A DNA stretch of 64,000 nucleotides from an uncultured candidate division Zixibacteria bacterium (lineage in GTDB: Bacteria; Zixibacteria; MSB-5A5; RBG-16-43-9): positions 320,001-384,000 of the forward strand of contig OY970208.1 of the NCBI GenBank assembly GCA_963713865.1, in the 5' to 3' direction. The first letter of the stretch is position 1, and each line of letters starts with the position of its first letter. The notes below the pieces were generated by a model. It searched no databases. It was not told where the DNA came from and saw nothing but the letters and a program-made list of their open reading frames with translations. Shown here piece after piece: positions 1-64,000 of this stretch. A program made the translations under genes and the position numbers.

Positions 1-1043
1 GCTATCCCTGCTTCTCGAAAATATTCATAGATAGCTTCCGCTATAACCTGGTGCCCTTTCGCATTATAGTGGATATAATCCTCCCTCCCGCTGTCATAAA
101 GGTCGCCCCGATCCTCAAAAAGCAAAGCCACATCCACCAGGGGAACTTTTATCTCCTTAGAAAGCTCCCTTAGGGCTGCATTGTAATGTTTATTGGCGAT
201 ATGCGGTTTCGAAGTCTTACCTGGACCCAAAAATATCCGGGCGGAGGAGACCGGTGTGCTTAGAAATATCACCTTAATGCCTGAGTCCTGGGCTATTTCT
301 ACCATCTCCTTTAAATTGACAATATAATCCATCAACGATACCCTGTATCCGAGTTTCATTTCCTCCGGTGCTTTTTTACTCAATTTTAACAAATTCATAA
401 TCTCAAATTTCAAAAAAGAATAGATCTTTGAAAAAGAAAGACAATCGTCTATGTTCAAAATCCACTGAGGTGGAAATTTTTGATCCTTATCTTTTCGGGT
501 TGACACACACATATCGTTCCAGCCATAGGAGAGAATGATGATATCCGGATGAAACCTTAAAATCTCTCTTTTAAGAAATCTCAGACCCTGATAGGTACTG
601 TATCCGGTCATTCCGGCATTTATCACCTCAAACTCCGGTTGGGGTAAGTTCTGGTTCAAAAGGACTTCCAATCTCTTGGCATAGGTCTGTTCTGAATCAA
701 CCTTCCAGCCAAAGGTACAGGAGTTACCCATACAGATTATCCTTTTCATATTCGGATTTTTGTTCTCGGAGAATTCTTTATCCCGGTAACCCTTTGAGTT
801 TATCTTATAAATCCCGTCCACAAAGAACTTTCCTCTGATGGTCTGATTGGGTCTGATCCTCCAGAAAAGCTCGGAATCCTTTTTGTAATACTTAGGGTAA
901 TTGAGCTCTGGGTTCAAAAGAAAGGTTTTATCTGGATATATTTGAATATTTATCAGTCTGAAAAAAAGCTCCCCCAACAACAAAAACAAAATGACGCTTG
1001 AAAAAGAGAAAAGCAGGGTTTTGGAGAGTTTCGGTTTATCCAT
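1..1043 (-). CDS. SGNH/GDSL hydrolase family protein with N-terminal TM helix; C-terminus runs off the window start
   Basis: Manual translation from ATG at 1043: MDKPKLSKTLLFSFSS...RIICMGNSCTFG...VINAGMTGYST...YGWND...DYIHYNAKGHQ (SGNH blocks I, II, III, V). Not in the ORF track because no stop lies inside the window. Confidence 0.85.
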   Translation of the reverse strand, partial: MDKPKLSKTLLFSFSSVILFLLLGELFFRLINIQIYPDKTFLLNPELNYPKYYKKDSELFWRIRPNQTIRGKFFVDGIYKINSKGYRDKEFSENKNPNMKRIICMGNSCTFGWKVDSEQTYAKRLEVLLNQNLPQPEFEVINAGMTGYSTYQGLRFLKREILRFHPDIIILSYGWNDMCVSTRKDKDQKFPPQWILNIDDCLSFSKIYSFLKFEIMNLLKLSKKAPEEMKLGYRVSLMDYIVNLKEMVEIAQDSGIKVIFLSTPVSSARIFLGPGKTSKPHIANKHYNAALRELSKEIKVPLVDVALLFEDRGDLYDSGREDYIHYNAKGHQVIAEAIYEYFREAGI

Positions 1044-1049
1044 CAGAAT

Positions 1050-1217
1050 TTAGAAAAGAGAATAAATGAAAGGGGCAATGACCGAGCTTTCCGCAAAGAT
1101 TATAAGCAATGAGAGGATGAGCAGGATGAAGATTATCGGTCCCAGCCAGTATCTTTTCCTGAACCGAATGAACTGCCAGAACTCCTTGAAGATCGAAAAA
1201 CGAGAGAAAAAACTCAT
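1050..1217 (-). CDS. DUF5989 / SxtK-like small membrane protein (55 aa)
   Basis: Manual translation MSFFSRFSIFKEFWQFIRFRKRYWLGPIIFILLILSLLIIFAESSVIAPFIYSLF; AAGGAG RBS upstream; typical neighbour of carbamoyltransferases. Confidence 0.85.
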   Translation of the reverse strand: MSFFSRFSIFKEFWQFIRFRKRYWLGPIIFILLILSLLIIFAESSVIAPFIYSLF

Positions 1218-1231
1218 ATTATCTCCTTTAT

Positions 1232-1869
1232 TGTCATTCTGACCCTGCCAAAGGCGGGGGAAGAATCTAATCTTTTTTAGTATCCAGATGCTTCGCTTCG
1301 CTCAGCATGACACCTCCCACCTTCGCTTGTCATTCTGAGCCCTACTGGCGAAGAATCTCTTCTTTTCTATTTGAGATTCTTCACTTCATTCAGAATAACA
1401 CCTCCCATCCCCTGTCATTCTGAGGGAGTTCCCTACAAGGGCGACCGAAGAATCTCAATAAATTCCTCATTTAAATCCTTCCATTCTGGATTAACTGATT
1501 CTATCAAGCTAATTTTCTTAATCCTCAACCATCCTTTAATCTGTTTCTCTCTGGTAATAGCACTTCTCACATCTTCTGTCATTTCATAATAGACTAATTT
1601 AGTGAGATTATATTTCTTGGTAAATCCCGCAATTAACTTATTCTTATGCTCATACATTCTGCGTTCTAAGTTATTAGTAACTCCTGTATATATAGTTCCT
1701 GAGTTATTAGTTAAGATATAAACATAATACTGTTTCATATTTTTTCAATGAAATTTTCAGATACTTCGCTTTGCTCAGTATGACACCTCCCACCTTCGCT
1801 TGTCATTCTGAGCCCTACTGGCGAAGAATCTCTTCTTTTTTATTATCAGATGCTTCGCTTAGCATGACA
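1232..1869. repeat. Cluster of TGTCATTCTGA...GAAGAATCT / AGAT..TTCG..TCAG.ATGACA REP-like inverted doublets around the GIY-YIG gene
   Basis: Forward units at about 1232, 1328, 1413, 1801 and reverse units at about 1286, 1374, 1759, 1848; near-identical 82-bp direct repeat at 1285-1366 and 1758-1839. Confidence 0.9.
1433..1738 (-). CDS. Small stand-alone GIY-YIG nuclease
   Basis: YYVYILTN..TIYTGVTNNLERRMYEHK...AITREKQIKGW...LIESVNPEWKDL. Confidence 0.9.
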   Translation of the reverse strand: MKQYYVYILTNNSGTIYTGVTNNLERRMYEHKNKLIAGFTKKYNLTKLVYYEMTEDVRSAITREKQIKGWLRIKKISLIESVNPEWKDLNEEFIEILRSPL

Positions 1870-1881
1870 ACACTCAATCAT

Positions 1882-3615
1882 TTAATCCTGAGCAAACAAC
1901 TTCTCATACGAGAACTCCTCCTTAAGAGGAGGCATCTCCTCTTTATCTAATACGAAATTACCCATAATAAGGTAGTCCATCCCGGAGCGCCTAAAGGAAA
2001 GATAAGCCTCTTCTGGAGTACAGACGATCGGCTCACCTCTTAAATTAAAAGAGGTATTCAAAAGGGCTGGATACCCGGTCAGGTTATAAAATTCTGCGAG
2101 CAGGTCATAAAAAAGCTGGTTCTCCTCTCTTTTCACGGTCTGTAATCTAGCTGAGCCGTCTACATGAGTTACTGCTGGAATCTCTTTACTCTTCACCTGA
2201 AAAGTCAGAAGCATAAAGGGGGAAGGTCTATCTATTTCAAAAAAATCCTTTGCTTTCTCCCAGATAATACTGGGCGCAAATGGCCTGAAACCTTCACGAT
2301 ATTTTACCTTTTGATTCACTCTATCCTTGTTCTCTGCCTTTCGAGGATCAGCTAAAATGCTCCGGTTACCTAAAGCTCTGGGACCAAATTCCATCCTGCC
2401 CTGAAACCAGCCCAGGATATTCTGTTCTGAAAGAAGTTTAGCAGCAAATTTAAGTAGTTCAGCCCGATTATATTCCTTATAAGTTATCCCCTCACAAATT
2501 AAAAAATCTTTTATCTGATCTTGTGAAAATCCCGGACCCAAATAGGCATCTTTCCATACAAAACCCCTCTGATTATTTAGAAGGGTGTAATAGATATAAG
2601 CTGCTACTCCCACTGCACCACCGGCATCGCTTGAACCAGGCTGAATAAAAAGCTCCTCCATAGGAGTCTCTTTTAAAATCCTTGAATTAGCCAAGCAGTT
2701 TAAGGCAACACCGCCGGCTAAGCATAAATTTTTCAAACCGGTTTCTTTATATAAATTGTTCGTCATCTTTAAAACAATCTCTTCAGTTACTTTCTGCAAA
2801 CTCGCAGCCATATCTTTATGCAGTTTTTTAATCTCAGTCTCAGGTTTTCTGGGAGCTGAACCGAAAAGTTTATCAAACCGGCCATTGGTCATCTTCAAAC
2901 CATAATCATAGGAGAAGTATCTCATATTCAGCTTGAAACTGCCATCTTCTTCTAAATCAACCAGCTCTTTCATTATAAGATCATAATGGACTGGCTCACC
3001 ATAGGGAGCCAATCCCATCACTTTATATTCTGCACTGTTCACCTTAAAACCTAAATAATAGGTGAAAGCACTGTATAAAAGCCCCAAGGAATGCGGGAAC
3101 CTCATCTCATATAAAAGCTCAATCTGATTATCTTTACCCATCCCGTATGCACCGGTCGACCACTCGCCCACTCCATCTATGGTAAGTATGCCTGCCTCTT
3201 TAAAGGGGGAGACCAAAAAACTTGACCCCGCATGGGAGAGGTGGTGCTCGATCATCAATACTTCTCCCTTATAATCAAGCTCCTTACGAATCAGAGATGG
3301 TATCCAGAGCTTTTCTTTCAGCCACATAGGAGTTGCCATCAAGAACGAGACAAAAGATTTTGGAAAGGTAGCTAAGTGCGAAAATAAAATCCTTTCGAAT
3401 TTGATAAAAGGTTTCTCATAGAAACCTATATAGTCAAGCTCCTTGGCAGATATATTTTCAGTGGAAAGGCAATAATTGATCGCTCGTAGAGGAAAGTTGG
3501 AATCGTGTTTAAGCCGGGAAAACCGTTCCTCCTGAGCTGCAGCTACTATCCTGCCATCTTTGAGCAAGGCAGCCGCTGAATCGTGATAAAAAGCTGAGAT
3601 ACCTAAGATATACAT
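1882..3615 (-). CDS. Carbamoyltransferase (NodU/CmcH family)
   Basis: ILGISAFYHDSAAAL, EHHLSHA, DGVGEW, GGVALNC, EFGPRALGNRSILADPR, LLNTSFN. Confidence 0.95.
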   Translation of the reverse strand: MYILGISAFYHDSAAALLKDGRIVAAAQEERFSRLKHDSNFPLRAINYCLSTENISAKELDYIGFYEKPFIKFERILFSHLATFPKSFVSFLMATPMWLKEKLWIPSLIRKELDYKGEVLMIEHHLSHAGSSFLVSPFKEAGILTIDGVGEWSTGAYGMGKDNQIELLYEMRFPHSLGLLYSAFTYYLGFKVNSAEYKVMGLAPYGEPVHYDLIMKELVDLEEDGSFKLNMRYFSYDYGLKMTNGRFDKLFGSAPRKPETEIKKLHKDMAASLQKVTEEIVLKMTNNLYKETGLKNLCLAGGVALNCLANSRILKETPMEELFIQPGSSDAGGAVGVAAYIYYTLLNNQRGFVWKDAYLGPGFSQDQIKDFLICEGITYKEYNRAELLKFAAKLLSEQNILGWFQGRMEFGPRALGNRSILADPRKAENKDRVNQKVKYREGFRPFAPSIIWEKAKDFFEIDRPSPFMLLTFQVKSKEIPAVTHVDGSARLQTVKREENQLFYDLLAEFYNLTGYPALLNTSFNLRGEPIVCTPEEAYLSFRRSGMDYLIMGNFVLDKEEMPPLKEEFSYEKLFAQD

Positions 3616-3858
3616 TTAAAACTGCCTGCGAGCGTTTTCCAAATTAATTTCTATCTTCTCTTTTTTTATCCAGAAAGATTTTTTCTTGTCTTTCCATTTC
3701 TTATTTAAAAGGTCTTTTCCTAAAAACCTGAGGAAGATGGAGAAAAGCCCGAGTATAACAAAATAAAAAAGTGTCAGGATGATTATAGACTGGACATAAG
3801 CTACTTTTTTGGAAAAAGCCTTAATCCCAGACCAGAGTTTATTCAGAAAACTTCTCAT
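3616..3858 (-). CDS. SxtJ-like small membrane protein
   Basis: One TM helix, ends in RQF, abuts the carbamoyltransferase. Confidence 0.7.
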   Translation of the reverse strand: MRSFLNKLWSGIKAFSKKVAYVQSIIILTLFYFVILGLFSIFLRFLGKDLLNKKWKDKKKSFWIKKEKIEINLENARRQF

Positions 3859-4058
3859 AAAATTACCTCAAAAGACAATATTAAAGCCAAAAGCATAATT
3901 GTCAAGACTTCCTTGAAATAAAAGGAAAACAGAAGATGGAAAATGAAAAATAAATAAGAATTTGGATTGTAAACTTTAGGTTTACCAAAAATTCTTTTGT
4001 CTTAATATGAATTAAAGTAAAGCTGAAGCTTTACCCTTCAGAGTGTAGTCTTTCACTT

Positions 4059-5540
4059 TTATTGAAATCTGGAAACTATGGTTTTATAAATCTCCTCTGC
4101 AATAATCCTGTGCCCTTCTTGGGTAGGGTGGCAGTGGTCGATAAACAGGGTTTCATTTCCTATTTTACTGAAAGCAGAGACTGCATCCACTAAGGGAACC
4201 TCATATTTTAAAGAAAGATTTTTGAGTTTTTCCCGATATGCATTTTTAATCCTCAAAGACTGGAAATCCAGCTCCTTCGCCCTTTCTAATTCCTTTTGTG
4301 CTTCTACTAATTCCCCTGCATTTTTCAGGGCAATACCTAAGTTGTAAGGCAAGAGCGCATAAGAAGAATCCTGGGCAATCGCCTTTCTGAAAAGATTTTC
4401 TGCCACTTTATAATTCCCTTCTCTCCAGTATAAAACACCCAGGTTATTCAGATACACAAAATTATCCGGCTGGAAAATTAAACCCTTTTCATAAAAAGCT
4501 TTGCTGGAATCTATGTTCCCCTGATCCTCATAGGCAGATTTAAAAACCGTGATCGAATACCAGTCGATCTTATCATAAATTTCAGCAAAATGAGCCCAGT
4601 CAATGCAGTAGGAGACCTTCCTTTTTAAAAGGGATTGGGTCTCATCTGCCATCACCAGCTCACCTTTTTCGTCTTTTAAGCTGGTGAAGACTTTAAACTG
4701 TAAACCAGAAGGCCACTCCAATGGAACCGGAACATTTATCAAAACTATTTTCATATTGTTGTCTTTTGCAAATTTTATCATCCCCTCGATATTCTGATAA
4801 TAATCTTCAGGTGAAACCCTGACCATCACCTCCTTTTTCTCTTTTTGTTTTCTCTCAAGAGAAGCTTTAATCGGAAGAATAAGCTCTTTTAGAAATCTAT
4901 AGGTGGCAAGATGGTTAAGAGTGCCCAGAAAACCAACTAATTGAGGATTTCTATTCATCAGCTCTTTATCAGAAATGTAGCCATTTTGAGAGGCATCATT
5001 ATTTCCGAAATAGACAATTATTAAATCAGGAGAGTATTTTAATCCATAATTCTTAAGATAGGTTAACCCCTGCAAGGAGGTATATCCAGAAACGGCTGCA
5101 TTTACCAGCTCAAATTTTTTATCCGGATGTTTTTGATTCAAGATTTTGACTAATTGCTCCCCAAAAGCATCTTCTCTTTTATGCAAACCCAATCCAACTG
5201 GAGCAGAATCGCCTAATAAGAGTATTCTATAAGTGTTAGCTGGCTTTGGAATTGAAATCTCCGGACCTAAAAGTCCATCTGAATTGGTCTGGAAGATGCC
5301 TTTGTGAACATTGGGTCTGAATTTCCAGAGAAGAAAAGGGTCTCTTTCCTGAACCCCTAAAAAGCGGGAGAAAAGCTCCTGCTGCCAGAGCTTATTCTCC
5401 TTGATTAATTTCTCCTGGTCTGTACCTTTAGCTATGAGATGAAACCCTGAGTCCAGAACCCTTAAGATTATCTCTATAAATAGAAAAAAAAGGATTACAA
5501 GGATTATCGAGAAGAAAAGATATTTTAGTAATTTTGACAT
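4059..5540 (-). CDS. SGNH/GDSL hydrolase with inserted TPR repeats
   Basis: LLGDSA, NAAVSGYTS, YFGNND, FIDHCHPT; TPR-like segments YLNNLGVLY and YNLGIAL. Confidence 0.85.
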   Translation of the reverse strand: MSKLLKYLFFSIILVILFFLFIEIILRVLDSGFHLIAKGTDQEKLIKENKLWQQELFSRFLGVQERDPFLLWKFRPNVHKGIFQTNSDGLLGPEISIPKPANTYRILLLGDSAPVGLGLHKREDAFGEQLVKILNQKHPDKKFELVNAAVSGYTSLQGLTYLKNYGLKYSPDLIIVYFGNNDASQNGYISDKELMNRNPQLVGFLGTLNHLATYRFLKELILPIKASLERKQKEKKEVMVRVSPEDYYQNIEGMIKFAKDNNMKIVLINVPVPLEWPSGLQFKVFTSLKDEKGELVMADETQSLLKRKVSYCIDWAHFAEIYDKIDWYSITVFKSAYEDQGNIDSSKAFYEKGLIFQPDNFVYLNNLGVLYWREGNYKVAENLFRKAIAQDSSYALLPYNLGIALKNAGELVEAQKELERAKELDFQSLRIKNAYREKLKNLSLKYEVPLVDAVSAFSKIGNETLFIDHCHPTQEGHRIIAEEIYKTIVSRFQ

Positions 5541-5735
5541 AGATTTTTATTTAATAATAAATTTATCCAGAAAACTAAAAATCATACGGAAAATAAGGGA
5601 TGGTTGACTAACTGTCAAGGATGGTTTAGATATCTTGCTCTTTTCTGGAAAGGATAAGAACGACCTCATCCTGACCCTCTTCTATAGGGAAAGGGTAAAA
5701 AATGACTCGGGGCTGTTCAAGAAATTTCAATTAGC

Positions 5736-6173
5736 TTATAATCTTTTTGGAATGCCGGTAACAAATGCTAAGAGCCAGATAGCCCAGGCATAGACTGAAA
5801 AACGGCTGAAAAGCTCCTGTGCTTTACCACCCTTAATCAGTGCCAGTATTGCCCAGATAAGATGCAGGAACATAATGACCAGGGCAGAAAAACCACAAAT
5901 AGAGTGGATATTCAAATTGATTTTAGCGGCTTTAATCGACATAATTGAAGTGCCGGTTAAATCGCATAAAAATCCGGTAAGGAACACTATTACCATCCAC
6001 AGCTTAAGCTTTTTTACGAATCTTTCTGACCAGATGGCGGAACTGTAGAAAATCAAAGCTGCCATTATAAACAGTATAGAAAGAAGCACTTTTTTTATGT
6101 TTGCCTTATTTAAATACTCGTACTTACCCTGCTTTAAACATAATAAATATAAGGGTTTTTTAGGATTTGTCAA
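5736..6173 (-). CDS. HsmA-like (TIGR03987-type) 4-TM membrane protein; true start probably GTG at 6089
   Basis: ALIFYSSAIWSE...GFLCDLTGTSIM...HSICG..ALVIMFLHLIWA. Confidence 0.7.
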   Translation of the reverse strand: MTNPKKPLYLLCLKQGKYEYLNKANIKKVLLSILFIMAALIFYSSAIWSERFVKKLKLWMVIVFLTGFLCDLTGTSIMSIKAAKINLNIHSICGFSALVIMFLHLIWAILALIKGGKAQELFSRFSVYAWAIWLLAFVTGIPKRL

Positions 6174-6880
6174 TTAAATAAGTTCCCAAAGAAATAGAAA
6201 CTTGATAGATCCAGGTTACCCTCAACCCGGGATAGCCCTTAATAAAAGAAAATGGACAGAATCCACCTGAGGCGGATTCTGTACCTACACGAAAAATAAC
6301 AGGGGTCCCGCCAAAGGCGGGACGACCGGAGTTTATTCACCTTGGCGAAGGTCATGAACCCTTTAAGATTGAATCCTTAAGTCTTTTAAAAATTAGCTAT
6401 TACAAAGCCACGCAAAAACTTACTAATTCTTGGACTATCCATAATAACCCACACAAAACCCATAATAACCTAATCCAAATTGAAACAGGCAGTGGCTGGT
6501 ATTTTTCATGACCCTAGTACTAAAACTATGAGAGCACCTCATAGGTAATTTTTTCTTTATTGGTGTCTGTACACCAGACGCAGTGGATTTGATATCCGAG
6601 TTGGTATCTTTAGCTAACTTGTTGTTATTCAATATAATCTTTCTACTGAATAAGCTTACAGGATAATTTAATTTGTATCAATTTGTATCATTTGGGACGG
6701 TTTATGGACACTATTTGGACACCAGGATTGATAAATGGACAGATCGTGGGAGTCATAAATAGGTTTAACCGAAATGAATTTACCTTGACTTTTCCAATTC
6801 ATGAGTTATCATTTTACTAAAGTAGCGGATACTAATCATATCGAATTTTGTGAACCAGTGACCTCGAAAACAAGTCAAAG

Positions 6881-9163
6881 ATGCCTACTAAGATGTCTTT
6901 AGGGACTAAAATCTCTACACTCTGTTTCATGTTCTTACTTATTCTCTATCCAGGGCAGTCTCTTGTGTCATTTATTGATGTGAGTCCGAATCCTAATTTC
7001 AGAAATTTATATACCTCAGTTTTCTGTGCGGATTTTGACGGGGATGGGCGTTTGGATTTAGCGGTGGCAAATAGCGGAAGTAATACGGTCTCCATATTAA
7101 AGAACAAGGGGGATGGGACATTTCAGACTGCGGTTAACTATGGTGTAGGAAATTCTCCTGTGTCCATTTTTTCTGCTGATTTAGACGGGGATGGGCGTTT
7201 GGATTTAGCGGTAGCAAACAGCGGAAGTAATACGGTCTCCATATTAAAGAACAAGGGGGACGGGACATTTCAGACTGCGGTTAACTATGGTGTAGGAAAT
7301 TCTCCTGTGTCCATTTTTTCTGCTGATTTAGACGGGGATGGGTATTTGGATTTAGCGGTGGCAAATAGCAGAAGTAATACGGTCTCCATATTAAAGAATA
7401 AGGGTAATGGAACATTTCAGACTGCGGTCAACTATGCAGCAGGGGACGTTCCTGCTTCTATTTTTTGTGCGGACTTAACCGGGGAGGGTGATATAGACTT
7501 AGCTGTAGCAAATAGTGAAAGTAACACTGTCTCTTTATTTAAGAACAACGGTAATGGAACTTTTCAGGCTAAAGTTGATACTGGTACGGGAAAGAGTCCT
7601 TATTCTATTTTCTGTGCGGATTTAGACGGGGATGGCCATTTAGATTTAGCAGTGGCAAACAGTGGAAGTAACACTATCTCCATATTCAAGAATAAGGGGA
7701 ACGGAATTTTTCAAGGTTCAGTGAACTACACTGTTGGTGAACGTCCGCATTCTATTTTCTGTGCGGATTTAGACGGGGATGGGCATTTGGATTTAACTGT
7801 GACAAATAATTATAGCAATGATGTTTCTATTCTCAAGAACAAGGGTGATGGAACATTTCAGTCGGCAGTGAACTATGCAGGAGGGGACGGTCCTGCTTCT
7901 ATTTTTTGTGCAGATTTAAATGGTAATGGATATAAAGACTTGGTCGTGACAAATGATGGAAGTGAACAGGATATTTTTGTAAGCAGTAGTATTTCAATTT
8001 TAGAAAACCAAGGGGATGGCACATTTCCGAGACCGCTTAACTATAGAGTAGGAAGCGAGCCTATTTCAGTCTTTTGTGCGGATTTAAATGGGGATGGAGC
8101 TGAAGACTTAGCTGTGGCAAATAATAATAGTAACGATATTTCCATTCTCAACAACAATGGTGATGGGACATTTCAGAGCGCGATCAACTATCCAGCAGGA
8201 AACCGCCCTGCTTCTGTTTTTTGTGCAGATTTAGACGGGGATAGGCATTTAGACTTAGCGGTGGCAAATAGCAGGAGCAACACCATTTCCGTATTAATCA
8301 ACAATGGTGATGGAACTTTTCAGAACGCGGTCAGCTATGTTGTGGGAAATTCTCCTCTGTCTATTTTTTGTGCAGATTTAGATAGGAACGGACGTTTTGA
8401 CTTAGCTGTGGCAAACAGCGGAAGTAACACTGTCTCCATACTGAAGAACAATGGTGATGGAACTTTTGCGACCGCGGTTAACTACAGCGTAGACAGTGCA
8501 GGGGCAGTTCCTACTTGTGTCTTTTGTGCGGATTTAGACGGAGATGGGGATTTAGATTTGGCGGTCGCGAATAATGCTGGCTATATCACCATATTGAAGA
8601 ATAACAGCGATGGAACTTTTCAATCCAAAGTTGACGGCACCATAGGAATCTATATTCCAGAAGTGGAGTACCCTGTAGGAATTTTTCCTCATTCTATTTT
8701 TTGTGCGGACTTTGACGGGGATAAGGATTTAGACTTGGCTGTTGCAAATAGTGGAAGTAATACTATCTCCATATTAAGGAACAAAGGTGGTGGGACTTTT
8801 GAGGCAGCTGTCAACTACAGCGTGGGGGACGTTCCTAGTTCTATTTTCTGTGCGGACTTAAACGGGGATGGGCATTTAGATTTAGCTGTGGCCAATAGCG
8901 GAAGTAATACTATCTCCATATTCAAGAATAAGGGGAATGGAATTTTTCAAACTCCAGTTAATTATACTGTTGGTGAACGTCCGCATTCTATTTTCTGTGC
9001 GGATTTAGACCGGGATGGGAATTTAGACTTGGCTGTGGTAAACACTTATAGCAACGATGTTTCCATTCTCAAGAACAATGGTAATGGGACATTTCAGAGC
9101 GCTGTAAGCTATGCGGCAGGGGATGTTTCTAATTTTATTTATTGTGTACATTCATATAGATAG
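6881..9163 (+). CDS. Secreted FG-GAP/VCBS repeat protein (about 14 repeats of ~49 aa); last repeat degenerate
   Basis: Repeats of FCADLDGDGxLDLAVANSGSNTVSILKNxGDGTF; hydrophobic N-terminus; promoter-like TTGACT at about 6785. Confidence 0.9.
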   Translation: MPTKMSLGTKISTLCFMFLLILYPGQSLVSFIDVSPNPNFRNLYTSVFCADFDGDGRLDLAVANSGSNTVSILKNKGDGTFQTAVNYGVGNSPVSIFSADLDGDGRLDLAVANSGSNTVSILKNKGDGTFQTAVNYGVGNSPVSIFSADLDGDGYLDLAVANSRSNTVSILKNKGNGTFQTAVNYAAGDVPASIFCADLTGEGDIDLAVANSESNTVSLFKNNGNGTFQAKVDTGTGKSPYSIFCADLDGDGHLDLAVANSGSNTISIFKNKGNGIFQGSVNYTVGERPHSIFCADLDGDGHLDLTVTNNYSNDVSILKNKGDGTFQSAVNYAGGDGPASIFCADLNGNGYKDLVVTNDGSEQDIFVSSSISILENQGDGTFPRPLNYRVGSEPISVFCADLNGDGAEDLAVANNNSNDISILNNNGDGTFQSAINYPAGNRPASVFCADLDGDRHLDLAVANSRSNTISVLINNGDGTFQNAVSYVVGNSPLSIFCADLDRNGRFDLAVANSGSNTVSILKNNGDGTFATAVNYSVDSAGAVPTCVFCADLDGDGDLDLAVANNAGYITILKNNSDGTFQSKVDGTIGIYIPEVEYPVGIFPHSIFCADFDGDKDLDLAVANSGSNTISILRNKGGGTFEAAVNYSVGDVPSSIFCADLNGDGHLDLAVANSGSNTISIFKNKGNGIFQTPVNYTVGERPHSIFCADLDRDGNLDLAVVNTYSNDVSILKNNGNGTFQSAVSYAAGDVSNFIYCVHSYR

Positions 9164-9415
9164 ATATTCAGACTTGATCAGTCAAATACTTTTGGCGATA
9201 GTGTATTTGTACTTTTTTGTTCTGTCAGGAGCTACTCCTGACAGAAGTGTCAGGTCTGAGGACCTGATACAACATAGAATTAAAAATTGCGGGGGTCCCG
9301 CCAAAGGTGGGGGATGGACAACCAGCCTGCAAAAATATACGTTAATCAATAAATCCGAGTTATCCTCAAAAAAATGGACAGAACGATGTTCTGTCCCTAC
9401 GCAATAAATAAAAAA

Positions 9416-9465
9416 TAGCGGGGGTTGGATTTGAACCAATTCGCCTTGGCGAAGGTTATGAGCCC
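9416..9465 (-). pseudogene. 3' half of the hairpin-substituted tRNA-Met variant (att-like remnant)
   Basis: Identical to 10683-10732: TAGCGGGGGTTGGATTTGAACCAATTCGCCTTGGCGAAGGTTATGAGCCC. Confidence 0.85.
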
Positions 9466-9971
9466 ATTAAGACTGTTTCCCTAACCCTTTAAAATATCAG
9501 TTATTACAAAGGACCACAAAAACTTCCTTACTTTCTCACCATCCATAATAACCCACCATAATCCAAGATCATCCAACCTGAAATGAGGCATAAAAGAGGC
9601 ACGGGATAGATTCCCCCCCTAGTACCACTCCCTATTTCTTGAGAAATTTCGATTTTTTAGTTGACTTAGCAGAGGGGATTGGTTAAACTATATATGTTAA
9701 TCGACTAATATCATAGATTAGCGTTCTGTAAGCGAGCGTTTAAAGAACGATTTTAGAGGGAGAAGGATTTATGTTTGGGGGAATATCAGACACGCAAATC
9801 TGCTCATTAATACCTGACTTTTTTGGGGGTTCTATAGGATGGTAGGGGGGGTTCACAGATGCCCGCTTTCAGTTAACAGAACTTTTTTTTGGAGTCTTCT
9901 GATATCTTTCCCTTTGAAAATATTATGGTGGAGGGAATGCTCAAAAAAAGCTATAAGATAAGGAGGAAGCC

Positions 9972-10133
9972 ATGCCCGGAAAACCAACGAAGTATCAAGA
10001 AAGGATGAGAGTCTTGCGTGAGCAAGCAAGAAATGGCAATATGAGAGCCATGGAGGAGTTGTACAAAAGATACCACGTAAATGAAATAATGATTAACAAT
10101 GAACTCATAAACCTAAAGGAAAAGTTTGCGTGA
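9972..10133 (+). CDS. Hypothetical 53-aa protein
   Basis: AGGAGG RBS at 9961; MPGKPTKYQERMRVLREQARNGNMRAMEELYKRYHVNEIMINNELINLKEKFA. Confidence 0.55.
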   Translation: MPGKPTKYQERMRVLREQARNGNMRAMEELYKRYHVNEIMINNELINLKEKFA

Positions 10134-10531
10134 TCTGTGACCAGTTAGTAATTAGGTAAAGAAGCTGGGGGTCCCCAAAATGGACGAGTTTATAACTTTT
10201 TTGATATCAGAGAATTTTGATATACATGCCAAATTAGTTGAGTTCTGTCATTGGGTGCCTTATGGGACGATGTTAGAACCTGTTTCATGGTCTCAAGTTA
10301 AGTTTACCCCGACCATGTTTACACTATTTCTTCTCTGACTACCCAAAGGGCGTCAGAATATTCTCAGGTTAGCTACGGGGGCTTATTTTTTGTAATTAAT
10401 TAAACCAAAGAAACACAGACAGGGGTAGGTTCAGATATATTCCGGAGCTGTGGAAGTGTTAAACTTTGAGGCAGAAACGAGGCAAAAAGAGCCGAATTAA
10501 TTTTTGGCTCTTGTAAGTCCTTGTATTTCAA

Positions 10532-10595
10532 TAGCGGAGGGTGGATTTGAAGGGCGACCTTCCCCCGCCTTTGGCGGGAGACGGACTACCAGCCT
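10532..10595 (-). pseudogene. Degenerate tRNA-Met remnant with the anticodon arm replaced by CCCGCCAAAGGCGGG
   Basis: Minus strand AGGCTGGTAGTCCGT-CTCCCGCCAAAGGCGGGGG-AAGGTCGCCCTTCAAATCCACCCTCCGCTA aligns to the native tRNA on both sides of the hairpin. Confidence 0.7.
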
Positions 10596-10682
10596 AAAAA
10601 AATATCCGTTAATCAATAAATCCGAGTTAACCTCAAAAAAATGGACAGAACGATGTTCTGTCCCTACACGACAAATAAAAAA

Positions 10683-10769
10683 TAGCGGGGGTTGGATTTG
10701 AACCAATTCGCCTTGGCGAAGGTTATGAGCCCGACGAGCTACTCCGCCGCAGGCGGACTCCACCCTGCG
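10683..10769 (-). ncRNA. tRNA-fMet-like copy 3 (87 nt, two hairpin substitutions)
   Basis: CGCAGGGTGGAG[TCCGCCTGCGGCGGA]GTAGCTCGTCGGGCTCATAACC[TTCGCCAAGGCGAA]TTGGTTCAAATCCAACCCCCGCTA. Confidence 0.8.
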
Positions 10770-10998
10770 ACATTTCGTCTATAAATTCCCTACCTTTTCC
10801 AGTTTTCAACCACCTCTCCCTTTTAACAGCTTCTCCTCTGCTGTCGAACTCCTCTGAGTAAATCACCCGCCAGTTACTATCTACCTTTGTAGTTTTACAT
10901 AATCCAAAATTATGCTCCGATAACCTGCGTCCTAAATCGGAAGTATACCCAGTATATTGTTTTCCTTTAGCAGATTGAAGCACATATACTGTAAACAT
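10723..10998 (-). CDS. GIY-YIG nuclease, copy 3
   Basis: VYVLQS...YTGYTSDLGRRLSEHN...EAVKRERWLKTGKGR. Confidence 0.9.
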   Translation of the reverse strand: MFTVYVLQSAKGKQYTGYTSDLGRRLSEHNFGLCKTTKVDSNWRVIYSEEFDSRGEAVKRERWLKTGKGREFIDEMSQGGVRLRRSSSSGS

Positions 10999-11026
10999 AA
11001 GAGGAAATCAGAGGGATAATAAAAAA

Positions 11027-11113
11027 TAGCGGGGGTTGGATTTGAACCAATTCGCCTTGGCGAAGGTTATGAGCCCGACGAGCTACTCCGCCGCAGGCGG
11101 ACTCCACCCTGCG
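11027..11113 (-). ncRNA. tRNA-fMet-like copy 2
   Basis: Identical to 10683-10769. Confidence 0.8.
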
Positions 11114-11342
11114 ACATTTCGTCTATAAATTCCCTACCTTTTCCAGTTTTCAACCACCTCTCCCTTTTAACAGCTTCTCCTCTGCTGTCGAACTCCTCTG
11201 AGTAAATCACCCGCCAGTTACTATCTACCTTTGTAGTTTTACATAATCCAAAATTATGCTCCGATAACCTGCGTCCTAAATCGGAAGTATACCCAGTATA
11301 TTGTTTTCCTTTAGCAGATTGAAGCACATATACTGTAAACAT
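11067..11342 (-). CDS. GIY-YIG nuclease, copy 2
   Basis: Identical to the other copies. Confidence 0.9.
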   Translation of the reverse strand: MFTVYVLQSAKGKQYTGYTSDLGRRLSEHNFGLCKTTKVDSNWRVIYSEEFDSRGEAVKRERWLKTGKGREFIDEMSQGGVRLRRSSSSGS

Positions 11343-11370
11343 AAGAGGAAATCAGAGGGATAATAAAAAA

Positions 11371-11457
11371 TAGCGGGGGTTGGATTTGAACCAATTCGCC
11401 TTGGCGAAGGTTATGAGCCCGACGAGCTACTCCGCCGCAGGCGGACTCCACCCTGCG
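11371..11457 (-). ncRNA. tRNA-fMet-like copy 1
   Basis: Identical to 10683-10769. Confidence 0.8.
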
Positions 11458-11686
11458 ACATTTCGTCTATAAATTCCCTACCTTTTCCAGTTTTCAACCA
11501 CCTCTCCCTTTTAACAGCTTCTCCTCTGCTGTCGAACTCCTCTGAGTAAATCACCCGCCAGTTACTATCTACCTTTGTAGTTTTACATAATCCAAAATTA
11601 TGCTCCGATAACCTGCGTCCTAAATCGGAAGTATACCCAGTATATTGTTTTCCTTTAGCAGATTGAAGCACATATACTGTAAACAT
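11411..11686 (-). CDS. GIY-YIG nuclease, copy 1
   Basis: Identical to the other copies; starts 28 nt after the tRNA 3' end. Confidence 0.9.
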   Translation of the reverse strand: MFTVYVLQSAKGKQYTGYTSDLGRRLSEHNFGLCKTTKVDSNWRVIYSEEFDSRGEAVKRERWLKTGKGREFIDEMSQGGVRLRRSSSSGS

Positions 11687-11714
11687 AAGAGGAAATCAGA
11701 GGGATAATAAAAAA

Positions 11715-11788
<74 letters not shown>

Positions 11789-11817
11789 ATCATAGTCTAA
11801 TTAAATAGACGGGTAGT

Positions 11818-11847
11818 AATATAAGTTGTTTGAATTTAATAAGTCAA
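11818..11847 (-). promoter_or_regulatory. Putative sigma70 promoter of the tRNA
   Basis: TTGACT-N18-TATATT about 30 nt upstream of the tRNA. Confidence 0.55.
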
Positions 11848-11879
11848 GCGTTTTATAAAAATAATTTTCTTGTTTTGTA

Positions 11880-13193
11880 TTATTCCTGGCCTGTAGCTTT
11901 ATCATACTTTGCCTGGGCGATAAGATAATCCGCCAATGCTTGTAAATAATTAATCTGGGCATAGGTCAAGGCTAATTCTGCATCCATCTCCTCTAAGCTG
12001 GTTATAACCCCCTGTGCATATTGAACCTTGGCAATCCTTAAACTCTCTTTTGCCTGCTTAACGTTTTCCTCCTGCGAGATTATCGTCTCCTTAGCTAAAT
12101 CCAGACTGGTTACTGCCTCTTTTACCTCTAATTTAATCCCCTCTTTTAAATCGTTTTCACCGATATCTAATTGTCTCAAATCCGACCTAGCTTGATTAAC
12201 CTTAGAACGGGTGGCAAAACCGTCGAATAAGGGGAAACTCAAAGCTATAGTGAAATTCCAGTCAGTATCCCATTTCTTCTCGCCGTAAAAAGGATTTTTA
12301 TAATCGTAATTAGCTATACCCATTAAAGATGGTTTATTCCCGGCTCTGGTAATAGCTAAACCCTTTTGAGCAATCCTTTTCTGAAAGTCTAAAGATTTCA
12401 ATTCCGGTCTCTGCAAAAGAGCTGCTTGGGTTGCACTTTCCAGTTTCACTTCTCCTGGTTTAAAGAAAAGCTCACCCTCCAGCTCGACTTCAGCCTCCTG
12501 AGTAAGACCTAAGATATTTTTAAAAGAGCTCAAAGCCAGATCATAAGCCTGCCTTGCCTGAAGTAAAGGCGGTTTGGCATTGGCTAACTGAACTTTTGCC
12601 CTGAGAAGGTCGAACTCCGAAGCCTGTCCGGCTTTATATCTTAAATCCACGGTTTTAAGATGCTCCTCGATATTTTTCAAAGCGTCTTCTCTGACCCGGA
12701 TAAGCTCACGCGCTAAAAGCACCGAGTAGAAAGAGCTTTTCACCTGGTAAGTTATCCCCTGCTTATTCTTTTTGTAATTTTCCTCCTCCAATCTGAGATT
12801 CAACTGTGAGATAGCGTAGTTATTCTGAACTCTTCCCCAGGTGAAAATCGACTGCTGCAAAGAGAGATTAAAATCGAAATTATCATGAAAACCGGTTTTA
12901 AACTCCCCCGCGAAAAAACCAGGAACCGAAACTTCAATACTGGGAATTACTCCTAAATATGTATAAGTCCCTTGAAAAGAAAGGTGGGGATAGAAACCAG
13001 ATTTCGCCTCTGAGATCTTAAATTTTGAAGATCTGATCTTCTCCTTCTGGCTCAAAAGTAATCTGTTGTTCTGATAAGCAGTATCAAGACTTTTTTCCAG
13101 ATTAAGGATCAGCTTCTCACCAGAGAATGAAACTGTAGTCATCCAGATGAAAAATGAAAAAAACAGAATTAACCTTAAATAAAATTTATGCAT
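11880..13193 (-). CDS. TolC family outer membrane efflux protein
   Basis: Signal peptide, two OEP repeats, last gene of an RND operon. Confidence 0.9.
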   Translation of the reverse strand: MHKFYLRLILFFSFFIWMTTVSFSGEKLILNLEKSLDTAYQNNRLLLSQKEKIRSSKFKISEAKSGFYPHLSFQGTYTYLGVIPSIEVSVPGFFAGEFKTGFHDNFDFNLSLQQSIFTWGRVQNNYAISQLNLRLEEENYKKNKQGITYQVKSSFYSVLLARELIRVREDALKNIEEHLKTVDLRYKAGQASEFDLLRAKVQLANAKPPLLQARQAYDLALSSFKNILGLTQEAEVELEGELFFKPGEVKLESATQAALLQRPELKSLDFQKRIAQKGLAITRAGNKPSLMGIANYDYKNPFYGEKKWDTDWNFTIALSFPLFDGFATRSKVNQARSDLRQLDIGENDLKEGIKLEVKEAVTSLDLAKETIISQEENVKQAKESLRIAKVQYAQGVITSLEEMDAELALTYAQINYLQALADYLIAQAKYDKATGQE

Positions 13194-16100
13194 TTTCCCC
13201 TCCGCTATTTTGCTCTCCGATTTTAATATTCCTTTTCAAAAATTCTCCGAAATTATCTACTATAATATAAGTTACTGGAACCACAATCAAAGTCAAAAGA
13301 GTTGAGGTGACCAGACCACCTATTACCGTGATTCCCATCCCCTGTCTCCATTCTCCACCTTCTCCCAGACCTAATGCCGCAGGCAGCATCCCCATAATCA
13401 TAGCGGCCGAGGTCATAAGAATTGGCCGCAGACGAATAGGTCCGGCTTTTAAGAGTGCTTCCTCCCTCTGCATACCTTTTTTTCTCAAAGTTATAGTATA
13501 ATCGATAAGCAAAATGGAGTTTTTGGTCACAATCCCCATCAAAAGGATTACTCCTACCATTGCCATTATATCAATACTCTGGCCAGTTAAAAATATTGCC
13601 AGAAGTGCTCCCACAACTGCTAAGGGTAAAGCTAACATAATGGTGAAAGGGTGGAGAAAAGAGTTAAACTGGGAGCCTAAAACTATATAGATGAAGATAA
13701 TTCCTATGATTAAAGCTAAAACCATATTCTTAAACATATCACCCATCCTTTCTACATCACCCACGTATTCAATTTTATATCCCGGAGGAAGAGGAAAATC
13801 GGCTAACTTCTTATTTAAATCATTCACCACATCCCCTAAGGGACGATCCACCACATTGGCAGTAATTGTAGCTGCCCTTTCTCTATTATTTCGGCTGATT
13901 TGAGTGGGACCGCTCTCTTCATAGAAATCAGCTATGCTTTTAAGCGGAACAGTAGCTCCAGTCGTAGTCGAAATATCAAGGGAGGAGATGTCCTGGAAAT
14001 TATTCTTCTGTTCCGGAGGTAAAATCACCCTGATGTCTATCTCTTTTTCCCCCTGTCTCAGTTTTGTAGCCACAGTTCCATCTACTAAGGAACGTAAAGT
14101 TGAAGCAATCTGGGCAGTGGAAACCCCTAAACGGCTGGCCTTCTCTCGATTCACTACTACTCTCATCTCCGGCTTCCCCCCTCTAATCGAACGGTCAGGA
14201 TCAGCCACACCAGGAATTTTTTCCAACATGGTCAAGATTTTCCCTGACAGTTCATCTAAAACCGAGATCTCTGGACCTTTGATGTAGAGTTGAAGAGGAT
14301 AATCCTCTTCACCCTCAAACATCCCGATCATCGAGACTCTGGCTTTCAAGCCTGGCATCTCCGCCAGCCTTTTTCTTACTTCTTTTTCGACTTCGACTGT
14401 TTTTTTACTTCTCTCTTCCAAGGGGACAAGTTCAACCCGGATACTACCTTTGTTAGAGGTTCCAGACTCCAGTCCTATGGTAGTGAAGATAGACTGAACA
14501 TCAGGGTAGATGAAAAGGATTCTCTCAACCTCGGTTGTCATTTTCTCTGTAGTCTGAATAGAGGTTCCAACCGGAGTCTCCAGAATTACATTGAACTCTC
14601 CTCGATCTCCCTGGGACTTAAACTCCTTGCCAATAAAGGGGATCAAACCCAGGCTTGAAAAGAAAATAAGGATGGAGACAAAGATTATCAAAAATTTATG
14701 ATTCAAAGACCAGGCTAAAAGTCTTCCGTAAATCTGATTGAGCCTGTTATAACCCCGGTTAAAAGGAGCAAACAATTTCTTCAACAAGCTTTCCTTGTCT
14801 TTTTTTTCTTTCACTAATATTTTAGCTGAAAGCATTGGAGCCATAGTAAAAGAATCCCATAAAGAATACAGGATCGCAAAGACCACGGTGAAGGCAAAAG
14901 CCTTCAAGATTTTTCCTACTATTCCACCCATATAGGCAACTGGAACGAAGACCGCAATAATGGTGAAAGTACAAGCCATAACTGCCAGCCCCACCTCCTG
15001 GGTTCCAAAGGCAGCTGCCTGCTCCGGATCCATACCTTCCTCTACATGTCTGAAGATATTTTCCCGCACCACAATGGCATCATCGATCAGGATACCGACA
15101 CACAAGGATAAACCCATTAAGGTGATTATATTTATGGTATAGCCGACCAGGTTCATCATAATGAATGTGGCTAAGATAGAAGAAGGAATAGCTAAAGCGG
15201 CGATTATAGTACTGCGGAAATTTCCTAAGAAAATGAAAATAACTAATATCGCAAAGATTGCCCCTAAATATAAAGTCCGCATAGTGTCATCTACTGACCT
15301 GCGGATAAATTTGGATTGATCTGAGGCAATTTCGATGGAGGTACCTGAAGGAATTTCTTTTTTCAATCCTTCAATGGTTTTCTTAAGCCTGTCACATACC
15401 TCAACCGTATTTCCACCAGACTGTTTATACACTATAAAGGAAACTGAAGACCTGCCATTAAGTTTAGAGATTTCCCTTAGTTCCTTAAAACTATCCCTTA
15501 CTTCAGCCACATCTTTTAAATGGACCGGGCTTCCCTCATAACTTGCCACAGGTATTCTGTCGATATCCGAAACTTCCTGAAACTCACCTGTAGTTCTGAG
15601 AACAAATTCCTGTGGCTCTATCTCTACCCTCCCTCCAGGAACATTCAGATTTTCTTGAGACAAGCTCCCGATAACCTGCTCAACTGACAGATGATAAGCT
15701 TCAAGCTTTTTTCTGTCAACCTCCACTTTTATCTCCCTTTCCAGTCCTCCTACTAAATCAACCTGAGCTACTTGCTTTGTCTGCTGGATTCGGTTTTTGA
15801 TTTTATCATCCGCCAGGGTCCGCAGCTCATCTAAAGGAAGATCACTTGCCAGAGAGAAAATCATCACCGGCGTAGCAGAAACATCAAAGCGAGCTATGAC
15901 CGGTTCATCTATATCTTTAGGCAGTTCTGAGCGGATCTGTGAAAGCTTAGCTCTGACATCAGAATCTGCATCCCGGACCTTTACCTCAAGTTCGAATTCT
16001 AATAAAACCTGAGAAAAACCTTCAGCGGTGGTGGAGTAAATATTTTTCAGTCCATTGATAGCGCTCACAGCTTCTTCGATCGGTTTGGTCACCTGATTCT

Positions 16101-16278
16101 CGATCTCCTGAGCACCGGCTCCTGGATAGACCGTGGTGATCGACAGGTAGGGAAAATTAACATTCGGCATTAAATCGATACCCATGCGGTTATAGGAAAC
16201 TATTCCTAAGACTAAAACCGCCAGAACCTGCATTATGATAAAAACAGGCCGGCGAATGGCTAAATTAGGTAAAAACAT
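13186..16278 (-). CDS. RND efflux permease (AcrB/HAE1 family)
   Basis: 1030 aa; GILIDDAIVVRENI, KNSILLID, RLRPILMTS. Confidence 0.95.
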   Translation of the reverse strand: MFLPNLAIRRPVFIIMQVLAVLVLGIVSYNRMGIDLMPNVNFPYLSITTVYPGAGAQEIENQVTKPIEEAVSAINGLKNIYSTTAEGFSQVLLEFELEVKVRDADSDVRAKLSQIRSELPKDIDEPVIARFDVSATPVMIFSLASDLPLDELRTLADDKIKNRIQQTKQVAQVDLVGGLEREIKVEVDRKKLEAYHLSVEQVIGSLSQENLNVPGGRVEIEPQEFVLRTTGEFQEVSDIDRIPVASYEGSPVHLKDVAEVRDSFKELREISKLNGRSSVSFIVYKQSGGNTVEVCDRLKKTIEGLKKEIPSGTSIEIASDQSKFIRRSVDDTMRTLYLGAIFAILVIFIFLGNFRSTIIAALAIPSSILATFIMMNLVGYTINIITLMGLSLCVGILIDDAIVVRENIFRHVEEGMDPEQAAAFGTQEVGLAVMACTFTIIAVFVPVAYMGGIVGKILKAFAFTVVFAILYSLWDSFTMAPMLSAKILVKEKKDKESLLKKLFAPFNRGYNRLNQIYGRLLAWSLNHKFLIIFVSILIFFSSLGLIPFIGKEFKSQGDRGEFNVILETPVGTSIQTTEKMTTEVERILFIYPDVQSIFTTIGLESGTSNKGSIRVELVPLEERSKKTVEVEKEVRKRLAEMPGLKARVSMIGMFEGEEDYPLQLYIKGPEISVLDELSGKILTMLEKIPGVADPDRSIRGGKPEMRVVVNREKASRLGVSTAQIASTLRSLVDGTVATKLRQGEKEIDIRVILPPEQKNNFQDISSLDISTTTGATVPLKSIADFYEESGPTQISRNNRERAATITANVVDRPLGDVVNDLNKKLADFPLPPGYKIEYVGDVERMGDMFKNMVLALIIGIIFIYIVLGSQFNSFLHPFTIMLALPLAVVGALLAIFLTGQSIDIMAMVGVILLMGIVTKNSILLIDYTITLRKKGMQREEALLKAGPIRLRPILMTSAAMIMGMLPAALGLGEGGEWRQGMGITVIGGLVTSTLLTLIVVPVTYIIVDNFGEFLKRNIKIGEQNSGGENA

Positions 16279-17201
16279 TATCTTCTCTCTCCTTTAACAA
16301 TCTTTACCTTATCCCCAGGTTGCAGTTGATTTTGACCTAAGGTAACCAAACTATCCTCTGGGGAAAGACCACTTTTTATATAAGTTAAATCTTTATCGCT
16401 GAACCCGGCATCCACCCATCTTTCCTCTGCTTTACTACCCTTTAGCACAAAGACTTTTTTCTTACCTCCTTCTGTTAAGATAGTATGTTTAGGGATAAGA
16501 ACAAGATTTTCGGTTTTACCTATGACCAGTCTGACTTCTACGAACATCCCCGGCTTTAAAAGATGATTCCGGTTGGGAATGGTTATCTCTACGCTTGCGG
16601 TCCGGGTTAAACTATTTAAGGTGGGACTGATCAGGGTAACAACGCCCGAAAATTCCCTGTCAGGATAGGCATCCACCTTGATTTTGGCTTTCTGATTTAA
16701 CTTGATTTTTGGAAGATCCTCTTCTGTAACCTGAATTACAATTTTAACTGAATCAAGGTTCAATATTTGAGCCAGGGGAGAGCCTCCCGAACCCCCGGAA
16801 GGTTCACTTACCTGTGCTCCTTTATCTAGATATACTTTTCCAACAATCCCTTCAACCGGAGAAGTCGTTTCAGCCAGCTTATAATCCAGTCCAGTAATAT
16901 CCCGGTCGATTATAGCCACTAACTGATCTTTTTTGACCCTGTCCCCTTCTTTAACTTTCATCTCTACCAATTTACCGGAAGCTTTTGGAAATATATCTAT
17001 TTCCTCTACTCCCTTAACTTCCCCGGTGTAATTAAGTATTGGAGTATAGGGTGAAGTTTTCACCACTTCCACCTCCACTGGGATAACCCTTTCCTTTACC
17101 TCTGCAGTTTGAGCTTTTCTCTCTTTGAAAACTACCATCAACCTGAAAAAGACAAAGAAGAAGATTAAAACTACTATGAGGATTCCAATCGTTTTTTTCA
17201 T
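16278..17201 (-). CDS. RND periplasmic adaptor (MFP)
   Basis: VKEGDRVKKDQ lipoyl-like motif, LKPGMF; operon position. Confidence 0.92.
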   Translation of the reverse strand: MKKTIGILIVVLIFFFVFFRLMVVFKERKAQTAEVKERVIPVEVEVVKTSPYTPILNYTGEVKGVEEIDIFPKASGKLVEMKVKEGDRVKKDQLVAIIDRDITGLDYKLAETTSPVEGIVGKVYLDKGAQVSEPSGGSGGSPLAQILNLDSVKIVIQVTEEDLPKIKLNQKAKIKVDAYPDREFSGVVTLISPTLNSLTRTASVEITIPNRNHLLKPGMFVEVRLVIGKTENLVLIPKHTILTEGGKKKVFVLKGSKAEERWVDAGFSDKDLTYIKSGLSPEDSLVTLGQNQLQPGDKVKIVKGERR

Positions 17202-17210
17202 CTTTTCTCC

Positions 17211-17756
17211 TTACTTCTTATTATGAGTTTTACATCTTTTAACCAGCTCGATCAACTCATCCAAATGTTTAATAGTCAATTTCAAATGGAAAATCCCTTT
17301 CTCCACTATGAACTTCCAGTTGAAGGGCATCTTTACACATCCGTTTTTATAAATCTCCTGAATCCTTTTAAGCACTTTCCGAAGTTGATCTTTCTTCTTG
17401 GAAAGCGAAGTTAAAATTTTCTTTTTGGATAAACCCTGAAGGAATGCCACACCTACGATAAAGCTATCCTCAGGCATTTTCTGTTCATTCAAAGCCATCT
17501 CCACCAGTTCCCCCAACCTTTTCCTACCCTTAGGGGTGATATGATAGACTTTCCTCTCCGGCATCTTACCCGGCTTTTCACCCTTACCCTCGATAAGTTT
17601 TTGTTTTTGCAGGCGATTTAGAGTATTATAGATCGAGGCTAAGTTCACCTGCGCCCAGTGCTCCATTTCCCTTTTCTCTATCTCCTGATAAAGCTGATAG
17701 CCATACATCGGCTTTTCACTCAGAAGACCTAAGACCACCAGTTCGTTTTTAGTCAT
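17211..17756 (-). CDS. PadR family regulator
   Basis: VLGLLSEKPMYGYQL...SIYNTLNRL...RKVYHITPKG. Confidence 0.92.
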   Translation of the reverse strand: MTKNELVVLGLLSEKPMYGYQLYQEIEKREMEHWAQVNLASIYNTLNRLQKQKLIEGKGEKPGKMPERKVYHITPKGRKRLGELVEMALNEQKMPEDSFIVGVAFLQGLSKKKILTSLSKKKDQLRKVLKRIQEIYKNGCVKMPFNWKFIVEKGIFHLKLTIKHLDELIELVKRCKTHNKK

Positions 17757-17774
17757 AATTACTCTAATTAAAAC

Positions 17775-17791
17775 TATTCTAACTTAGAATA
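17775..17791. promoter_or_regulatory. Probable PadR operator
   Basis: Perfect palindrome TATTCTAA-C-TTAGAATA between a TTGACT -35 (17819-17814, minus strand) and the padR start. Confidence 0.65.
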
Positions 17792-17869
17792 ATTTAAAAT
17801 ATAATACGTAAAAAGTCAAACTTTGTTTCAATTTCATAATAATTTTTTAAGCTGTCAGGGGGTAATTAC

Positions 17870-18943
17870 TTATCGGGTACAATTGCACCTTATCTTCCTA
17901 TAATCCATATCCGGGGATTCGAACCCGGATTTCAATTTTTCCCACATTTGCACGGTTTCCTTACAAAGAGAGACATCGGTATAATTGTATTTTTCTTTAA
18001 GGTGATTAATCAAGTGCAGGTACATAGTATACCTATTGGAGAATTCTATCTTTTTGCCCCAGTTTGACTTCTCTTCCAAGTAAATTTTCCAGGATTTATC
18101 TTTAGTTCCATTAATGGTGCTTTGCAAACCCCTTAAAGAGCCTAAAGTTATACGCTCAGGTTTGAATTCTGTAAAGATCTGGTCAATCAACTCAATATAA
18201 CTCTCTTGCCATCCAGAAATTGGCACCATCGGGTCTATTCTGACCCTTATCTCATAACCAGCTTTAGCTAACTTGCCTGCCGCTTCTATTCGTTTTGAAA
18301 CCGGAGGCGCTTTTTTCTCCCATTTTTTTGCAACCTTATCTGCATTCAGACTGAAGCTGATGATTGCTTGTTTATGTGATTCTATTTCAAGTAAATTTTT
18401 AATTTTAGTTGATTTGGTCAAAAATAAAACTTTATGTTTATTTTGAGACTCAAACAGCGGAATGATGAATTTAGAGAAAGGGTTGTGTCCGTTTTCGCAC
18501 ATTAGGGAATCAGCAATTTCTCCAGTATTCAGGATTTCAGGTGGTAGAGACGTCTCGCCAGAGGCGGACGTCTCTACATCAAAAAATTCTCTGACGTGCT
18601 GTTCAATTTTAGCATAATCTTTAATAACCGGTTTTATCCCTTCTGGTCGAAACCTGAAAGTCCCCTTTAAATAACACCAACTGCAATCAAACGGACACCC
18701 ATAAGCCCATTTAAGCTCTAAAAAATGCGGACAGACCACATCAGTGGATTCAACAGGTAAAGGTGTTTTTTCAAATCTCGTGATAATCGAACCATCACCA
18801 ATACGTTGAACAAGTCGTTTCTCGGAAGCATCAATCAATTTATATGGTCTAATAACAACTCTCAATGAAGCTTTTTCTTTCTTAGATAGTAAGCTTCTTT
18901 CTTTGACTATACTTGAGATATTAGAGAAAGGTAATTCTGTCAT
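17870..18943 (-). CDS. Spore photoproduct lyase-like radical SAM protein
   Basis: GCPFDCSWCYL, NTGEIADSL, LFLTKS, RVRIDPMVP. Confidence 0.8.
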   Translation of the reverse strand: MTELPFSNISSIVKERSLLSKKEKASLRVVIRPYKLIDASEKRLVQRIGDGSIITRFEKTPLPVESTDVVCPHFLELKWAYGCPFDCSWCYLKGTFRFRPEGIKPVIKDYAKIEQHVREFFDVETSASGETSLPPEILNTGEIADSLMCENGHNPFSKFIIPLFESQNKHKVLFLTKSTKIKNLLEIESHKQAIISFSLNADKVAKKWEKKAPPVSKRIEAAGKLAKAGYEIRVRIDPMVPISGWQESYIELIDQIFTEFKPERITLGSLRGLQSTINGTKDKSWKIYLEEKSNWGKKIEFSNRYTMYLHLINHLKEKYNYTDVSLCKETVQMWEKLKSGFESPDMDYRKIRCNCTR

Positions 18944-20030
18944 TTTCTTTTAATCCAGTTTTCTTAGAACTAATACGTTTTATACTTACTTTTTGCTCTT
19001 GTTCTAGTTCTTTTAATGCTAGATTGTAATGTTTTTTTACATATGGAGGTTCTTCATACCAAGGTACACAAACTTCCTTTTGTATTTCATTATAAGTTTT
19101 TATGTTTCCTTTAAATCGACCTAATAAATATTTTTTTAAATCTTCAATATTATTAATATTGAACAACGTTATTTGTGATCTTGCTGATATATCTTCTGGT
19201 CCTAAATATGCAAAATTTCCTTCAGTGCTCTGTTTGTCCATTACATCTTTCATTATCGAATGTCCTAAAAAATTATTAGTGGCATGAATTAAATAATATA
19301 CAGTTTGCCTTTTTTCATCGGTGCATACACGAAAAGGCCAAGAATACTTTAATCCTGCAATTTCATGCAAATTTTGTCTATAAAGATCTATTAATGCTAT
19401 TTCCTGGTTTTCTTTTGTCGCTACAATCTCTTTCCATCCATCATTACCAAATAATTCATTGAAGGTCTCTTTAAGTTTCTCATGTAAGAGGAAACGGTTT
19501 ATGTCTCGAACCATAAAAGTGAAAAATATCTCTGTTCTGGGATTGGACAATATTTTTTTGACTATGTTGAAAGGAATTCCTGAAAAACCAAAAGGGTCGA
19601 CAAAAAAGAATGATGGAGCCAGTATATACTTCTGTTGCTCCAAATCTTTAAAAATCTCTTCAATGACAATAGCAAATTCATCATTCTTTTTTATAATTTC
19701 AATTTTATTAATATGTTTTATTTTAGGTGTTTCCCTTTTTAAAACGGATTCAAGGTTTTTAAAATTTTCTAAATTTCTTTCTATAAATATACAGATAAAC
19801 TTTTCATAATACTTCTGAAGTTCATCTGCAAGTTTAAGTGCGATTAAAGGAGAACCAGGAGATCTATCAGTATATTCACCTCTCCCCGCAAAACCATCAA
19901 AATAACATATATGTCTGAATGAACTGCCGAGAATGGTAATCCATGCTTTTAGATACTTCTCTAAAAGAATATGTTTTACTCGAGTATGCTCGCGATACGT
20001 CCATTTTTCTAAATCATTATTTTTTAACAT
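18921..20030 (-). CDS. tcmP: Three-Cys-motif partner protein TcmP (start taken at ATG 20030)
   Basis: HTRVKHILLEKYLKAW, YFDGFAGRGEY..GSPLIA, FFFVDPFG, YYLIHAT. Confidence 0.85.
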   Translation of the reverse strand: MLKNNDLEKWTYREHTRVKHILLEKYLKAWITILGSSFRHICYFDGFAGRGEYTDRSPGSPLIALKLADELQKYYEKFICIFIERNLENFKNLESVLKRETPKIKHINKIEIIKKNDEFAIVIEEIFKDLEQQKYILAPSFFFVDPFGFSGIPFNIVKKILSNPRTEIFFTFMVRDINRFLLHEKLKETFNELFGNDGWKEIVATKENQEIALIDLYRQNLHEIAGLKYSWPFRVCTDEKRQTVYYLIHATNNFLGHSIMKDVMDKQSTEGNFAYLGPEDISARSQITLFNINNIEDLKKYLLGRFKGNIKTYNEIQKEVCVPWYEEPPYVKKHYNLALKELEQEQKVSIKRISSKKTGLKENDRITFL

Positions 20031-20209
20031 ATCTCTACCCCTTTTTTCAATTTCAGTACTGTATCCGAATGCAGGTCGCAAACCAAAGCTTTAGAATGAA
20101 GTTTTTTTGCCTTGGTAGAAATATCAACCACCCCGAAAGCTATTTGAAACAAAAAAAATAGAGCAAATATTGAGATTGTCGTTTTCATAGATAAATTAAA
20201 AGATTGAAA

Positions 20210-20545
20210 TTATTCTTTTTTCTCCCCCTCAGAGGATTCGGAAGGTTTCTTTTCCTCTTTAGTTATCCCTTCTTCTTTTTTCAGCTCCTCTAAATAATTC
20301 ATCCTCAGGTCAAATAAAACATTATCTAAATATTTTTTCTCCTCCTCGGTAAGATTGCCCTTGGTTTTTTCTTGAAGTAATTCTAAAATATCTATTGAGT
20401 ATTTAGCCTGTTCCAGGTTTCTCTCTACCTGTTTGGTTATTGGGTTAATCAGCTTTCCCATCTGCTGCAGAGCTGCGGTCTGAAACATAAAAACCAAATG
20501 GAAAAAAAGTTCTACTCTGGTCTGAGTTTTGTTTTCCTCGTTCAT
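20210..20545 (-). CDS. DUF1844 domain protein
   Basis: ALQQMGK..NP..AKYSIDILELLQEKTKGNL..EE..L. Confidence 0.85.
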   Translation of the reverse strand: MNEENKTQTRVELFFHLVFMFQTAALQQMGKLINPITKQVERNLEQAKYSIDILELLQEKTKGNLTEEEKKYLDNVLFDLRMNYLEELKKEEGITKEEKKPSESSEGEKKE

Positions 20546-20575
20546 ACTTATCTGCTTTATACTTGTTGTGACTAT

Positions 20576-20770
20576 TTATTTCTTTTGCATCTCCTGAGCA
20601 AATTTATGGGCTACATCCAGACTGTGTTGTAAATCCATCATTTCCGCATCCACTTTCTTTAAAAGCCGGTTAAGATCGTAGTCATTTGACTCAGAGAGCA
20701 ATTTTTTAATCCCCTTCTCTAACCTGGTCGCATCTTCTAAAAGCTCTTCAATTTTATCTGCTATGTTCAT
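20576..20770 (-). CDS. Hypothetical coiled-coil protein
   Basis: GAGG RBS; co-oriented within the operon. Confidence 0.6.
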   Translation of the reverse strand: MNIADKIEELLEDATRLEKGIKKLLSESNDYDLNRLLKKVDAEMMDLQHSLDVAHKFAQEMQKK

Positions 20771-20812
20771 TTTAACCTCTATTTTAAAAATTTAAAATCA
20801 ATTATATGCCCG

Positions 20813-21370
20813 TTACTCAATGCTCCTGGTTTTAACCAGCCTTTCAGAAACCCTCCTGATGTCTAAACGATATTGATTCATAACTACCTGGGCTACCTCC
20901 ACCGGATCCAAGCCATAATCCTCTAATCCCTTCGTCTTAACCGGGGTGTTATGGCTGGAGATATTGATAGCCAGATGGATCTTGGTGGAAACCTTTGTCC
21001 GGGTAACTGTGGAGATAGTAAGCTTGGCATCCCCATCAAAGATGTCATCTCCCCATCTCTGCAAAATATCCCCTTTCAGCCGGTGATTGAGTTTATCCTT
21101 GAGGACCGATACTATAAGCTTCTGTTTCAAAATCGCCTTCTCCAGGTCTAAATCGAAATGTTCGACAACAAAATGCAGCATCTTCTCACTTCTTATCAGG
21201 GTTTTCTTCTTATAGTGATCAATACCTACTAAATATTTCTCCTCCAGTTCACAGGGACCGATGAAGCTTAGGATACTATCACCTAAAAGGTCAAAATTAG
21301 TATAAGCCCAATGGGAACAAAGCTGTTCCCCGGTGAATTTTACCTCTTCAGATACAAACAACGATTTCAT
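20813..21370 (-). CDS. DUF366 family protein (BPL/LplA-like fold)
   Basis: FTGEQLCSHWAY..GDSILSFIGPC..MLHFVVEHF..GDDIF..KLTIS. Confidence 0.8.
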   Translation of the reverse strand: MKSLFVSEEVKFTGEQLCSHWAYTNFDLLGDSILSFIGPCELEEKYLVGIDHYKKKTLIRSEKMLHFVVEHFDLDLEKAILKQKLIVSVLKDKLNHRLKGDILQRWGDDIFDGDAKLTISTVTRTKVSTKIHLAINISSHNTPVKTKGLEDYGLDPVEVAQVVMNQYRLDIRRVSERLVKTRSIE

Positions 21371-21419
21371 AATTCCTCTCTTTTCCTACGGATCCATTTT
21401 TTGGAAAAATATATGAAAT

Positions 21420-23586
21420 TTATCCGATATCCGCCAGCTTGAATTTATCTTTATATCTTTTAATAAATTTACTCCTCAAACATAGATTATCCTTTGAGCT
21501 TAAGTTTGGATCCTCCTGCACTATCCTGAAAGCCCAATCCCGAGCCTTGTATAGCAGCCCTAAATCCTCAGTTAAATCTGCAATTTTCAGATCTGGCAAT
21601 CCGTGCTGTCTGGTCCCGAAGAACTCCCCTGGACCTCTCAATTTTAAGATCCGCTTCTGAGATTCTAAATCCATCTGTAGTTGAGGATAAAATCTGTAGT
21701 CTTTTTTTCGCCTCCCCGGAAATCAATTGGAGAGAAATTTCAAGATACAATAGGATTGCTCCTCTCCCCTGCCGATTCTCCCTCTGAGCTGATGAAGCTG
21801 GGAAAGCCCAAACCTCTCCGCATGCTCAATTAACATCAGCGTAGAATTAGGCACATCCAAACCCACCTCGATCACGGTAGTGCAAACTAAAATATCAAAT
21901 TTCTTTAAGCGAAAATCTTTCATTATCTTTTCGCGCTCTTCTCTTTTTATCCTGCCGTGAAGCAAAGCTATTTGTCTGTGAGAAAAAACTTTCTCTTTAA
22001 GAAATTGATACCCCTCAGTTGCCGCTTTTAAATCAGCTTTTTCTGATTCCTCTATCAAAGGGTAAACGATATAAGCCTGTCTTCCTTTTTTAAGCTCCTC
22101 CTCTAAAAAAAGATAACCCTTTTCCGAGGAATGCTCCTCTAAAAGTCTGGTCTCAATCTTTTTCCTTCCTGGAGGCATCTGGTCAATTACCGAAACATCC
22201 AGATCACCATATACTGTCAGGGCTAAGGTTCGAGGAATAGGGGTGGCAGTCATAACCAAGAGGTGTGGTGATTTACCTTTAAGCTTTAAACTTAACCTCT
22301 GCAAAACTCCAAAACGATGCTGCTCATCTATAACCGCCAGACCTAACTTATTGAAATTTACCTCTTTTTGAATAAGGGAATGGGTACCTATTATGATCTT
22401 TGCTTCACCGGAAGAGATTTTCTCTAAGATTTTTTTCCTTTCTCCGGTTTTTACCGAACTGGTTAAAAGGAGTGGTTTTATCTTTAAAGGTTCTAAAAAG
22501 AAACTCAGGCTCAGATAATGCTGTTCAGCTAAAACCTCAGTTGGTGCCATTATTGCTGTTTGATAACCATTTTCCACTGCCATCAACATAGATAAGAAGT
22601 GCTACGACGGTCTTTCCTGAGCCAACATCCCCCTGCAAAAGCCGGTGCATGGCTTTTCCTGAGGAAACATCCTGATAAACCTCATTTAAAACCTTTCTCT
22701 GGGCAGGAGTCAACTCAAAGGGCAAACTTTGCATGAAAGTTTTGACTAATTCTCCGGGTCTGTGAAATATTATCCCCTCTTCTTTTATTTCCGATCTTTT
22801 TTTCCTCAGAGCTAAAAGAAGCTCCAAATAGAAAAGTTCTTCAAAAGCTAACCTTTTCCTTGCACTTTGGGCATTTTCTAAAGAAGCTGGAAAATGGATA
22901 TTTTTCAAGGACCAGTCTAAAGAGGGAAGCTCAAGCTCTTCTCTCACCTCAGCTGGAAGTGACTCTGGAACCTGGGTCTGAAGATTTTCCAGAATAAAGC
23001 TTATGGTTCGGCGGAAGCCTCGACTATCCAGATAGAGATGTTTTAACTCTGAAGTCGAAGGATATAAAGGGATAATTCCTCCGGTATGGATCAGCTTCTC
23101 CCCTTTTTCCGAATTTGGATCCACAGGACCGGAGATTATCTCAAATTCCGGATGGGGCATCTGCAGTCCGTAGAAATCTCGTATTTCCCCTGAGGCAATA
23201 ACTGTATCACCCTCCTTGAACCTGTTCTGGACATACCTGATTCCGGAAAACCAGACTAATTTTAAAAAATTTTTATGTTCTCTTATGATCAGCCAGTATT
23301 GGGGTTTTCTCCATCTTTTTATACCATAGGACTCAACTGTTCCCATAACTGTCGCCTTAGAGTTGACCTGAAGCTGACTTATGGGGGTGAAGGTGCTCCG
23401 GTCCAGGTATCTGCGCGGGATATGATAAAGAAGGTCTTCCACTGTTTTTATGCCCATGGAGTCTAACGCTTTCGCTTTAGTCGGACCTATCCCTTTTAGA
23501 TACTGTATCGGGCTTTGAAGGTCGATCCGCTTAAGTCCACCCGGGGCAGATTTAGAATTAACTGACAAGGCAGTAGTCAAAGCCAA
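21420..23586 (-). pseudogene. recG: ATP-dependent DNA helicase RecG split by three frameshifts (about 22595, 21735, 21642); possibly sequencing errors
   Basis: LLQGDVGSGKT, APTEVLAEQH, VIDEQHRFG, MTATPIPRT, QLHQLRGRIGRG, TTDGF, RGPGEFFGTRQHG spread over four ORF pieces. Confidence 0.92.
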
Positions 23587-24077
23587 CTCCCATAAAAAGA
23601 TTTACCTTTTGAAAATTATATTAATCTTTTAACTCAACTCTGTCAAGTGGTTTTAGAGGGGTATCTGAAAAAGTCGAGCAGTTGCTCAATTTATTGGACT
23701 TTTTTTACTCAATGAATCGAGTTACTATAGATTACAGAACTCTTAGAACCCTTTTTTGGATTTGATCCAATGGAAAAAATTTTAAAAAATCCTAATTTTT
23801 TACTTGACAAATTAAAATTGGTTATATTATAATTATTTTAGAAACTTACGTAAATTAAAAGGAAGACCCGGGGATGGAATGGGCGGTGGGGTTAAAATAT
23901 TTTAAATAAAAAAAGGAGAGTAAGAGAGTAATTCAGGAAGTTGGCTCTTAACTTTTATCATAACCCCTACATAAGGAGGTGACAGTAGTTTTGAGGGGGA
24001 ACAAAACTGGAGGTAAAAGAAGGAGAAACAAGCCTGACAACACCCTTTAAACCTTTTAAAGAAAGGAGTATAAGTTT

Positions 24078-24854
24078 ATGCTCAAGAAAATATCTTTGGT
24101 TGTCGTTCTGATATTTCTTTTGGGGAGTGTCGCCTGGTCAGCCAGTAAGTTAGTTGCCACCAGCGACTTAAGCCAAGCATCCCTGAATCTCTCTGCGGAT
24201 GAGCCCTTGGGTGCAGTAGCAGTTGCTTTGCAATTTGCTGAGCCAGGTTCTGATGTTATCTGCACAAGGGCAGATTTTTCCAACGGGATAGCTGACTATA
24301 TAACCGACGACGGGCAAAACGGAGTTAAATTCACAGCCATCGACAATGAAAAGAAGACTATCTTAGCTGTGGTGATACCATTCCAGGCAGAGGCAATTCC
24401 CAAAGGCGAAGGAGTTTTTCTGAATCTGGAATTCAAAGGTGAAGGAAAGGTTAAGCTGGAAGAGACCACTATATACCAGCAGAAAGGGATTTCCCTGGTG
24501 AATACCAAAGCAGAATATGTGCAATTCGACTTCAATCCGGTTGAGCTTGGCAGTCCGATGAAGCCGGTCCTTCCTAAAGAGTTTAACTTATCCCAGAACT
24601 ATCCTAATCCGTTTAATCCTACAACCAACATCAGCTATGCTCTGCCTGCAAATTCCTATGTCAAGCTGTCGATTTATAACATCTTAGGCCAGAGAGTAAA
24701 GACTTTAGTGGATGGCGAGGAGCAGGCTGGGTTCAAAAATGTAATCTGGGATGGTAAAAACGACCGGGGCGAAGAAGTTAGCTCCGGCATCTATTTCTAT
24801 CGGATACAGGCCGGTTCTTTCACCAAAACCGCTAAGATGAGCTTGTTGAAATAG
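24078..24854 (+). CDS. Secreted protein: cohesin-like N-domain plus FlgD-Ig/T9SS-type C-terminal domain
   Basis: Signal peptide; AIPKGEGVFLNLEF; C-terminal LPKEFNLSQNYPNPFNPTT...IWDG...SSGIYFYRI...KMSLLK. Confidence 0.8.
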   Translation: MLKKISLVVVLIFLLGSVAWSASKLVATSDLSQASLNLSADEPLGAVAVALQFAEPGSDVICTRADFSNGIADYITDDGQNGVKFTAIDNEKKTILAVVIPFQAEAIPKGEGVFLNLEFKGEGKVKLEETTIYQQKGISLVNTKAEYVQFDFNPVELGSPMKPVLPKEFNLSQNYPNPFNPTTNISYALPANSYVKLSIYNILGQRVKTLVDGEEQAGFKNVIWDGKNDRGEEVSSGIYFYRIQAGSFTKTAKMSLLK

Positions 24855-24890
24855 TTTTTCTTCTTACTCATTTCCTTCCTGTAGTAAAGC

Positions 24891-24920
24891 CTCCCGCAGA
24901 AATGCGGGAGACTTTTTTTT
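24891..24920 (+). terminator. Rho-independent terminator
   Basis: CTCCCGCA-GAAA-TGCGGGAG followed by T8. Confidence 0.85.
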
Positions 24921-24945
24921 AGACGATTTGGGTTGGACTGTAATA

Positions 24946-25140
24946 CCTACCTTGCCCTCAAGGAGGGATATTTATTCTGAAAGTATAATAAGAAACCCAC
25001 GTTGAGAGCAACAGGGGTTTACCAATTTAATTAGAGTTTATATTCAGTAAACCCGCCTTGCCCACAAGGCGGGATAAATGTTAGCAAGCCCTCTGCAGAT
25101 AATACAAACTCGGTAACCTTACCTTGCCCGCAGGTGGGAT
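24946..25140. repeat. Three copies of a CCYRCCTTGCCC.CAAGGYGGG palindrome (fourth copy at about 52802)
   Basis: cctaccttgccctcaaggaggg, cccgccttgcccacaaggcggg, cttaccttgcccgcaggtggg. Confidence 0.7.
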
Positions 25141-25242
25141 AAATGTTTTTAACTTATATTCTTAAATATTAACCCTTGTTTTTTCGTAATAGATATTTAT
25201 ATTGAAAAAAGTTGAATGAATATCGAATTGATTGGAGGAAAG

Positions 25243-25434
25243 ATGTCAAAAACTTGTGAAATTTGCGGAAAAGGTCCACAATATGGACACACTATCAGCC
25301 ATGCCCATAAACTGAGCAAAAGGCGATGGATACCTAACCTGCAAAAAGTCCATGCCTTAGTTGACGGGAAAAGAGTAACCATTAGGGTTTGTACCAGTTG
25401 TATTAAAGCCGGTAAAGTGCAGAAGGCAAAATAA
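25243..25434 (+). CDS. rpmB: 50S ribosomal protein L28
   Basis: MSKTCEICGKGPQYGHTISHAHKLSKRRWIPNLQ...VCTSCIK; GGAGG RBS. Confidence 0.97.
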   Translation: MSKTCEICGKGPQYGHTISHAHKLSKRRWIPNLQKVHALVDGKRVTIRVCTSCIKAGKVQKAK

Positions 25435-25506
25435 ATACAGTGGTCAGTGTTCAGTCCGCTTGAGGTGGAGTGGCGAGTTTTACTGACCACTAATTAAGGA
25501 GGGGTT

Positions 25507-26220
25507 TTGACCCAGATTAGGATTTCAGCCAAGGAATTAGGTGCATTTGCTTTCAAAGATTCTTGCCCCCGTTGTTTATGGATAAAACTTCATTCTGCCA
25601 ATAAATTACCCTACCAGATTTTCCCTGGAATTTTCAGCTCTATAGATTCCTATACTAAGAAGTTCATCAGCTCTTATTTTGAAAAATATGGATATTTCCC
25701 GGATTGGCTTCCCTCTCAGGAAGAGCTCACCGGTTTGACCAAAAAGCTTCACCATTCCACCTTTAATATCATAGACCAGATAACAGATATACTTTTGACC
25801 GGTGTCCCGGATGAAATCTTCACTCTAAAAGACGGTTCTTATTTTATCTTAGACTATAAGACTGCAAGATATACCGAAACCCAGGATATTCTTTTGCCCC
25901 TGTACGAAGTCCAGCTTAATGCTTATGCCTATATTGCTGAAAAAAAAGGTCTTTCACCCGTGAAAAATATTGCCCTGGCTTATATGGAGCCGCAAACCGG
26001 GCTGACCCGGGAAAATGTTGAAGAAGTGAAAACTGAGCAGGGATTTCTTTTGCCCTTCTCCGGAAAAATCGTTCAGCTTAACTTGAAACTCGACATCATC
26101 CCTGACCTTTTAAAAAAGGTCAGAAACTTATATGACCAGCCATCTGCTCCTCAGGGTAAAGCCGAGTGTAAAGACTGCCTTCTGCTGGACAACCTGATTA
26201 AAATTCTCAGCATAAATTGA
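25507..26220 (+). CDS. PD-(D/E)XK nuclease family protein (Cas4/RecB-like, 4 Cys)
   Basis: CPRC...GVPDE...ILDYKT...QLNAY...CKDC. Confidence 0.8.
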   Translation: MTQIRISAKELGAFAFKDSCPRCLWIKLHSANKLPYQIFPGIFSSIDSYTKKFISSYFEKYGYFPDWLPSQEELTGLTKKLHHSTFNIIDQITDILLTGVPDEIFTLKDGSYFILDYKTARYTETQDILLPLYEVQLNAYAYIAEKKGLSPVKNIALAYMEPQTGLTRENVEEVKTEQGFLLPFSGKIVQLNLKLDIIPDLLKKVRNLYDQPSAPQGKAECKDCLLLDNLIKILSIN

Positions 26221-27053
26221 CCATGCCTCAAATCTCTGAGACCAAATATATCTGGATAATCTCCGACGGCTCCGGCTCAACTGCCGAAAGGGTTTTACAG
26301 GCAACTCTGGTCCAGTTTGGACAGAAAAATATCGTGGTTGAGCGTTTTCCCAGGGTATTAAAAAAAACACAGATACGGGAAATCGTTCAGAGGGCATCCA
26401 GGAGTAAAGGGCTGATCGCATATACTCTGGTTTCCCCGGAATTGAGAAATGAGATCGTGATTCAGGCAAACCAGTATAATCTCCCCACAGTTGATCTTTT
26501 AGGACCGCTTCTTACCAGTTTGAGCAATTTTCTTGCCTCACCCCCTGAAGCAAAACCTGGTTTGCTCTCAGAGCTGGACCATAAATATTTTAAAAAGATA
26601 GATGCAGTCGGATTTGCAGTAAAACACGACGACGGTCATAGGGTTCGCGACCTGAATGAGGCAGACTTGGTGATAACCGGAGTCTCCCGAACCTCCAAAA
26701 CCCCTTTAAGCATCTATTTAGCTTATAACAAGGGGCTACTTGTAGCTAATATCCCTTTGATTTTAGGAATAACCCCTCCTGAAGAGCTTTTCAAAATCGA
26801 CCAGTCAAAAATCGTGGGTTTAACCATAAACCCTGAGCTTTTGATAAAACTCCGCGAATCAAGATTGGCTCAATTAGTCCATCCGGATATAGATTATGCT
26901 GACCCCAAGCACATTGTAGCAGAACTAAATTATAGCCACAGGATCTTCCAGCAAAATCCCAACTGGCCCATAATCGACATCACCGGCAAAGCCATAGAAG
27001 AAATAGCCAATGAGATTTGTTCCTTGACGATTGATAAAACAAGTGGTCAGTAG
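26217..27053 (+). CDS. PEP synthase/PPDK regulatory kinase-pyrophosphorylase (DUF299)
   Basis: ISDGSGSTAE, HDDG, GVSRTSKTPLSIYLA. Confidence 0.92.
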   Translation: MTMPQISETKYIWIISDGSGSTAERVLQATLVQFGQKNIVVERFPRVLKKTQIREIVQRASRSKGLIAYTLVSPELRNEIVIQANQYNLPTVDLLGPLLTSLSNFLASPPEAKPGLLSELDHKYFKKIDAVGFAVKHDDGHRVRDLNEADLVITGVSRTSKTPLSIYLAYNKGLLVANIPLILGITPPEELFKIDQSKIVGLTINPELLIKLRESRLAQLVHPDIDYADPKHIVAELNYSHRIFQQNPNWPIIDITGKAIEEIANEICSLTIDKTSGQ

Positions 27054-27585
27054 ACAGTAGGCAGTAGACAAGGGAAAAACTGGAGTGTAAACCTTTCCGA
27101 GAAGCGGAGACTATGTCTCGGCGTCCTACGGACGGGCTGGCTCGTAGCCTCCATAGGACAGGTTTACCATAAAAAACGCAGAGGGGCGGAGCTTGTCTCC
27201 GCCCGAATGCCTTAGAAGGTTATTTACTGATGGATTTGCTATTATCCGTCAATAACGAAATCCCTTATTGACGGATTTAATAGTTTGCGTCAATAATATG
27301 ATTAATTATTGCAGGATATATTATTAGGGGTAAAATTTATTGTACACAGAAGATTAGAATGAGTGATTGGAATTGAAACTCTTTTCCTGAAAATAAAAAG
27401 TCCCCCTCACGGGAAACCTTTTAACGACCGGGAGACACCCCGATCCCATTTCAAAACTTTCTAATTATATTTACGGCAGAAAAAAGAAAAAGTCAAGTAG
27501 TTTTAAAAGAATTTTTTAAGTTATTGACCCAAAAGGGCTTGAGCGGAGATTACTCCAAGCCTACGCAATTGTAGGGTAGTGCAAT

Positions 27586-27948
27586 ATGAAAAACTTAGAA
27601 GCTATACGCACAAGATATCTACAGCAGGATAAAGCCAGACGCATAGGCGGCTTGGTGGCCAATCTGGCTCGTGTAGCATCTTTCTCTGATAAATCAGGCA
27701 ACTTCAAAGCAGTGGAAACTTTAATAGAAGAGAGTAAATTTTTAATCGAATGGATAGCCCCTGATTTACCATTGGATGTGCAAACGAAACTAATTGAACT
27801 TCAAATCCAGCTCTCCCTCTGGCATCTCAAATTCACTGAAATATGTCAGAATCCTGAGTCGCTAAAGAACTTAATCACCCAAGCTTCCGCCTGGTCAAAA
27901 GAGCTTTTGAAATTATCGGGATTAATTGAAAAGAAGGAACTTCAATGA
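27586..27948 (+). CDS. Hypothetical helical protein
   Basis: 120-aa ORF overlapping the TIR gene start (ATGA). Confidence 0.7.
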   Translation: MKNLEAIRTRYLQQDKARRIGGLVANLARVASFSDKSGNFKAVETLIEESKFLIEWIAPDLPLDVQTKLIELQIQLSLWHLKFTEICQNPESLKNLITQASAWSKELLKLSGLIEKKELQ

Positions 27949-28925
27949 AACAAACAGTAAATCCGAAGGTATTTATAAGCCATGCAAGCGAAGATAAAGA
28001 ACGCTTTGTTATAGACTTTGCAACAAAACTTCGAGAAAAAGGTGTAGACGCTTGGCTTGATAAATGGGAGATGAAACCAGGAGATAGTTTGGTTGACAAA
28101 ATTTTTGAGGAAGGTATAAAAGGAAGTGAGGCTTTCATAATCATCTTATCCAAAAACAGCATTAACAAAAAGTGGGTTAGGGAAGAATTGAATTCAGCTG
28201 TAGTTCAAAAAATAGAAAAAAGCACAAAATTAATCCCTGTTATTATTGATGAAAGTATTGAGGTTCCGGTAAGTTTAAAACATACTGTTTGGATAACAAT
28301 AAAAGATTTACAACATTATGTAGAGGATTTTGAACAACTACTTCTATCGATTTACGATATTGTCCAGAAACCTCCATTGGGAGAAAAACCTAAGTATGCA
28401 ACTGATATAGAGATTATACCAGGTTTCAACAAAACCGACTCATTAGTATTTAAGATTGTTGGAGATATTATCTATGAAAAAGATTATATCGGAAGATTTC
28501 TAAGTTGTGGAGAAGCAATAGAAAGAGCATCTAAGTTTGAAATCCCAAAAGAAGAAGTTATTGACTCCATAGAAATTTTAGGGTCAAAAGGTTTATGGGA
28601 AATAATGTGGGTATCGGGTGGAATAGAGGTATCTACAATTGCAATGACTCCTTATAGTTTTGTAAAGTACTGTGAAAATTTCGTAGAAGATTTTAATAGA
28701 ATATTTAAAAATATCATATCAGCAATTCTTAATGAAGGTTTGTATATAGATGAAGAAATTACATCGAAGGTAGGATGCAAATCAGTTATAGTAGATACTC
28801 TTTTGGATTATTTTCATGATGTAGGTTATATTGAACTCAACAAATCGCTTGGAGGACCTAGCCAAGTTGTTGAGATTACTTCTTTAGGAAAAAGACAATT
28901 CAGGAATATATTAGAAGACGAATGA
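27945..28925 (+). CDS. TIR domain protein
   Basis: KVFISHASEDK...WLDKWEMKPGDSL...ILSKNSINKKWVREEL...LIPVII. Confidence 0.92.
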   Translation: MKQTVNPKVFISHASEDKERFVIDFATKLREKGVDAWLDKWEMKPGDSLVDKIFEEGIKGSEAFIIILSKNSINKKWVREELNSAVVQKIEKSTKLIPVIIDESIEVPVSLKHTVWITIKDLQHYVEDFEQLLLSIYDIVQKPPLGEKPKYATDIEIIPGFNKTDSLVFKIVGDIIYEKDYIGRFLSCGEAIERASKFEIPKEEVIDSIEILGSKGLWEIMWVSGGIEVSTIAMTPYSFVKYCENFVEDFNRIFKNIISAILNEGLYIDEEITSKVGCKSVIVDTLLDYFHDVGYIELNKSLGGPSQVVEITSLGKRQFRNILEDE

Positions 28926-29040
28926 ATTAAACATATGTCTATTCGACTACAAATACCCTCTGTAATTAGAAAATACTCAAAATGTTATTTTTTTAACAAA
29001 CCATCTTCCCTCTATGATACTCTCTAAGCAAATTCTCTTT

Positions 29041-30673
29041 TTATAACCCCCCCTTCACAATCTCCCACGGAAACAAATAATCTTTTGGTTTTTCTTTAAA
29101 GGCTAAGAATTCCATCTCTACTCCTGCTTTCCTAAAAGCCTGTGCCAGAGGCAGGTTTTCTTTGATATGGTAATAAATCCCCATCCCTACTTTCCTATTC
29201 CCCTGGGATAAAACTCCTTGCAGGGTTGCTTCTTTTATGCTTTTCTTTTCAAATTTAATCCCTTTCAACGCTCTTATTCCATCTGAGATTATTTTTAATT
29301 TTTCCCGCAGGGATTTTTCAGAGTCCATTGGTGCCCATTGGAAAGGAGTAAAGGGTTTGGGAACAAAAGGGTTTATGGAAAGGATGATTTGTCTTTTTTC
29401 GAAGACTCTGAGCGAAGTCAAAGAGCGGGTCTCCCCTACATTTTGGCGGGAGGTCATAAAGACCTCCCCTACATCTTTAATCAAATCCACAATCCCCTTA
29501 ATATCCTCTTTTTTCTCAAAAGGAAGTCCAACAATAAAATAAAGCTTCAGCTTCTCCAAATTTTTCTCTTTGGCTAACCGAACTGCATTTAAAACATCTT
29601 TGCGCTCTATTCTTTTATCAATTATCTTCCACATCCTTTCAGTCCCGGCCTCAGGAGCAAGTGTCAGTGTTTTAAGTCCGGATTTAATCAGAATATCTAA
29701 AAGATTTGAAGTAACTTTATCTACTCGCAGGGATGAAATCCCTATTTCATATCCTTTTTGATATAACTCAGAGCAAAGCTCCTCCAGAAAAGGCAGATCC
29801 GAGACCATCGAGCCTAAAAGCCCGACAGATTTTGCTCCTCCAGCTATATTTTTCGATCTCAGAGATAATCTTTTCCTTTGTATGAAACCTGAAAGGCTTA
29901 TAAATCTGCCCGACTGCGCAGAATTTGCATTTCCAGGCACATCCCCTTTCGGTCTCAACTATGAACATATTTTTAAAGTGAGAAAAAGGAGTAACAATCG
30001 AAGAATAAGTCTCAAGTTTTTCAAGATTAGCTTTTCGCCTTTCGATTTTCGCAGGAAATCCCTTTTCAATTTTATATTTCTTTAAAAAACCTTTTTCATC
30101 ATAAACCGGCTCGTAAAATTCGGGAATATAAACACCTTTTACCTTAGTTAGCTCTAAAAGGAGCTTTTTCCTGGGATAACCTTTTTTAAAAATCTCAGCC
30201 ATCTCAATAATCCCTTGTTCTGCTTCACCGATAAAGACAGCATCGAAAAAGGGTGCCATAACCTCAGGATTCAAAGTAACAGCCACTCCACCAGCCATGA
30301 GAAAAGGATGGCTCTCATTTCTATCCTTTTTTAATAGAGGGATTTTTGCCTGCTTTAAAATCTTTAAAATATTCAGATAATCTAACTCGAAAGGGACCGA
30401 GAAAGAGATGATTTGAAAGAAATTCAAAGGGTCACCTGATTCCAAGGTTCTAACTTTATCTTGAGGTTTATAATCGAAAAGAAAGAATCTTTCGCAGGAG
30501 ACGCCCTCAATCTGATTTAAGATTCTATAAATCGATTGAAATCCTAAATTAGCAATCCCCACTTCATATTTATTGGGAAACCCTAAAGCCACTCTCAATT
30601 GATATGAGCTTTTGATTATGGTTCCCTTTTCCCGGGATAGAATCTCTTTTCTTATCTTATCGAATTCTCTCAT
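29041..30673 (-). pseudogene. YgiQ/B12-binding-type radical SAM protein, one frameshift at about 29845
   Basis: FPNKYEVGIANLG, ETERGCAWKCKFC, SSLRVD, APEAGTER, LYFIVGLP, FVPKPFTPFQW across two ORFs. Confidence 0.85.
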
Positions 30674-30685
30674 CTTTTCAAACGA

Positions 30686-31412
30686 TTAGAATCTCTCTCC
30701 CTCTGGGGTAGCCGCAGACTTTATATCTGCGTAACTCCGCAACCTAAAGGTTGCAGCTACCTTGTGATTTTCATTTATCCCTCCCTTCCAGGGAGGGACA
30801 AAGGGAGGGTGATTGATTTTCATAACACATCCCTCTCTCTCCGCCTCTGGCGGGATTTTCAACCTAACCCTCTCCCACAAGGGAAGAGGAAACTATGTAC
30901 CGAAGGGCTTGATAAATCAAGCCCCTACAATTCTTCTTGTCATTCTGAGGAAGCGTAAGCGACCGAAGAATCTAAAGATTCTTCGTCCGCCTTTGGCGGA
31001 CTCAGAATGACATAAATAACTATATAAGACTTCTTGAACAACCAACTACTATAGACTATTCTTTTATCTCTCTTCTAAAGTTTAACATCATAATTATAAA
31101 AAATAAAAAGTGTTTCTCCAAGAAAATAAAACGTCCGGGATAAACCCGGACGCTACGAACTGCCCTCATGTTTTTTTGTAGGGACAGAACATAGTTCTGT
31201 CCTCAAATACAAGGGGCGGGTTTCAAACCCGCCCCTGCCTAAGCGACCAAAGGGAGTGTTGAAAAACTAGAACCGAGAGAGTGTCATTCTGACCCCGCCA
31301 ATGGCGGGGGAAGAATCTATGCGTGAATCAAGGAGATTCTTCGGTCACTGCGCTCCCTCAGAATGACAGGGTTGGCTTATTCAACAGTTCCTGAAAAGTC
31401 GCACTACGAAAC
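30686..31412. repeat. Dense patch of several palindromic REP-like families
   Basis: GTAG-type hairpins (30708-30760, 31178-31202), TGTCATTCTGA doublets (30938-31012, 31282-31368), CCCTCTCCC..GGGAAGAGG, CCGCC-N3-GGCGG. Confidence 0.85.
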
Positions 31413-31420
31413 ACAAGTTT

Positions 31421-32974
31421 TTACAAACTCACTGAAATCCTGTATAATCCACCCTCCCTATCAATCACCATTGTCAGCCTTCTCTGTTTTTTAATATCAC
31501 TCATCGCTTTCTTATAGTCATCCATAGCATTAATCTTCTGATTATTGATCTCCCGGATAACATCACCCTCCCTTAAACCCAAACTTTCTCCCCTGCTATT
31601 TTCCTGAACTGAAGTTATAACTACCCCGGCTCTACTTGACAGATTCAGCTTGTCAGCCAGCCCTGAAGTGATTTCCGAAACCGTAACCCCTAAAAAATCC
31701 TCTTTCTCTTCCGAAACCTTCACTGCAGGCTCTTTCTGAGCTGAAAGATCTATTTTCAAATTCTTTTTATCTCTGACCAGAGAGAGCTCAAGTTTATCTC
31801 CTGGCTTTAACAAAGAGATAAAGTCCTGAAAATCGGCTTTATCCCTGACCTTTTCGCCATTAACTTCGGTTATCAGATCCCCTCTTTTAATCTTGGCTTT
31901 TTCTGCCGGGCTACCTACATCCACCTCTAAAACTATAGCCCCTTCCTTTTCTTCCATATTTAAAGACTGAGCTAAAAGCGGAGTCAAGTCCTGAACTCTT
32001 ACTCCCACCCAGCCTTTAACCACTTTACCTTTACTGATCAGATCAGAGAGAATATTCTTGGCCCGGTTTACAGGTATGGCAAACCCTATCCCTTCTGAGC
32101 CCCGGCTGGTAGTGAAAATAAAAGTGTTTATGCCTATTACTTCCCCATCCGCATTTACCAGTGGTCCCCCGCTGTTCCCCGGGTTTATTGCCGCATCCGT
32201 CTGAATCATCTTTCTATAGACCCTTTCCTCCCCTGTCCCTCTTTTCATATCCCGGTTCAGAGCACTGATTACCCCTACGGTAACCGTAGGATGAGGATCA
32301 TCTAAAAGATAACCAAAGGGATTACCTAAGGCGATGGCCCATTCCCCGATGATCAGACTATCTGAATTTCCTAAGTTTGCATAAGGGAATTTATTACCCT
32401 CTATTTTAATCACTGCCAAATCAGAGGTGAAATCCTGTCCCACTAACTTTCCTTTAACCTCTCTTCCGTCCGGCAGAGTAACTTTAAGCTCATCTGCATC
32501 CCTGACCACATGCTCGTTTGTCAGGACATAGCCGTCCCCGCTTATTATTACACCTGAACCCAGGGAATAGACCTTCTGTTTATATTCCCTGGGCTGAAAG
32601 TACCTGCCCCAGAACTCATCGAAGAACTCATCTCCGAAAGGGGATGAAAATGGCGATTCCCTTATCGTTCTGGTCTGTACTACGCTTATAGATACAACTG
32701 CCGGGCCGATCTTTTCTGCGGCACGAACAATGGCATTTCTTCTGGTTTCTGTGACTTCCTCTTGAAAATCAGTGGTCAGTGGTGAGTGCTCAGTGGTGAG
32801 TAATTGACCACTGGTCACAGGCAACTGATCACTATTTTTGTCTCGATAGGTATATAATACCGGTTTTATACCTTTTGACCAGAATAATCCTAGACCCGTG
32901 CCTATAAAGGCTCCGGCAAGAGCTAACAGAAAAACTATAATATAGACAGTTTTATTGACTCTATCCACAGACAT
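31421..32974 (-). CDS. DegP/HtrA (Do family) serine protease with 2 PDZ domains
   Basis: LTNEHVV, DLAVIKI, QTDAAINPGNSGGPL. Confidence 0.95.
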   Translation of the reverse strand: MSVDRVNKTVYIIVFLLALAGAFIGTGLGLFWSKGIKPVLYTYRDKNSDQLPVTSGQLLTTEHSPLTTDFQEEVTETRRNAIVRAAEKIGPAVVSISVVQTRTIRESPFSSPFGDEFFDEFWGRYFQPREYKQKVYSLGSGVIISGDGYVLTNEHVVRDADELKVTLPDGREVKGKLVGQDFTSDLAVIKIEGNKFPYANLGNSDSLIIGEWAIALGNPFGYLLDDPHPTVTVGVISALNRDMKRGTGEERVYRKMIQTDAAINPGNSGGPLVNADGEVIGINTFIFTTSRGSEGIGFAIPVNRAKNILSDLISKGKVVKGWVGVRVQDLTPLLAQSLNMEEKEGAIVLEVDVGSPAEKAKIKRGDLITEVNGEKVRDKADFQDFISLLKPGDKLELSLVRDKKNLKIDLSAQKEPAVKVSEEKEDFLGVTVSEITSGLADKLNLSSRAGVVITSVQENSRGESLGLREGDVIREINNQKINAMDDYKKAMSDIKKQRRLTMVIDREGGLYRISVSL

Positions 32975-33047
32975 AAATTCACCCTTCTACTTAAGTAGGT
33001 TATACAAACAAATTTCTAAAAAGTTCTGACTGTTTTTGTTTTGTTCT

Positions 33048-33200
33048 TTACTTTTTACCTTTTAGGTATTTCTCCGGCTCCTTATCGAACTTCTGCTTGC
33101 AGACAGGTGAACAGAAATAATAGATTATCCCTTTGTATTCGCTTCTGGCAGAAGCTTTTTTCTCGTCTACTTTCATCTGGCAGACCGGGTCTATTGCCAT
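33048..33200 (-). CDS. YHS domain protein (50 aa)
   Basis: Manual translation MAIDPVCQMKVD...YKGIIYYFCSPVCKQKFDKEPEKY; AGGAGG RBS. Confidence 0.9.
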   Translation of the reverse strand: MAIDPVCQMKVDEKKASARSEYKGIIYYFCSPVCKQKFDKEPEKYLKGKK

Positions 33201-33216
33201 AAAACCTCCTTGAAAA

Positions 33217-34359
33217 TTATACGAAAGTAAAAGCTCTTCTCAAATCCTCAATCAGATCCTCAATATTTTCTATCCCTACACTCAAACGAACCAGATTATC
33301 TGATATACCCAGCCTTTTCCTTAATTTTAATGGGATGGAGGAATGGGTCATTAAGGCTGGATGGCCAGCTAAAGATTCCACGCCACCTAAACTTTCAGCT
33401 AAGGAAAACAATTTTGAGTTCTTGAAAAATCTTCTAATCCCAGCTAAATTGCCTTTCAACTCAAAAGAGACCATCCCGCCAAAACCACTCATCTGCTTTT
33501 TAGCTAAATTATGCATAGGATGGGATTTTAATCCTGGATAGAAAACCTTTTTCACTTTTTTATGACCGGATAAATATTCTGCCACCTCGACTGCGTTAGC
33601 CTGATGCTCTCTCATCCTAACGGACAAAGTTTTTAAACCCCTTAGAACCAGGAAGCAGTCAAAAGGTCCAGGGATACCTCCAACTGCATTCTGGCAGAAC
33701 TTCATCCTTTCATAATATTCAGGATTGGAGGTAACCATTGCACCCCCAACTAAATCGCTATGCCCACTTAAATATTTGGTACTGCTGTGCACCACAATAT
33801 CTGCTCCCCAGAAAAGCGGTTTTTGAAAGTAAGGGGTGGCAAAAGTATTGTCCACTGCTAAGATCAGATTATATTTATTGGCAAGCTTGGAAATCTTTTT
33901 TAGATCGATTATCTTTAAGAGAGGATTAGTCGGGGTTTCAACCCAGACCATCTTTGTATTTTTTTTCAGCCCCTTTAAAAGATTTTGAGGATTGGTCAAA
34001 TCAACATAGGAAAATTCAAGAGCATAATCTTTATAAACTTTCTCAAATAATCTGTAAGTCCCGCCATACAGGTCATCGCAGACTATGATATGGTCTTTTG
34101 CTTTCAATAAATTCATAACGGTTGAAATAGCCGCCATCCCGGAGGAAAATGCCAGGCCAAATTTTGCCTCTTCCAGAGAAGCCAGGCATATCTCCAAGGC
34201 GGTTCTGGTAGGATTTGAGGTGCGGGAATATTCATAACCCTTATGCTTCCCTATACCCCTTTGAACATAGGTCGAGGTCTGATAGATCGGCACGATCACT
34301 GCACCTGTGGCTTTATCCGGCTCCTGTCCTGTATGAATAGCTTTAGTTTCGAATTTCAT
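33217..34359 (-). CDS. Cystathionine gamma-lyase/synthase
   Basis: YSRTSNPTR, ETPTNP, HSSTKYLSGHSD, AESLGGVESL. Confidence 0.93.
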   Translation of the reverse strand: MKFETKAIHTGQEPDKATGAVIVPIYQTSTYVQRGIGKHKGYEYSRTSNPTRTALEICLASLEEAKFGLAFSSGMAAISTVMNLLKAKDHIIVCDDLYGGTYRLFEKVYKDYALEFSYVDLTNPQNLLKGLKKNTKMVWVETPTNPLLKIIDLKKISKLANKYNLILAVDNTFATPYFQKPLFWGADIVVHSSTKYLSGHSDLVGGAMVTSNPEYYERMKFCQNAVGGIPGPFDCFLVLRGLKTLSVRMREHQANAVEVAEYLSGHKKVKKVFYPGLKSHPMHNLAKKQMSGFGGMVSFELKGNLAGIRRFFKNSKLFSLAESLGGVESLAGHPALMTHSSIPLKLRKRLGISDNLVRLSVGIENIEDLIEDLRRAFTFV

Positions 34360-34416
34360 ATTATTGATTATTATTATTCCCCCTTTTTAAAAAATCAAAT
34401 ATTTATTATTTCAGAT

Positions 34417-35391
34417 TTAATCCAAGAATCCGTTATCCTTCATCCATTTATCTGAGTAGATTTTGCTCAGATAACGGGTGCCTGAGTCTGGCAGGATGAC
34501 TACGATGATTTTATCTTTACCTGCTTCTTTAGCTAAATCCACTGCCACTTTTGCGGCTGAGCCGCTTGAGCCACCCGCAAAAAGACCTTCCTCTTTGGTC
34601 AGTCTTCGAGCCATTAAAAATGATTCCTTATCGTTCACCTGATAGATATCGTCTATGATGGAGAAATCAACGTTCTCCACTAACATATCCTCCCCAATCC
34701 CTTCCACCTTATAGACCTTGGGCTCGATGAGTTTTTTATACTTGAAATAATCGTGATAAACCGAGCCGACTGGGTCAACTGCTATGATTTTTAAATCCGG
34801 CTTTTTCTCTTTTAGAAATTTGCCTGCCCCGGACATAGTCCCGCCGGTTCCAATACCTGCCACGAAATAATCTATCCTCCCTTCAGTCTGTTCCCAGATC
34901 TCCGGTCCGGTGGTATAATAATGAGATTCTGTATTTTTTAGATTATGATATTGATTCAGGTAAAAGGAATTCGGAGTTTCCCGGGCAATCCTTTTCGCAG
35001 TCTCGTAATAGCTTAAAGGTGACTCCGGAGGAACGTCCGTAGGAGTTACAATCACTTCAGCCCCAAAAGCTCTCAACAGGTCGATCTTCTCCTGGCTCAT
35101 TTTATCCGGAATGGTAAAGATGGCTTTATACCCTTTAATCGCAGAAATAATAGCCACCCCCACCCCCGTATTCCCTGAGGTATTTTCCACGATGGTTCCA
35201 CCCGGCTTCAATAGCCCTTTTTTTTCGGCATCTTCTATAATATAAAGAGCCATTCGGTCCTTGACACTTCCACCGGGATTCATAAACTCAACCTTAGCTA
35301 AAATCGTAGCTGAGTTTTCGTTTACGATTTTCCCTAGTTTAACTAACGGAGTATTTCCTATAGCTCTTGATATATCAGGAATAATCTTCAT
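34417..35391 (-). CDS. Cystathionine beta-synthase / cysteine synthase family
   Basis: GNTPLV, NPGGSVKDR, TSGNTG, GTGGT, YKVEGIG. Confidence 0.93.
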   Translation of the reverse strand: MKIIPDISRAIGNTPLVKLGKIVNENSATILAKVEFMNPGGSVKDRMALYIIEDAEKKGLLKPGGTIVENTSGNTGVGVAIISAIKGYKAIFTIPDKMSQEKIDLLRAFGAEVIVTPTDVPPESPLSYYETAKRIARETPNSFYLNQYHNLKNTESHYYTTGPEIWEQTEGRIDYFVAGIGTGGTMSGAGKFLKEKKPDLKIIAVDPVGSVYHDYFKYKKLIEPKVYKVEGIGEDMLVENVDFSIIDDIYQVNDKESFLMARRLTKEEGLFAGGSSGSAAKVAVDLAKEAGKDKIIVVILPDSGTRYLSKIYSDKWMKDNGFLD

Positions 35392-35409
35392 TTATGAAGT
35401 TAGAATCTT

Positions 35410-36444
35410 TTAGATGGAACGGTTGGGACATCTCCTGAAGACCGGCATGTTCTTGGAGCTTTCCACAATTACCTGTTTTTCTATTTTTTGACCATTTCGC
35501 AACAGGAGGAGTTTAACTTTGGAGCCAATAGGAGATGTTGAGATCATCTTCCTGAACTCTAAATCATTTCTTACCTTTTTACCCTCACACTCTACAATAC
35601 GATCTCCCACTTTTAGCCCTTCCTTAAGAGCAGGTCCATCCTTAAATACCTCAGTCACCAGAACCCCTGGCCCACCTTTGGAGAAAGTTTCTTTCCCCCT
35701 GGCACACCTTTTTTCGGTGAAAATACCTATCCAGCCCCTTTTCACCTCTCCATTTTTTTCAAGGATCTTCCCCACTATCCCACAGGTAGAGGCTGGCAGT
35801 ATAAGGATTATACTCTCTTTCCCCTCTAATCTCCCTTCTGCCAGACCAATAAGTTCTCCTTCTGAGTTGAAAATTGGTGTTCCGCTTTGATAAGCCGAAA
35901 AAGGTGCGGATAAGACCAGAAGTTCCTGATCGTACGGGTCAACCCCTCCTATCCAGGAGGAACCAACAGTTCCCAGCGCTATTTGCAGCCCCTTGGAATA
36001 ATTAGTGTTTCCTATTATCAGACCTAAGGTTCCATTTCTGATCTTCTCTTTTTTAGCTAACTGGACTGGCTTCAGGTTTCCCTTTTTGACCTGTATAAGA
36101 CTTACATTTGTTTCAAAATCGCAATAGATATTGGCGATCTCAGAATCAACTATACTTTTACCATCCTGCAGTCTGATCTTAAGCTCGTCCGAATTCTGCA
36201 AAAGGTTTTCCGTAGTGAGGATAAAATTTTTCTCCAGGACAACCCCTGAACCGATCTTTTTTTCGCCATTCGTCAGATTAGTAGCTGAGATCGAGACCAC
36301 TGAAGGTCCTACTTTTTCCATTACCTTATAGATCTCGGACTGGATTTTGTCTAACGGATTTTCTTTGCCGCATCCGCTAAAAAAAAGCAGGATAAATATT
36401 ATCCCGCCTATTTTAATTGCAGGTGAGTTTAAAAAAAGCCTCAT
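35410..36444 (-). CDS. Lipoprotein with degenerate trypsin-like domain plus PDZ
   Basis: Lipobox FSGC; PSVVSI..GSGVV; GWIGI..GPA..GLKVGD. Confidence 0.8.
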   Translation of the reverse strand: MRLFLNSPAIKIGGIIFILLFFSGCGKENPLDKIQSEIYKVMEKVGPSVVSISATNLTNGEKKIGSGVVLEKNFILTTENLLQNSDELKIRLQDGKSIVDSEIANIYCDFETNVSLIQVKKGNLKPVQLAKKEKIRNGTLGLIIGNTNYSKGLQIALGTVGSSWIGGVDPYDQELLVLSAPFSAYQSGTPIFNSEGELIGLAEGRLEGKESIILILPASTCGIVGKILEKNGEVKRGWIGIFTEKRCARGKETFSKGGPGVLVTEVFKDGPALKEGLKVGDRIVECEGKKVRNDLEFRKMISTSPIGSKVKLLLLRNGQKIEKQVIVESSKNMPVFRRCPNRSI

Positions 36445-36477
36445 ATTAAATCCAATGCAATATGTTTCTGTGTTACC

Positions 36478-36957
36478 TTACTTCTGGCTGACAGTATAGA
36501 TGGTCATAAAACCATCATCGCTGGCAGAGAGAAGCTGACCCTCATAAACTATTAGGTTATTAACTAGATTCCTGGAGGAATATCCTTCTGATTTTGATAG
36601 AGACGAGAAACCAAAGGCGGCAAACATCAAAAGCAAAAGAGAAAAAACATAAGCCGGAATCGGTCCTAAGAGAGGGGTTTGTAATAAGGAGAAAAGAAAG
36701 TCCAGTTTCTCACGGAAATAGTTTCTCAATTCCAGGAGCGGAGGATAAGAGCTCAGCTTTAAGCTGAACTTTTCCCAGTAGTTCTCCGGCGGTTTAAAAA
36801 TCAGAGTCTTTTGTAACAAACCCAGAGTAGCTTTATAATCCTCGAACTCCTTGGCACACTCTGGGCAGTTTTTTAAATGTTCGTGCAGAAATCTTTTTTG
36901 AACTTCACTTAGATCTGAATAATCTAAGAAAAAATCTTTAGCTTTTTTACATTTCAT
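36478..36957 (-). CDS. Zinc-binding (ZAS) anti-sigma factor
   Basis: HLKNCPEC plus a TM helix; downstream of an ECF sigma. Confidence 0.85.
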   Translation of the reverse strand: MKCKKAKDFFLDYSDLSEVQKRFLHEHLKNCPECAKEFEDYKATLGLLQKTLIFKPPENYWEKFSLKLSSYPPLLELRNYFREKLDFLFSLLQTPLLGPIPAYVFSLLLLMFAAFGFSSLSKSEGYSSRNLVNNLIVYEGQLLSASDDGFMTIYTVSQK

Positions 36958-37600
36958 ATTTGATCCCTGCTTTCTCCAAGATATTAGGGTGATGTTTTAT
37001 CAGCTCATCCCTGAGCTTGGCTCTTGCCCGGTGTAGATACCATCTCACCGTAGCTTGAGGCATCCCGGTTATTTGAGCCACCTCCTTTATATCCAAACCT
37101 TCTATATCTCTTAACACAAAAACCGACCTCTGCTTGGGGTTCAAACCATTAAGGGCATCATTAATTGCCAGGCGAACCAGCCCTCTCTGGTATACTTTTT
37201 CGACATCATTCTTTTTTTCCTTTAGTTGCCCGATTATATTATCCAGTACCTCGAATTTATGTTTGCGAAATTTCCTTATAAAATCGATGGAGGCGTTAAT
37301 GGTTATGCGATAAAGCCAGGTAGAGAGTTTCTTAGAAGTATCGAATCTATTCAGATTTTGATAGATCTTCACAAAAACCATTTGAGAAATATCTTTAGCA
37401 TCCTCATAATCTCCGATCATGCGATAAGCTATGCCCGCCACCTGAGCTTTATATTTTTGCACTATCTTCTGAAAAGCTTCCTGATCTCCTTGCTGAGCTT
37501 TCTTGATAATATCCAAAAGTTCCTGTTCTTCCTTAGCTCCAGCTAAGCTTTTCTCTCCATCTCTGGCTAGTTTTTCATCCTTTAAATTTTCAAAGGACAT
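36947..37600 (-). CDS. ECF RNA polymerase sigma factor
   Basis: DAKDISQMVF, TWLYRITIN, LRDIEGL..KEVA..LHRAR. Confidence 0.93.
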   Translation of the reverse strand: MSFENLKDEKLARDGEKSLAGAKEEQELLDIIKKAQQGDQEAFQKIVQKYKAQVAGIAYRMIGDYEDAKDISQMVFVKIYQNLNRFDTSKKLSTWLYRITINASIDFIRKFRKHKFEVLDNIIGQLKEKKNDVEKVYQRGLVRLAINDALNGLNPKQRSVFVLRDIEGLDIKEVAQITGMPQATVRWYLHRARAKLRDELIKHHPNILEKAGIKYEM

Positions 37601-37669
37601 ATATGCTTCCTATTATAAAATACGATTTCATTTAAATTGACGTTTGGTAACTAATACCGTTTATAAAAT

Positions 37670-38113
37670 CTATTTTGGGAAAATCCTCATTCCCTTTCTC
37701 TCAAAAAGAGATGAAGTTATTCCCATATTTCTCTTTTGTTCGTCCTCTTTGTGGACCTTAAGGCTCTTATCCGTTAATCCAAGACCACAGGAAGGGCTCC
37801 CCTCCTTTAACCAGGCAGAACTGATCTTAAACCTTTTAGCAATTCGAAAAGATAAATTAGCACCTCTGGAGAAGAATTGGCTCAAATCCTCACCGGAGAC
37901 AGAAACAACTTTTTTTCTACCAGAACTGTATTCTATCATAGCTGTTTTTCGTGGAGTAGATAAACCACTTAACTGCTCCGGACAAAGAGGTATAACCTCT
38001 CCCTTCTTCACCATTTGAAAAATCTTTTTATCCAGCTTAGCTTCTCCATTATATCTACATCTGACCCCAGCCAGACAGGCTGAAACAACAAATTTCAAAA
38101 CAGTCATACCCAA
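37670..38113 (-). CDS. DUF523 / 2-thiouracil desulfurase family
   Basis: VSACLAGVRCRYNG, CPEQLSGL.TPR, KEGSPSCG. Confidence 0.88.
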   Translation of the reverse strand: MGMTVLKFVVSACLAGVRCRYNGEAKLDKKIFQMVKKGEVIPLCPEQLSGLSTPRKTAMIEYSSGRKKVVSVSGEDLSQFFSRGANLSFRIAKRFKISSAWLKEGSPSCGLGLTDKSLKVHKEDEQKRNMGITSSLFERKGMRIFPK

Positions 38114-38170
38114 TCCAGACTAAAAAAGCCTTTCAGGAAAGGAAGTCCACAGGATTTAAAAAAAAGAATC

Positions 38171-39055
38171 TTAATATCTTCCACCCCAGAGATATGATTG
38201 TGGATTTACCGCCCGCCCTTTTAGATGAACTTCATAGTGCAGGTGAGGACCAGTCGAATACCCGGTATTCCCCACTCTTCCTATTATCTCGCCTCGTTCA
38301 ACTTCTTCTCGACTTTGGACCAGGATAACAGAAAGATGTCCATAGAAGGTTTCATACCCATTTCCATGGTCTATAGTTACAAGTTTTCCCAATCCTTTTT
38401 GCCAGCCAACAAAACTTACTTTCCCCCTGGCTGGAGCTATAATCGGGGTTCCAACATCTGCTACTATATCCAACCCCTGATGTAACCCGATCTCACCTGT
38501 AAATGGGTCTGGCACAACTCCAAATCCCCGGCTGATATATCCATCAACCGGATAGATTGAGGGGGTATGCTCCAAGAGCTCTTTTTTCTGGTTAAGATTT
38601 TCATAAATATATTCAAACCCTTCTTTTTCATCCCTGATTTTATCGATTAACCTATCAATATCCCTTACTTTATTCTCTGCATAAAGAACAGTATTATCTA
38701 AGATAATCTGATCTCTCTCGGCAAAGTCGCTGACTCTCGATGGCTTAGGGCTAAAAAAACTCCTGATATTCTGCTCCATATAACCTAATTCATTAATTTC
38801 CGTGCCTAATTTACCCAAGAAGAATTCGAGATCCAGAAGCTTGCCAGCTAAAATCTTGTTTTCAGACTCCAGTTTAATTGCCTTAACCTGATCAACCCTC
38901 TGTCCAAAATAACCTAAGAAGCTGAAGCCGATCGAACCAATTAAAAGGAAGAGGCTAAAGCCTAAAAAATAGACCAACCCTTTGGATAAAGACTCTGTTA
39001 GGAGTCCAATAGTAACTTTTAGTTCAGAATATAAAAAATTTAAAGGCTTTCTCAT
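38171..39055 (-). CDS. M23 family metallopeptidase
   Basis: HQGLD, YGHLS, TGPHLHYEV. Confidence 0.93.
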   Translation of the reverse strand: MRKPLNFLYSELKVTIGLLTESLSKGLVYFLGFSLFLLIGSIGFSFLGYFGQRVDQVKAIKLESENKILAGKLLDLEFFLGKLGTEINELGYMEQNIRSFFSPKPSRVSDFAERDQIILDNTVLYAENKVRDIDRLIDKIRDEKEGFEYIYENLNQKKELLEHTPSIYPVDGYISRGFGVVPDPFTGEIGLHQGLDIVADVGTPIIAPARGKVSFVGWQKGLGKLVTIDHGNGYETFYGHLSVILVQSREEVERGEIIGRVGNTGYSTGPHLHYEVHLKGRAVNPQSYLWGGRY

Positions 39056-39300
39056 CTTTAGAAAACTTTTGGGATTAACTTATATATTAAAAGGGGAATT
39101 GTCAAGTTTTATTTTATCAGAATATATTCCCTTTTCAGAATTTTATTAACCACGCGGATAAATTTGTCTGAGCTTAATGCTTGAAGGGTATATATATGCC
39201 AGCAGGTTTTCTCTGGTAATTTGGGGCTGATTTTTTTCTTCTTATTATTCACTTATTTTCTCCTTTAAGCCCAACCCGTCTAAATTTACTTAAAGTATAG

Positions 39301-39316
39301 AGCAATCTTTATGCCC
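39301..39316 (-). promoter_or_regulatory. Possible sigma54 -24/-12 promoter upstream of the M23 gene
   Basis: Minus strand GGGCAT-AAAGA-TTGCT (GG-N10-GC). Confidence 0.4.
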
Positions 39317-39691
39317 AAGCAAGAGGGCTTTGCCCAGGAACTTTTGCCTCCTAATTCTATAACTTTCAGTGAATTAAAGGAAAGAGGGTTTTAAAGAGAT
39401 AATCAGGTGGATTTTTCCAAAAAAAAGTATTGTCTGAAGACAATATCTTATTGTTTTATTCCTACAATTGAATCTGGATTAAAAGAGCTGCGGGAGTATG
39501 ATAAGTCAAGCCCTTATAATTTCTTTCCACATAAAAAAACAGGGACCGGAGCAGAACCCCTGCCTGAAACCGATAGTTAATTTACAAGGCGGACCTAATC
39601 ATCCGATATAGTATTTATGTTAAAACTTTTTTATTTGTAATTCAAACAGGGTTTTACTATCTTTTCTGAAACCTGTATTCTTTCTTAACGT

Positions 39692-40279
39692 ATGATAAAA
39701 AAGAAGGCATTGGTAGTACGGGATGACCAGACTTTGATCAAGGAAGCTTTAGAGGGGAATCAGAAAGCTTTCAAGCTCCTGATGGAAAGGCACAAAAATG
39801 CGGTTCAGCACATAATATTAAAGCTGGTTCACAACTATGATGAATCCCTGGACTTGGTTCAGGAGACTTTTGTAAAAGCCTTTGGCTCCTTGGCAACTTA
39901 TAAAACAAAATATCGCTTTACCACCTGGCTCTACCGGATTGCGGCTAATTGTTCCATCGATCATCTGCGCCGGAAAAAAATCGAAGCTTTCTCACTGGAC
40001 CAGCCCTTGGAAACTGATAAAGGTAAATTAGAAATAGAAATACCAGACCGGACTTTTGATCCGGAAAAAGATTTAACCTTAAAGCAACAGGAACTTTCAG
40101 TTGAAGAAGCCATCGCCTCACTGCCCGGGAAATATAAAGAGGTTATCTTGTTGAGACACAAAGAGGACAAATCGTATGAGGAAATCTCAGCGATTTTACA
40201 TCTGTCCACAGGTACGATTAAAGCTCGAATCTTCAGAGCCAGAGTCTTATTAAAGAAAAAACTCAAACATATGAGATAG
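39692..40279 (+). CDS. ECF sigma factor (SigW-like)
   Basis: DLVQETFVKAF, FTTWLYRIA.N, SYEEIS..GTIKARIFRAR. Confidence 0.93.
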   Translation: MIKKKALVVRDDQTLIKEALEGNQKAFKLLMERHKNAVQHIILKLVHNYDESLDLVQETFVKAFGSLATYKTKYRFTTWLYRIAANCSIDHLRRKKIEAFSLDQPLETDKGKLEIEIPDRTFDPEKDLTLKQQELSVEEAIASLPGKYKEVILLRHKEDKSYEEISAILHLSTGTIKARIFRARVLLKKKLKHMR

Positions 40280-40286
40280 TGAAAAT

Positions 40287-41363
40287 ATGAAAACAAAACT
40301 AATACTTTTCTGGCTTTTGATCTCAGGGGTTTTATGCTCTTTTTACCCTGATTTTCTTGAGGCTAAAGAGTTTAGCTTCCCTTTGCAAAAAGAATTCGTC
40401 CTGGAACAACCCCTGACCCTGGAAGTCGAAGATCCCAGAGGCGAGATCGTCCTCGAATCACATAACCAGAATAAAATCGTAATTCAAGCATCCAAAATAG
40501 TAGAAGCTAAGAATTCCAGGGAAGCAGAGGAGATTGCTCACAAGATTCAAATGGATATTGAAAAAACTGGCGCTTTGGTTCGGATAAAAACCAAATATCA
40601 AAAAACTGAAAGGGGAAATTTCTGGGAAAGGCTCTTCACCGTGAATAGATCAGTGGAAGGATATGTCAGTTATCGCATCCTTGTACCCAAAAATATCCGG
40701 GAAGCAGACCTTTCAGTTACCAGTGGAGAGATAAGGGTTTTCTACCTTAATGGCAAGTTGAGTTTGTCCTCTACTTCCGGGGATATAGAGGCTACTGGAA
40801 TAGAAGGAGAGTTTTCTTCCTCATCTACCAGTGGAAATATCCAGCTTAAGGACGTAAGTGGCAAAATCAGCCTGGAAGGGACCAGCTCAGATATTGAGGT
40901 AAAAAATCTAAAGGGAGAACTCGGCATAAATTGCACCAGCGGTTCTGTGGTCATTGAAGAGCTTCAGGGTTCTCTTAACTGTTCACAAACCTCAGGCGAT
41001 TTAGAAGTTAAAGGACTGAGCGGAGATATAAGTGCAACCTCTACTTCGGGAAACCTGTGGATTGAGCAAAATCAGGGCAGTTTGGACCTGAATACCACCA
41101 GCGGGGATATCGAAGCTAAAACCCAGATATTATCTGCAAAGAATTACTATCTGGAAACTACGAGTGGGGATATCGATCTCTATATTTCCAGGGGAGCCCA
41201 GGCTAACCTTAAAATCGAGACTACCAGTGGAGAAATCAATATGGATATCCCTATGGTCTTGAAAAATGCAACCCGGAATTCCCTTTCCGGAATCTTAGGC
41301 TCAGGAGGGGGAAAGATAGAAGTTCAAACGGTCAGTGGTGATATAAACATAGAGGAGTATTAA
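40287..41363 (+). CDS. DUF4097 beta-strand repeat protein
   Basis: Repeated TSGDI motifs; signal peptide. Confidence 0.88.
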   Translation: MKTKLILFWLLISGVLCSFYPDFLEAKEFSFPLQKEFVLEQPLTLEVEDPRGEIVLESHNQNKIVIQASKIVEAKNSREAEEIAHKIQMDIEKTGALVRIKTKYQKTERGNFWERLFTVNRSVEGYVSYRILVPKNIREADLSVTSGEIRVFYLNGKLSLSSTSGDIEATGIEGEFSSSSTSGNIQLKDVSGKISLEGTSSDIEVKNLKGELGINCTSGSVVIEELQGSLNCSQTSGDLEVKGLSGDISATSTSGNLWIEQNQGSLDLNTTSGDIEAKTQILSAKNYYLETTSGDIDLYISRGAQANLKIETTSGEINMDIPMVLKNATRNSLSGILGSGGGKIEVQTVSGDINIEEY

Positions 41364-41365
41364 AA

Positions 41366-42561
41366 ATGAAAAGAATCAAAAACCTATCAGCCCTTTTAAT
41401 TTTATTTTTATTTCTATTCCTTTATACGAATTTATGGGGTGCAGAACCAAAAAAGACAACTCCAGATACCACTGGTCAGAAAATCACCCAGATAAAAATA
41501 GGCGATGAAGGAATTACCATTAAGACCCAGGAAGGAAAAGAAGTTAAGGAGAAACCAGGAGAAATAATCCTGGGAAAAGAGGGGATAAAAATAATAACTT
41601 CTGACAATAAAGAAACCACCTCTGCTCAGATAAAGATTGAACTGCCTAAACATACTACCGTTGTGGAGCTAAATGGAGGTGATATTGTAAAATTCGGGAA
41701 AGATATTACTATAGACGAAGGTGAAAAAGTTACAGGAGACGTTGTGGCTATCGGCGGAAGTGTACGGGTAAATGGATTAGTTGAAGGGGATGTGGTTTCA
41801 ATCGGTGGTAACATATTCGTCTCTTCCACTGGCATAATAGAGAAAAATGCCACCAGTGTGGGGGGGGATGTGAGAGAGATCCTGGCTCGACTATCAAAGG
41901 TGAAAGCGTAGGACTTGGTTTTCTTCCAGGAAAGCTTTTAGGGTTTCATACTGGCTCTCATTTCTTATGGGGTGTAGGTTTTATTTTCTCGCTTTTTAAA
42001 ATTTTATTCCTCTTTTTCTTAGGGATATTGGTTTTAGCTCTAGCCCCGAAAAACGTCCAAAAGGTAAAGGATAAAATCACCAAGAATCCCTGGCAGTCTG
42101 CACTGATAGGTTTTTTAGGTGAGATCCTGATCCTGCCAGCATTCATCCTTTTGATCATTACTATAATCGGGATACCGGTAGCTATCCTTGGATTACCTTT
42201 AGCTATCCTTTTAGCAATGTTACTCGGTTATACCAGTGTGTCTCTGATAGTGGGTGAGAAACTTAGACAGAACACTAATATAAAACCTCAGACTCAGATG
42301 ATGACTCTTATTTTAGGGATCTTGACATTAGAGTTTGTCCTCCTATTTGCCAGGTTCTTAAGGATCTTTTGGGGATTTTTCTCACCTTTCTCTCTTATTT
42401 TTGCGATAATCGGGTTTTTGATCACTTATGTGGCTTTTACAATTGGCTTTGGTGGAGCGATTCTAACCCTTTTAGGCACCCGACCAAAGGATAAACCGGT
42501 CCTGGCTACCCCTGCGCCGGCTCCTGATCCTGCTCCTCCTCAATCTCAAACCACAAATTAA
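41366..42561 (+). pseudogene. Bactofilin-like repeat plus multi-TM membrane protein, frameshift at about 41875
   Basis: GDVVAIGGSV..GDVVSIGG; the reading frame resumes as DPGSTIKGESVG after G9/GAGAGAGA and joins ORF 42028-42561. Confidence 0.75.
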
Positions 42562-42685
42562 TTACCTAAAACTTCTAAATTCCTCTTGCTTTTTTACCGA
42601 TATTTGAGTATAATCTACAATGAGGGGATTGCACTTTATATATTTACTTAATATATTTACTTATCAAAACACATAGAGGATAACT

Positions 42686-45600
42686 ATGCAGGGAAAAAGA
42701 AAAAACATGGGATTTGTATTGCTAATAATTTTCTATGCACTCATTCTCCTGAATATTCAGGGTAACGCTTTGGCTCAGTCTTGGCTTAATCCTGAATGGA
42801 ACTACCGGATGAGACTTACGATTAACAATCGGAGCAATTTACTTGGCCTGACAGATTATCAGGTCAAGGTTCGGCTGAACCACGCCAATTTTGATTTCAC
42901 CAAGGCAAAGCCTAAAGGCGAAGATATAAGGTTTGCCGCAAGCGATGGAACTACTTTGATAAACCACTGGATAGAATACTGGAACAATATGGCTGAATCT
43001 GCATTGGTTTGGATAAAGGTCCCAAGTGTATCTGCTTCAGATTCTGCTGTAATTTATTTCTACTACGGAAATCTGAATGCCAACAACTTCAGTAACGGAA
43101 AGGGGACCTTTGAATTTTTCGACGATTTCGAATCAAATTATTTAGCGGAAAGCGGATGGGGTATCAAAGCGCCTTTGCCTTTAGTTAAAGCGGATAATGC
43201 AACTGCAGTCTACAACAACCTGCTATATGTTTTTGGAGGGTATGACAGAGACCCGAATTGTGTTAAATATTATCTGGATGAGACCTTTGCCTATAATCCT
43301 GCAACTGATACCTGGACACAACTTAAGGATATGCCTACCGCTCGCTGGGGGCCAGTAGCAGTTGAATCCAATGGCTTAATTCATGTTTTTGCAGGAGAAG
43401 CTACTTCTGGTCTTACCGGCATACACGAAATCTATGATCCGGCTACCGACACCTGGAGAAGCTCTGCTCTGAAAAACCCCTTATCTATCCCGCAATATGG
43501 GGCAAGTGGAACTGTACACCCGGATATCATATATTTTCCAGAGGGAAAAGATGGGTACAAATATTGGATGGTATATACTCCTACTCCTCCACAATCAAGA
43601 GAAAATCCAAGCATTGTCAGGAGCCACGACGGGATAACCTGGACAGATGCCGATATCACAAATCCCGTAATTCCTTTAGGTACCTCAGGTGCCTGGAACG
43701 ACTTGGAGAATCCGGATCCTGATTTTGTTTATGTAGCAGAATATGACAAATGGTTTATGGTCTGGAATGGAGGAAATGCAGCCACTAATAGCAGGAAGAT
43801 AGCGCTGGCTTATTCTTCAGATGGTAAGAATTGGACCGAGTACAATGGAGCACCTGTTAACGGAAATACTAGCCCGGTAATACTATCTGGAGATGACGAT
43901 TTTGGCCAATCCTGGGAGAGGTCCACTGGCGGGGTTTCTGCCACAAGCTGTCCGACTTTATTCTATGAAAACGGTACATTCTACCTTTACTATGTGGAGG
44001 AAGCGAGCGGCAATAACAGGGGTAGGGCTGGATTCGCTACCTTTACCTGGAATAATGTCACAAACAGCATTGAAAACTTAGTGCGTAATGCGGGGAATCC
44101 CACTATTATCCTGCCACAAGACAGTTATTTCAAATCAGGATGCGGGCACCTGGATCTCTCCAAAAACCCAAAAAATAACCTTTACTATATGTATGTGGTG
44201 AGAGAACTGGTGAGCTCTACCTCTTACGAACTGGCTCTTTTAACCTCCCCGGATAGAATATCCTGGACAAATCGAGGCACAGTTCTGCAGAGAGGGGCAT
44301 CCGGCCAGTGGGATGATACCTATATCTACCGTTCGTCTCCAGTGGTTACCAGTACCGGTAACATATATTACTTAAACAACAAGATTAGACTTTATTACAG
44401 CGCTTTTAGGGGAGGGGATCCCAGAATAGGGATTGCAGACATCCCGGAAACAGGTCCACCTGAAAAATTCCAGGGTAATGGTCCAGCAGATTTGCCCGCT
44501 GGATTGGCAGACCAGGGTGTCATGGGGATAAAGTATGGTAACAAGATTCATCTATTCTTAAAGCAATACCACTATGAATACGACCCTGCTACTGACACTT
44601 ATACTGCAAAAGCAAATGTTCCTACACCCAGGAGCTGGGGAACCTGTGCCCTGGTAAACGGCTTGATCTATGTAATAGGTGGTTATTCTTATGGCTCTCC
44701 CAGTGGTGCTACAAATGTAAACGAGGTCTATGATCCAGTCACTGATACCTGGACAACCAGAGCGCCTATGCCGGTAAAGAAGTATGGAACTCTCAGAGAA
44801 AACCCGGTTATAGATGGTAAAATCTATGTGACTCACGGGCGGGATGGAAGCTTTTTTCTCAATAATAATTATGTTTATGACCCATCTACTAATACCTGGT
44901 CAAAGAAATCTTCAGGTATAAATCCGAGAGATGGAGTTGGCTGTGGAGTGATAAATGACAAATTATACGTGGTTGGCGGAAGAGACATTTTTTCCTGTGC
45001 CGTAGGGAGAAACTATGTGGAGGGATATGATCCAGCCAATGATAAGGGTGAAGTATGGGTCCTCTCAGATATTAGTGCAATTAAAAGAGATACTCTGGCA
45101 AAATATGAACAAGCTTACGGTTTCCTTTTTAATAAGTCTCTCTCCGGAGATGGTATATCTGCACAGCATTATCACAATTTCACCACCTGTGCTGTGGATG
45201 TTTATTGGAATATCACGGATTATTGGGGATTGGCTAACTCCCAGCCGGAAGGGGCAATAGCGTTGACTGATAACGCGAGTGATGGATCGCTGAGTTACTT
45301 CAATAACAACGGTAGACCAGAGTTTAGCTGGTACAGAAGCTCATATGGATTTTTACAGACTGGTACTTGGAATACATGGTATCCTGTGACGATCATTTGG
45401 AATGGTTCAAATAGTAAGGTAATAATTAATGGGACAGAATATCCTGTATCAGCCTCAAACACAAATTCTAACAGAGTATTTCTTCGGGTAAATAAGATTA
45501 CCCGGGAGTATTTCGACCTGGTCAGAGTACGTAAATACTCATCACCAGAGCCCGGTGTAGCCTTTGGCTCAGCTGAGTCTTCTAATCATCCACCAATCCT

Positions 45601-47260
45601 AACTCTCCGGGATACCTCCTTTTTCCTGTGTAAGCCAGAAACTACCTGCTTTAGTCTAATGACAACAGATCCGGATTCTCCTGAGGTCTTGACTCTTGAA
45701 AAGATTTTTGGCTCAGGCAATTTTACTCCCTTAACAGGACCTCCTCCCCTGAACGTCACTCACTGTTTCCTCCCGGAACCTAAAGATTCAACCTATCTTT
45801 TCGTCTTCAGGGTGACAGATTCAAAAGGAGCTTTTGTCCAGGATAGTTCTTTTGTCCATATTCATATAGATCAAAGCCCGATTTTAGCCCTTCCCAATGA
45901 TATTGACACCCTGTTTTGCAATCTGGGTGATTCCATCTATGTATCTATAAGAGGGGAAGACCCGGATACAGGCGACACTCTCAATTTAGAAAAAATCTTT
46001 TCAAAAGGAGTGCTTTTACCTTCTAACCCTGCTTTGGGGAGAGCACCTCTATTAGGACATTTCCTGTGGAAACCTGATTATTCAGATACTTCAGGTAACC
46101 CGCATCGGATTATCTTTAAACTCAAGGACCTTTGTGGAAAAGAGGTTCAGGATACATTACTTATAAGAGTCAAATTCAACCATCTACCAGTTCTTACTCT
46201 GCCTGCAGATACAATCTACAATTTGTGTAAGGCAGATACTATCTGTTTTGACCATATCTCCGCCATAGATTCAGACTCAAAAGATTCAGTCTTTATTCAG
46301 AAACTATCAGGCCCAGGAGGATATAATCCAGGCACAGGCATTTGCTGTTTCTTGCCTTCGTCAAAAGATTCTATTTACACCTTCATCTTTAAAGCCCAAG
46401 ACCTCTGTGGAGCCTCAACTTTGGACACCTTTAACTTGACCGTACATTTGAATCGAACCCCGACTCTATCCCTTCCATCTGACACCTCTTACAAGCTATG
46501 TGCTCCAGGCGATTCTATCTTCTTTGAAGTTTCCAGCTCTGATCCAGGTAATTCTCTGAGTTTAACTAAACTTTCTATTGAGGGAGAGTTAAGACCAACT
46601 GATCCTGTTCTGGACCAAGATTCAGTCAAAGTGATTTTCGTCTGGAAACCAGATTATCCTGATACTCTCTCTAACCCTCATCTTTTGATTTTTGAGGTAA
46701 GAGATAATTGTGGAGCTTCCCGCACCGATACAATCCACGTCAGGATTGAATTTAACCATCTGCCAGTCTTAGTTTCTCAGGGCAGTAGTTACCACCTGTG
46801 TGATGATAGCACCATCTGTTTCAATAATCTGATCGGTAGTGATTCAGACCCGGATGATTCTTTAAGCTTGGAGCTTGTCTCAGGTCCTAATTGCCTCTTT
46901 TTAACTACAGTGCTAAGTCCAACTTTAATCACTGGTTTTACCTGTTTCCAGACCTCAGGCACTGATACAGTCTATCCATTTATCTTTGAGCTTGAGGACA
47001 GATGCGGAACAAAAGATGTAGATACAGTCTATATAACTGTTTCCCCACCAGCTAATCTTTTAAGAGGAGATCCGAATGGAGATATAGCTGTAACCGTCTC
47101 AGATGTGATTTATATCATTAACTATCTCTTTAAAAGTGGGCCACCCCCAGTCAACTGTCCAAAATCTGGAGACGTTAACTGTGACTCCAAGATAACTGTA
47201 AGTGATGTAGTTTATCTGATAGGTTATCTTTTCAAAGGAGGACCACCACCCTGTCCCTAA
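42686..47260 (+). CDS. Large secreted protein: DUF2341 + Kelch + glycoside-hydrolase-like propeller + Cys-containing Ig-like repeats + dockerin-like C-terminus
   Basis: DIRF..WIEYW..VWIKVP..YFYYGN; LYVFGG..YNPATDTW; ENPSI..SHDG..W; RGDPNGD..VSDVIYIINYLF (duplicated). Confidence 0.85.
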   Translation: MQGKRKNMGFVLLIIFYALILLNIQGNALAQSWLNPEWNYRMRLTINNRSNLLGLTDYQVKVRLNHANFDFTKAKPKGEDIRFAASDGTTLINHWIEYWNNMAESALVWIKVPSVSASDSAVIYFYYGNLNANNFSNGKGTFEFFDDFESNYLAESGWGIKAPLPLVKADNATAVYNNLLYVFGGYDRDPNCVKYYLDETFAYNPATDTWTQLKDMPTARWGPVAVESNGLIHVFAGEATSGLTGIHEIYDPATDTWRSSALKNPLSIPQYGASGTVHPDIIYFPEGKDGYKYWMVYTPTPPQSRENPSIVRSHDGITWTDADITNPVIPLGTSGAWNDLENPDPDFVYVAEYDKWFMVWNGGNAATNSRKIALAYSSDGKNWTEYNGAPVNGNTSPVILSGDDDFGQSWERSTGGVSATSCPTLFYENGTFYLYYVEEASGNNRGRAGFATFTWNNVTNSIENLVRNAGNPTIILPQDSYFKSGCGHLDLSKNPKNNLYYMYVVRELVSSTSYELALLTSPDRISWTNRGTVLQRGASGQWDDTYIYRSSPVVTSTGNIYYLNNKIRLYYSAFRGGDPRIGIADIPETGPPEKFQGNGPADLPAGLADQGVMGIKYGNKIHLFLKQYHYEYDPATDTYTAKANVPTPRSWGTCALVNGLIYVIGGYSYGSPSGATNVNEVYDPVTDTWTTRAPMPVKKYGTLRENPVIDGKIYVTHGRDGSFFLNNNYVYDPSTNTWSKKSSGINPRDGVGCGVINDKLYVVGGRDIFSCAVGRNYVEGYDPANDKGEVWVLSDISAIKRDTLAKYEQAYGFLFNKSLSGDGISAQHYHNFTTCAVDVYWNITDYWGLANSQPEGAIALTDNASDGSLSYFNNNGRPEFSWYRSSYGFLQTGTWNTWYPVTIIWNGSNSKVIINGTEYPVSASNTNSNRVFLRVNKITREYFDLVRVRKYSSPEPGVAFGSAESSNHPPILTLRDTSFFLCKPETTCFSLMTTDPDSPEVLTLEKIFGSGNFTPLTGPPPLNVTHCFLPEPKDSTYLFVFRVTDSKGAFVQDSSFVHIHIDQSPILALPNDIDTLFCNLGDSIYVSIRGEDPDTGDTLNLEKIFSKGVLLPSNPALGRAPLLGHFLWKPDYSDTSGNPHRIIFKLKDLCGKEVQDTLLIRVKFNHLPVLTLPADTIYNLCKADTICFDHISAIDSDSKDSVFIQKLSGPGGYNPGTGICCFLPSSKDSIYTFIFKAQDLCGASTLDTFNLTVHLNRTPTLSLPSDTSYKLCAPGDSIFFEVSSSDPGNSLSLTKLSIEGELRPTDPVLDQDSVKVIFVWKPDYPDTLSNPHLLIFEVRDNCGASRTDTIHVRIEFNHLPVLVSQGSSYHLCDDSTICFNNLIGSDSDPDDSLSLELVSGPNCLFLTTVLSPTLITGFTCFQTSGTDTVYPFIFELEDRCGTKDVDTVYITVSPPANLLRGDPNGDIAVTVSDVIYIINYLFKSGPPPVNCPKSGDVNCDSKITVSDVVYLIGYLFKGGPPPCP

Positions 47261-47314
47261 CACCAGTTCAAAGGTTCAAAAGTTAAATAGTTCAAAGATA
47301 AAAACTAAAAAAGT

Positions 47315-47342
47315 AACGCCCGACCTAAAATCGGGCGTTTTT
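47315..47342 (+). terminator. Probable terminator hairpin
   Basis: AACGCCCGA-CCTAAAA-TCGGGCGTT-TTT. Confidence 0.6.
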
Positions 47343-47967
47343 ATAAGACCGTAGCGTCCGACCTATTTGGGTTTTACACCTGGACAGGGATAAGCCCTGT
47401 CCCTTCGATCTTCATCCAGTTTTTTTAGTTTTTTTAAGGCAGAAGAATCTTGTGCAGGTCAGATAGAAATTGCTGAGAAAAAATTCAAAATCTCAAAACA
47501 GAAATCAGCCCCGAACGCTATTTCGATGCCTCTTTCTTCATTTCACCTCCGGTGAAATTAAATTTAGAGGTTTTAGATGCCCATTAATTTGATAATTTCT
47601 AAACTGTAATTTATCTTGTAAAAAGATCTTGTCAAGCGAAAAATGTATGTGTTAATTTACATAACCCAAGAAAGACTTATTTCCCCCCTTTTCAATCTGT
47701 TAATTATAATTAAATAAGAATTTAAAATTTTTCTTGACACTATTTTTCAATAAACATATATTGAAACTAATTAATTTGAAAACCAAACTGGCTGTCCTTT
47801 CTGGAATTCTTTTAGGGATGAAAGGAGCTCCAATCCGATATTTCGCTTCATAAAAAGTCAGCGTATCTATCAGGAATAGATTTTTTTAATCAGTTTACCC
47901 TTTATAAACAAAGAGGGTATGGATAAGTTGGAAAATGTAAATGAAATCTTAATAAAAAAGGAGTAAA

Positions 47968-48549
47968 ATGGAAGAAAAATCAGGTTTTTTAAAAACTCAG
48001 ATCTGGTCAATAGTTCTTATCGTAATAATCATAGTAATGGGAGTTGAGATTCTCCTTTTAGTCCAGGAGAATAGAAAACTCCGTAATATACTTTCTCTAT
48101 CCAAAGGTCCTTTTAAAATCCTCAACCCGGAGGAAAAAGTCCCTCCCCTTATCGGAATCAACCAGAGAGATGAAGAGGTCAAAATAGATTATCCTTCCTC
48201 AAAAAAAACTGTCCTTTTCTGGTTTTCTCCTGCCTGTCCCTCCTGCGAGGAAAACCTGGCATTTTGGAAAGAGCTTTATCAGAGACATAACTCTGAAAAT
48301 TTGAGATTTATCGGAGTTACTCAGGCTGAAAAGAGTAAGGTTGAGGAGTTTACAAAGAGATTTCAGTTGGAATTTCCCGTTTTGATAATCTCTAATCTTT
48401 CACTCGTTGACCAATATAAGGTAGAGGTGATTCCCCAGACAATGCTCATCGATACCAACGGCATTGTTCAGAAAGTCTGGCCCGGACCTCTTTCAGAAAA
48501 TTACAAAAAGGAGATAGAGGAGATGCTTTCCTCATCTCCAAAACCATAG
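47968..48549 (+). CDS. Membrane-anchored TlpA/redoxin-like thioredoxin-fold protein
   Basis: N-terminal TM; FSPACPSCE; VIPQTMLID. Confidence 0.88.
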   Translation: MEEKSGFLKTQIWSIVLIVIIIVMGVEILLLVQENRKLRNILSLSKGPFKILNPEEKVPPLIGINQRDEEVKIDYPSSKKTVLFWFSPACPSCEENLAFWKELYQRHNSENLRFIGVTQAEKSKVEEFTKRFQLEFPVLIISNLSLVDQYKVEVIPQTMLIDTNGIVQKVWPGPLSENYKKEIEEMLSSSPKP

Positions 48550-48565
48550 AAAGGAGGTGAAATAA

Positions 48566-48721
48566 ATGAAACTATTAAGAAAAATCAGAGTCGTAGTCTT
48601 GGTCTTGGCTTTAGCTGTAGTCCTCTGGGGCTCATTTTATATGACTGCTTATGCCAAGAGATGCCTTTTAATGTGTGTATTCGACCCGGTTTATGAATGT
48701 AAGGTTATATGCTACAAATAA
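48566..48721 (+). CDS. Secreted Cys-rich peptide 1 (51 aa, 4 Cys)
   Basis: Manual translation MKLLRKIRVVVLVLALAVVLWGSFYMTAYA/KRCLLMCVFDPVYECKVICYK; GAAAGGAGGTGA RBS. Confidence 0.85.
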   Translation: MKLLRKIRVVVLVLALAVVLWGSFYMTAYAKRCLLMCVFDPVYECKVICYK

Positions 48722-48831
48722 GTCTAAATGATTCGTAAAAGGACCGGGCCTTTCGACTTAGAACAGATTCGTTCAGGATTCTGAAGAGAAGTTAAGGCTC
48801 TAAACTATACATTAGAAAGGAGGTGAAATAG

Positions 48832-49038
48832 ATGAAACTTTTCAGAAATCTTAGAGCTTTTGCGCTCCTCTTTGCAGTGCTGGTTTTGGTCTTAGGATTC
48901 ACTGTGCTTCAGGCTCCTAATACTGCCAATGCTCGTCCCCTATGCTGTTATAGGGTCTGCAGTCTTGTTCCACCATATCTTTGCTGGGATGTGTGCAAAC
49001 CCTGTCCTACACTTCCCCCAATTCCTCCAGGTCCGTAA
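48832..49038 (+). CDS. Secreted Cys-rich peptide 2 (68 aa, 6 Cys)
   Basis: Signal peptide ending ANA; RPLCCYRVCSLVPPYLCWDVCKPCP...; same strong RBS. Confidence 0.88.
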   Translation: MKLFRNLRAFALLFAVLVLVLGFTVLQAPNTANARPLCCYRVCSLVPPYLCWDVCKPCPTLPPIPPGP

Positions 49039-49173
49039 GACCCGTAAATGACTAACTGGTCTGAGGAGCAATGTCTTTGGGCGAGCAAGAAATTGCTCGC
49101 CCAGTACAAATTTGGAAAGTAAAGTTAAGACCTGAACTCAACTTTTAAAACTTAAGAAAGGAGGTGATATTAG

Positions 49174-49362
49174 ATGAAACTTTTCAGAAATCTTAGAGCT
49201 TTTGTGCTCCTCTTTGCCATATTGGCCTTAATAACAGGATTTACTGTGCTTAATCTTCCTAAAACTGCTGATGCCTCCGGCGCATGCTGTTATTGGGTCT
49301 GCACCATTGAGGGACCTCCAGTTTGCTGGCACGTATGTCGTCCCTGCCCTAAACTGCCGTAA
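49174..49362 (+). CDS. Secreted Cys-rich peptide 3 (62 aa, 6 Cys)
   Basis: Signal peptide ending ADA; SGACCYWVCTIEGPPVCWHVCRPCPKLP; same RBS. Confidence 0.88.
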   Translation: MKLFRNLRAFVLLFAILALITGFTVLNLPKTADASGACCYWVCTIEGPPVCWHVCRPCPKLP

Positions 49363-49768
49363 ATTTACCAACAAGTATGAGGAGCTAATTCGAGCGAGTA
49401 AAATAAATTGCTCGCCCTATCATTTTTTGTCGGGCATATAAGCCGACGCTTCATCTAAATTGTCACTGTGAGAAGTCCGTAGGACGACAAGGCAATCTTT
49501 ATATACTTGAGTTCGCTTTGCGACCCTGAAAGGATCGCACTACGTTTTACCCTTTCCTTTTCAAGGAGAGGGTCAGCGTGAGGTCATGGTAACGAAGAGG
49601 CAAGATATTTGTTCCGCCAGTATTATAAGGAAGTTTTTGGGGAGTACATTGGCCGTATCAATTAAGCATTATCATGAACGATGCCCTCCCTGTAAAGATT
49701 TAATCTTTCCTCCATTTTCCCCTTGCTAATTTTAATAAAATCCCTTTCTTTTACTTCAAGCATAGGGA

Positions 49769-50278
49769 GTGAGAATGGTCTTAAAAAAACTCACCTTTAT
49801 CTTATTTTCAGTTGCAATTTTTCTTTTCTTAGCTTGCGGAAAAGGAGCAGATAAGAAAAATCCGGATTTGCCCTTTGACTTTACACTTCCGGATCTGAAT
49901 GGCAAAATACATTCCTTAAAAGAATTCAAGGGGAAAATAGTTCTTTTGAATTTCTGGGCTACCTGGTGTCCTTCCTGTAAGGAAGATATTGCGGAACTGC
50001 TTTTTATCTATAGACAGTATAAAGATTCAGGACTGGAGGTGGTTGGGATCTCTTTGGATAAAAAAGGATTAGGGGTGGTAGATTCATTTGTTAAAGAGTT
50101 GAATATACCTTATACCATCCTTTTAGGTGATGAAACTGTGGTGAAAAGTTATGGAGGTTTCAAAGGAGTACCCACAACATTCCTTTTGGATAAGGAGGGG
50201 AGAATAGTTAAAAGATACTCCGGACAGATCAATCCGGAAACTCTTAGATCAGATCTGAAAGTATGGCTTGGAAAATAA
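49769..50278 (+). CDS. TlpA family thiol-disulfide oxidoreductase lipoprotein
   Basis: LAC lipobox; LLNFWATWCPSC; GVPTTFLLD. Confidence 0.93.
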   Translation: MRMVLKKLTFILFSVAIFLFLACGKGADKKNPDLPFDFTLPDLNGKIHSLKEFKGKIVLLNFWATWCPSCKEDIAELLFIYRQYKDSGLEVVGISLDKKGLGVVDSFVKELNIPYTILLGDETVVKSYGGFKGVPTTFLLDKEGRIVKRYSGQINPETLRSDLKVWLGK

Positions 50279-50293
50279 TGAAAGGAGCTTGTT

Positions 50294-51469
50294 TTGAAAA
50301 ATAAAAAGAGTTTGGCCACTCTGGCTGTAGACTTGGGGGAGGAGAGGTTTTCCTTAGGGGCTTTAGCTGAGCCGATATTCCAGAGTTCCACCTTCGCTTT
50401 CAAGAACTCGGCCGAGTTAAAAAGATATCTTAAGGGTGAAAAAGGGCTATATTTCTATACCCGCTATGCTAATCCCACCATCGAGTTTGCAGAGAAGAAG
50501 ATGGCGGTCCTGGAAGGCGGCCAGTCAGCTTTAGCCACCTCCTCCGGTATGTCCGCAATCACTACTGCCCTTTTAACCTTAGTCTCTTCAGGACAGGAGA
50601 TCATCAGCACTTCTCCGCTTTATGGTGGAACTTATCATCTTTTCCAGGACCTTTTCCCCAGACTGGGAATAAAAGTCCATTTCGTGGATGCAGAGTCTAT
50701 AGAAAAGGCTGAAGATTATGTTAATTACAAAACTAAGGTACTTTTCATAGAGACTCCAACTAATCCTAATTTGAAAATAGTGAACATCAAAGAAGGAGTA
50801 AAGATCGCAAAGAAGTTCGGGTTGACCTTCGTGGCGGATAACACCTTTGCTACTCCTTTAAACCAAAAACCCTTGGAAATGGGGGTGGATGTGGTGGTTC
50901 ACAGCGCAACAAAATATCTGGCCGGCCACAGTGACCTTATCGCTGGAGTGATCATCGGAAAGAAAGATTTTATCACCAGGACAATTACAGTGATGAAGCT
51001 TTTGGGCGGATGTTTAGACCCTTTGGGAGCATTTTTATTCTTAAGGGGATTGAAGACTTTATCGGTAAGAGTTGAAAAACAAAATCAGAATGCTTTAAAG
51101 ATCGCTCAGTATTTCTCAAAACATCCCCGGGTCAGAAAAGTCTATTATCCGGGCTTAAAAAATCATAGCCAGTATAATTTAGCCAAATCCCAGATGAAAG
51201 GGTTTGGAGGAATGGTTACCTTTGAACTTAAGGATTTGAATTCAGCCATAAAGCTTCTGGATAATCTAAAGGTGTTCAAAAATGCAGTCAGCCTGGGCGG
51301 GGTGGAGTCCTTAGCCTCTATACCGGTTTTGTCTTCCCATTACGGGCTGGACGAAACAATGCTTAAAAAATCCGGGGTAACTAAAGGGATGCTGCGTTTA
51401 TCCTGCGGAATCGAGGATACAGAAGATCTTATATATGACCTGGACCAAGCCCTTAAAAAAGTAAGATGA
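50294..51469 (+). CDS. Trans-sulfuration PLP enzyme (methionine/cystathionine gamma-lyase family)
   Basis: YTRYANPT, ETPTNP, HSATKYLAGHSD. Confidence 0.9.
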   Translation: MKNKKSLATLAVDLGEERFSLGALAEPIFQSSTFAFKNSAELKRYLKGEKGLYFYTRYANPTIEFAEKKMAVLEGGQSALATSSGMSAITTALLTLVSSGQEIISTSPLYGGTYHLFQDLFPRLGIKVHFVDAESIEKAEDYVNYKTKVLFIETPTNPNLKIVNIKEGVKIAKKFGLTFVADNTFATPLNQKPLEMGVDVVVHSATKYLAGHSDLIAGVIIGKKDFITRTITVMKLLGGCLDPLGAFLFLRGLKTLSVRVEKQNQNALKIAQYFSKHPRVRKVYYPGLKNHSQYNLAKSQMKGFGGMVTFELKDLNSAIKLLDNLKVFKNAVSLGGVESLASIPVLSSHYGLDETMLKKSGVTKGMLRLSCGIEDTEDLIYDLDQALKKVR

Positions 51470-51622
51470 AAGTCATAGGGGCAATTTCCAGATGGATCCA
51501 TACTGGACATAAATTGCCCCTACCACTAAATATAGAGGAGGTCATTAGATCTCCCTTATCTTAATATTATGGAAGGCTAAAATCTTTAGGTTAAAAGCTA
51601 ATAGCTATTTTCAGGAGATTTT

Positions 51623-52747
51623 ATGGCAAAGAAAATATATTTCATCGATTCCCGGGTGGAAAAATTCGATTACAAATATAGCCTCCAGGGAAGGCTGGAA
51701 AAAGCTTTAGAAAGGATTGACCTTACAAAATATTTCTTCAGGGATGAACTGGTTCCCCTCAAAATGCATTTAGGAAATAGGGGAGGACACAATACCATCC
51801 GGCCTAATTTTGTCAGACTGGTAGCAGAGCAGATGAAGAAAGCCGGAGCCAAGCCTTTTGTTACTGATTCCTCCAGGGTGAAACCCTACGAATATTTGGA
51901 AGTGGCAAATGAAATGGGGTATAACCCGCTTTCCCTTGGATGCCCGGTTATAATTGCAGATGGAATATTCGGTTTCGATTCGGTTATGGTTAAAGCTGGA
52001 AAGATTTTGAAAGAGCTAACCATTCCCTCGGCTATCTATGATGCAAAATCTATGATGGTCTTATCCCATATCAAAGGACACATAGATTCCTCCTTAGCTG
52101 GAGCCATAAAAAATTTAGCCATGGGATGCGTTTCCCCTCAGCCTCGTAAGTGTACCTGGAAAGAGGGAGGTAGAGGAAAGATGCATTTTCAAATGACCGA
52201 GATAATGAGTTGGAATGAGAAGCTCTGTACCTATTGTTACATCTGCGCAAACAACTGCCCGGTAGGAGCGATTACAGTTAGAAAGGATTTTTTTGAAGTG
52301 GATAAGGAAAAGTGCTGGAGATGTGGAAGATGTGTCAAGGTCTGCCCGGAAAAAGCCTTATCTGTGCCTTCTTCGCATGAAAATTTCTCAGCCGCCTTAG
52401 CTGAGTCTGCTAAGGCAGTATTAGATACTTTTGAACCAGGCAAAGTTTTATATATCAACTTTATTTTAGATGTTCAGCCAGAATGCGATTGTATGGCAAT
52501 CTCAGATAACCCCTTGATTCAGGACCAGGGGATTTTGCTTGGAGATGATATCGTAGCCATTGAGACTGCGACTATGGATATAATTGAAAATGCCATCCCC
52601 TTACCCCAATCCAAAGCTGAAGGGATAGAATTGAAAAAAGGGGAAGATATCTTTAGCGCCCTGCACAAGAAAGATGCCCGGACACAGATAAAGGAAGCAA
52701 AGAATTTGGGATTAGGGGAAAGCGAGTATTATTTAGAAAAAATATAA
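51623..52747 (+). CDS. DUF362 Fe-S protein with 2x[4Fe-4S] ferredoxin domain
   Basis: KMHLG, SHIKGH, KNLAMGC, CTYCYICANNCP, CWRCGRCVKVCP. Confidence 0.9.
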   Translation: MAKKIYFIDSRVEKFDYKYSLQGRLEKALERIDLTKYFFRDELVPLKMHLGNRGGHNTIRPNFVRLVAEQMKKAGAKPFVTDSSRVKPYEYLEVANEMGYNPLSLGCPVIIADGIFGFDSVMVKAGKILKELTIPSAIYDAKSMMVLSHIKGHIDSSLAGAIKNLAMGCVSPQPRKCTWKEGGRGKMHFQMTEIMSWNEKLCTYCYICANNCPVGAITVRKDFFEVDKEKCWRCGRCVKVCPEKALSVPSSHENFSAALAESAKAVLDTFEPGKVLYINFILDVQPECDCMAISDNPLIQDQGILLGDDIVAIETATMDIIENAIPLPQSKAEGIELKKGEDIFSALHKKDARTQIKEAKNLGLGESEYYLEKI

Positions 52748-52840
52748 AAAAAGCTGGTAGCAGGTAGCTCGTAGCCTGTAGCCAGTGGCAAAAAACAGAA
52801 GCCCTACCTTGCCCTCAAGGTGGGGTAATTTAGTGAAAAA

Positions 52841-53776
52841 TTGCCAAAACAATATAAAAACTATCTGATCTTACTCCTGGCAGTTACCTCCGTTTCCTGG
52901 GCCTCTATTTTCATCAAGCTCTCAGATGCACCATCCTTGATAATTGCCTTTTACCGGATGGGCTTGGCTTCCTTATTCCTTCTCCCTTTTTTCATCAAAA
53001 AAGGATTGACAGATTATAAGGTTTTAACCGGAAAGGAGATTCTACTCTGTTTTCTTTCCGGTATTTTCCTGGGATTCCATTTTGTAACCTGGATCTCTTC
53101 TTTGGCTTACACCTCAGTCTCTAGTTCAGTGGTAATTGTAGCTACTCAGCCGATATTTGTGGCTTTACTCACCCCTTTGATCCTAAAGGAGAAAATCGAT
53201 CTGTGGGTATTTATAGCAATTTTAATTGCCCTGACCGGGATTTTCATCATTGCAGGTGGAGATGTAAAAATCGTAGGGGAAAACCTTAAAGGTGATATTC
53301 TATCTTTGATCGGTGCAATTATGGCTGCATTATATCTGACTTTGGGAAGAAGTATCCGGAAAAAATTGAACCTTCTTCCATATATTTTTCTGGTCTATTC
53401 TATCTCTACTGTGGTAATATTCATTTTCTGCTTATTTTCTGGAGTTAATTTCTCTCCAGTTACCTGGAAGAACCTTATCCTTTTTATCCTTTTGGCTCTG
53501 ATACCCACCCTTATCGGTCATACCCTCTATAATTACATCCTGAAATATGTCAAAGCCCATCTAGTAGGGATGACTATTTTGGGTGAGCCTTTAGGGGCAA
53601 CCCTCCTGGCTTTTCTGATCCTCAAAGAGATACCCGCCATCACTGTTTATCTTGGCGGGATTTTAATCTTCATCGGCATCTGGATAGCCGTTCTGGAGGG
53701 AAAGAGCTTTAGGTTAGCTGCAGCGTCCGGGTTTATCCTTGACGTTTTTTGTCTTATCGTAGTGCGACCCTTTTAG
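52841..53776 (+). CDS. EamA/DMT transporter; C-terminus runs into REP sequence
   Basis: 10 TM helices in two EamA repeats. Confidence 0.9.
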   Translation: MPKQYKNYLILLLAVTSVSWASIFIKLSDAPSLIIAFYRMGLASLFLLPFFIKKGLTDYKVLTGKEILLCFLSGIFLGFHFVTWISSLAYTSVSSSVVIVATQPIFVALLTPLILKEKIDLWVFIAILIALTGIFIIAGGDVKIVGENLKGDILSLIGAIMAALYLTLGRSIRKKLNLLPYIFLVYSISTVVIFIFCLFSGVNFSPVTWKNLILFILLALIPTLIGHTLYNYILKYVKAHLVGMTILGEPLGATLLAFLILKEIPAITVYLGGILIFIGIWIAVLEGKSFRLAAASGFILDVFCLIVVRPF

Positions 53777-53878
53777 GGTCGCCAAGAATCGTAGGGGCAC
53801 GTTGTCCTGCCATCGGCGGGATGCCCCTACTTTTTTCACACCAAATAGTCTATTAAATCCTCACGTATTATAATTAAA

Positions 53879-53895
53879 TTGAGACTAAATCTCAA
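53879..53895. promoter_or_regulatory. Fur-box-like operator
   Basis: TTGAGA-N5-TCTCAA between TATAAT (53869-53874) and the fur ATG. Confidence 0.65.
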
Positions 53896-53905
53896 ATATA
53901 AATTT

Positions 53906-54331
53906 ATGAAAAAAGAAACTGAAATATTTACAAAATACCTGAAGACCAAAAAACTCAGCTTTACTAAGGAAAGGAAGTTTATCCTGGCTCAGGTTTTTGC
54001 TACAGATGGTCATCTGGAAGCAGATGAGATCTTTATGCAACTTAGAAAGGCAAAAAAGGATGTTTCCCGGGCTACGGTTTATCGGACTCTGGGGCTTCTG
54101 GTCGACTCTGGCCTGGTCAGGAAAGTCTATCTGGGAGAAGACCATATCCATTACGAGCACACCTTCGGGCATACTCATCACGACCATCTGGTATGCATAA
54201 AATGCGGCAAAGTGATTGAATTCTCGGATAAAAAAATTGAAAGACTTCAGGCAAAGATCTGCCAGAAAAGCCGGTTTCAAGAGATAAGCCATACCGTGCA
54301 GATTTTTGGTTATTGTAAAGATTGTAGATAG
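53906..54331 (+). CDS. fur: Fur family regulator
   Basis: HLEADE, VSRATVYRTL, HHDHLVCIKCG, GYCKDC. Confidence 0.9.
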   Translation: MKKETEIFTKYLKTKKLSFTKERKFILAQVFATDGHLEADEIFMQLRKAKKDVSRATVYRTLGLLVDSGLVRKVYLGEDHIHYEHTFGHTHHDHLVCIKCGKVIEFSDKKIERLQAKICQKSRFQEISHTVQIFGYCKDCR

Positions 54332-54363
54332 TTTAAAAAAACCTTTACCTCAGAGAATACAAA

Positions 54364-54600
54364 ATGGGAAAAATCGATTTAACCCAACTGAAAGAGGGAG
54401 AAAGTGGCTTAGTGACGGAGGTTCAAGGAGGATACGGTTTAAATCGCCGTCTCGAATCTTTAGGAATAAGAGTGGGGAAAAAGGTTACCAAGGTAAGTTC
54501 CCAGCTCATGCGGGGTCCCGTTACCCTCAGGGTAGACAATTCTCAGGTCGCCATCGGTTTTGGAATGGCGATGAAGATCCTCGTGGAACTGGAAAAATGA
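54364..54600 (+). CDS. feoA: FeoA family protein
   Basis: RRLESLGIRVG..GPVTL..VAIGFGMAMKILV. Confidence 0.9.
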   Translation: MGKIDLTQLKEGESGLVTEVQGGYGLNRRLESLGIRVGKKVTKVSSQLMRGPVTLRVDNSQVAIGFGMAMKILVELEK

Positions 54601-54654
54601 GGGATTATTATCTATGTTTTAGATGAGATTGTTATTCTGAGGAGGTGGCAAATT

Positions 54655-54855
54655 ATGACAAAAAGAAAATTTCGATGTTCTGAATGTGAACATACCTGGG
54701 AGATTGCTTATGGTGCCCCAAGACCATCTTTTTGTCCTCAGTGCAGAAGCGCAAACCTTCATCGGGTAGAAGAAAATAGAGGCTATGCTCGTAGAGACAG
54801 CAAAGGAAGAGGTCGTGACGGTTTAAGTGGACCTCCAGTGAAAAGGGAGATATAA
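54655..54855 (+). CDS. Small zinc-ribbon protein
   Basis: [20 protein letters not shown]. Confidence 0.75.
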
Positions 54856-54857
54856 AA

Positions 54858-55700
54858 ATGCAAACCGATCATAATAGAAAAACGAATACGACAATAAAAC
54901 TGGATAATGTTAAACATAAAATTGTGGTAATGAGTGGAAAGGGTGGTGTCGGTAAAAGTACCGTGGCTGTGAATCTATCGATCGCCTTTTCAATGCGTGG
55001 CGTTGAGGTTGGCCTTATAGACTGCGATATCCACGGACCGAGTGTCCCGAAAATGCTTGGCATTGAGGGTGAGCGCCTGCTCGGCTCTGAGGAGGGGAGT
55101 ATACAGCCCGTGATTCTCCCGCCGCATCTGAAGGTGATGTCTATGGGGTTTTTGTTGTCGGATAGGGACTCACCGGTAATCTGGAGAGGACCGCTTAAGA
55201 TGACTGCTATACGTCAGTTTCTGGAGGATGTGCGCTGGGGAGATCTTGAGTATTTGATAATTGATTTACCACCAGGTACCGGTGACGAACCGCTAAGCGT
55301 AGCCCAGCTTCTGCCCCAAATTGACGGCGCAGTCATTGTGACTACCCCGCAAGATGTGGCGTTAGTCAGCGTAAGAAAATCAATTAATTTCGCTAGAAAA
55401 TTAAACATGCCAGTGATTGGGCTGATCGAGAATATGAGTGGGTTCGTATGTCCGCACTGTGGAAAATCTACACCTATATTTAAAACGGGTGGCGGAAAGA
55501 AAGCGTGTAACGACCTTGGTGTGCCATTTTTGGGCTGTATCCCGATTGATACTAAAATAGTCGAATGCGGAGACAGTGGCAAACCTTTTGTGTTAGAGCA
55601 TGGGGATGCGCCCTCCGCAAAAGCGTTCAAGCAAATCGTTGATAGGATTGAGGAGTACCTAAACTTGAAGGAAAAACAAAAAAGAAAAGAGAATGTATGA
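54858..55700 (+). CDS. Mrp/NBP35 Fe-S carrier ATPase
   Basis: [32 protein letters not shown]. Confidence 0.95.
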
Positions 55701-55891
55701 AGATTCCAGAAGAAGATAAACCAGGCATGGGGTCTGAAGGGTTTTGTGTTTGCCCTAAATGCGGAGTGAAAATACCACATAGGGCAGGCATACCGTGTAG
55801 AGAAGAAAAATGTCCCACCTGCGGGATTAAAATGGTAAGAGAAGGTTCTTATCATCATCAACTGATTGAAGAAAACAAGAAAAAGAAATGA
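55697..55891 (+). CDS. Small Cys-rich (ferredoxin/zinc-ribbon-like) protein
   Basis: CVCPKCG..PH..G.PC...CP.CG..M. Confidence 0.8.
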
Positions 55892-55895
55892 GGTA

Positions 55896-56288
55896 ATGGT
55901 ATTGAAACACTCCCACTGCTATGTTTGTGACCTGAATAACCCGGTAGGTTTGCGGGTTGCGTTCCACCTGGAGGATAGGAAAGCCGTGGGCCGATTTATC
56001 CCCCAGCCGGAACATCAAAGTTTTGAGGACGTAACCCATGGCGGTGTTTTGAGCGCTTTGTTGGATGCGGCAATGAATCGCATCCTGCTTTTCCATTCCG
56101 TAAAGGCGAAAACAGCAAGGCTGAAAGTTCGCTTTAAAAACGAAGCAAAGATTGGGGAGCCTCTCACCGTGATAGGTGAAGTTGTCCGGGTTAAAAAATT
56201 GTACGCCGTAACGAGAGGGGAAGTGAAAGACTCGCAGAACAACACTATTGCCCAGGGAGAAGCAATCTTTATCGTGCAGCGGGAATAG
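55896..56288 (+). CDS. PaaI family thioesterase
   Basis: CYVC..NNPVGL..HGGVLSALLDAAM. Confidence 0.88.
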   Translation: MVLKHSHCYVCDLNNPVGLRVAFHLEDRKAVGRFIPQPEHQSFEDVTHGGVLSALLDAAMNRILLFHSVKAKTARLKVRFKNEAKIGEPLTVIGEVVRVKKLYAVTRGEVKDSQNNTIAQGEAIFIVQRE

Positions 56289-56376
56289 AGAGAGGCACAT
56301 CGGTTTATCAAAGGTGAAAATGAGAAGTGTTATGACTACCAACTAATTGAAGAAAAAAAGAAAGGTGGTGATTAAA

Positions 56377-56682
56377 ATGCCAGGTTTTGATGGAACAGGA
56401 CCTTTGGGATTAGGACCGATGACTGGACGTGGAATGGGATATTGTGTGATGCCCCTTCCCCAGCCCGGAAGAGGCAGGATCCAGTATGGCTTTGCTGGGA
56501 TAAGTGGGATGAAGGTGCCTATTACTTCACCCTATGCATTGGGGAGTCCCTATTTAAGTGGATTATCTTCCTATGTGCCTTTTCGGAGACCTTGGTTCAG
56601 GAGAGGGGTTGGTTGGGGTAGGGGACGGTTTAGATCTGGACGCGGCAGAATTTGTGGACGCTCGCCATTCGGTTGGTGGTAA
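56377..56682 (+). CDS. DUF5320-like Gly/Arg-rich protein
   Basis: MPGFDGTGPLGLGPMTGRGMGYC. Confidence 0.85.
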   Translation: MPGFDGTGPLGLGPMTGRGMGYCVMPLPQPGRGRIQYGFAGISGMKVPITSPYALGSPYLSGLSSYVPFRRPWFRRGVGWGRGRFRSGRGRICGRSPFGWW

Positions 56683-56824
56683 AAGTTGAGATTAATGGTA
56701 AGACTTCGGCGTTCGCACTGATGTTTGAGGAATAAGGAAGCTTAGAATTGTCAAAGGAAATTGAAAAAAGAATGGGAAATGAAAAGTGAAAAGAAAAACC
56801 AAAAGATCTAAGGAGGTGATTGAC

Positions 56825-57190
56825 ATGCCAGGTGGAGATAGAACAGGACCTTTGGGATTAGGTCCAATGACAGGTCGGAGGGCTGGCTTATGCGCTGGTT
56901 ATCCGGTGCCTGGGTATTTGAATCGCGTTTCTGACATAGGTTGGTTTGGAGTAGGCAGAGGTGGTTTTCCTCGGGGTGGTGGCAGGGGTCGCACCTTTGG
57001 TGGAGGTCGAGGACGGTGGTGGAGAAGTGGATTTTATGGGTATCCACCGTATGCACCAGCCTATCCTCAACCTACGGCTGAGGAGGAGAAGGAAATGCTT
57101 CAGGAGGAGCTCAGGAATCTGGAAGAAGAGAGCAAAGAAATCAGGAGCCGTCTGACAGAGCTGGAAAAGGAGGAGCCGAAGAAGAAGTAA
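56825..57190 (+). CDS. DUF5320 protein with C-terminal coiled coil
   Basis: MPGGDRTGPLGLGPMTGRRAGLC...EEEKEMLQEEL. Confidence 0.88.
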   Translation: MPGGDRTGPLGLGPMTGRRAGLCAGYPVPGYLNRVSDIGWFGVGRGGFPRGGGRGRTFGGGRGRWWRSGFYGYPPYAPAYPQPTAEEEKEMLQEELRNLEEESKEIRSRLTELEKEEPKKK

Positions 57191-57254
57191 GAAAAAAGGG
57201 AGGGAGAAAAACCTACTTTCCCCCTCCCTCATAAAATCAAAGAAAGGAGATATT

Positions 57255-57635
57255 GTGAAAGTTGCCATAACATCTCAAGGAGATAGCTTGGATGCCCAGG
57301 TTGACTTACGTTTTGGGCGATGTCCCTATTTCATAATCGTCGATCTGAAAGAGAAAAAAATTGAGGCTGTTCCCAATCCAGCTTCAGATGCTACAGGAGG
57401 TGCTGGCCCCCAAGCCGCCCAAACCATTGCTGATAAGGATGTAGAGACGGTAATAACCGGGAATGTGGGACCCAATGCTTTTAAGACGCTGAAAGCCGCG
57501 AATATAAAGATATTTCAGGGTGCTTTTGGAACCGTCAAGGAGACCTTGACTAAATACGAACTTGGGGAATTGGAGGAACTGTCAAATTCCTCTGTGCAGG
57601 GTCATTTTGGGTTAAGACAAGGCGAGGGAAAATAG
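57255..57635 (+). CDS. NifB/NifX family (FeMo-co binding fold) protein
   Basis: RFGRCPYF...GNVGPNAF..L. Confidence 0.9.
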   Translation: MKVAITSQGDSLDAQVDLRFGRCPYFIIVDLKEKKIEAVPNPASDATGGAGPQAAQTIADKDVETVITGNVGPNAFKTLKAANIKIFQGAFGTVKETLTKYELGELEELSNSSVQGHFGLRQGEGK

Positions 57636-57652
57636 AATAAGGAGCAAAAAAT

Positions 57653-58048
57653 ATGAAAATAGCAATTTCGACAGATGGTGAATATGTATCTCCTCATTTT
57701 GGACGCTGTCCTTGCTTCACTATCGTGGAAATGGAAGAAGGGAAAGTATTAAGCCAGGAAATAATTAACAATCCCGGACACGCACCTGCGTTTCTGCCCC
57801 AGTTTCTATCTGAGAAGGGAGTTAGCTGTATAATAGCAGGTGGCATGGGCGGACGTGCAGAGGGACTTTTTTCCGAACAGGGTATCGAAACCATAGTTGG
57901 AGTAAGCGGTCGAATAGACAATGTAATAGAGAAACTCGTCAAGGGGACGCTCAAAGGTGGAGAGAGTTTATGCAAGCCTGGATCAGGCAGAGGTTATGGA
58001 GTTGAAAAAAACAAATGTGATCATCCAGAACATCCCCATAATCATTGA
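57653..58048 (+). CDS. NifB/NifX family protein with His-rich tail
   Basis: HFGRCP.F..NPGH..GGMG.RA. Confidence 0.9.
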   Translation: MKIAISTDGEYVSPHFGRCPCFTIVEMEEGKVLSQEIINNPGHAPAFLPQFLSEKGVSCIIAGGMGGRAEGLFSEQGIETIVGVSGRIDNVIEKLVKGTLKGGESLCKPGSGRGYGVEKNKCDHPEHPHNH

Positions 58049-58118
58049 TCTTGAAACAAGGTGAACCATCTGGTGTTAGTTGAGGATTGAGTTAAAGTTT
58101 AAGAAAGGAGGAAAAAAG

Positions 58119-58349
58119 ATGCCGAGAGGTGATGGAACAGGGCCAACAGGACAAGGTCCGGGAACTGGAAGAGGTATGGGAATGGGACGGGGTCAAGGGA
58201 GAGGGCGTATGGGAGGTAATCGTCCCGGAGCAGGTTTGGGTGGCAGTTGTATGTGCCCTTCCTGCGGAGCCAAAACCCCACATCAAGCAGGAGTTCCCTG
58301 CTACCAGCTTACCTGCCCCAAGTGCGGTGCGAAAATGACGAGGCAATAA
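58119..58349 (+). CDS. DUF5320-like protein with Cys-rich C-terminus
   Basis: MPRGDGTGP...CMCPSCG..PH..GVPC...CPKCG. Confidence 0.85.
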   Translation: MPRGDGTGPTGQGPGTGRGMGMGRGQGRGRMGGNRPGAGLGGSCMCPSCGAKTPHQAGVPCYQLTCPKCGAKMTRQ

Positions 58350-58361
58350 AAAGGAAGAGCG

Positions 58362-58559
58362 ATGCCTATCTATGCTTACAAGTGTAAGGACTGTGGCGCC
58401 CAGTTTGAGCTTTTAGTGGGCGTCACATCGGATTCTAACGAAATAAAATGTGAAAAGTGTGGCAGCAAGAATCTTGAGAGGTTATTATCAACCTTCGGAC
58501 TGGGGAGTAGTTCGTCGAGCAGCTCTGCCTGCACCACCTTTACTTGACCGAGCAAATAA
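58362..58559 (+). CDS. FmdB family zinc-ribbon protein; probable selenocysteine at TGA 58545-58547 (otherwise ends at 58547)
   Basis: MPIYAYKCKDCG..CEKCGS...ACTTFT(U)PSK*; SECIS-like hairpin at 58560-58580. Confidence 0.75.
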
Positions 58560-58592
58560 TTGGGACTGGTCTAATCCCAAGAAGAGGCGAAG

Positions 58593-58838
58593 ATGCCAAT
58601 TTATGAGTATGAGTGTGAAGGGTGTGGGAAGGTAGTTGAGGTATTTCAAAAGGGATTTAAGCCTGATGAGCCTATCGTTTGTCCTAACTGCGGTTCGGAC
58701 AGGCTCAAAAAGCTCCTTTCCGCACCTGCAACAGTCATAATGGGCGACTCTTCTCCTAAAGGAACTACTTGTTGCGGACGGGAGGAAAGATGTGATACTC
58801 CTCCCTGCTCCTCTGATGGAATCTGTAGAAGAGATTAG
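58593..58838 (+). CDS. FmdB family zinc-ribbon protein
   Basis: MPIYEYECEGCG..CPNCGS..TCCG..C..PPC...C. Confidence 0.88.
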   Translation: MPIYEYECEGCGKVVEVFQKGFKPDEPIVCPNCGSDRLKKLLSAPATVIMGDSSPKGTTCCGREERCDTPPCSSDGICRRD

Positions 58839-58925
58839 GTTGTAAGTTTTAGGAAGCAAAAATGCAGTATCTCGTTAAAGGTTTTTTTCTAAACGATAAT
58901 ATTCTTAAATCTATTTTCTAGAAAC

Positions 58926-59654
58926 ATGCTGAAGCAGATAAAGTCCATAACCATCTATGTCATCTATGATAATAATCCATATGATTCCTATCTTAAGCCG
59001 GAATGGGGATTGTCATGTTTTATTCAAGGAACGGAAAAGACAATCCTCTTTGACACTAGTGGGAATGGGGCGACCTTGCTCTCCAATATGGAAAAACTAA
59101 AAATGAAGCCTGAACAGGTAGATTTAATCTTTCTTTCCCATATACATAGTGATCACACCGGAGGTCTTCAGGAATTTCTAAAGAAAAATAACAAGGTGAA
59201 AGTTTTCCTACCACAATCATTTCCTTTCAGATACAAAAAAGATATAAAAAATTCTGGCGCTCAATATATCGAGGTCAAAGAACCAATTGAGATTTGCAAG
59301 AATGTCTTCTCTACAGGCGAACTTGGAATTTCGATCAAAGAGCAGTCGCTTTTCATTAAGACGGAGAAGGGGTTAGTGGTTATCACTGGTTGCGCACATC
59401 CAGGGATAGTTGAAATCATTAAAAAGGCAAAAAAGCTCCTAAATGATGATCTCTATTTGATTCTGGGTGGATTTCATCTGCTGAACAGCTCAGAGGAAAA
59501 GATAAAAATAATTGTGCTCGAGTTTAAAAAGTTGGGAGTTAAAAAAGTTGCTCCCTGCCATTGTAGTGGAGAGCTTTGCCAGAAGATCTTTGATGATGAA
59601 TATAAACAAGATTTCATAAAATTAAGCGCAGGTGGAAAGGTAGAGGTAGAATGA
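58926..59654 (+). CDS. MBL-fold metallo-hydrolase
   Basis: SHIHSDHTGG, GCAHPG, GGFHL, PCHCSG. Confidence 0.9.
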   Translation: MLKQIKSITIYVIYDNNPYDSYLKPEWGLSCFIQGTEKTILFDTSGNGATLLSNMEKLKMKPEQVDLIFLSHIHSDHTGGLQEFLKKNNKVKVFLPQSFPFRYKKDIKNSGAQYIEVKEPIEICKNVFSTGELGISIKEQSLFIKTEKGLVVITGCAHPGIVEIIKKAKKLLNDDLYLILGGFHLLNSSEEKIKIIVLEFKKLGVKKVAPCHCSGELCQKIFDDEYKQDFIKLSAGGKVEVE

Positions 59655-60499
59655 TCATCTCGGTCGCCAGCGGAAAAGGAGGAACAGGGAAGACAATTAT
59701 TTCTACAAGTCTTGCTCTTCTTTTATCTGAGGATAAAGCACTTAAGGTTCAATTTCTGGATTGTGATGTAGAGGAACCAAACGCCCATATCTTCTTGAAA
59801 CCTCAAATTGACAATATTCAGCCGGTGAGTATACCTATCCCTCAGGTTGATAAGACAAAATGCAACTTCTGTGGTGAATGTTCAAAAGTTTGCTATTATC
59901 ATGCCATAATTGTAGCAAATGGAGAGGTTTTACTTTTCCCTGAGATCTGTCATGGATGTGGGGGGTGTACCCTTTTTTGCCCAGAGAATGCAATTATTGA
60001 GGTGAAAAGGAAAATAGGGGTAATAGAGGAGGGAGAAGCCGGAGATATTAGATTTATTCGTGGCTGTCTTAATATTGGTGAACCCATGGCTACCCCTTTG
60101 ATCAGGGATATTAAAAAGAGAATTAATTCTGATAGGGTTGCCATTATCGATGTCCCACCTGGAACCTCCTGTCCGGTGATTGAGGCAGTTCATGGAAGTG
60201 ATTTCTGTATACTGGTAACCGAGCCAACTCCTTTTGGTTTGAATGATCTTAGGTTAGCAGTACAGGTGATGAGGAAACTGGGCATAAAACACGGAGTAAT
60301 AATCAACCGGGCTGATATAGGTGATAGTAAAGTAAAAGAATACTGTCAAAAAGAGTCTATCCCGGTTATGGCAGAGATTCCATTTGACCGGAATGTTTCT
60401 GTTCTCTATTCCTCAGGTATTCCTATGCTGATTGAAGGGGAAAAGTATAGAAAGATCTTTGGTCAACTGTGGCAATCGATTAAAGAGGGAAAGGTGTAG
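59651..60499 (+). CDS. MinD-like P-loop ATPase with inserted 4Fe-4S ferredoxin domain
   Basis: SGKGGTGKT, DCDVEEPN, two CxxCxxC motifs, PPGTSCP. Confidence 0.92.
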   Translation: MIISVASGKGGTGKTIISTSLALLLSEDKALKVQFLDCDVEEPNAHIFLKPQIDNIQPVSIPIPQVDKTKCNFCGECSKVCYYHAIIVANGEVLLFPEICHGCGGCTLFCPENAIIEVKRKIGVIEEGEAGDIRFIRGCLNIGEPMATPLIRDIKKRINSDRVAIIDVPPGTSCPVIEAVHGSDFCILVTEPTPFGLNDLRLAVQVMRKLGIKHGVIINRADIGDSKVKEYCQKESIPVMAEIPFDRNVSVLYSSGIPMLIEGEKYRKIFGQLWQSIKEGKV

Positions 60500-61393
60500 A
60501 TGAAACAGTTGACAGTCGTAAGTGGGAAAGGAGGAACTGGGAAAACGGTCATCACAGCTGCATTTGTTGCCCTAGCCGAGAGAAAGGTTATGGCAGACTG
60601 TGATGTAGATGCAGCGGATCTATACCTTCTGCTCCATCCAAGGATAAAAGAAACCCACGAATTTAAAGGGGGAAGGAAAGCAATATTAAATATAGATTTA
60701 TGCACAAACTGTGGTAAATGTGTTGAGGTGTGTCGATTCGGTGCCATAAGGGAGAATGAAAAGCAAAACCCAGAAAGAGAAAATCAAATAACAATTGATC
60801 CCATTTCCTGTGAAGGATGTGGTGTTTGCGCCCTGATCTGCCCGGTTCAAGCTATTCAACTCCAAGAGAACCTTTCTGGAGAATGGTACATTTCGGATAC
60901 AAAATATGGGCCTATGGTTCATGCTAAGCTGGGAATAGCGGAGGAGAATTCTGGAAAACTTGTTAACTTGGTGAGACAAAATGCCAGATTAATTGCTCAG
61001 AGAGATAACTTAGATTTGGTAATCGTGGATGGTCCCCCTGGTATTGGCTGTCCGGTTATAGCTTCTGTAACAGGAGTTGACCTGGTGGTGGTGGTTACTG
61101 AGCCTACCCTATCAGCTATGTCCGACTTAGAAAGGGTGTTAAGTTTAGCCCGCCATTTTAAAATTGTCTCTGTGGTTTTAATCAATAAATATGATATAAA
61201 TTTAGAAAACACCGAGAAAATCACAAAATTCTGCCAAAGAGAAAAGATTGAAATCGCGGGGAAAATCCCTTTTGACAACGCTTTTACCCGAGCTATGGTT
61301 GAAGGTAAAATCATCCTTGAATATACGGATTCCAATTTGGTAAAAGAAATAAAAGAAATTTGGCAGAATATTTACGCAAGGATTGAAATATGA
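60500..61393 (+). CDS. Second MinD-like P-loop ATPase with 4Fe-4S domain
   Basis: SGKGGTGKT, DCDVDAADL, CTNCGKC, CEGCGVC, DGPPGIGCP. Confidence 0.92.
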   Translation: MKQLTVVSGKGGTGKTVITAAFVALAERKVMADCDVDAADLYLLLHPRIKETHEFKGGRKAILNIDLCTNCGKCVEVCRFGAIRENEKQNPERENQITIDPISCEGCGVCALICPVQAIQLQENLSGEWYISDTKYGPMVHAKLGIAEENSGKLVNLVRQNARLIAQRDNLDLVIVDGPPGIGCPVIASVTGVDLVVVVTEPTLSAMSDLERVLSLARHFKIVSVVLINKYDINLENTEKITKFCQREKIEIAGKIPFDNAFTRAMVEGKIILEYTDSNLVKEIKEIWQNIYARIEI

Positions 61394-62337
61394 GAAAGAT
61401 GATCTACGGTCCTGTTCCATCCAGGAGACTCGGAATTTCCTTAGGTGTAGATATTATTCCTTTTAAAACCTGCAGTTATGACTGCATATACTGTCAGCTG
61501 GGAAGAACTACTGATCAAACTTTAGAAAGGAGGTCATATGTAACAATCTCTTCCTTAATAAATCAACTAAAGGAAGTGCTCGAGCTAAATGAGGACATCA
61601 ATTATATAACCTTTTCCGGATCAGGCGAGCCAACTCTAAACCAGGATATTGGAGAGATGATAAGAAAGGTAAAGGAGCTCACCCATATTCCAGTGGCAGT
61701 CCTTACAAACGGCTCCTTACTCTGGGATGAAAGGGTAAGGAAAGATTTGAGTAACGCCGATCTGGTCGTGCCTTCATTGGATGCTGTTTCAGAGGAGGTG
61801 TTTCATAGGGTTAATCGACCGGCAAGTGGCTTAAGTATCGAAAAGATATTAGGTGGACTCGAAAGCTTTACCCAGAACTTCAAAGGTAAGATCTACTTAG
61901 AGGTCATGCTCGTAAATGGGATAAATGATTCTGAAGAGGAAATAACGAAGATCAATCAATTTCTCAGATGTTTGAGAGCCGATAAGGTTGCACTCAATAC
62001 GGTGGTCAGGCCACCAGGTGAGCCAGGCGCAAGGGCTTTGAATAATCAGGAATTGGTCAGGATCAAAAGTCTTTTTGATCCTGAAACTAAAGTCGAGTTG
62101 ATTCCAGATTTTAGAAAAGAATCAAGTAGACCTTATCATAGAGACCTGGAGAAGGCTATAGTTGAACTTCTGAGAAGAAGACCAGCACGAAGGGAGGAGA
62201 TGGCATCTTCTTTAGGGGTGCATCTAAACGAGATTGTGAAGTCTCTCCAGATTTTGGAAGAAAAGAAAATAATTAGAAGGTCGCAAACCAAAGATAAATA
62301 CGGGGATTATTTTGTTACCGCTAAATGGAAGGAATGA
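61390..62337 (+). CDS. Radical SAM protein
   Basis: YGPVPSRRLG.SLG, CSYDCIYC, SGSGEPTL. Confidence 0.92.
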   Translation: MRKMIYGPVPSRRLGISLGVDIIPFKTCSYDCIYCQLGRTTDQTLERRSYVTISSLINQLKEVLELNEDINYITFSGSGEPTLNQDIGEMIRKVKELTHIPVAVLTNGSLLWDERVRKDLSNADLVVPSLDAVSEEVFHRVNRPASGLSIEKILGGLESFTQNFKGKIYLEVMLVNGINDSEEEITKINQFLRCLRADKVALNTVVRPPGEPGARALNNQELVRIKSLFDPETKVELIPDFRKESSRPYHRDLEKAIVELLRRRPARREEMASSLGVHLNEIVKSLQILEEKKIIRRSQTKDKYGDYFVTAKWKE

Positions 62338-62654
62338 TGGAAACTTATTTGGATTGCGTCCCTTGCATAATTGAACAAACAATTAAAGCCGCCAGAGATT
62401 TGACCCAAGACTTGTCAAAGCAGGAAATCTTAGTGCAGAATGTGTTGAAAACCTTAAGCAACATCTCTTACAACCAGTCTCCACCTTATCTGGGCAAAGA
62501 GGTGCATCTGGTGATCGCCAAAGGACACAGAAATTATGAAACCCTGAATGACATCGAAGGAAAAAAACTTTATTTCTTGCTCATGGTGAAATGTGAGACC
62601 ATAGCCAGAGATTTTGGCTGCGCGGTCGGTGAATTCGTGGTAAAGAGAACATAG
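62334..62654 (+). pseudogene. ARMT1/DUF89 phosphatase with a large internal in-frame deletion
   Basis: N-terminal METYLDCVPC..Q fused directly to C-terminal IAKGHRNYETL..LLMVKC. Confidence 0.7.
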
Positions 62655-62831
62655 AATGTCTTGAACTTGAAGCCGGATGTACATCCGCGTGGGAAAAAGT
62701 AGCACTTGATTTTAGTTGAAATGTTGTTATTTTGTTGGTGTAGTGGGGATAACTAACCCCTATTTGCACAAGGCTGAGGATAGAAATATCCGCGATTAGC
62801 TATGAAAATGATAAAGGAAAGGAGGAGAATT

Positions 62832-63887
62832 ATGCGGAAGGTTTTGTTGATTCTGATAGTTAGTGTTGCTGTAATGGTACTGACAAGCGTGATCTATTTA
62901 CTTAATGCTCAACAAATTAGTGAGAAGGAGTGTTTCTTTTTGTCCAGCTTGCATTATACCGCCAATGGAATGGGTTACTGGTATGATAAGGCCAATGGTG
63001 GCCTGGAAACTATCACCGGTGTCCCTTACTCCGAACTGGTTTGCAAGGACTGTCATGTTTCCTCCTGTGACGCCTGCCATAAAAAGGAGACGGGTGACAA
63101 ATTTTCATATTCAACTCAAATGGCAAAAAATCAGGAAATCTGCCTAAAATGTCACGGAAGAGAAGCCGCTATTTTGAAAATCGATAAGGCAGAAAATAAC
63201 CTTGACCCTCATTTTGACAAGGGTATGCAATGCTTGGATTGCCATACTGCAAAAGAGATGCATGGAGATGGGATCGAATACATCTCAATGAAGCAAAAAG
63301 GTGCCATGGATGTAAAATGTTCAACCTGTCATGAGCCACTCTCTGCAAGCAAATCCCACACAGTTCACGGAGATAAATTGGATTGTAAAGCTTGTCATGT
63401 GCGCCAGGTGGTAAGTTGTACCAGCTGTCATTTTGAGACTTTGGTGAAAGAGAAAAAACGAGTCGCCATCCCTGTTTCTGGCTGGACTTTTCTAATGAAC
63501 TATGATGGAAAGGTCACCTCAGCCAATATGCAGTCTTTTGTGGTGCCAGGGGATAAGACTTTTCTCATGTTTGCTCCTCAGTTCAGCCATTCGGTTTTGA
63601 AAGATGGAAGAAAATGCGAGGAATGCCATGCGCTCAAGACTCTCAAACAAGTTGAAGAAGGTAAAGTGAAGTTGATGTGGTTTAAAGATGGAAAAGTCGA
63701 AAACCTGAAGGGCGTTATCCCGGTAGCAGATGGAATCCAATGGATGCTGATATATGAGAATTATAAAGATGGACAGTGGATACCCATCGAAAACCCATCT
63801 GTACCTGAACTCCACTACTCCGCTTTTGGGGAACCACTTTCGAAAGAACAATTGAAAAAGATGGCTCTACCGATGAGTAAAAAATGA
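62832..63887 (+). CDS. Periplasmic multiheme cytochrome c (8 CxxCH)
   Basis: CKDCH, CDACH, CLKCH, CLDCH, CSTCH, CKACH, CTSCH, CEECH; signal peptide. Confidence 0.92.
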   Translation: MRKVLLILIVSVAVMVLTSVIYLLNAQQISEKECFFLSSLHYTANGMGYWYDKANGGLETITGVPYSELVCKDCHVSSCDACHKKETGDKFSYSTQMAKNQEICLKCHGREAAILKIDKAENNLDPHFDKGMQCLDCHTAKEMHGDGIEYISMKQKGAMDVKCSTCHEPLSASKSHTVHGDKLDCKACHVRQVVSCTSCHFETLVKEKKRVAIPVSGWTFLMNYDGKVTSANMQSFVVPGDKTFLMFAPQFSHSVLKDGRKCEECHALKTLKQVEEGKVKLMWFKDGKVENLKGVIPVADGIQWMLIYENYKDGQWIPIENPSVPELHYSAFGEPLSKEQLKKMALPMSKK

Positions 63888-63901
63888 AAGGTGATGCAAA
63901 A

Positions 63902-64000
63902 ATGGAGATTGATAAACGATCCATGGGTCCTGGGGGATTTTGTGTTTGCCCAAAATGGTGCGAAAAATTTCTGCACCAACCAGTAATTACTTGCAGGAAA
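63902..64000 (+). CDS. Partial or degenerate paralog of the 55697-55891 Cys-rich protein
   Basis: MEIDKRSMGPGGFCVCPK...; runs off the window end. Confidence 0.45.
   Translation, partial: MEIDKRSMGPGGFCVCPKWCEKFLHQPVITCRK

Follow-up and report, generated by a model that had tools for sequence, protein, structure and literature searches.

A 15-bp palindrome in the hairpin tips of a Zixibacteria genome looks like a small module tied to GIY-YIG nucleases

In a 64,000-nt stretch of the genome of an uncultured Zixibacteria bacterium (hereafter the window), the same 15-bp palindrome, YCYGCC-N3-GGCGGR, appears at the tips of several sorts of hairpins, including remnants of tRNA genes. The question raised by this locus is how one small sequence came to occupy such different structures: whether it is carried along by its hosts, selected for its shape, moved by the RAYT transposases of the genome, or handled by the small GIY-YIG nucleases encoded next to some of its copies, as an earlier sequence-only reading had proposed.

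Abundance and polarity of the palindrome

The palindrome seen in that reading is over-abundant. The motif gives 18 strand matches in the 64-kb window, corresponding to 10 distinct exact sites (1244, 6307, 10564, 10743, 11087, 11431, 30840, 30986, 31294 and 53806), against 0.01 in shuffles, and four degenerate copies add to these: 6262 (TCCACC..GGCGGA), 9297 (..GGTGGG) and 18554 (CTCGCC..), with one mismatch each, and 25455, with two. In the 2.72-Mb genome, YCCGCC-N3-GGCGGR has 115 exact sites and 252 at no more than one mismatch, and among all 5-N3-5 palindromes of this genome of 40% GC it is CCGCC-N3-GGCGG that ranks first, with 116 copies. Loops of other lengths are found in 4 (N2), 13 (N4) and 2 (N5) copies, and the reversed polarity, GGCGG-N3-CCGCC, has no copy in the genome. 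The 116 versus 0 polarity and the fixed 3-nt loop are at odds with reading the palindrome as just any stable GC hairpin. The sites are largely intergenic, with just 18 of the 115 inside ORFs of at least 150 codons, though such ORFs make up 84% of the genome. The palindrome's own flanks evidence neither conservation nor an oriented flank, and the motif itself is symmetric.

Hairpins like the palindrome also tip helix 17 of 16S rRNA, one 23S helix and P3 of RNase P RNA; the one in 16S helix 17 follows vertical inheritance with drift.

Host repeats and disabled tRNA copies

Nesting in other hairpins, also described in the sequence-only reading, was confirmed genome-wide: 31% of the exact sites are framed, within 0–4 nt, by a perfect inverted repeat of 5 bp or more, versus 2.9% of random positions, and DNA folding of the sites yields hairpin-in-hairpin structures. 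The palindrome has two niches. The first is disabled tRNA copies, in tRNA-Met and tRNA-Ser cassettes beside tiny GIY-YIG genes, where portions of the D, anticodon or T arm have given way to it; the second is the tips of intergenic repeats, namely NTS/SRM-like GTCATTCTGA..GAAGAATC units, GTAG-type REPs and BoxC-like repeats. The features of the window are as follows, with the strand where one is assigned.

1233..1267, +: NTS/SRM-like unit GTCATTCTGA-[C CCTGCCAAAGGCGGG G]-GAAGAATC, palindrome at 1244-1258 (motif scan, DNA fold)
1433..1738, −: 101-aa, apparently single-domain GIY-YIG gene (Ssn-like), last codons inside one GTCATTCTGA..GAAGAATC unit
6254..6288: filled GTAG-type REP GGACAGAA-TCCACCTGAGGCGGA-TTCTGTACCTAC, palindrome at 6262-6276 with one mismatch (sequence comparison, fold)
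6290..6350, −: tRNA-Met 3' stub, CCCGCCAAAGGCGGG (6307-6321) in place of the T arm (compared with the intact tRNA at 11714-11789)
9282..9330, −: tRNA-Met-like stub, CCCGCCAAAGGTGGG (9297-9311, one mismatch) in place of the T arm
9376..9400, second copy 10643-10667: empty REP GGACAGAA-CGATG-TTCTGTCCCTAC (sequence comparison, fold)
10530..10600, −: tRNA-like stub, CCCGCCTTTGGCGGG (10564-10578) in place of the anticodon arm
10674..11769, −: 344-bp unit in 3.2 tandem copies, each unit with one GIY-YIG ORF and one disabled copy of tRNA-Met
10723..10998, −, identical copies 11067-11342 and 11411-11686: 91-aa GIY-YIG ORF (PF01541, E 5.7e-13)
11714..11789, −: intact tRNA-Met(CAT), directly 5' of the first GIY-YIG ORF
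18544..18577: GTAG-type REP GTAGAGACGT-CTCGCCAGAGGCGGA-CGTCTCTAC, palindrome at 18554-18568 with one mismatch
25455..25469: decayed palindrome TCCGCTTGAGGTGGA, two mismatches, within the hairpin GTGGTCAGT...ACTGACCAC
30840..30854: palindrome in a loop of a BoxC-like repeat (CCCTCTCCC-ACAA-GGGAAGAGG neighbourhood)
30939..31011: SRM-like units as an inverted doublet, second tip TCCGCCTTTGGCGGA (30986-31000)
31283..31317, +: SRM-like unit with tip CCCGCCAATGGCGGG (31294-31308)
53791..53830: GTAG-type REP GTAGGGGCACGTTG-T CCTGCCATCGGCGGG A-TGCCCCTAC, palindrome at 53806-53820 (motif scan, fold)

The inverted doublet at 30939..31011 folds as a four-way junction (−24.9 kcal/mol, z −8.0), and arrays of GTCATTCTGA..GAAGAATC units lie on both sides of the 101-aa gene. 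The D, anticodon and T arms had been correctly recognised in the sequence-only reading; however, all those of the window belong to dead tRNA-Met copies and not to working tRNAs. In the disabled tRNA of the 344-bp unit, TCCGCCGCAGGCGGA stands in place of the D loop (10743, 11087, 11431) and TTCGCCTTGGCGAA in place of the variable region. Four of the six GIY-YIG loci of the genome sit between an intact tRNA and its disabled copy, and in the disabled Met and Ser(GCT) copies the palindrome lies at the end of the GIY-YIG ORF. The claim that the nuclease gene carries such hairpins in its own 3' end is not supported, these hairpins being those of a displaced tRNA copy into which the ORF runs: the final 11 codons of the 91-aa ORF pass through it, palindrome included. 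PF01541 is the sole domain of the 91-aa protein, a weak match to which (E 6.3e-5) served to recover the 101-aa ORF, whose product forms a clade separate from the tRNA-linked proteins; the GIY-YIG proteins group by tRNA partner. A phmmer search of the PDB with both proteins matched only UPF0213 GIY-YIG proteins, weakly for the 101-aa one, and a search of NCBIfam returned no family above the cut-off.

An identical palindrome core is found in at least 10 unrelated host families of the genome. Its hosts are the NTS/SRM-like units that surround the Ssn-like GIY-YIG gene, REPs of the GTAG type near RAYT genes, BoxC-like repeats (the 30840 site and about 9 copies in the genome) and the tRNA stubs of tRNA-linked GIY-YIG cassettes. 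The GTCATTCTGA..GAAGAATC units number 117 in the genome, with 71 more of a GCGA variant; the palindrome is present in 29 of the 117 members of one host family and in 20 of the 71 of another, and every host family also has members with short loops or other tips. Other tip modules in the same hosts are GCGAAGC, CCCC-GTA-GGGG and CCCGC-N5-GCGGG, the latter in 84 copies. The variant of the palindrome is specific to the host family, which indicates that most copies came by amplification of the host repeat. Among the 63 singleton contexts, a flanking stem of at least 6 of 8 is present in only 11, with about 4 expected. In this lineage the palindrome belongs to a small group of GC-rich tip modules, and it mostly multiplies along with its host repeat.

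Empty and filled sites and their variation among relatives

Within the window the REP at 6254 is filled and those at 9376 and 10643 are empty, as the sequence-only reading had noted, and the same two states run through the whole GGACAGAA family, in which 62 members have the 5-nt CANTG loop and 21 the palindrome. In the family of the GTAG-type REP at 53791..53830, the members that lack the palindrome have GCAAC or TNAAAC in its place. At filled sites 5–13 nt are replaced and no duplication is seen, in agreement with the replacement proposed earlier and unlike a transposon-like MITE, in which a target-site duplication and terminal inverted repeats surround an insert. The predicted empty alleles were also found in the sister genome G001, in which the flanks are conserved and the palindrome is lacking at three orthologous sites: the 1244 unit has the tip TCCCCGCAGGGGA, the 6262 site reads GGACAGAA-CAATG-TTCTGTCCCTAC, and the 30986 unit has the 6-nt tip CTATCG. 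These differences could correspond to replacement of whole units and not to a swap of the tip. At the tandem-array locus (10674..11769) the disabled tRNA copy is also present in G001, without the GIY-YIG ORF. Larger changes are also seen: contigs of runs X1 and X3 pass over the 148–149-bp doublet that holds the 31283..31317 unit, a doublet also unaligned in G001, and a contig of run X1 has 56 other bases in place of 221 at 30840..30854. In the G000–G001 comparison, HSPs end at clusters of repeats. Orthologous tRNA-Ser(GCT) cassettes retain perfect 6-bp palindrome stems in 5 of 6 genomes at a protein identity of 66–90%, with varying loops (GCT, GCT, AAA, TTT, GTT).

Retained stems with varying loops are compatible with a selected structural element, which could bind a protein, stabilise or terminate an RNA, or direct the processing of tRNA–GIY-YIG transcripts, and which would arise repeatedly through selection. 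In the same direction point the co-variation of the outermost stem pair (C-G in 54, T-A in 50 and mixed in only 11 of the 115 sites), a complementary seventh pair at 75 of the 115, and the similar tips in rRNA and RNase P RNA. A T-run, taken as T4 or longer on one or the other strand and no more than 10 nt away, accompanies 15 of the 115 sites; the remaining 100 lack it, which is not the layout of intrinsic terminators. Also, the 137 one-mismatch copies, in which the changes are mostly transitions, resemble decay, the sites are not constant between sister genomes, and convergent selection leaves one exact core of fixed polarity unexplained. We consider such an origin improbable.

A possible, if doubtful, account is that the palindrome is a passive passenger, i.e. 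a tip variant of a few successful REP or SRM subfamilies that spreads with its host repeat. Each host family would have taken it up on one or a few occasions, through short-tract gene conversion or through template switching between hairpins, by way of ordinary replication and repair (a hairpin cleaved and then repaired ectopically, for example), and dead tRNA copies would be neutral hairpin-rich DNA, this being the sole reason for the proximity to GIY-YIG genes. The host-specific variants, the many other tips of the same hosts, the whole units that vary between populations, such as the doublet skipped in X1 and X3, the ends of the G000/G001 HSPs at repeat clusters and a decay mainly by transitions, as in neutral DNA, are all consistent with this. 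However, the strict polarity and the 3-nt loop are hard to obtain without sequence-specific recognition or copying, the stems of the Ser(GCT) cassettes have remained perfect at the protein divergence given above, and host arms of 8–10 nt offer little homology for conversion, while the unique tRNA arms offer none. Also against it is the enrichment beside GIY-YIG genes, which is seen again in distant families.

GIY-YIG and RAYT genes beside the palindrome

The nearest palindrome lies 17, 60 and 291 nt from three of the GIY-YIG loci of this genome (3 of 6 within 300 nt), the probability for a random position of the genome to be within 200 nt being 0.034. In relatives of the same order a palindrome lies within 200 nt of 11 of 31 GIY-YIG gene matches, and in other families within about 250 nt of 7 of 22, so that in both sets the enrichment beside small GIY-YIG genes is about tenfold. 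The same-order linkage is seen at Ser-tRNA cassettes alone (none of 15 among Ala, Gly, Thr, Met of G003, Asn and tmRNA) and, since the GIY-YIG proteins cluster by tRNA partner, it represents few independent events. The link drawn in the sequence-only reading is upheld locally but not as a rule across genomes: in a survey of 121 genomes, 5 of the 37 motif-rich ones (at least 30 motifs) have no GIY-YIG match and 18 of the 28 motif-poor ones (at most 3) do have one, and at the level of the family a GIY-YIG match is neither necessary nor sufficient for many motifs. The Spearman correlation between motif count and GIY-YIG matches in these genomes is 0.41, and 0.33 outside the order, kinship being ignored.

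Y1 transposases act on single-stranded DNA hairpins without target duplication. Those of the IS200/IS605 type that serve GTAG-type REPs could move or maintain the palindrome, and insertion into single-stranded loops would account for the absent target duplication; such work on ssDNA hairpins is also described in PMC11893778. This genome has 8 Y1_Tnp matches, all 21 genomes of the order have some, and several hosts of the palindrome are GTAG-type REPs. As in REP/BIME and REPIN-RAYT systems (PMC3116915, PMC3479197), hairpins with GTAG heads lie between genes in tens to hundreds of copies, and whole units are gained and lost; each of the 8 Y1 genes here also has its own REPs on its flanks, the arrangement of a REPtron (PMC3116915). 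The palindrome itself falls outside this scheme, being, unlike a REP (PMC3116915), a nested tip common to several REP families that flanks no RAYT gene and has no GTAG-type head of its own, this head belonging to the host REP. Its nearest copy is 1.5–42 kb from each of the 8 Y1 genes, it is not among the hairpins flanking them, and its count correlates with Y1 matches at a Spearman of only 0.16 (0.05 outside the order; 121 genomes, kinship ignored). A role of RAYTs in its spread is very improbable.

The SDR4-6 modules of Nostoc, reportedly described by Elhai et al. 2008 (Genome Res 18:1484), have to our knowledge no linked nuclease and, unlike the palindrome, are cyanobacterial and of different sequence. 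They are comparable in that modules of 21–27 nt are said to insert precisely, for example SDR5 into HIP1 (PMC4390886, PMC5861425). The GC clusters of yeast mitochondria (PMC4478555) are likewise short GC-rich palindromes that propagate in AT-rich DNA, diversify fast and form composite elements by 'merger and shuffling'; unlike the palindrome they are organellar, measure 30–40 nt or more and have a putative target-site duplication, and the available part of that paper names no nuclease partner. The host at 30840 resembles, from sequence alone, the BoxC/TM_ECO intrastrand triplex consensus CCCTCNCCC-N3-6-GGGNGAGGG-N3-GGGNGAGGG (PMC4666352); in the local repeat, a loop is occupied by the palindrome. 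SegB of the T4 tRNA cluster (PMC2330249) is also a free-standing GIY-YIG homing endonuclease gene among tRNA genes, preferentially inherited by cutting DNA that lacks it; it is, however, a larger phage enzyme that cuts dsDNA, whereas the local genes encode about 90 aa, lie on the chromosome and have a disabled copy of the adjacent tRNA as their partner.

The cutting of branched DNA by SLX1-type enzymes, offered earlier as an analogy, is not the nearest parallel; among characterised enzymes, the nearest are specific for ssDNA. The Ssn nucleases, which are single-domain GIY-YIG enzymes, bind ssDNA and cut it at the hairpin repeats flanking the nuclease genes themselves, and the repeats of SsnA-type enzymes also fill their genomes (PMC11893778). 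According to the available part of that paper, SsnA of Neisseria meningitidis and its relatives are single-domain proteins of about 90–100 aa, their genes are flanked by GC-cored hairpin repeats and these recur between genes in some hundred copies or more, all of which is alike here: the 91-aa protein is close to the ~94 aa of the family, and the gene at 1433-1738 has abundant hairpin repeats on both sides. The NTS core CCCGCG..GCGGG has the same polarity as the palindrome, with the C-rich arm first, and the GTCAT head and GAATC tail of the NTS are common to the local GTCATTCTGA..GAAGAATC units (PMC11893778). The SRM search pattern, HGTCWYN(0-2)YYVSBRHN(0-5)WNVSBRGN(0-2)RNCYNB, gave only 4 matches in the genome versus about 2.7 expected (Markov-1 simulation), the local SRM-like units being longer than this published pattern and having an internal loop. 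Distinct from the NTS, in which SsnA cutting requires an oriented flank (PMC11893778), the palindrome has none and forms the inner tip of larger hairpins and tRNA stubs; also, most genes linked to it are tRNA-linked cassettes, which the available part of the Ssn paper does not mention. By analogy, the local GIY-YIG proteins may cut ssDNA at the palindrome.

We tentatively favour, at a probability of roughly 45%, the reading that the palindrome is a 15-bp mini-hairpin module of fixed polarity that would serve as a handle for Ssn-like GIY-YIG nucleases. Folded in ssDNA, it would be recognised by these enzymes, and a cut in or beside another folded hairpin, followed by repair copying from an existing palindrome, would replace a few tip bases by the palindrome without target duplication. 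Acquisitions of this kind would be rare; thereafter the host and its tip would amplify as one repeat, by REP or SRM amplification, and the copies would later decay via C>T and G>A changes. Overall, the palindrome looks like a tiny hairpin module with ties to small GIY-YIG nucleases.

Abundance, polarity and placement of the palindrome

The genome is a single 2.72-Mb contig of 40.4% GC, in which the window occupies 320001-384000. Within the window the pattern YCYGCC-N3-GGCGGR yields 18 strand matches, corresponding to 10 distinct sites, as compared with 0.01 in shuffled sequence. The site list of the sequence-only reading is thus upheld for these ten, but four further positions are only degenerate copies.

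Copies of the palindrome in the window (YCYGCC-N3-GGCGGR, window positions)
1244, 6307, 10564, 10743, 11087, 11431, 30840, 30986, 31294, 53806: exact sites
6262, 9297, 18554: degenerate copies, one mismatch each
25455: degenerate copy, two mismatches

The stricter form YCCGCC-N3-GGCGGR is found genome-wide at 115 exact sites, or 252 when up to one mismatch is allowed, the one-mismatch copies differing mainly by C>T or G>A. Its core, CCGCC-N3-GGCGG, ranks first among all 5-N3-5 palindromes of the genome (116 copies) and its loop is sharply 3 nt long, since N2, N4 and N5 loops number only 4, 13 and 2, respectively. The equally stable reversed arrangement, GGCGG-N3-CCGCC, has no copy in the genome, and a second mini-hairpin, CCCGC-N5-GCGGG, is likewise polarity-specific, with 84 copies versus 6 reversed in the whole genome. 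Although ORFs of at least 150 codons make up 84% of the genome, they hold just 18 of the 115 exact sites, and the loop orientation does not differ clearly between replichores. All 21 genomes of the order carry the palindrome (29-458 copies, with 0-2 of the backwards-read pattern), and in the phylum, of which 121 genomes were counted, it is patchily distributed, with 0 to 458 copies per genome.

Host repeats and their tips

Of the exact sites, 31% are immediately enclosed by a perfect inverted repeat of 5 bp or more, as compared with 2.9% of random positions, an enrichment inside hairpins of the sort that the sequence-only reading had expected. Its proposal of nesting is likewise borne out, as DNA folding of palindrome and host results in hairpin-in-hairpin structures, and clustering of the flanks resolves at least 10 unrelated host families, every one of which also has members without the palindrome. 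The empty and filled states that it had described are evident in the GTAG-type REP GGACAGAA..TTCTGTCC, of which, genome-wide, 62 members have a 5-nt CANTG loop and 21 the palindrome. The latter is also found in 20 of 71 GTCATTGCGA..GAAGCAATC units and in 29 of 117 GTCATTCTGA..GAAGAATC units, the remainder of these last having different perfect mini-hairpins, 7-28 nt long, among them GCGAAGC, GCCCGTAGGGC, GTCCCCGTAGGGGAC and GTCCCGC-N5-GCGGGAC. As these occupy tips of the same hosts, the palindrome is but one tip module among several. Some of the others, GCGAAGC and CCCC-GTA-GGGG for example, are similar to the DNA mini-hairpins with GNA loops, which are very stable. Moreover, the palindrome variant is family-specific within each host family, and therefore most copies arose by host and tip multiplying together. 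Three REP families whose head is defined (2527095-2527868 of the genome's contig; copies e.g. at 438579 and 1401483) are asymmetric: the palindrome replaces not the loop alone but also the inner portion of one arm, leaving the opposite arm unpaired. Inverted doublets of units resembling the SRM repeats of Neisseria (window 30936-31014 and 1229-1870) fold into four-way junctions whose two tips are independent of each other, the former at -24.9 kcal/mol (z -8.0).

As to the identity of the hosts, the GTCATTCTGA..GAAGAATC units have the same head and tail as the Neisseria NTS (CGTCATTCCCGCGMAVGCGGGAATCYRG), and their arrays flank, at either end, the gene of a 101-aa single-domain GIY-YIG protein (1433-1738), a layout equal to the NTS-ssnA-NTS layout of the Ssn nuclease family (PMC11893778). 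The published SRM search pattern does not fit the local units, its 4 genome matches being about chance level. The hosts of GTAG type are REPs; Y1-transposase matches number 8 in the genome, each with its own flanking hairpins. The host at 30840 resembles BoxC/TM_ECO. The tRNA arms previously read as hosts are tRNA-derived, but all belong to dead tRNA-Met copies, the sole intact tRNA being that at 11714-11789.

The same or a near-identical hairpin also stands at variable helix tips of stable RNAs, on the genome's contig at 1310415 (16S), 1314342 (23S), 1316405 (just after 5S) and 1670179, which from its sequence features we take to be P3 of RNase P RNA. In 16S it forms the tip of helix 17, a tip that is common to family relatives, with drift, and has thus been inherited vertically; a recent insertion into 16S rRNA is ruled out. 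A cyanobacterial origin and identity of the palindrome with the cyanobacterial repeat HIP1/SDR were rejected, as the 16S bears what we presume to be a non-cyanobacterial signature.

Comparison with G001, a genome of the same genus whose syntenic DNA is about 87-91% identical, is constrained by long HSPs being interrupted at repeat clusters, those of at least 400 nt containing only two motif sites; it therefore consists of three hand-checked orthologous sites and an ambiguous one (6307). Only the tip differs at 1244 (CCTGCCAAAGGCGGG versus TCCCCGCAGGGGA in G001) and at 6262 (palindrome versus CAATG), and at 30986 TCCGCCTTTGGCGGA faces CTATCG between near-identical flanks. None of the three shows a target duplication, in agreement with the replacement without duplication, and the empty alleles in relatives, that had been put forward. 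Whole units are also gained and lost, as inferred from the 148-149-bp doublet holding 31294, which is skipped whole in contigs of two metagenome runs; in these contigs, from runs covering small shares of the stretch, whole-unit presence or absence was seen and tip-only polymorphism was not. A motif-like hairpin at window 23536 and its orthologue in G001 disagree at 5 of 15 positions, their flanks having diverged by about 9%.

GIY-YIG cassettes and disabled tRNA copies

Small GIY-YIG matches number 8 in the genome, at 6 loci. At four of these an intact tRNA stands immediately on the 5' side (tRNA-Met, Gly-TCC, Ala-TGC in the rRNA spacer, or Ser-GCT), and a disabled version of that tRNA comes after the locus.

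tRNA-GIY-YIG loci (genome coordinates)
331414-331789: tRNA-GIY-YIG locus
2133382-2133728: tRNA-GIY-YIG locus
1312542-1312833: tRNA-GIY-YIG locus
2706377-2706756: tRNA-GIY-YIG locus, with the Ser-GCT GIY-YIG at 2706377-2706652

In the disabled Ser-GCT copy TCCCGCCGCTGGCGGGAT stands in place of the 5' half of the anticodon arm, and in the Met copy the palindrome replaces the D loop and TTCGCCAAGGCGAA the variable region; G001 has the same disabled tRNA-Met copy with no GIY-YIG ORF there. The GIY-YIG proteins group according to their tRNA partner (Met, Gly, Ala, Ser, Thr, Asn, tmRNA) and an NCBIfam search with them gave nothing above cut-off. Orthologous Ser-GCT cassettes keep their 6-bp stems perfect while their loops differ, at 66-90% protein identity, and close orthologues (at least 66% identity) of this protein are confined to the window's order. 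In relatives (loci L068-L100), small GIY-YIG genes also lie between an intact tRNA, or tmRNA, and its disabled copy, and in the disabled copies of both sets the anticodon arm is deleted or swapped for a short perfect hairpin. A tRNA-Ser(GGA) 5' stub with hairpins in its D and anticodon loops (genome 2062330-2062537) is separated by 6 nt from the intact tRNA-Ser(GGA) that follows it; four relatives have a GIY-YIG ORF in this gap, and this genome has none.

At window 10674-11769 a 344-bp unit, comprising the GIY-YIG ORF and dead tRNA-Met, is repeated 3.2 times with a 99% match, through either genuine amplification or an artefact of the assembly; at this site G001 holds a single dead copy and lacks the ORF. 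More widely, at least 7 tRNA-Met-derived fragments fall within 5.5 kb (6250-11800), bracketing small ORFs and the gene of an FG-GAP-repeat protein (6881-9163), and G001 has different inserts at the corresponding stubs; the region looks like one of repeated insertion at tRNA-Met.

Three GIY-YIG loci of this genome have their nearest motif at 17, 60 and 291 nt, whereas for the Y1 genes, without exception, the distance is 1.5-42 kb; random positions have one within 200 nt in 3.4% of draws. Among same-order relatives (19.9 kb scanned) 11 of 31 GIY-YIG matches have a motif within 200 nt, some neighbouring matches sharing one motif. These 11 are tRNA-Ser cassettes or their tandem partners, except for two in whose vicinity no tRNA was detected; of these two, one groups with the Ser(CGA) cassette. 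The motif is present at 4 of 4 Ser-GGA cassettes and at Ser-GCT cassettes in 5 of 6 genomes, and in none of the 15 same-order loci linked to Ala, Gly, Thr, Met (in the relative G003), Asn or tmRNA. In other families of the class it lies within about 250 nt of 7 of 22 matches (9 motifs in 16 kb), which include tRNA-Met, tRNA-Ser and tmRNA cassettes. Across the 121 genomes, with relatedness uncorrected, motif count correlates with GIY-YIG matches at a Spearman coefficient of 0.41 (0.33 outside the order), versus 0.16 (0.05) for Y1 matches. The suggested co-occurrence with the nuclease is thus partial, as 5 of 37 motif-rich genomes have no GIY-YIG match and 18 of 28 motif-poor ones do. A RAYT role for the palindrome is not supported.

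Possible recognition or passive spread, and significance

The polarity and fixed loop of the hairpin, together with its conserved stems and its repeated occurrence next to mini GIY-YIG genes, point to a palindrome that would be recognised or copied sequence-specifically, with Ssn-like nucleases as the best candidate partner. The folded hairpin might be cut and then repaired from another copy. However, passive spread, by amplification of the hosts with occasional conversion, remains a strong explanation, since the palindrome has no oriented flank and travels mostly with its hosts, the GIY-YIG link comes from few old cassette lineages, and similar hairpins tip the vertically inherited helix 17 of 16S, a 23S helix and RNase P P3. 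A bolder version of sequence-specific copying, which we consider unlikely, at some one chance in five, is that the bare 15-bp hairpin is itself the mobile unit, copied in a homing-like manner into single-stranded tips by cut-and-repair from tRNA-linked, Ssn-like mini GIY-YIG nucleases recognising the ssDNA hairpin, each GIY-YIG lineage having its own mini-hairpin. REPs, SRM-like units and arms of spare tRNA copies would then be the targets, and the palindrome would be the smallest mobile DNA described.

Nuclease-linked hairpin repeats (Ssn/SRM) and REP-RAYT systems are already known, as are merging GC clusters of yeast mitochondria (PMC4478555). What is new is the 15-bp module as a common tip of several repeat classes and of the tRNA stubs of GIY-YIG cassettes. 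A literature search, which is no proof of absence, found no description of such a module or of Zixibacteria REPs, and none of the REP/RAYT papers that it returned describes nested hairpin tips in its title or abstract opening.

Many bacterial genomes are full of hairpin repeats, though their origin and diversification are largely unknown. Here, several repeat classes and spare tRNA copies have one exact 15-bp hairpin as an interchangeable tip, and this hairpin has a physical link to nuclease genes of the smallest type known. Should the nuclease recognise the hairpin, a nuclease-hairpin pair open to testing would become available outside Neisseria, along with a possible way in which composite hairpin-in-hairpin repeats are built and new pairs of ssDNA-specific enzyme and site, such as are wanted as tools (PMC11893778). 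If it does not, the palindrome would still be a clean case of modular evolution in REP-type repeats.
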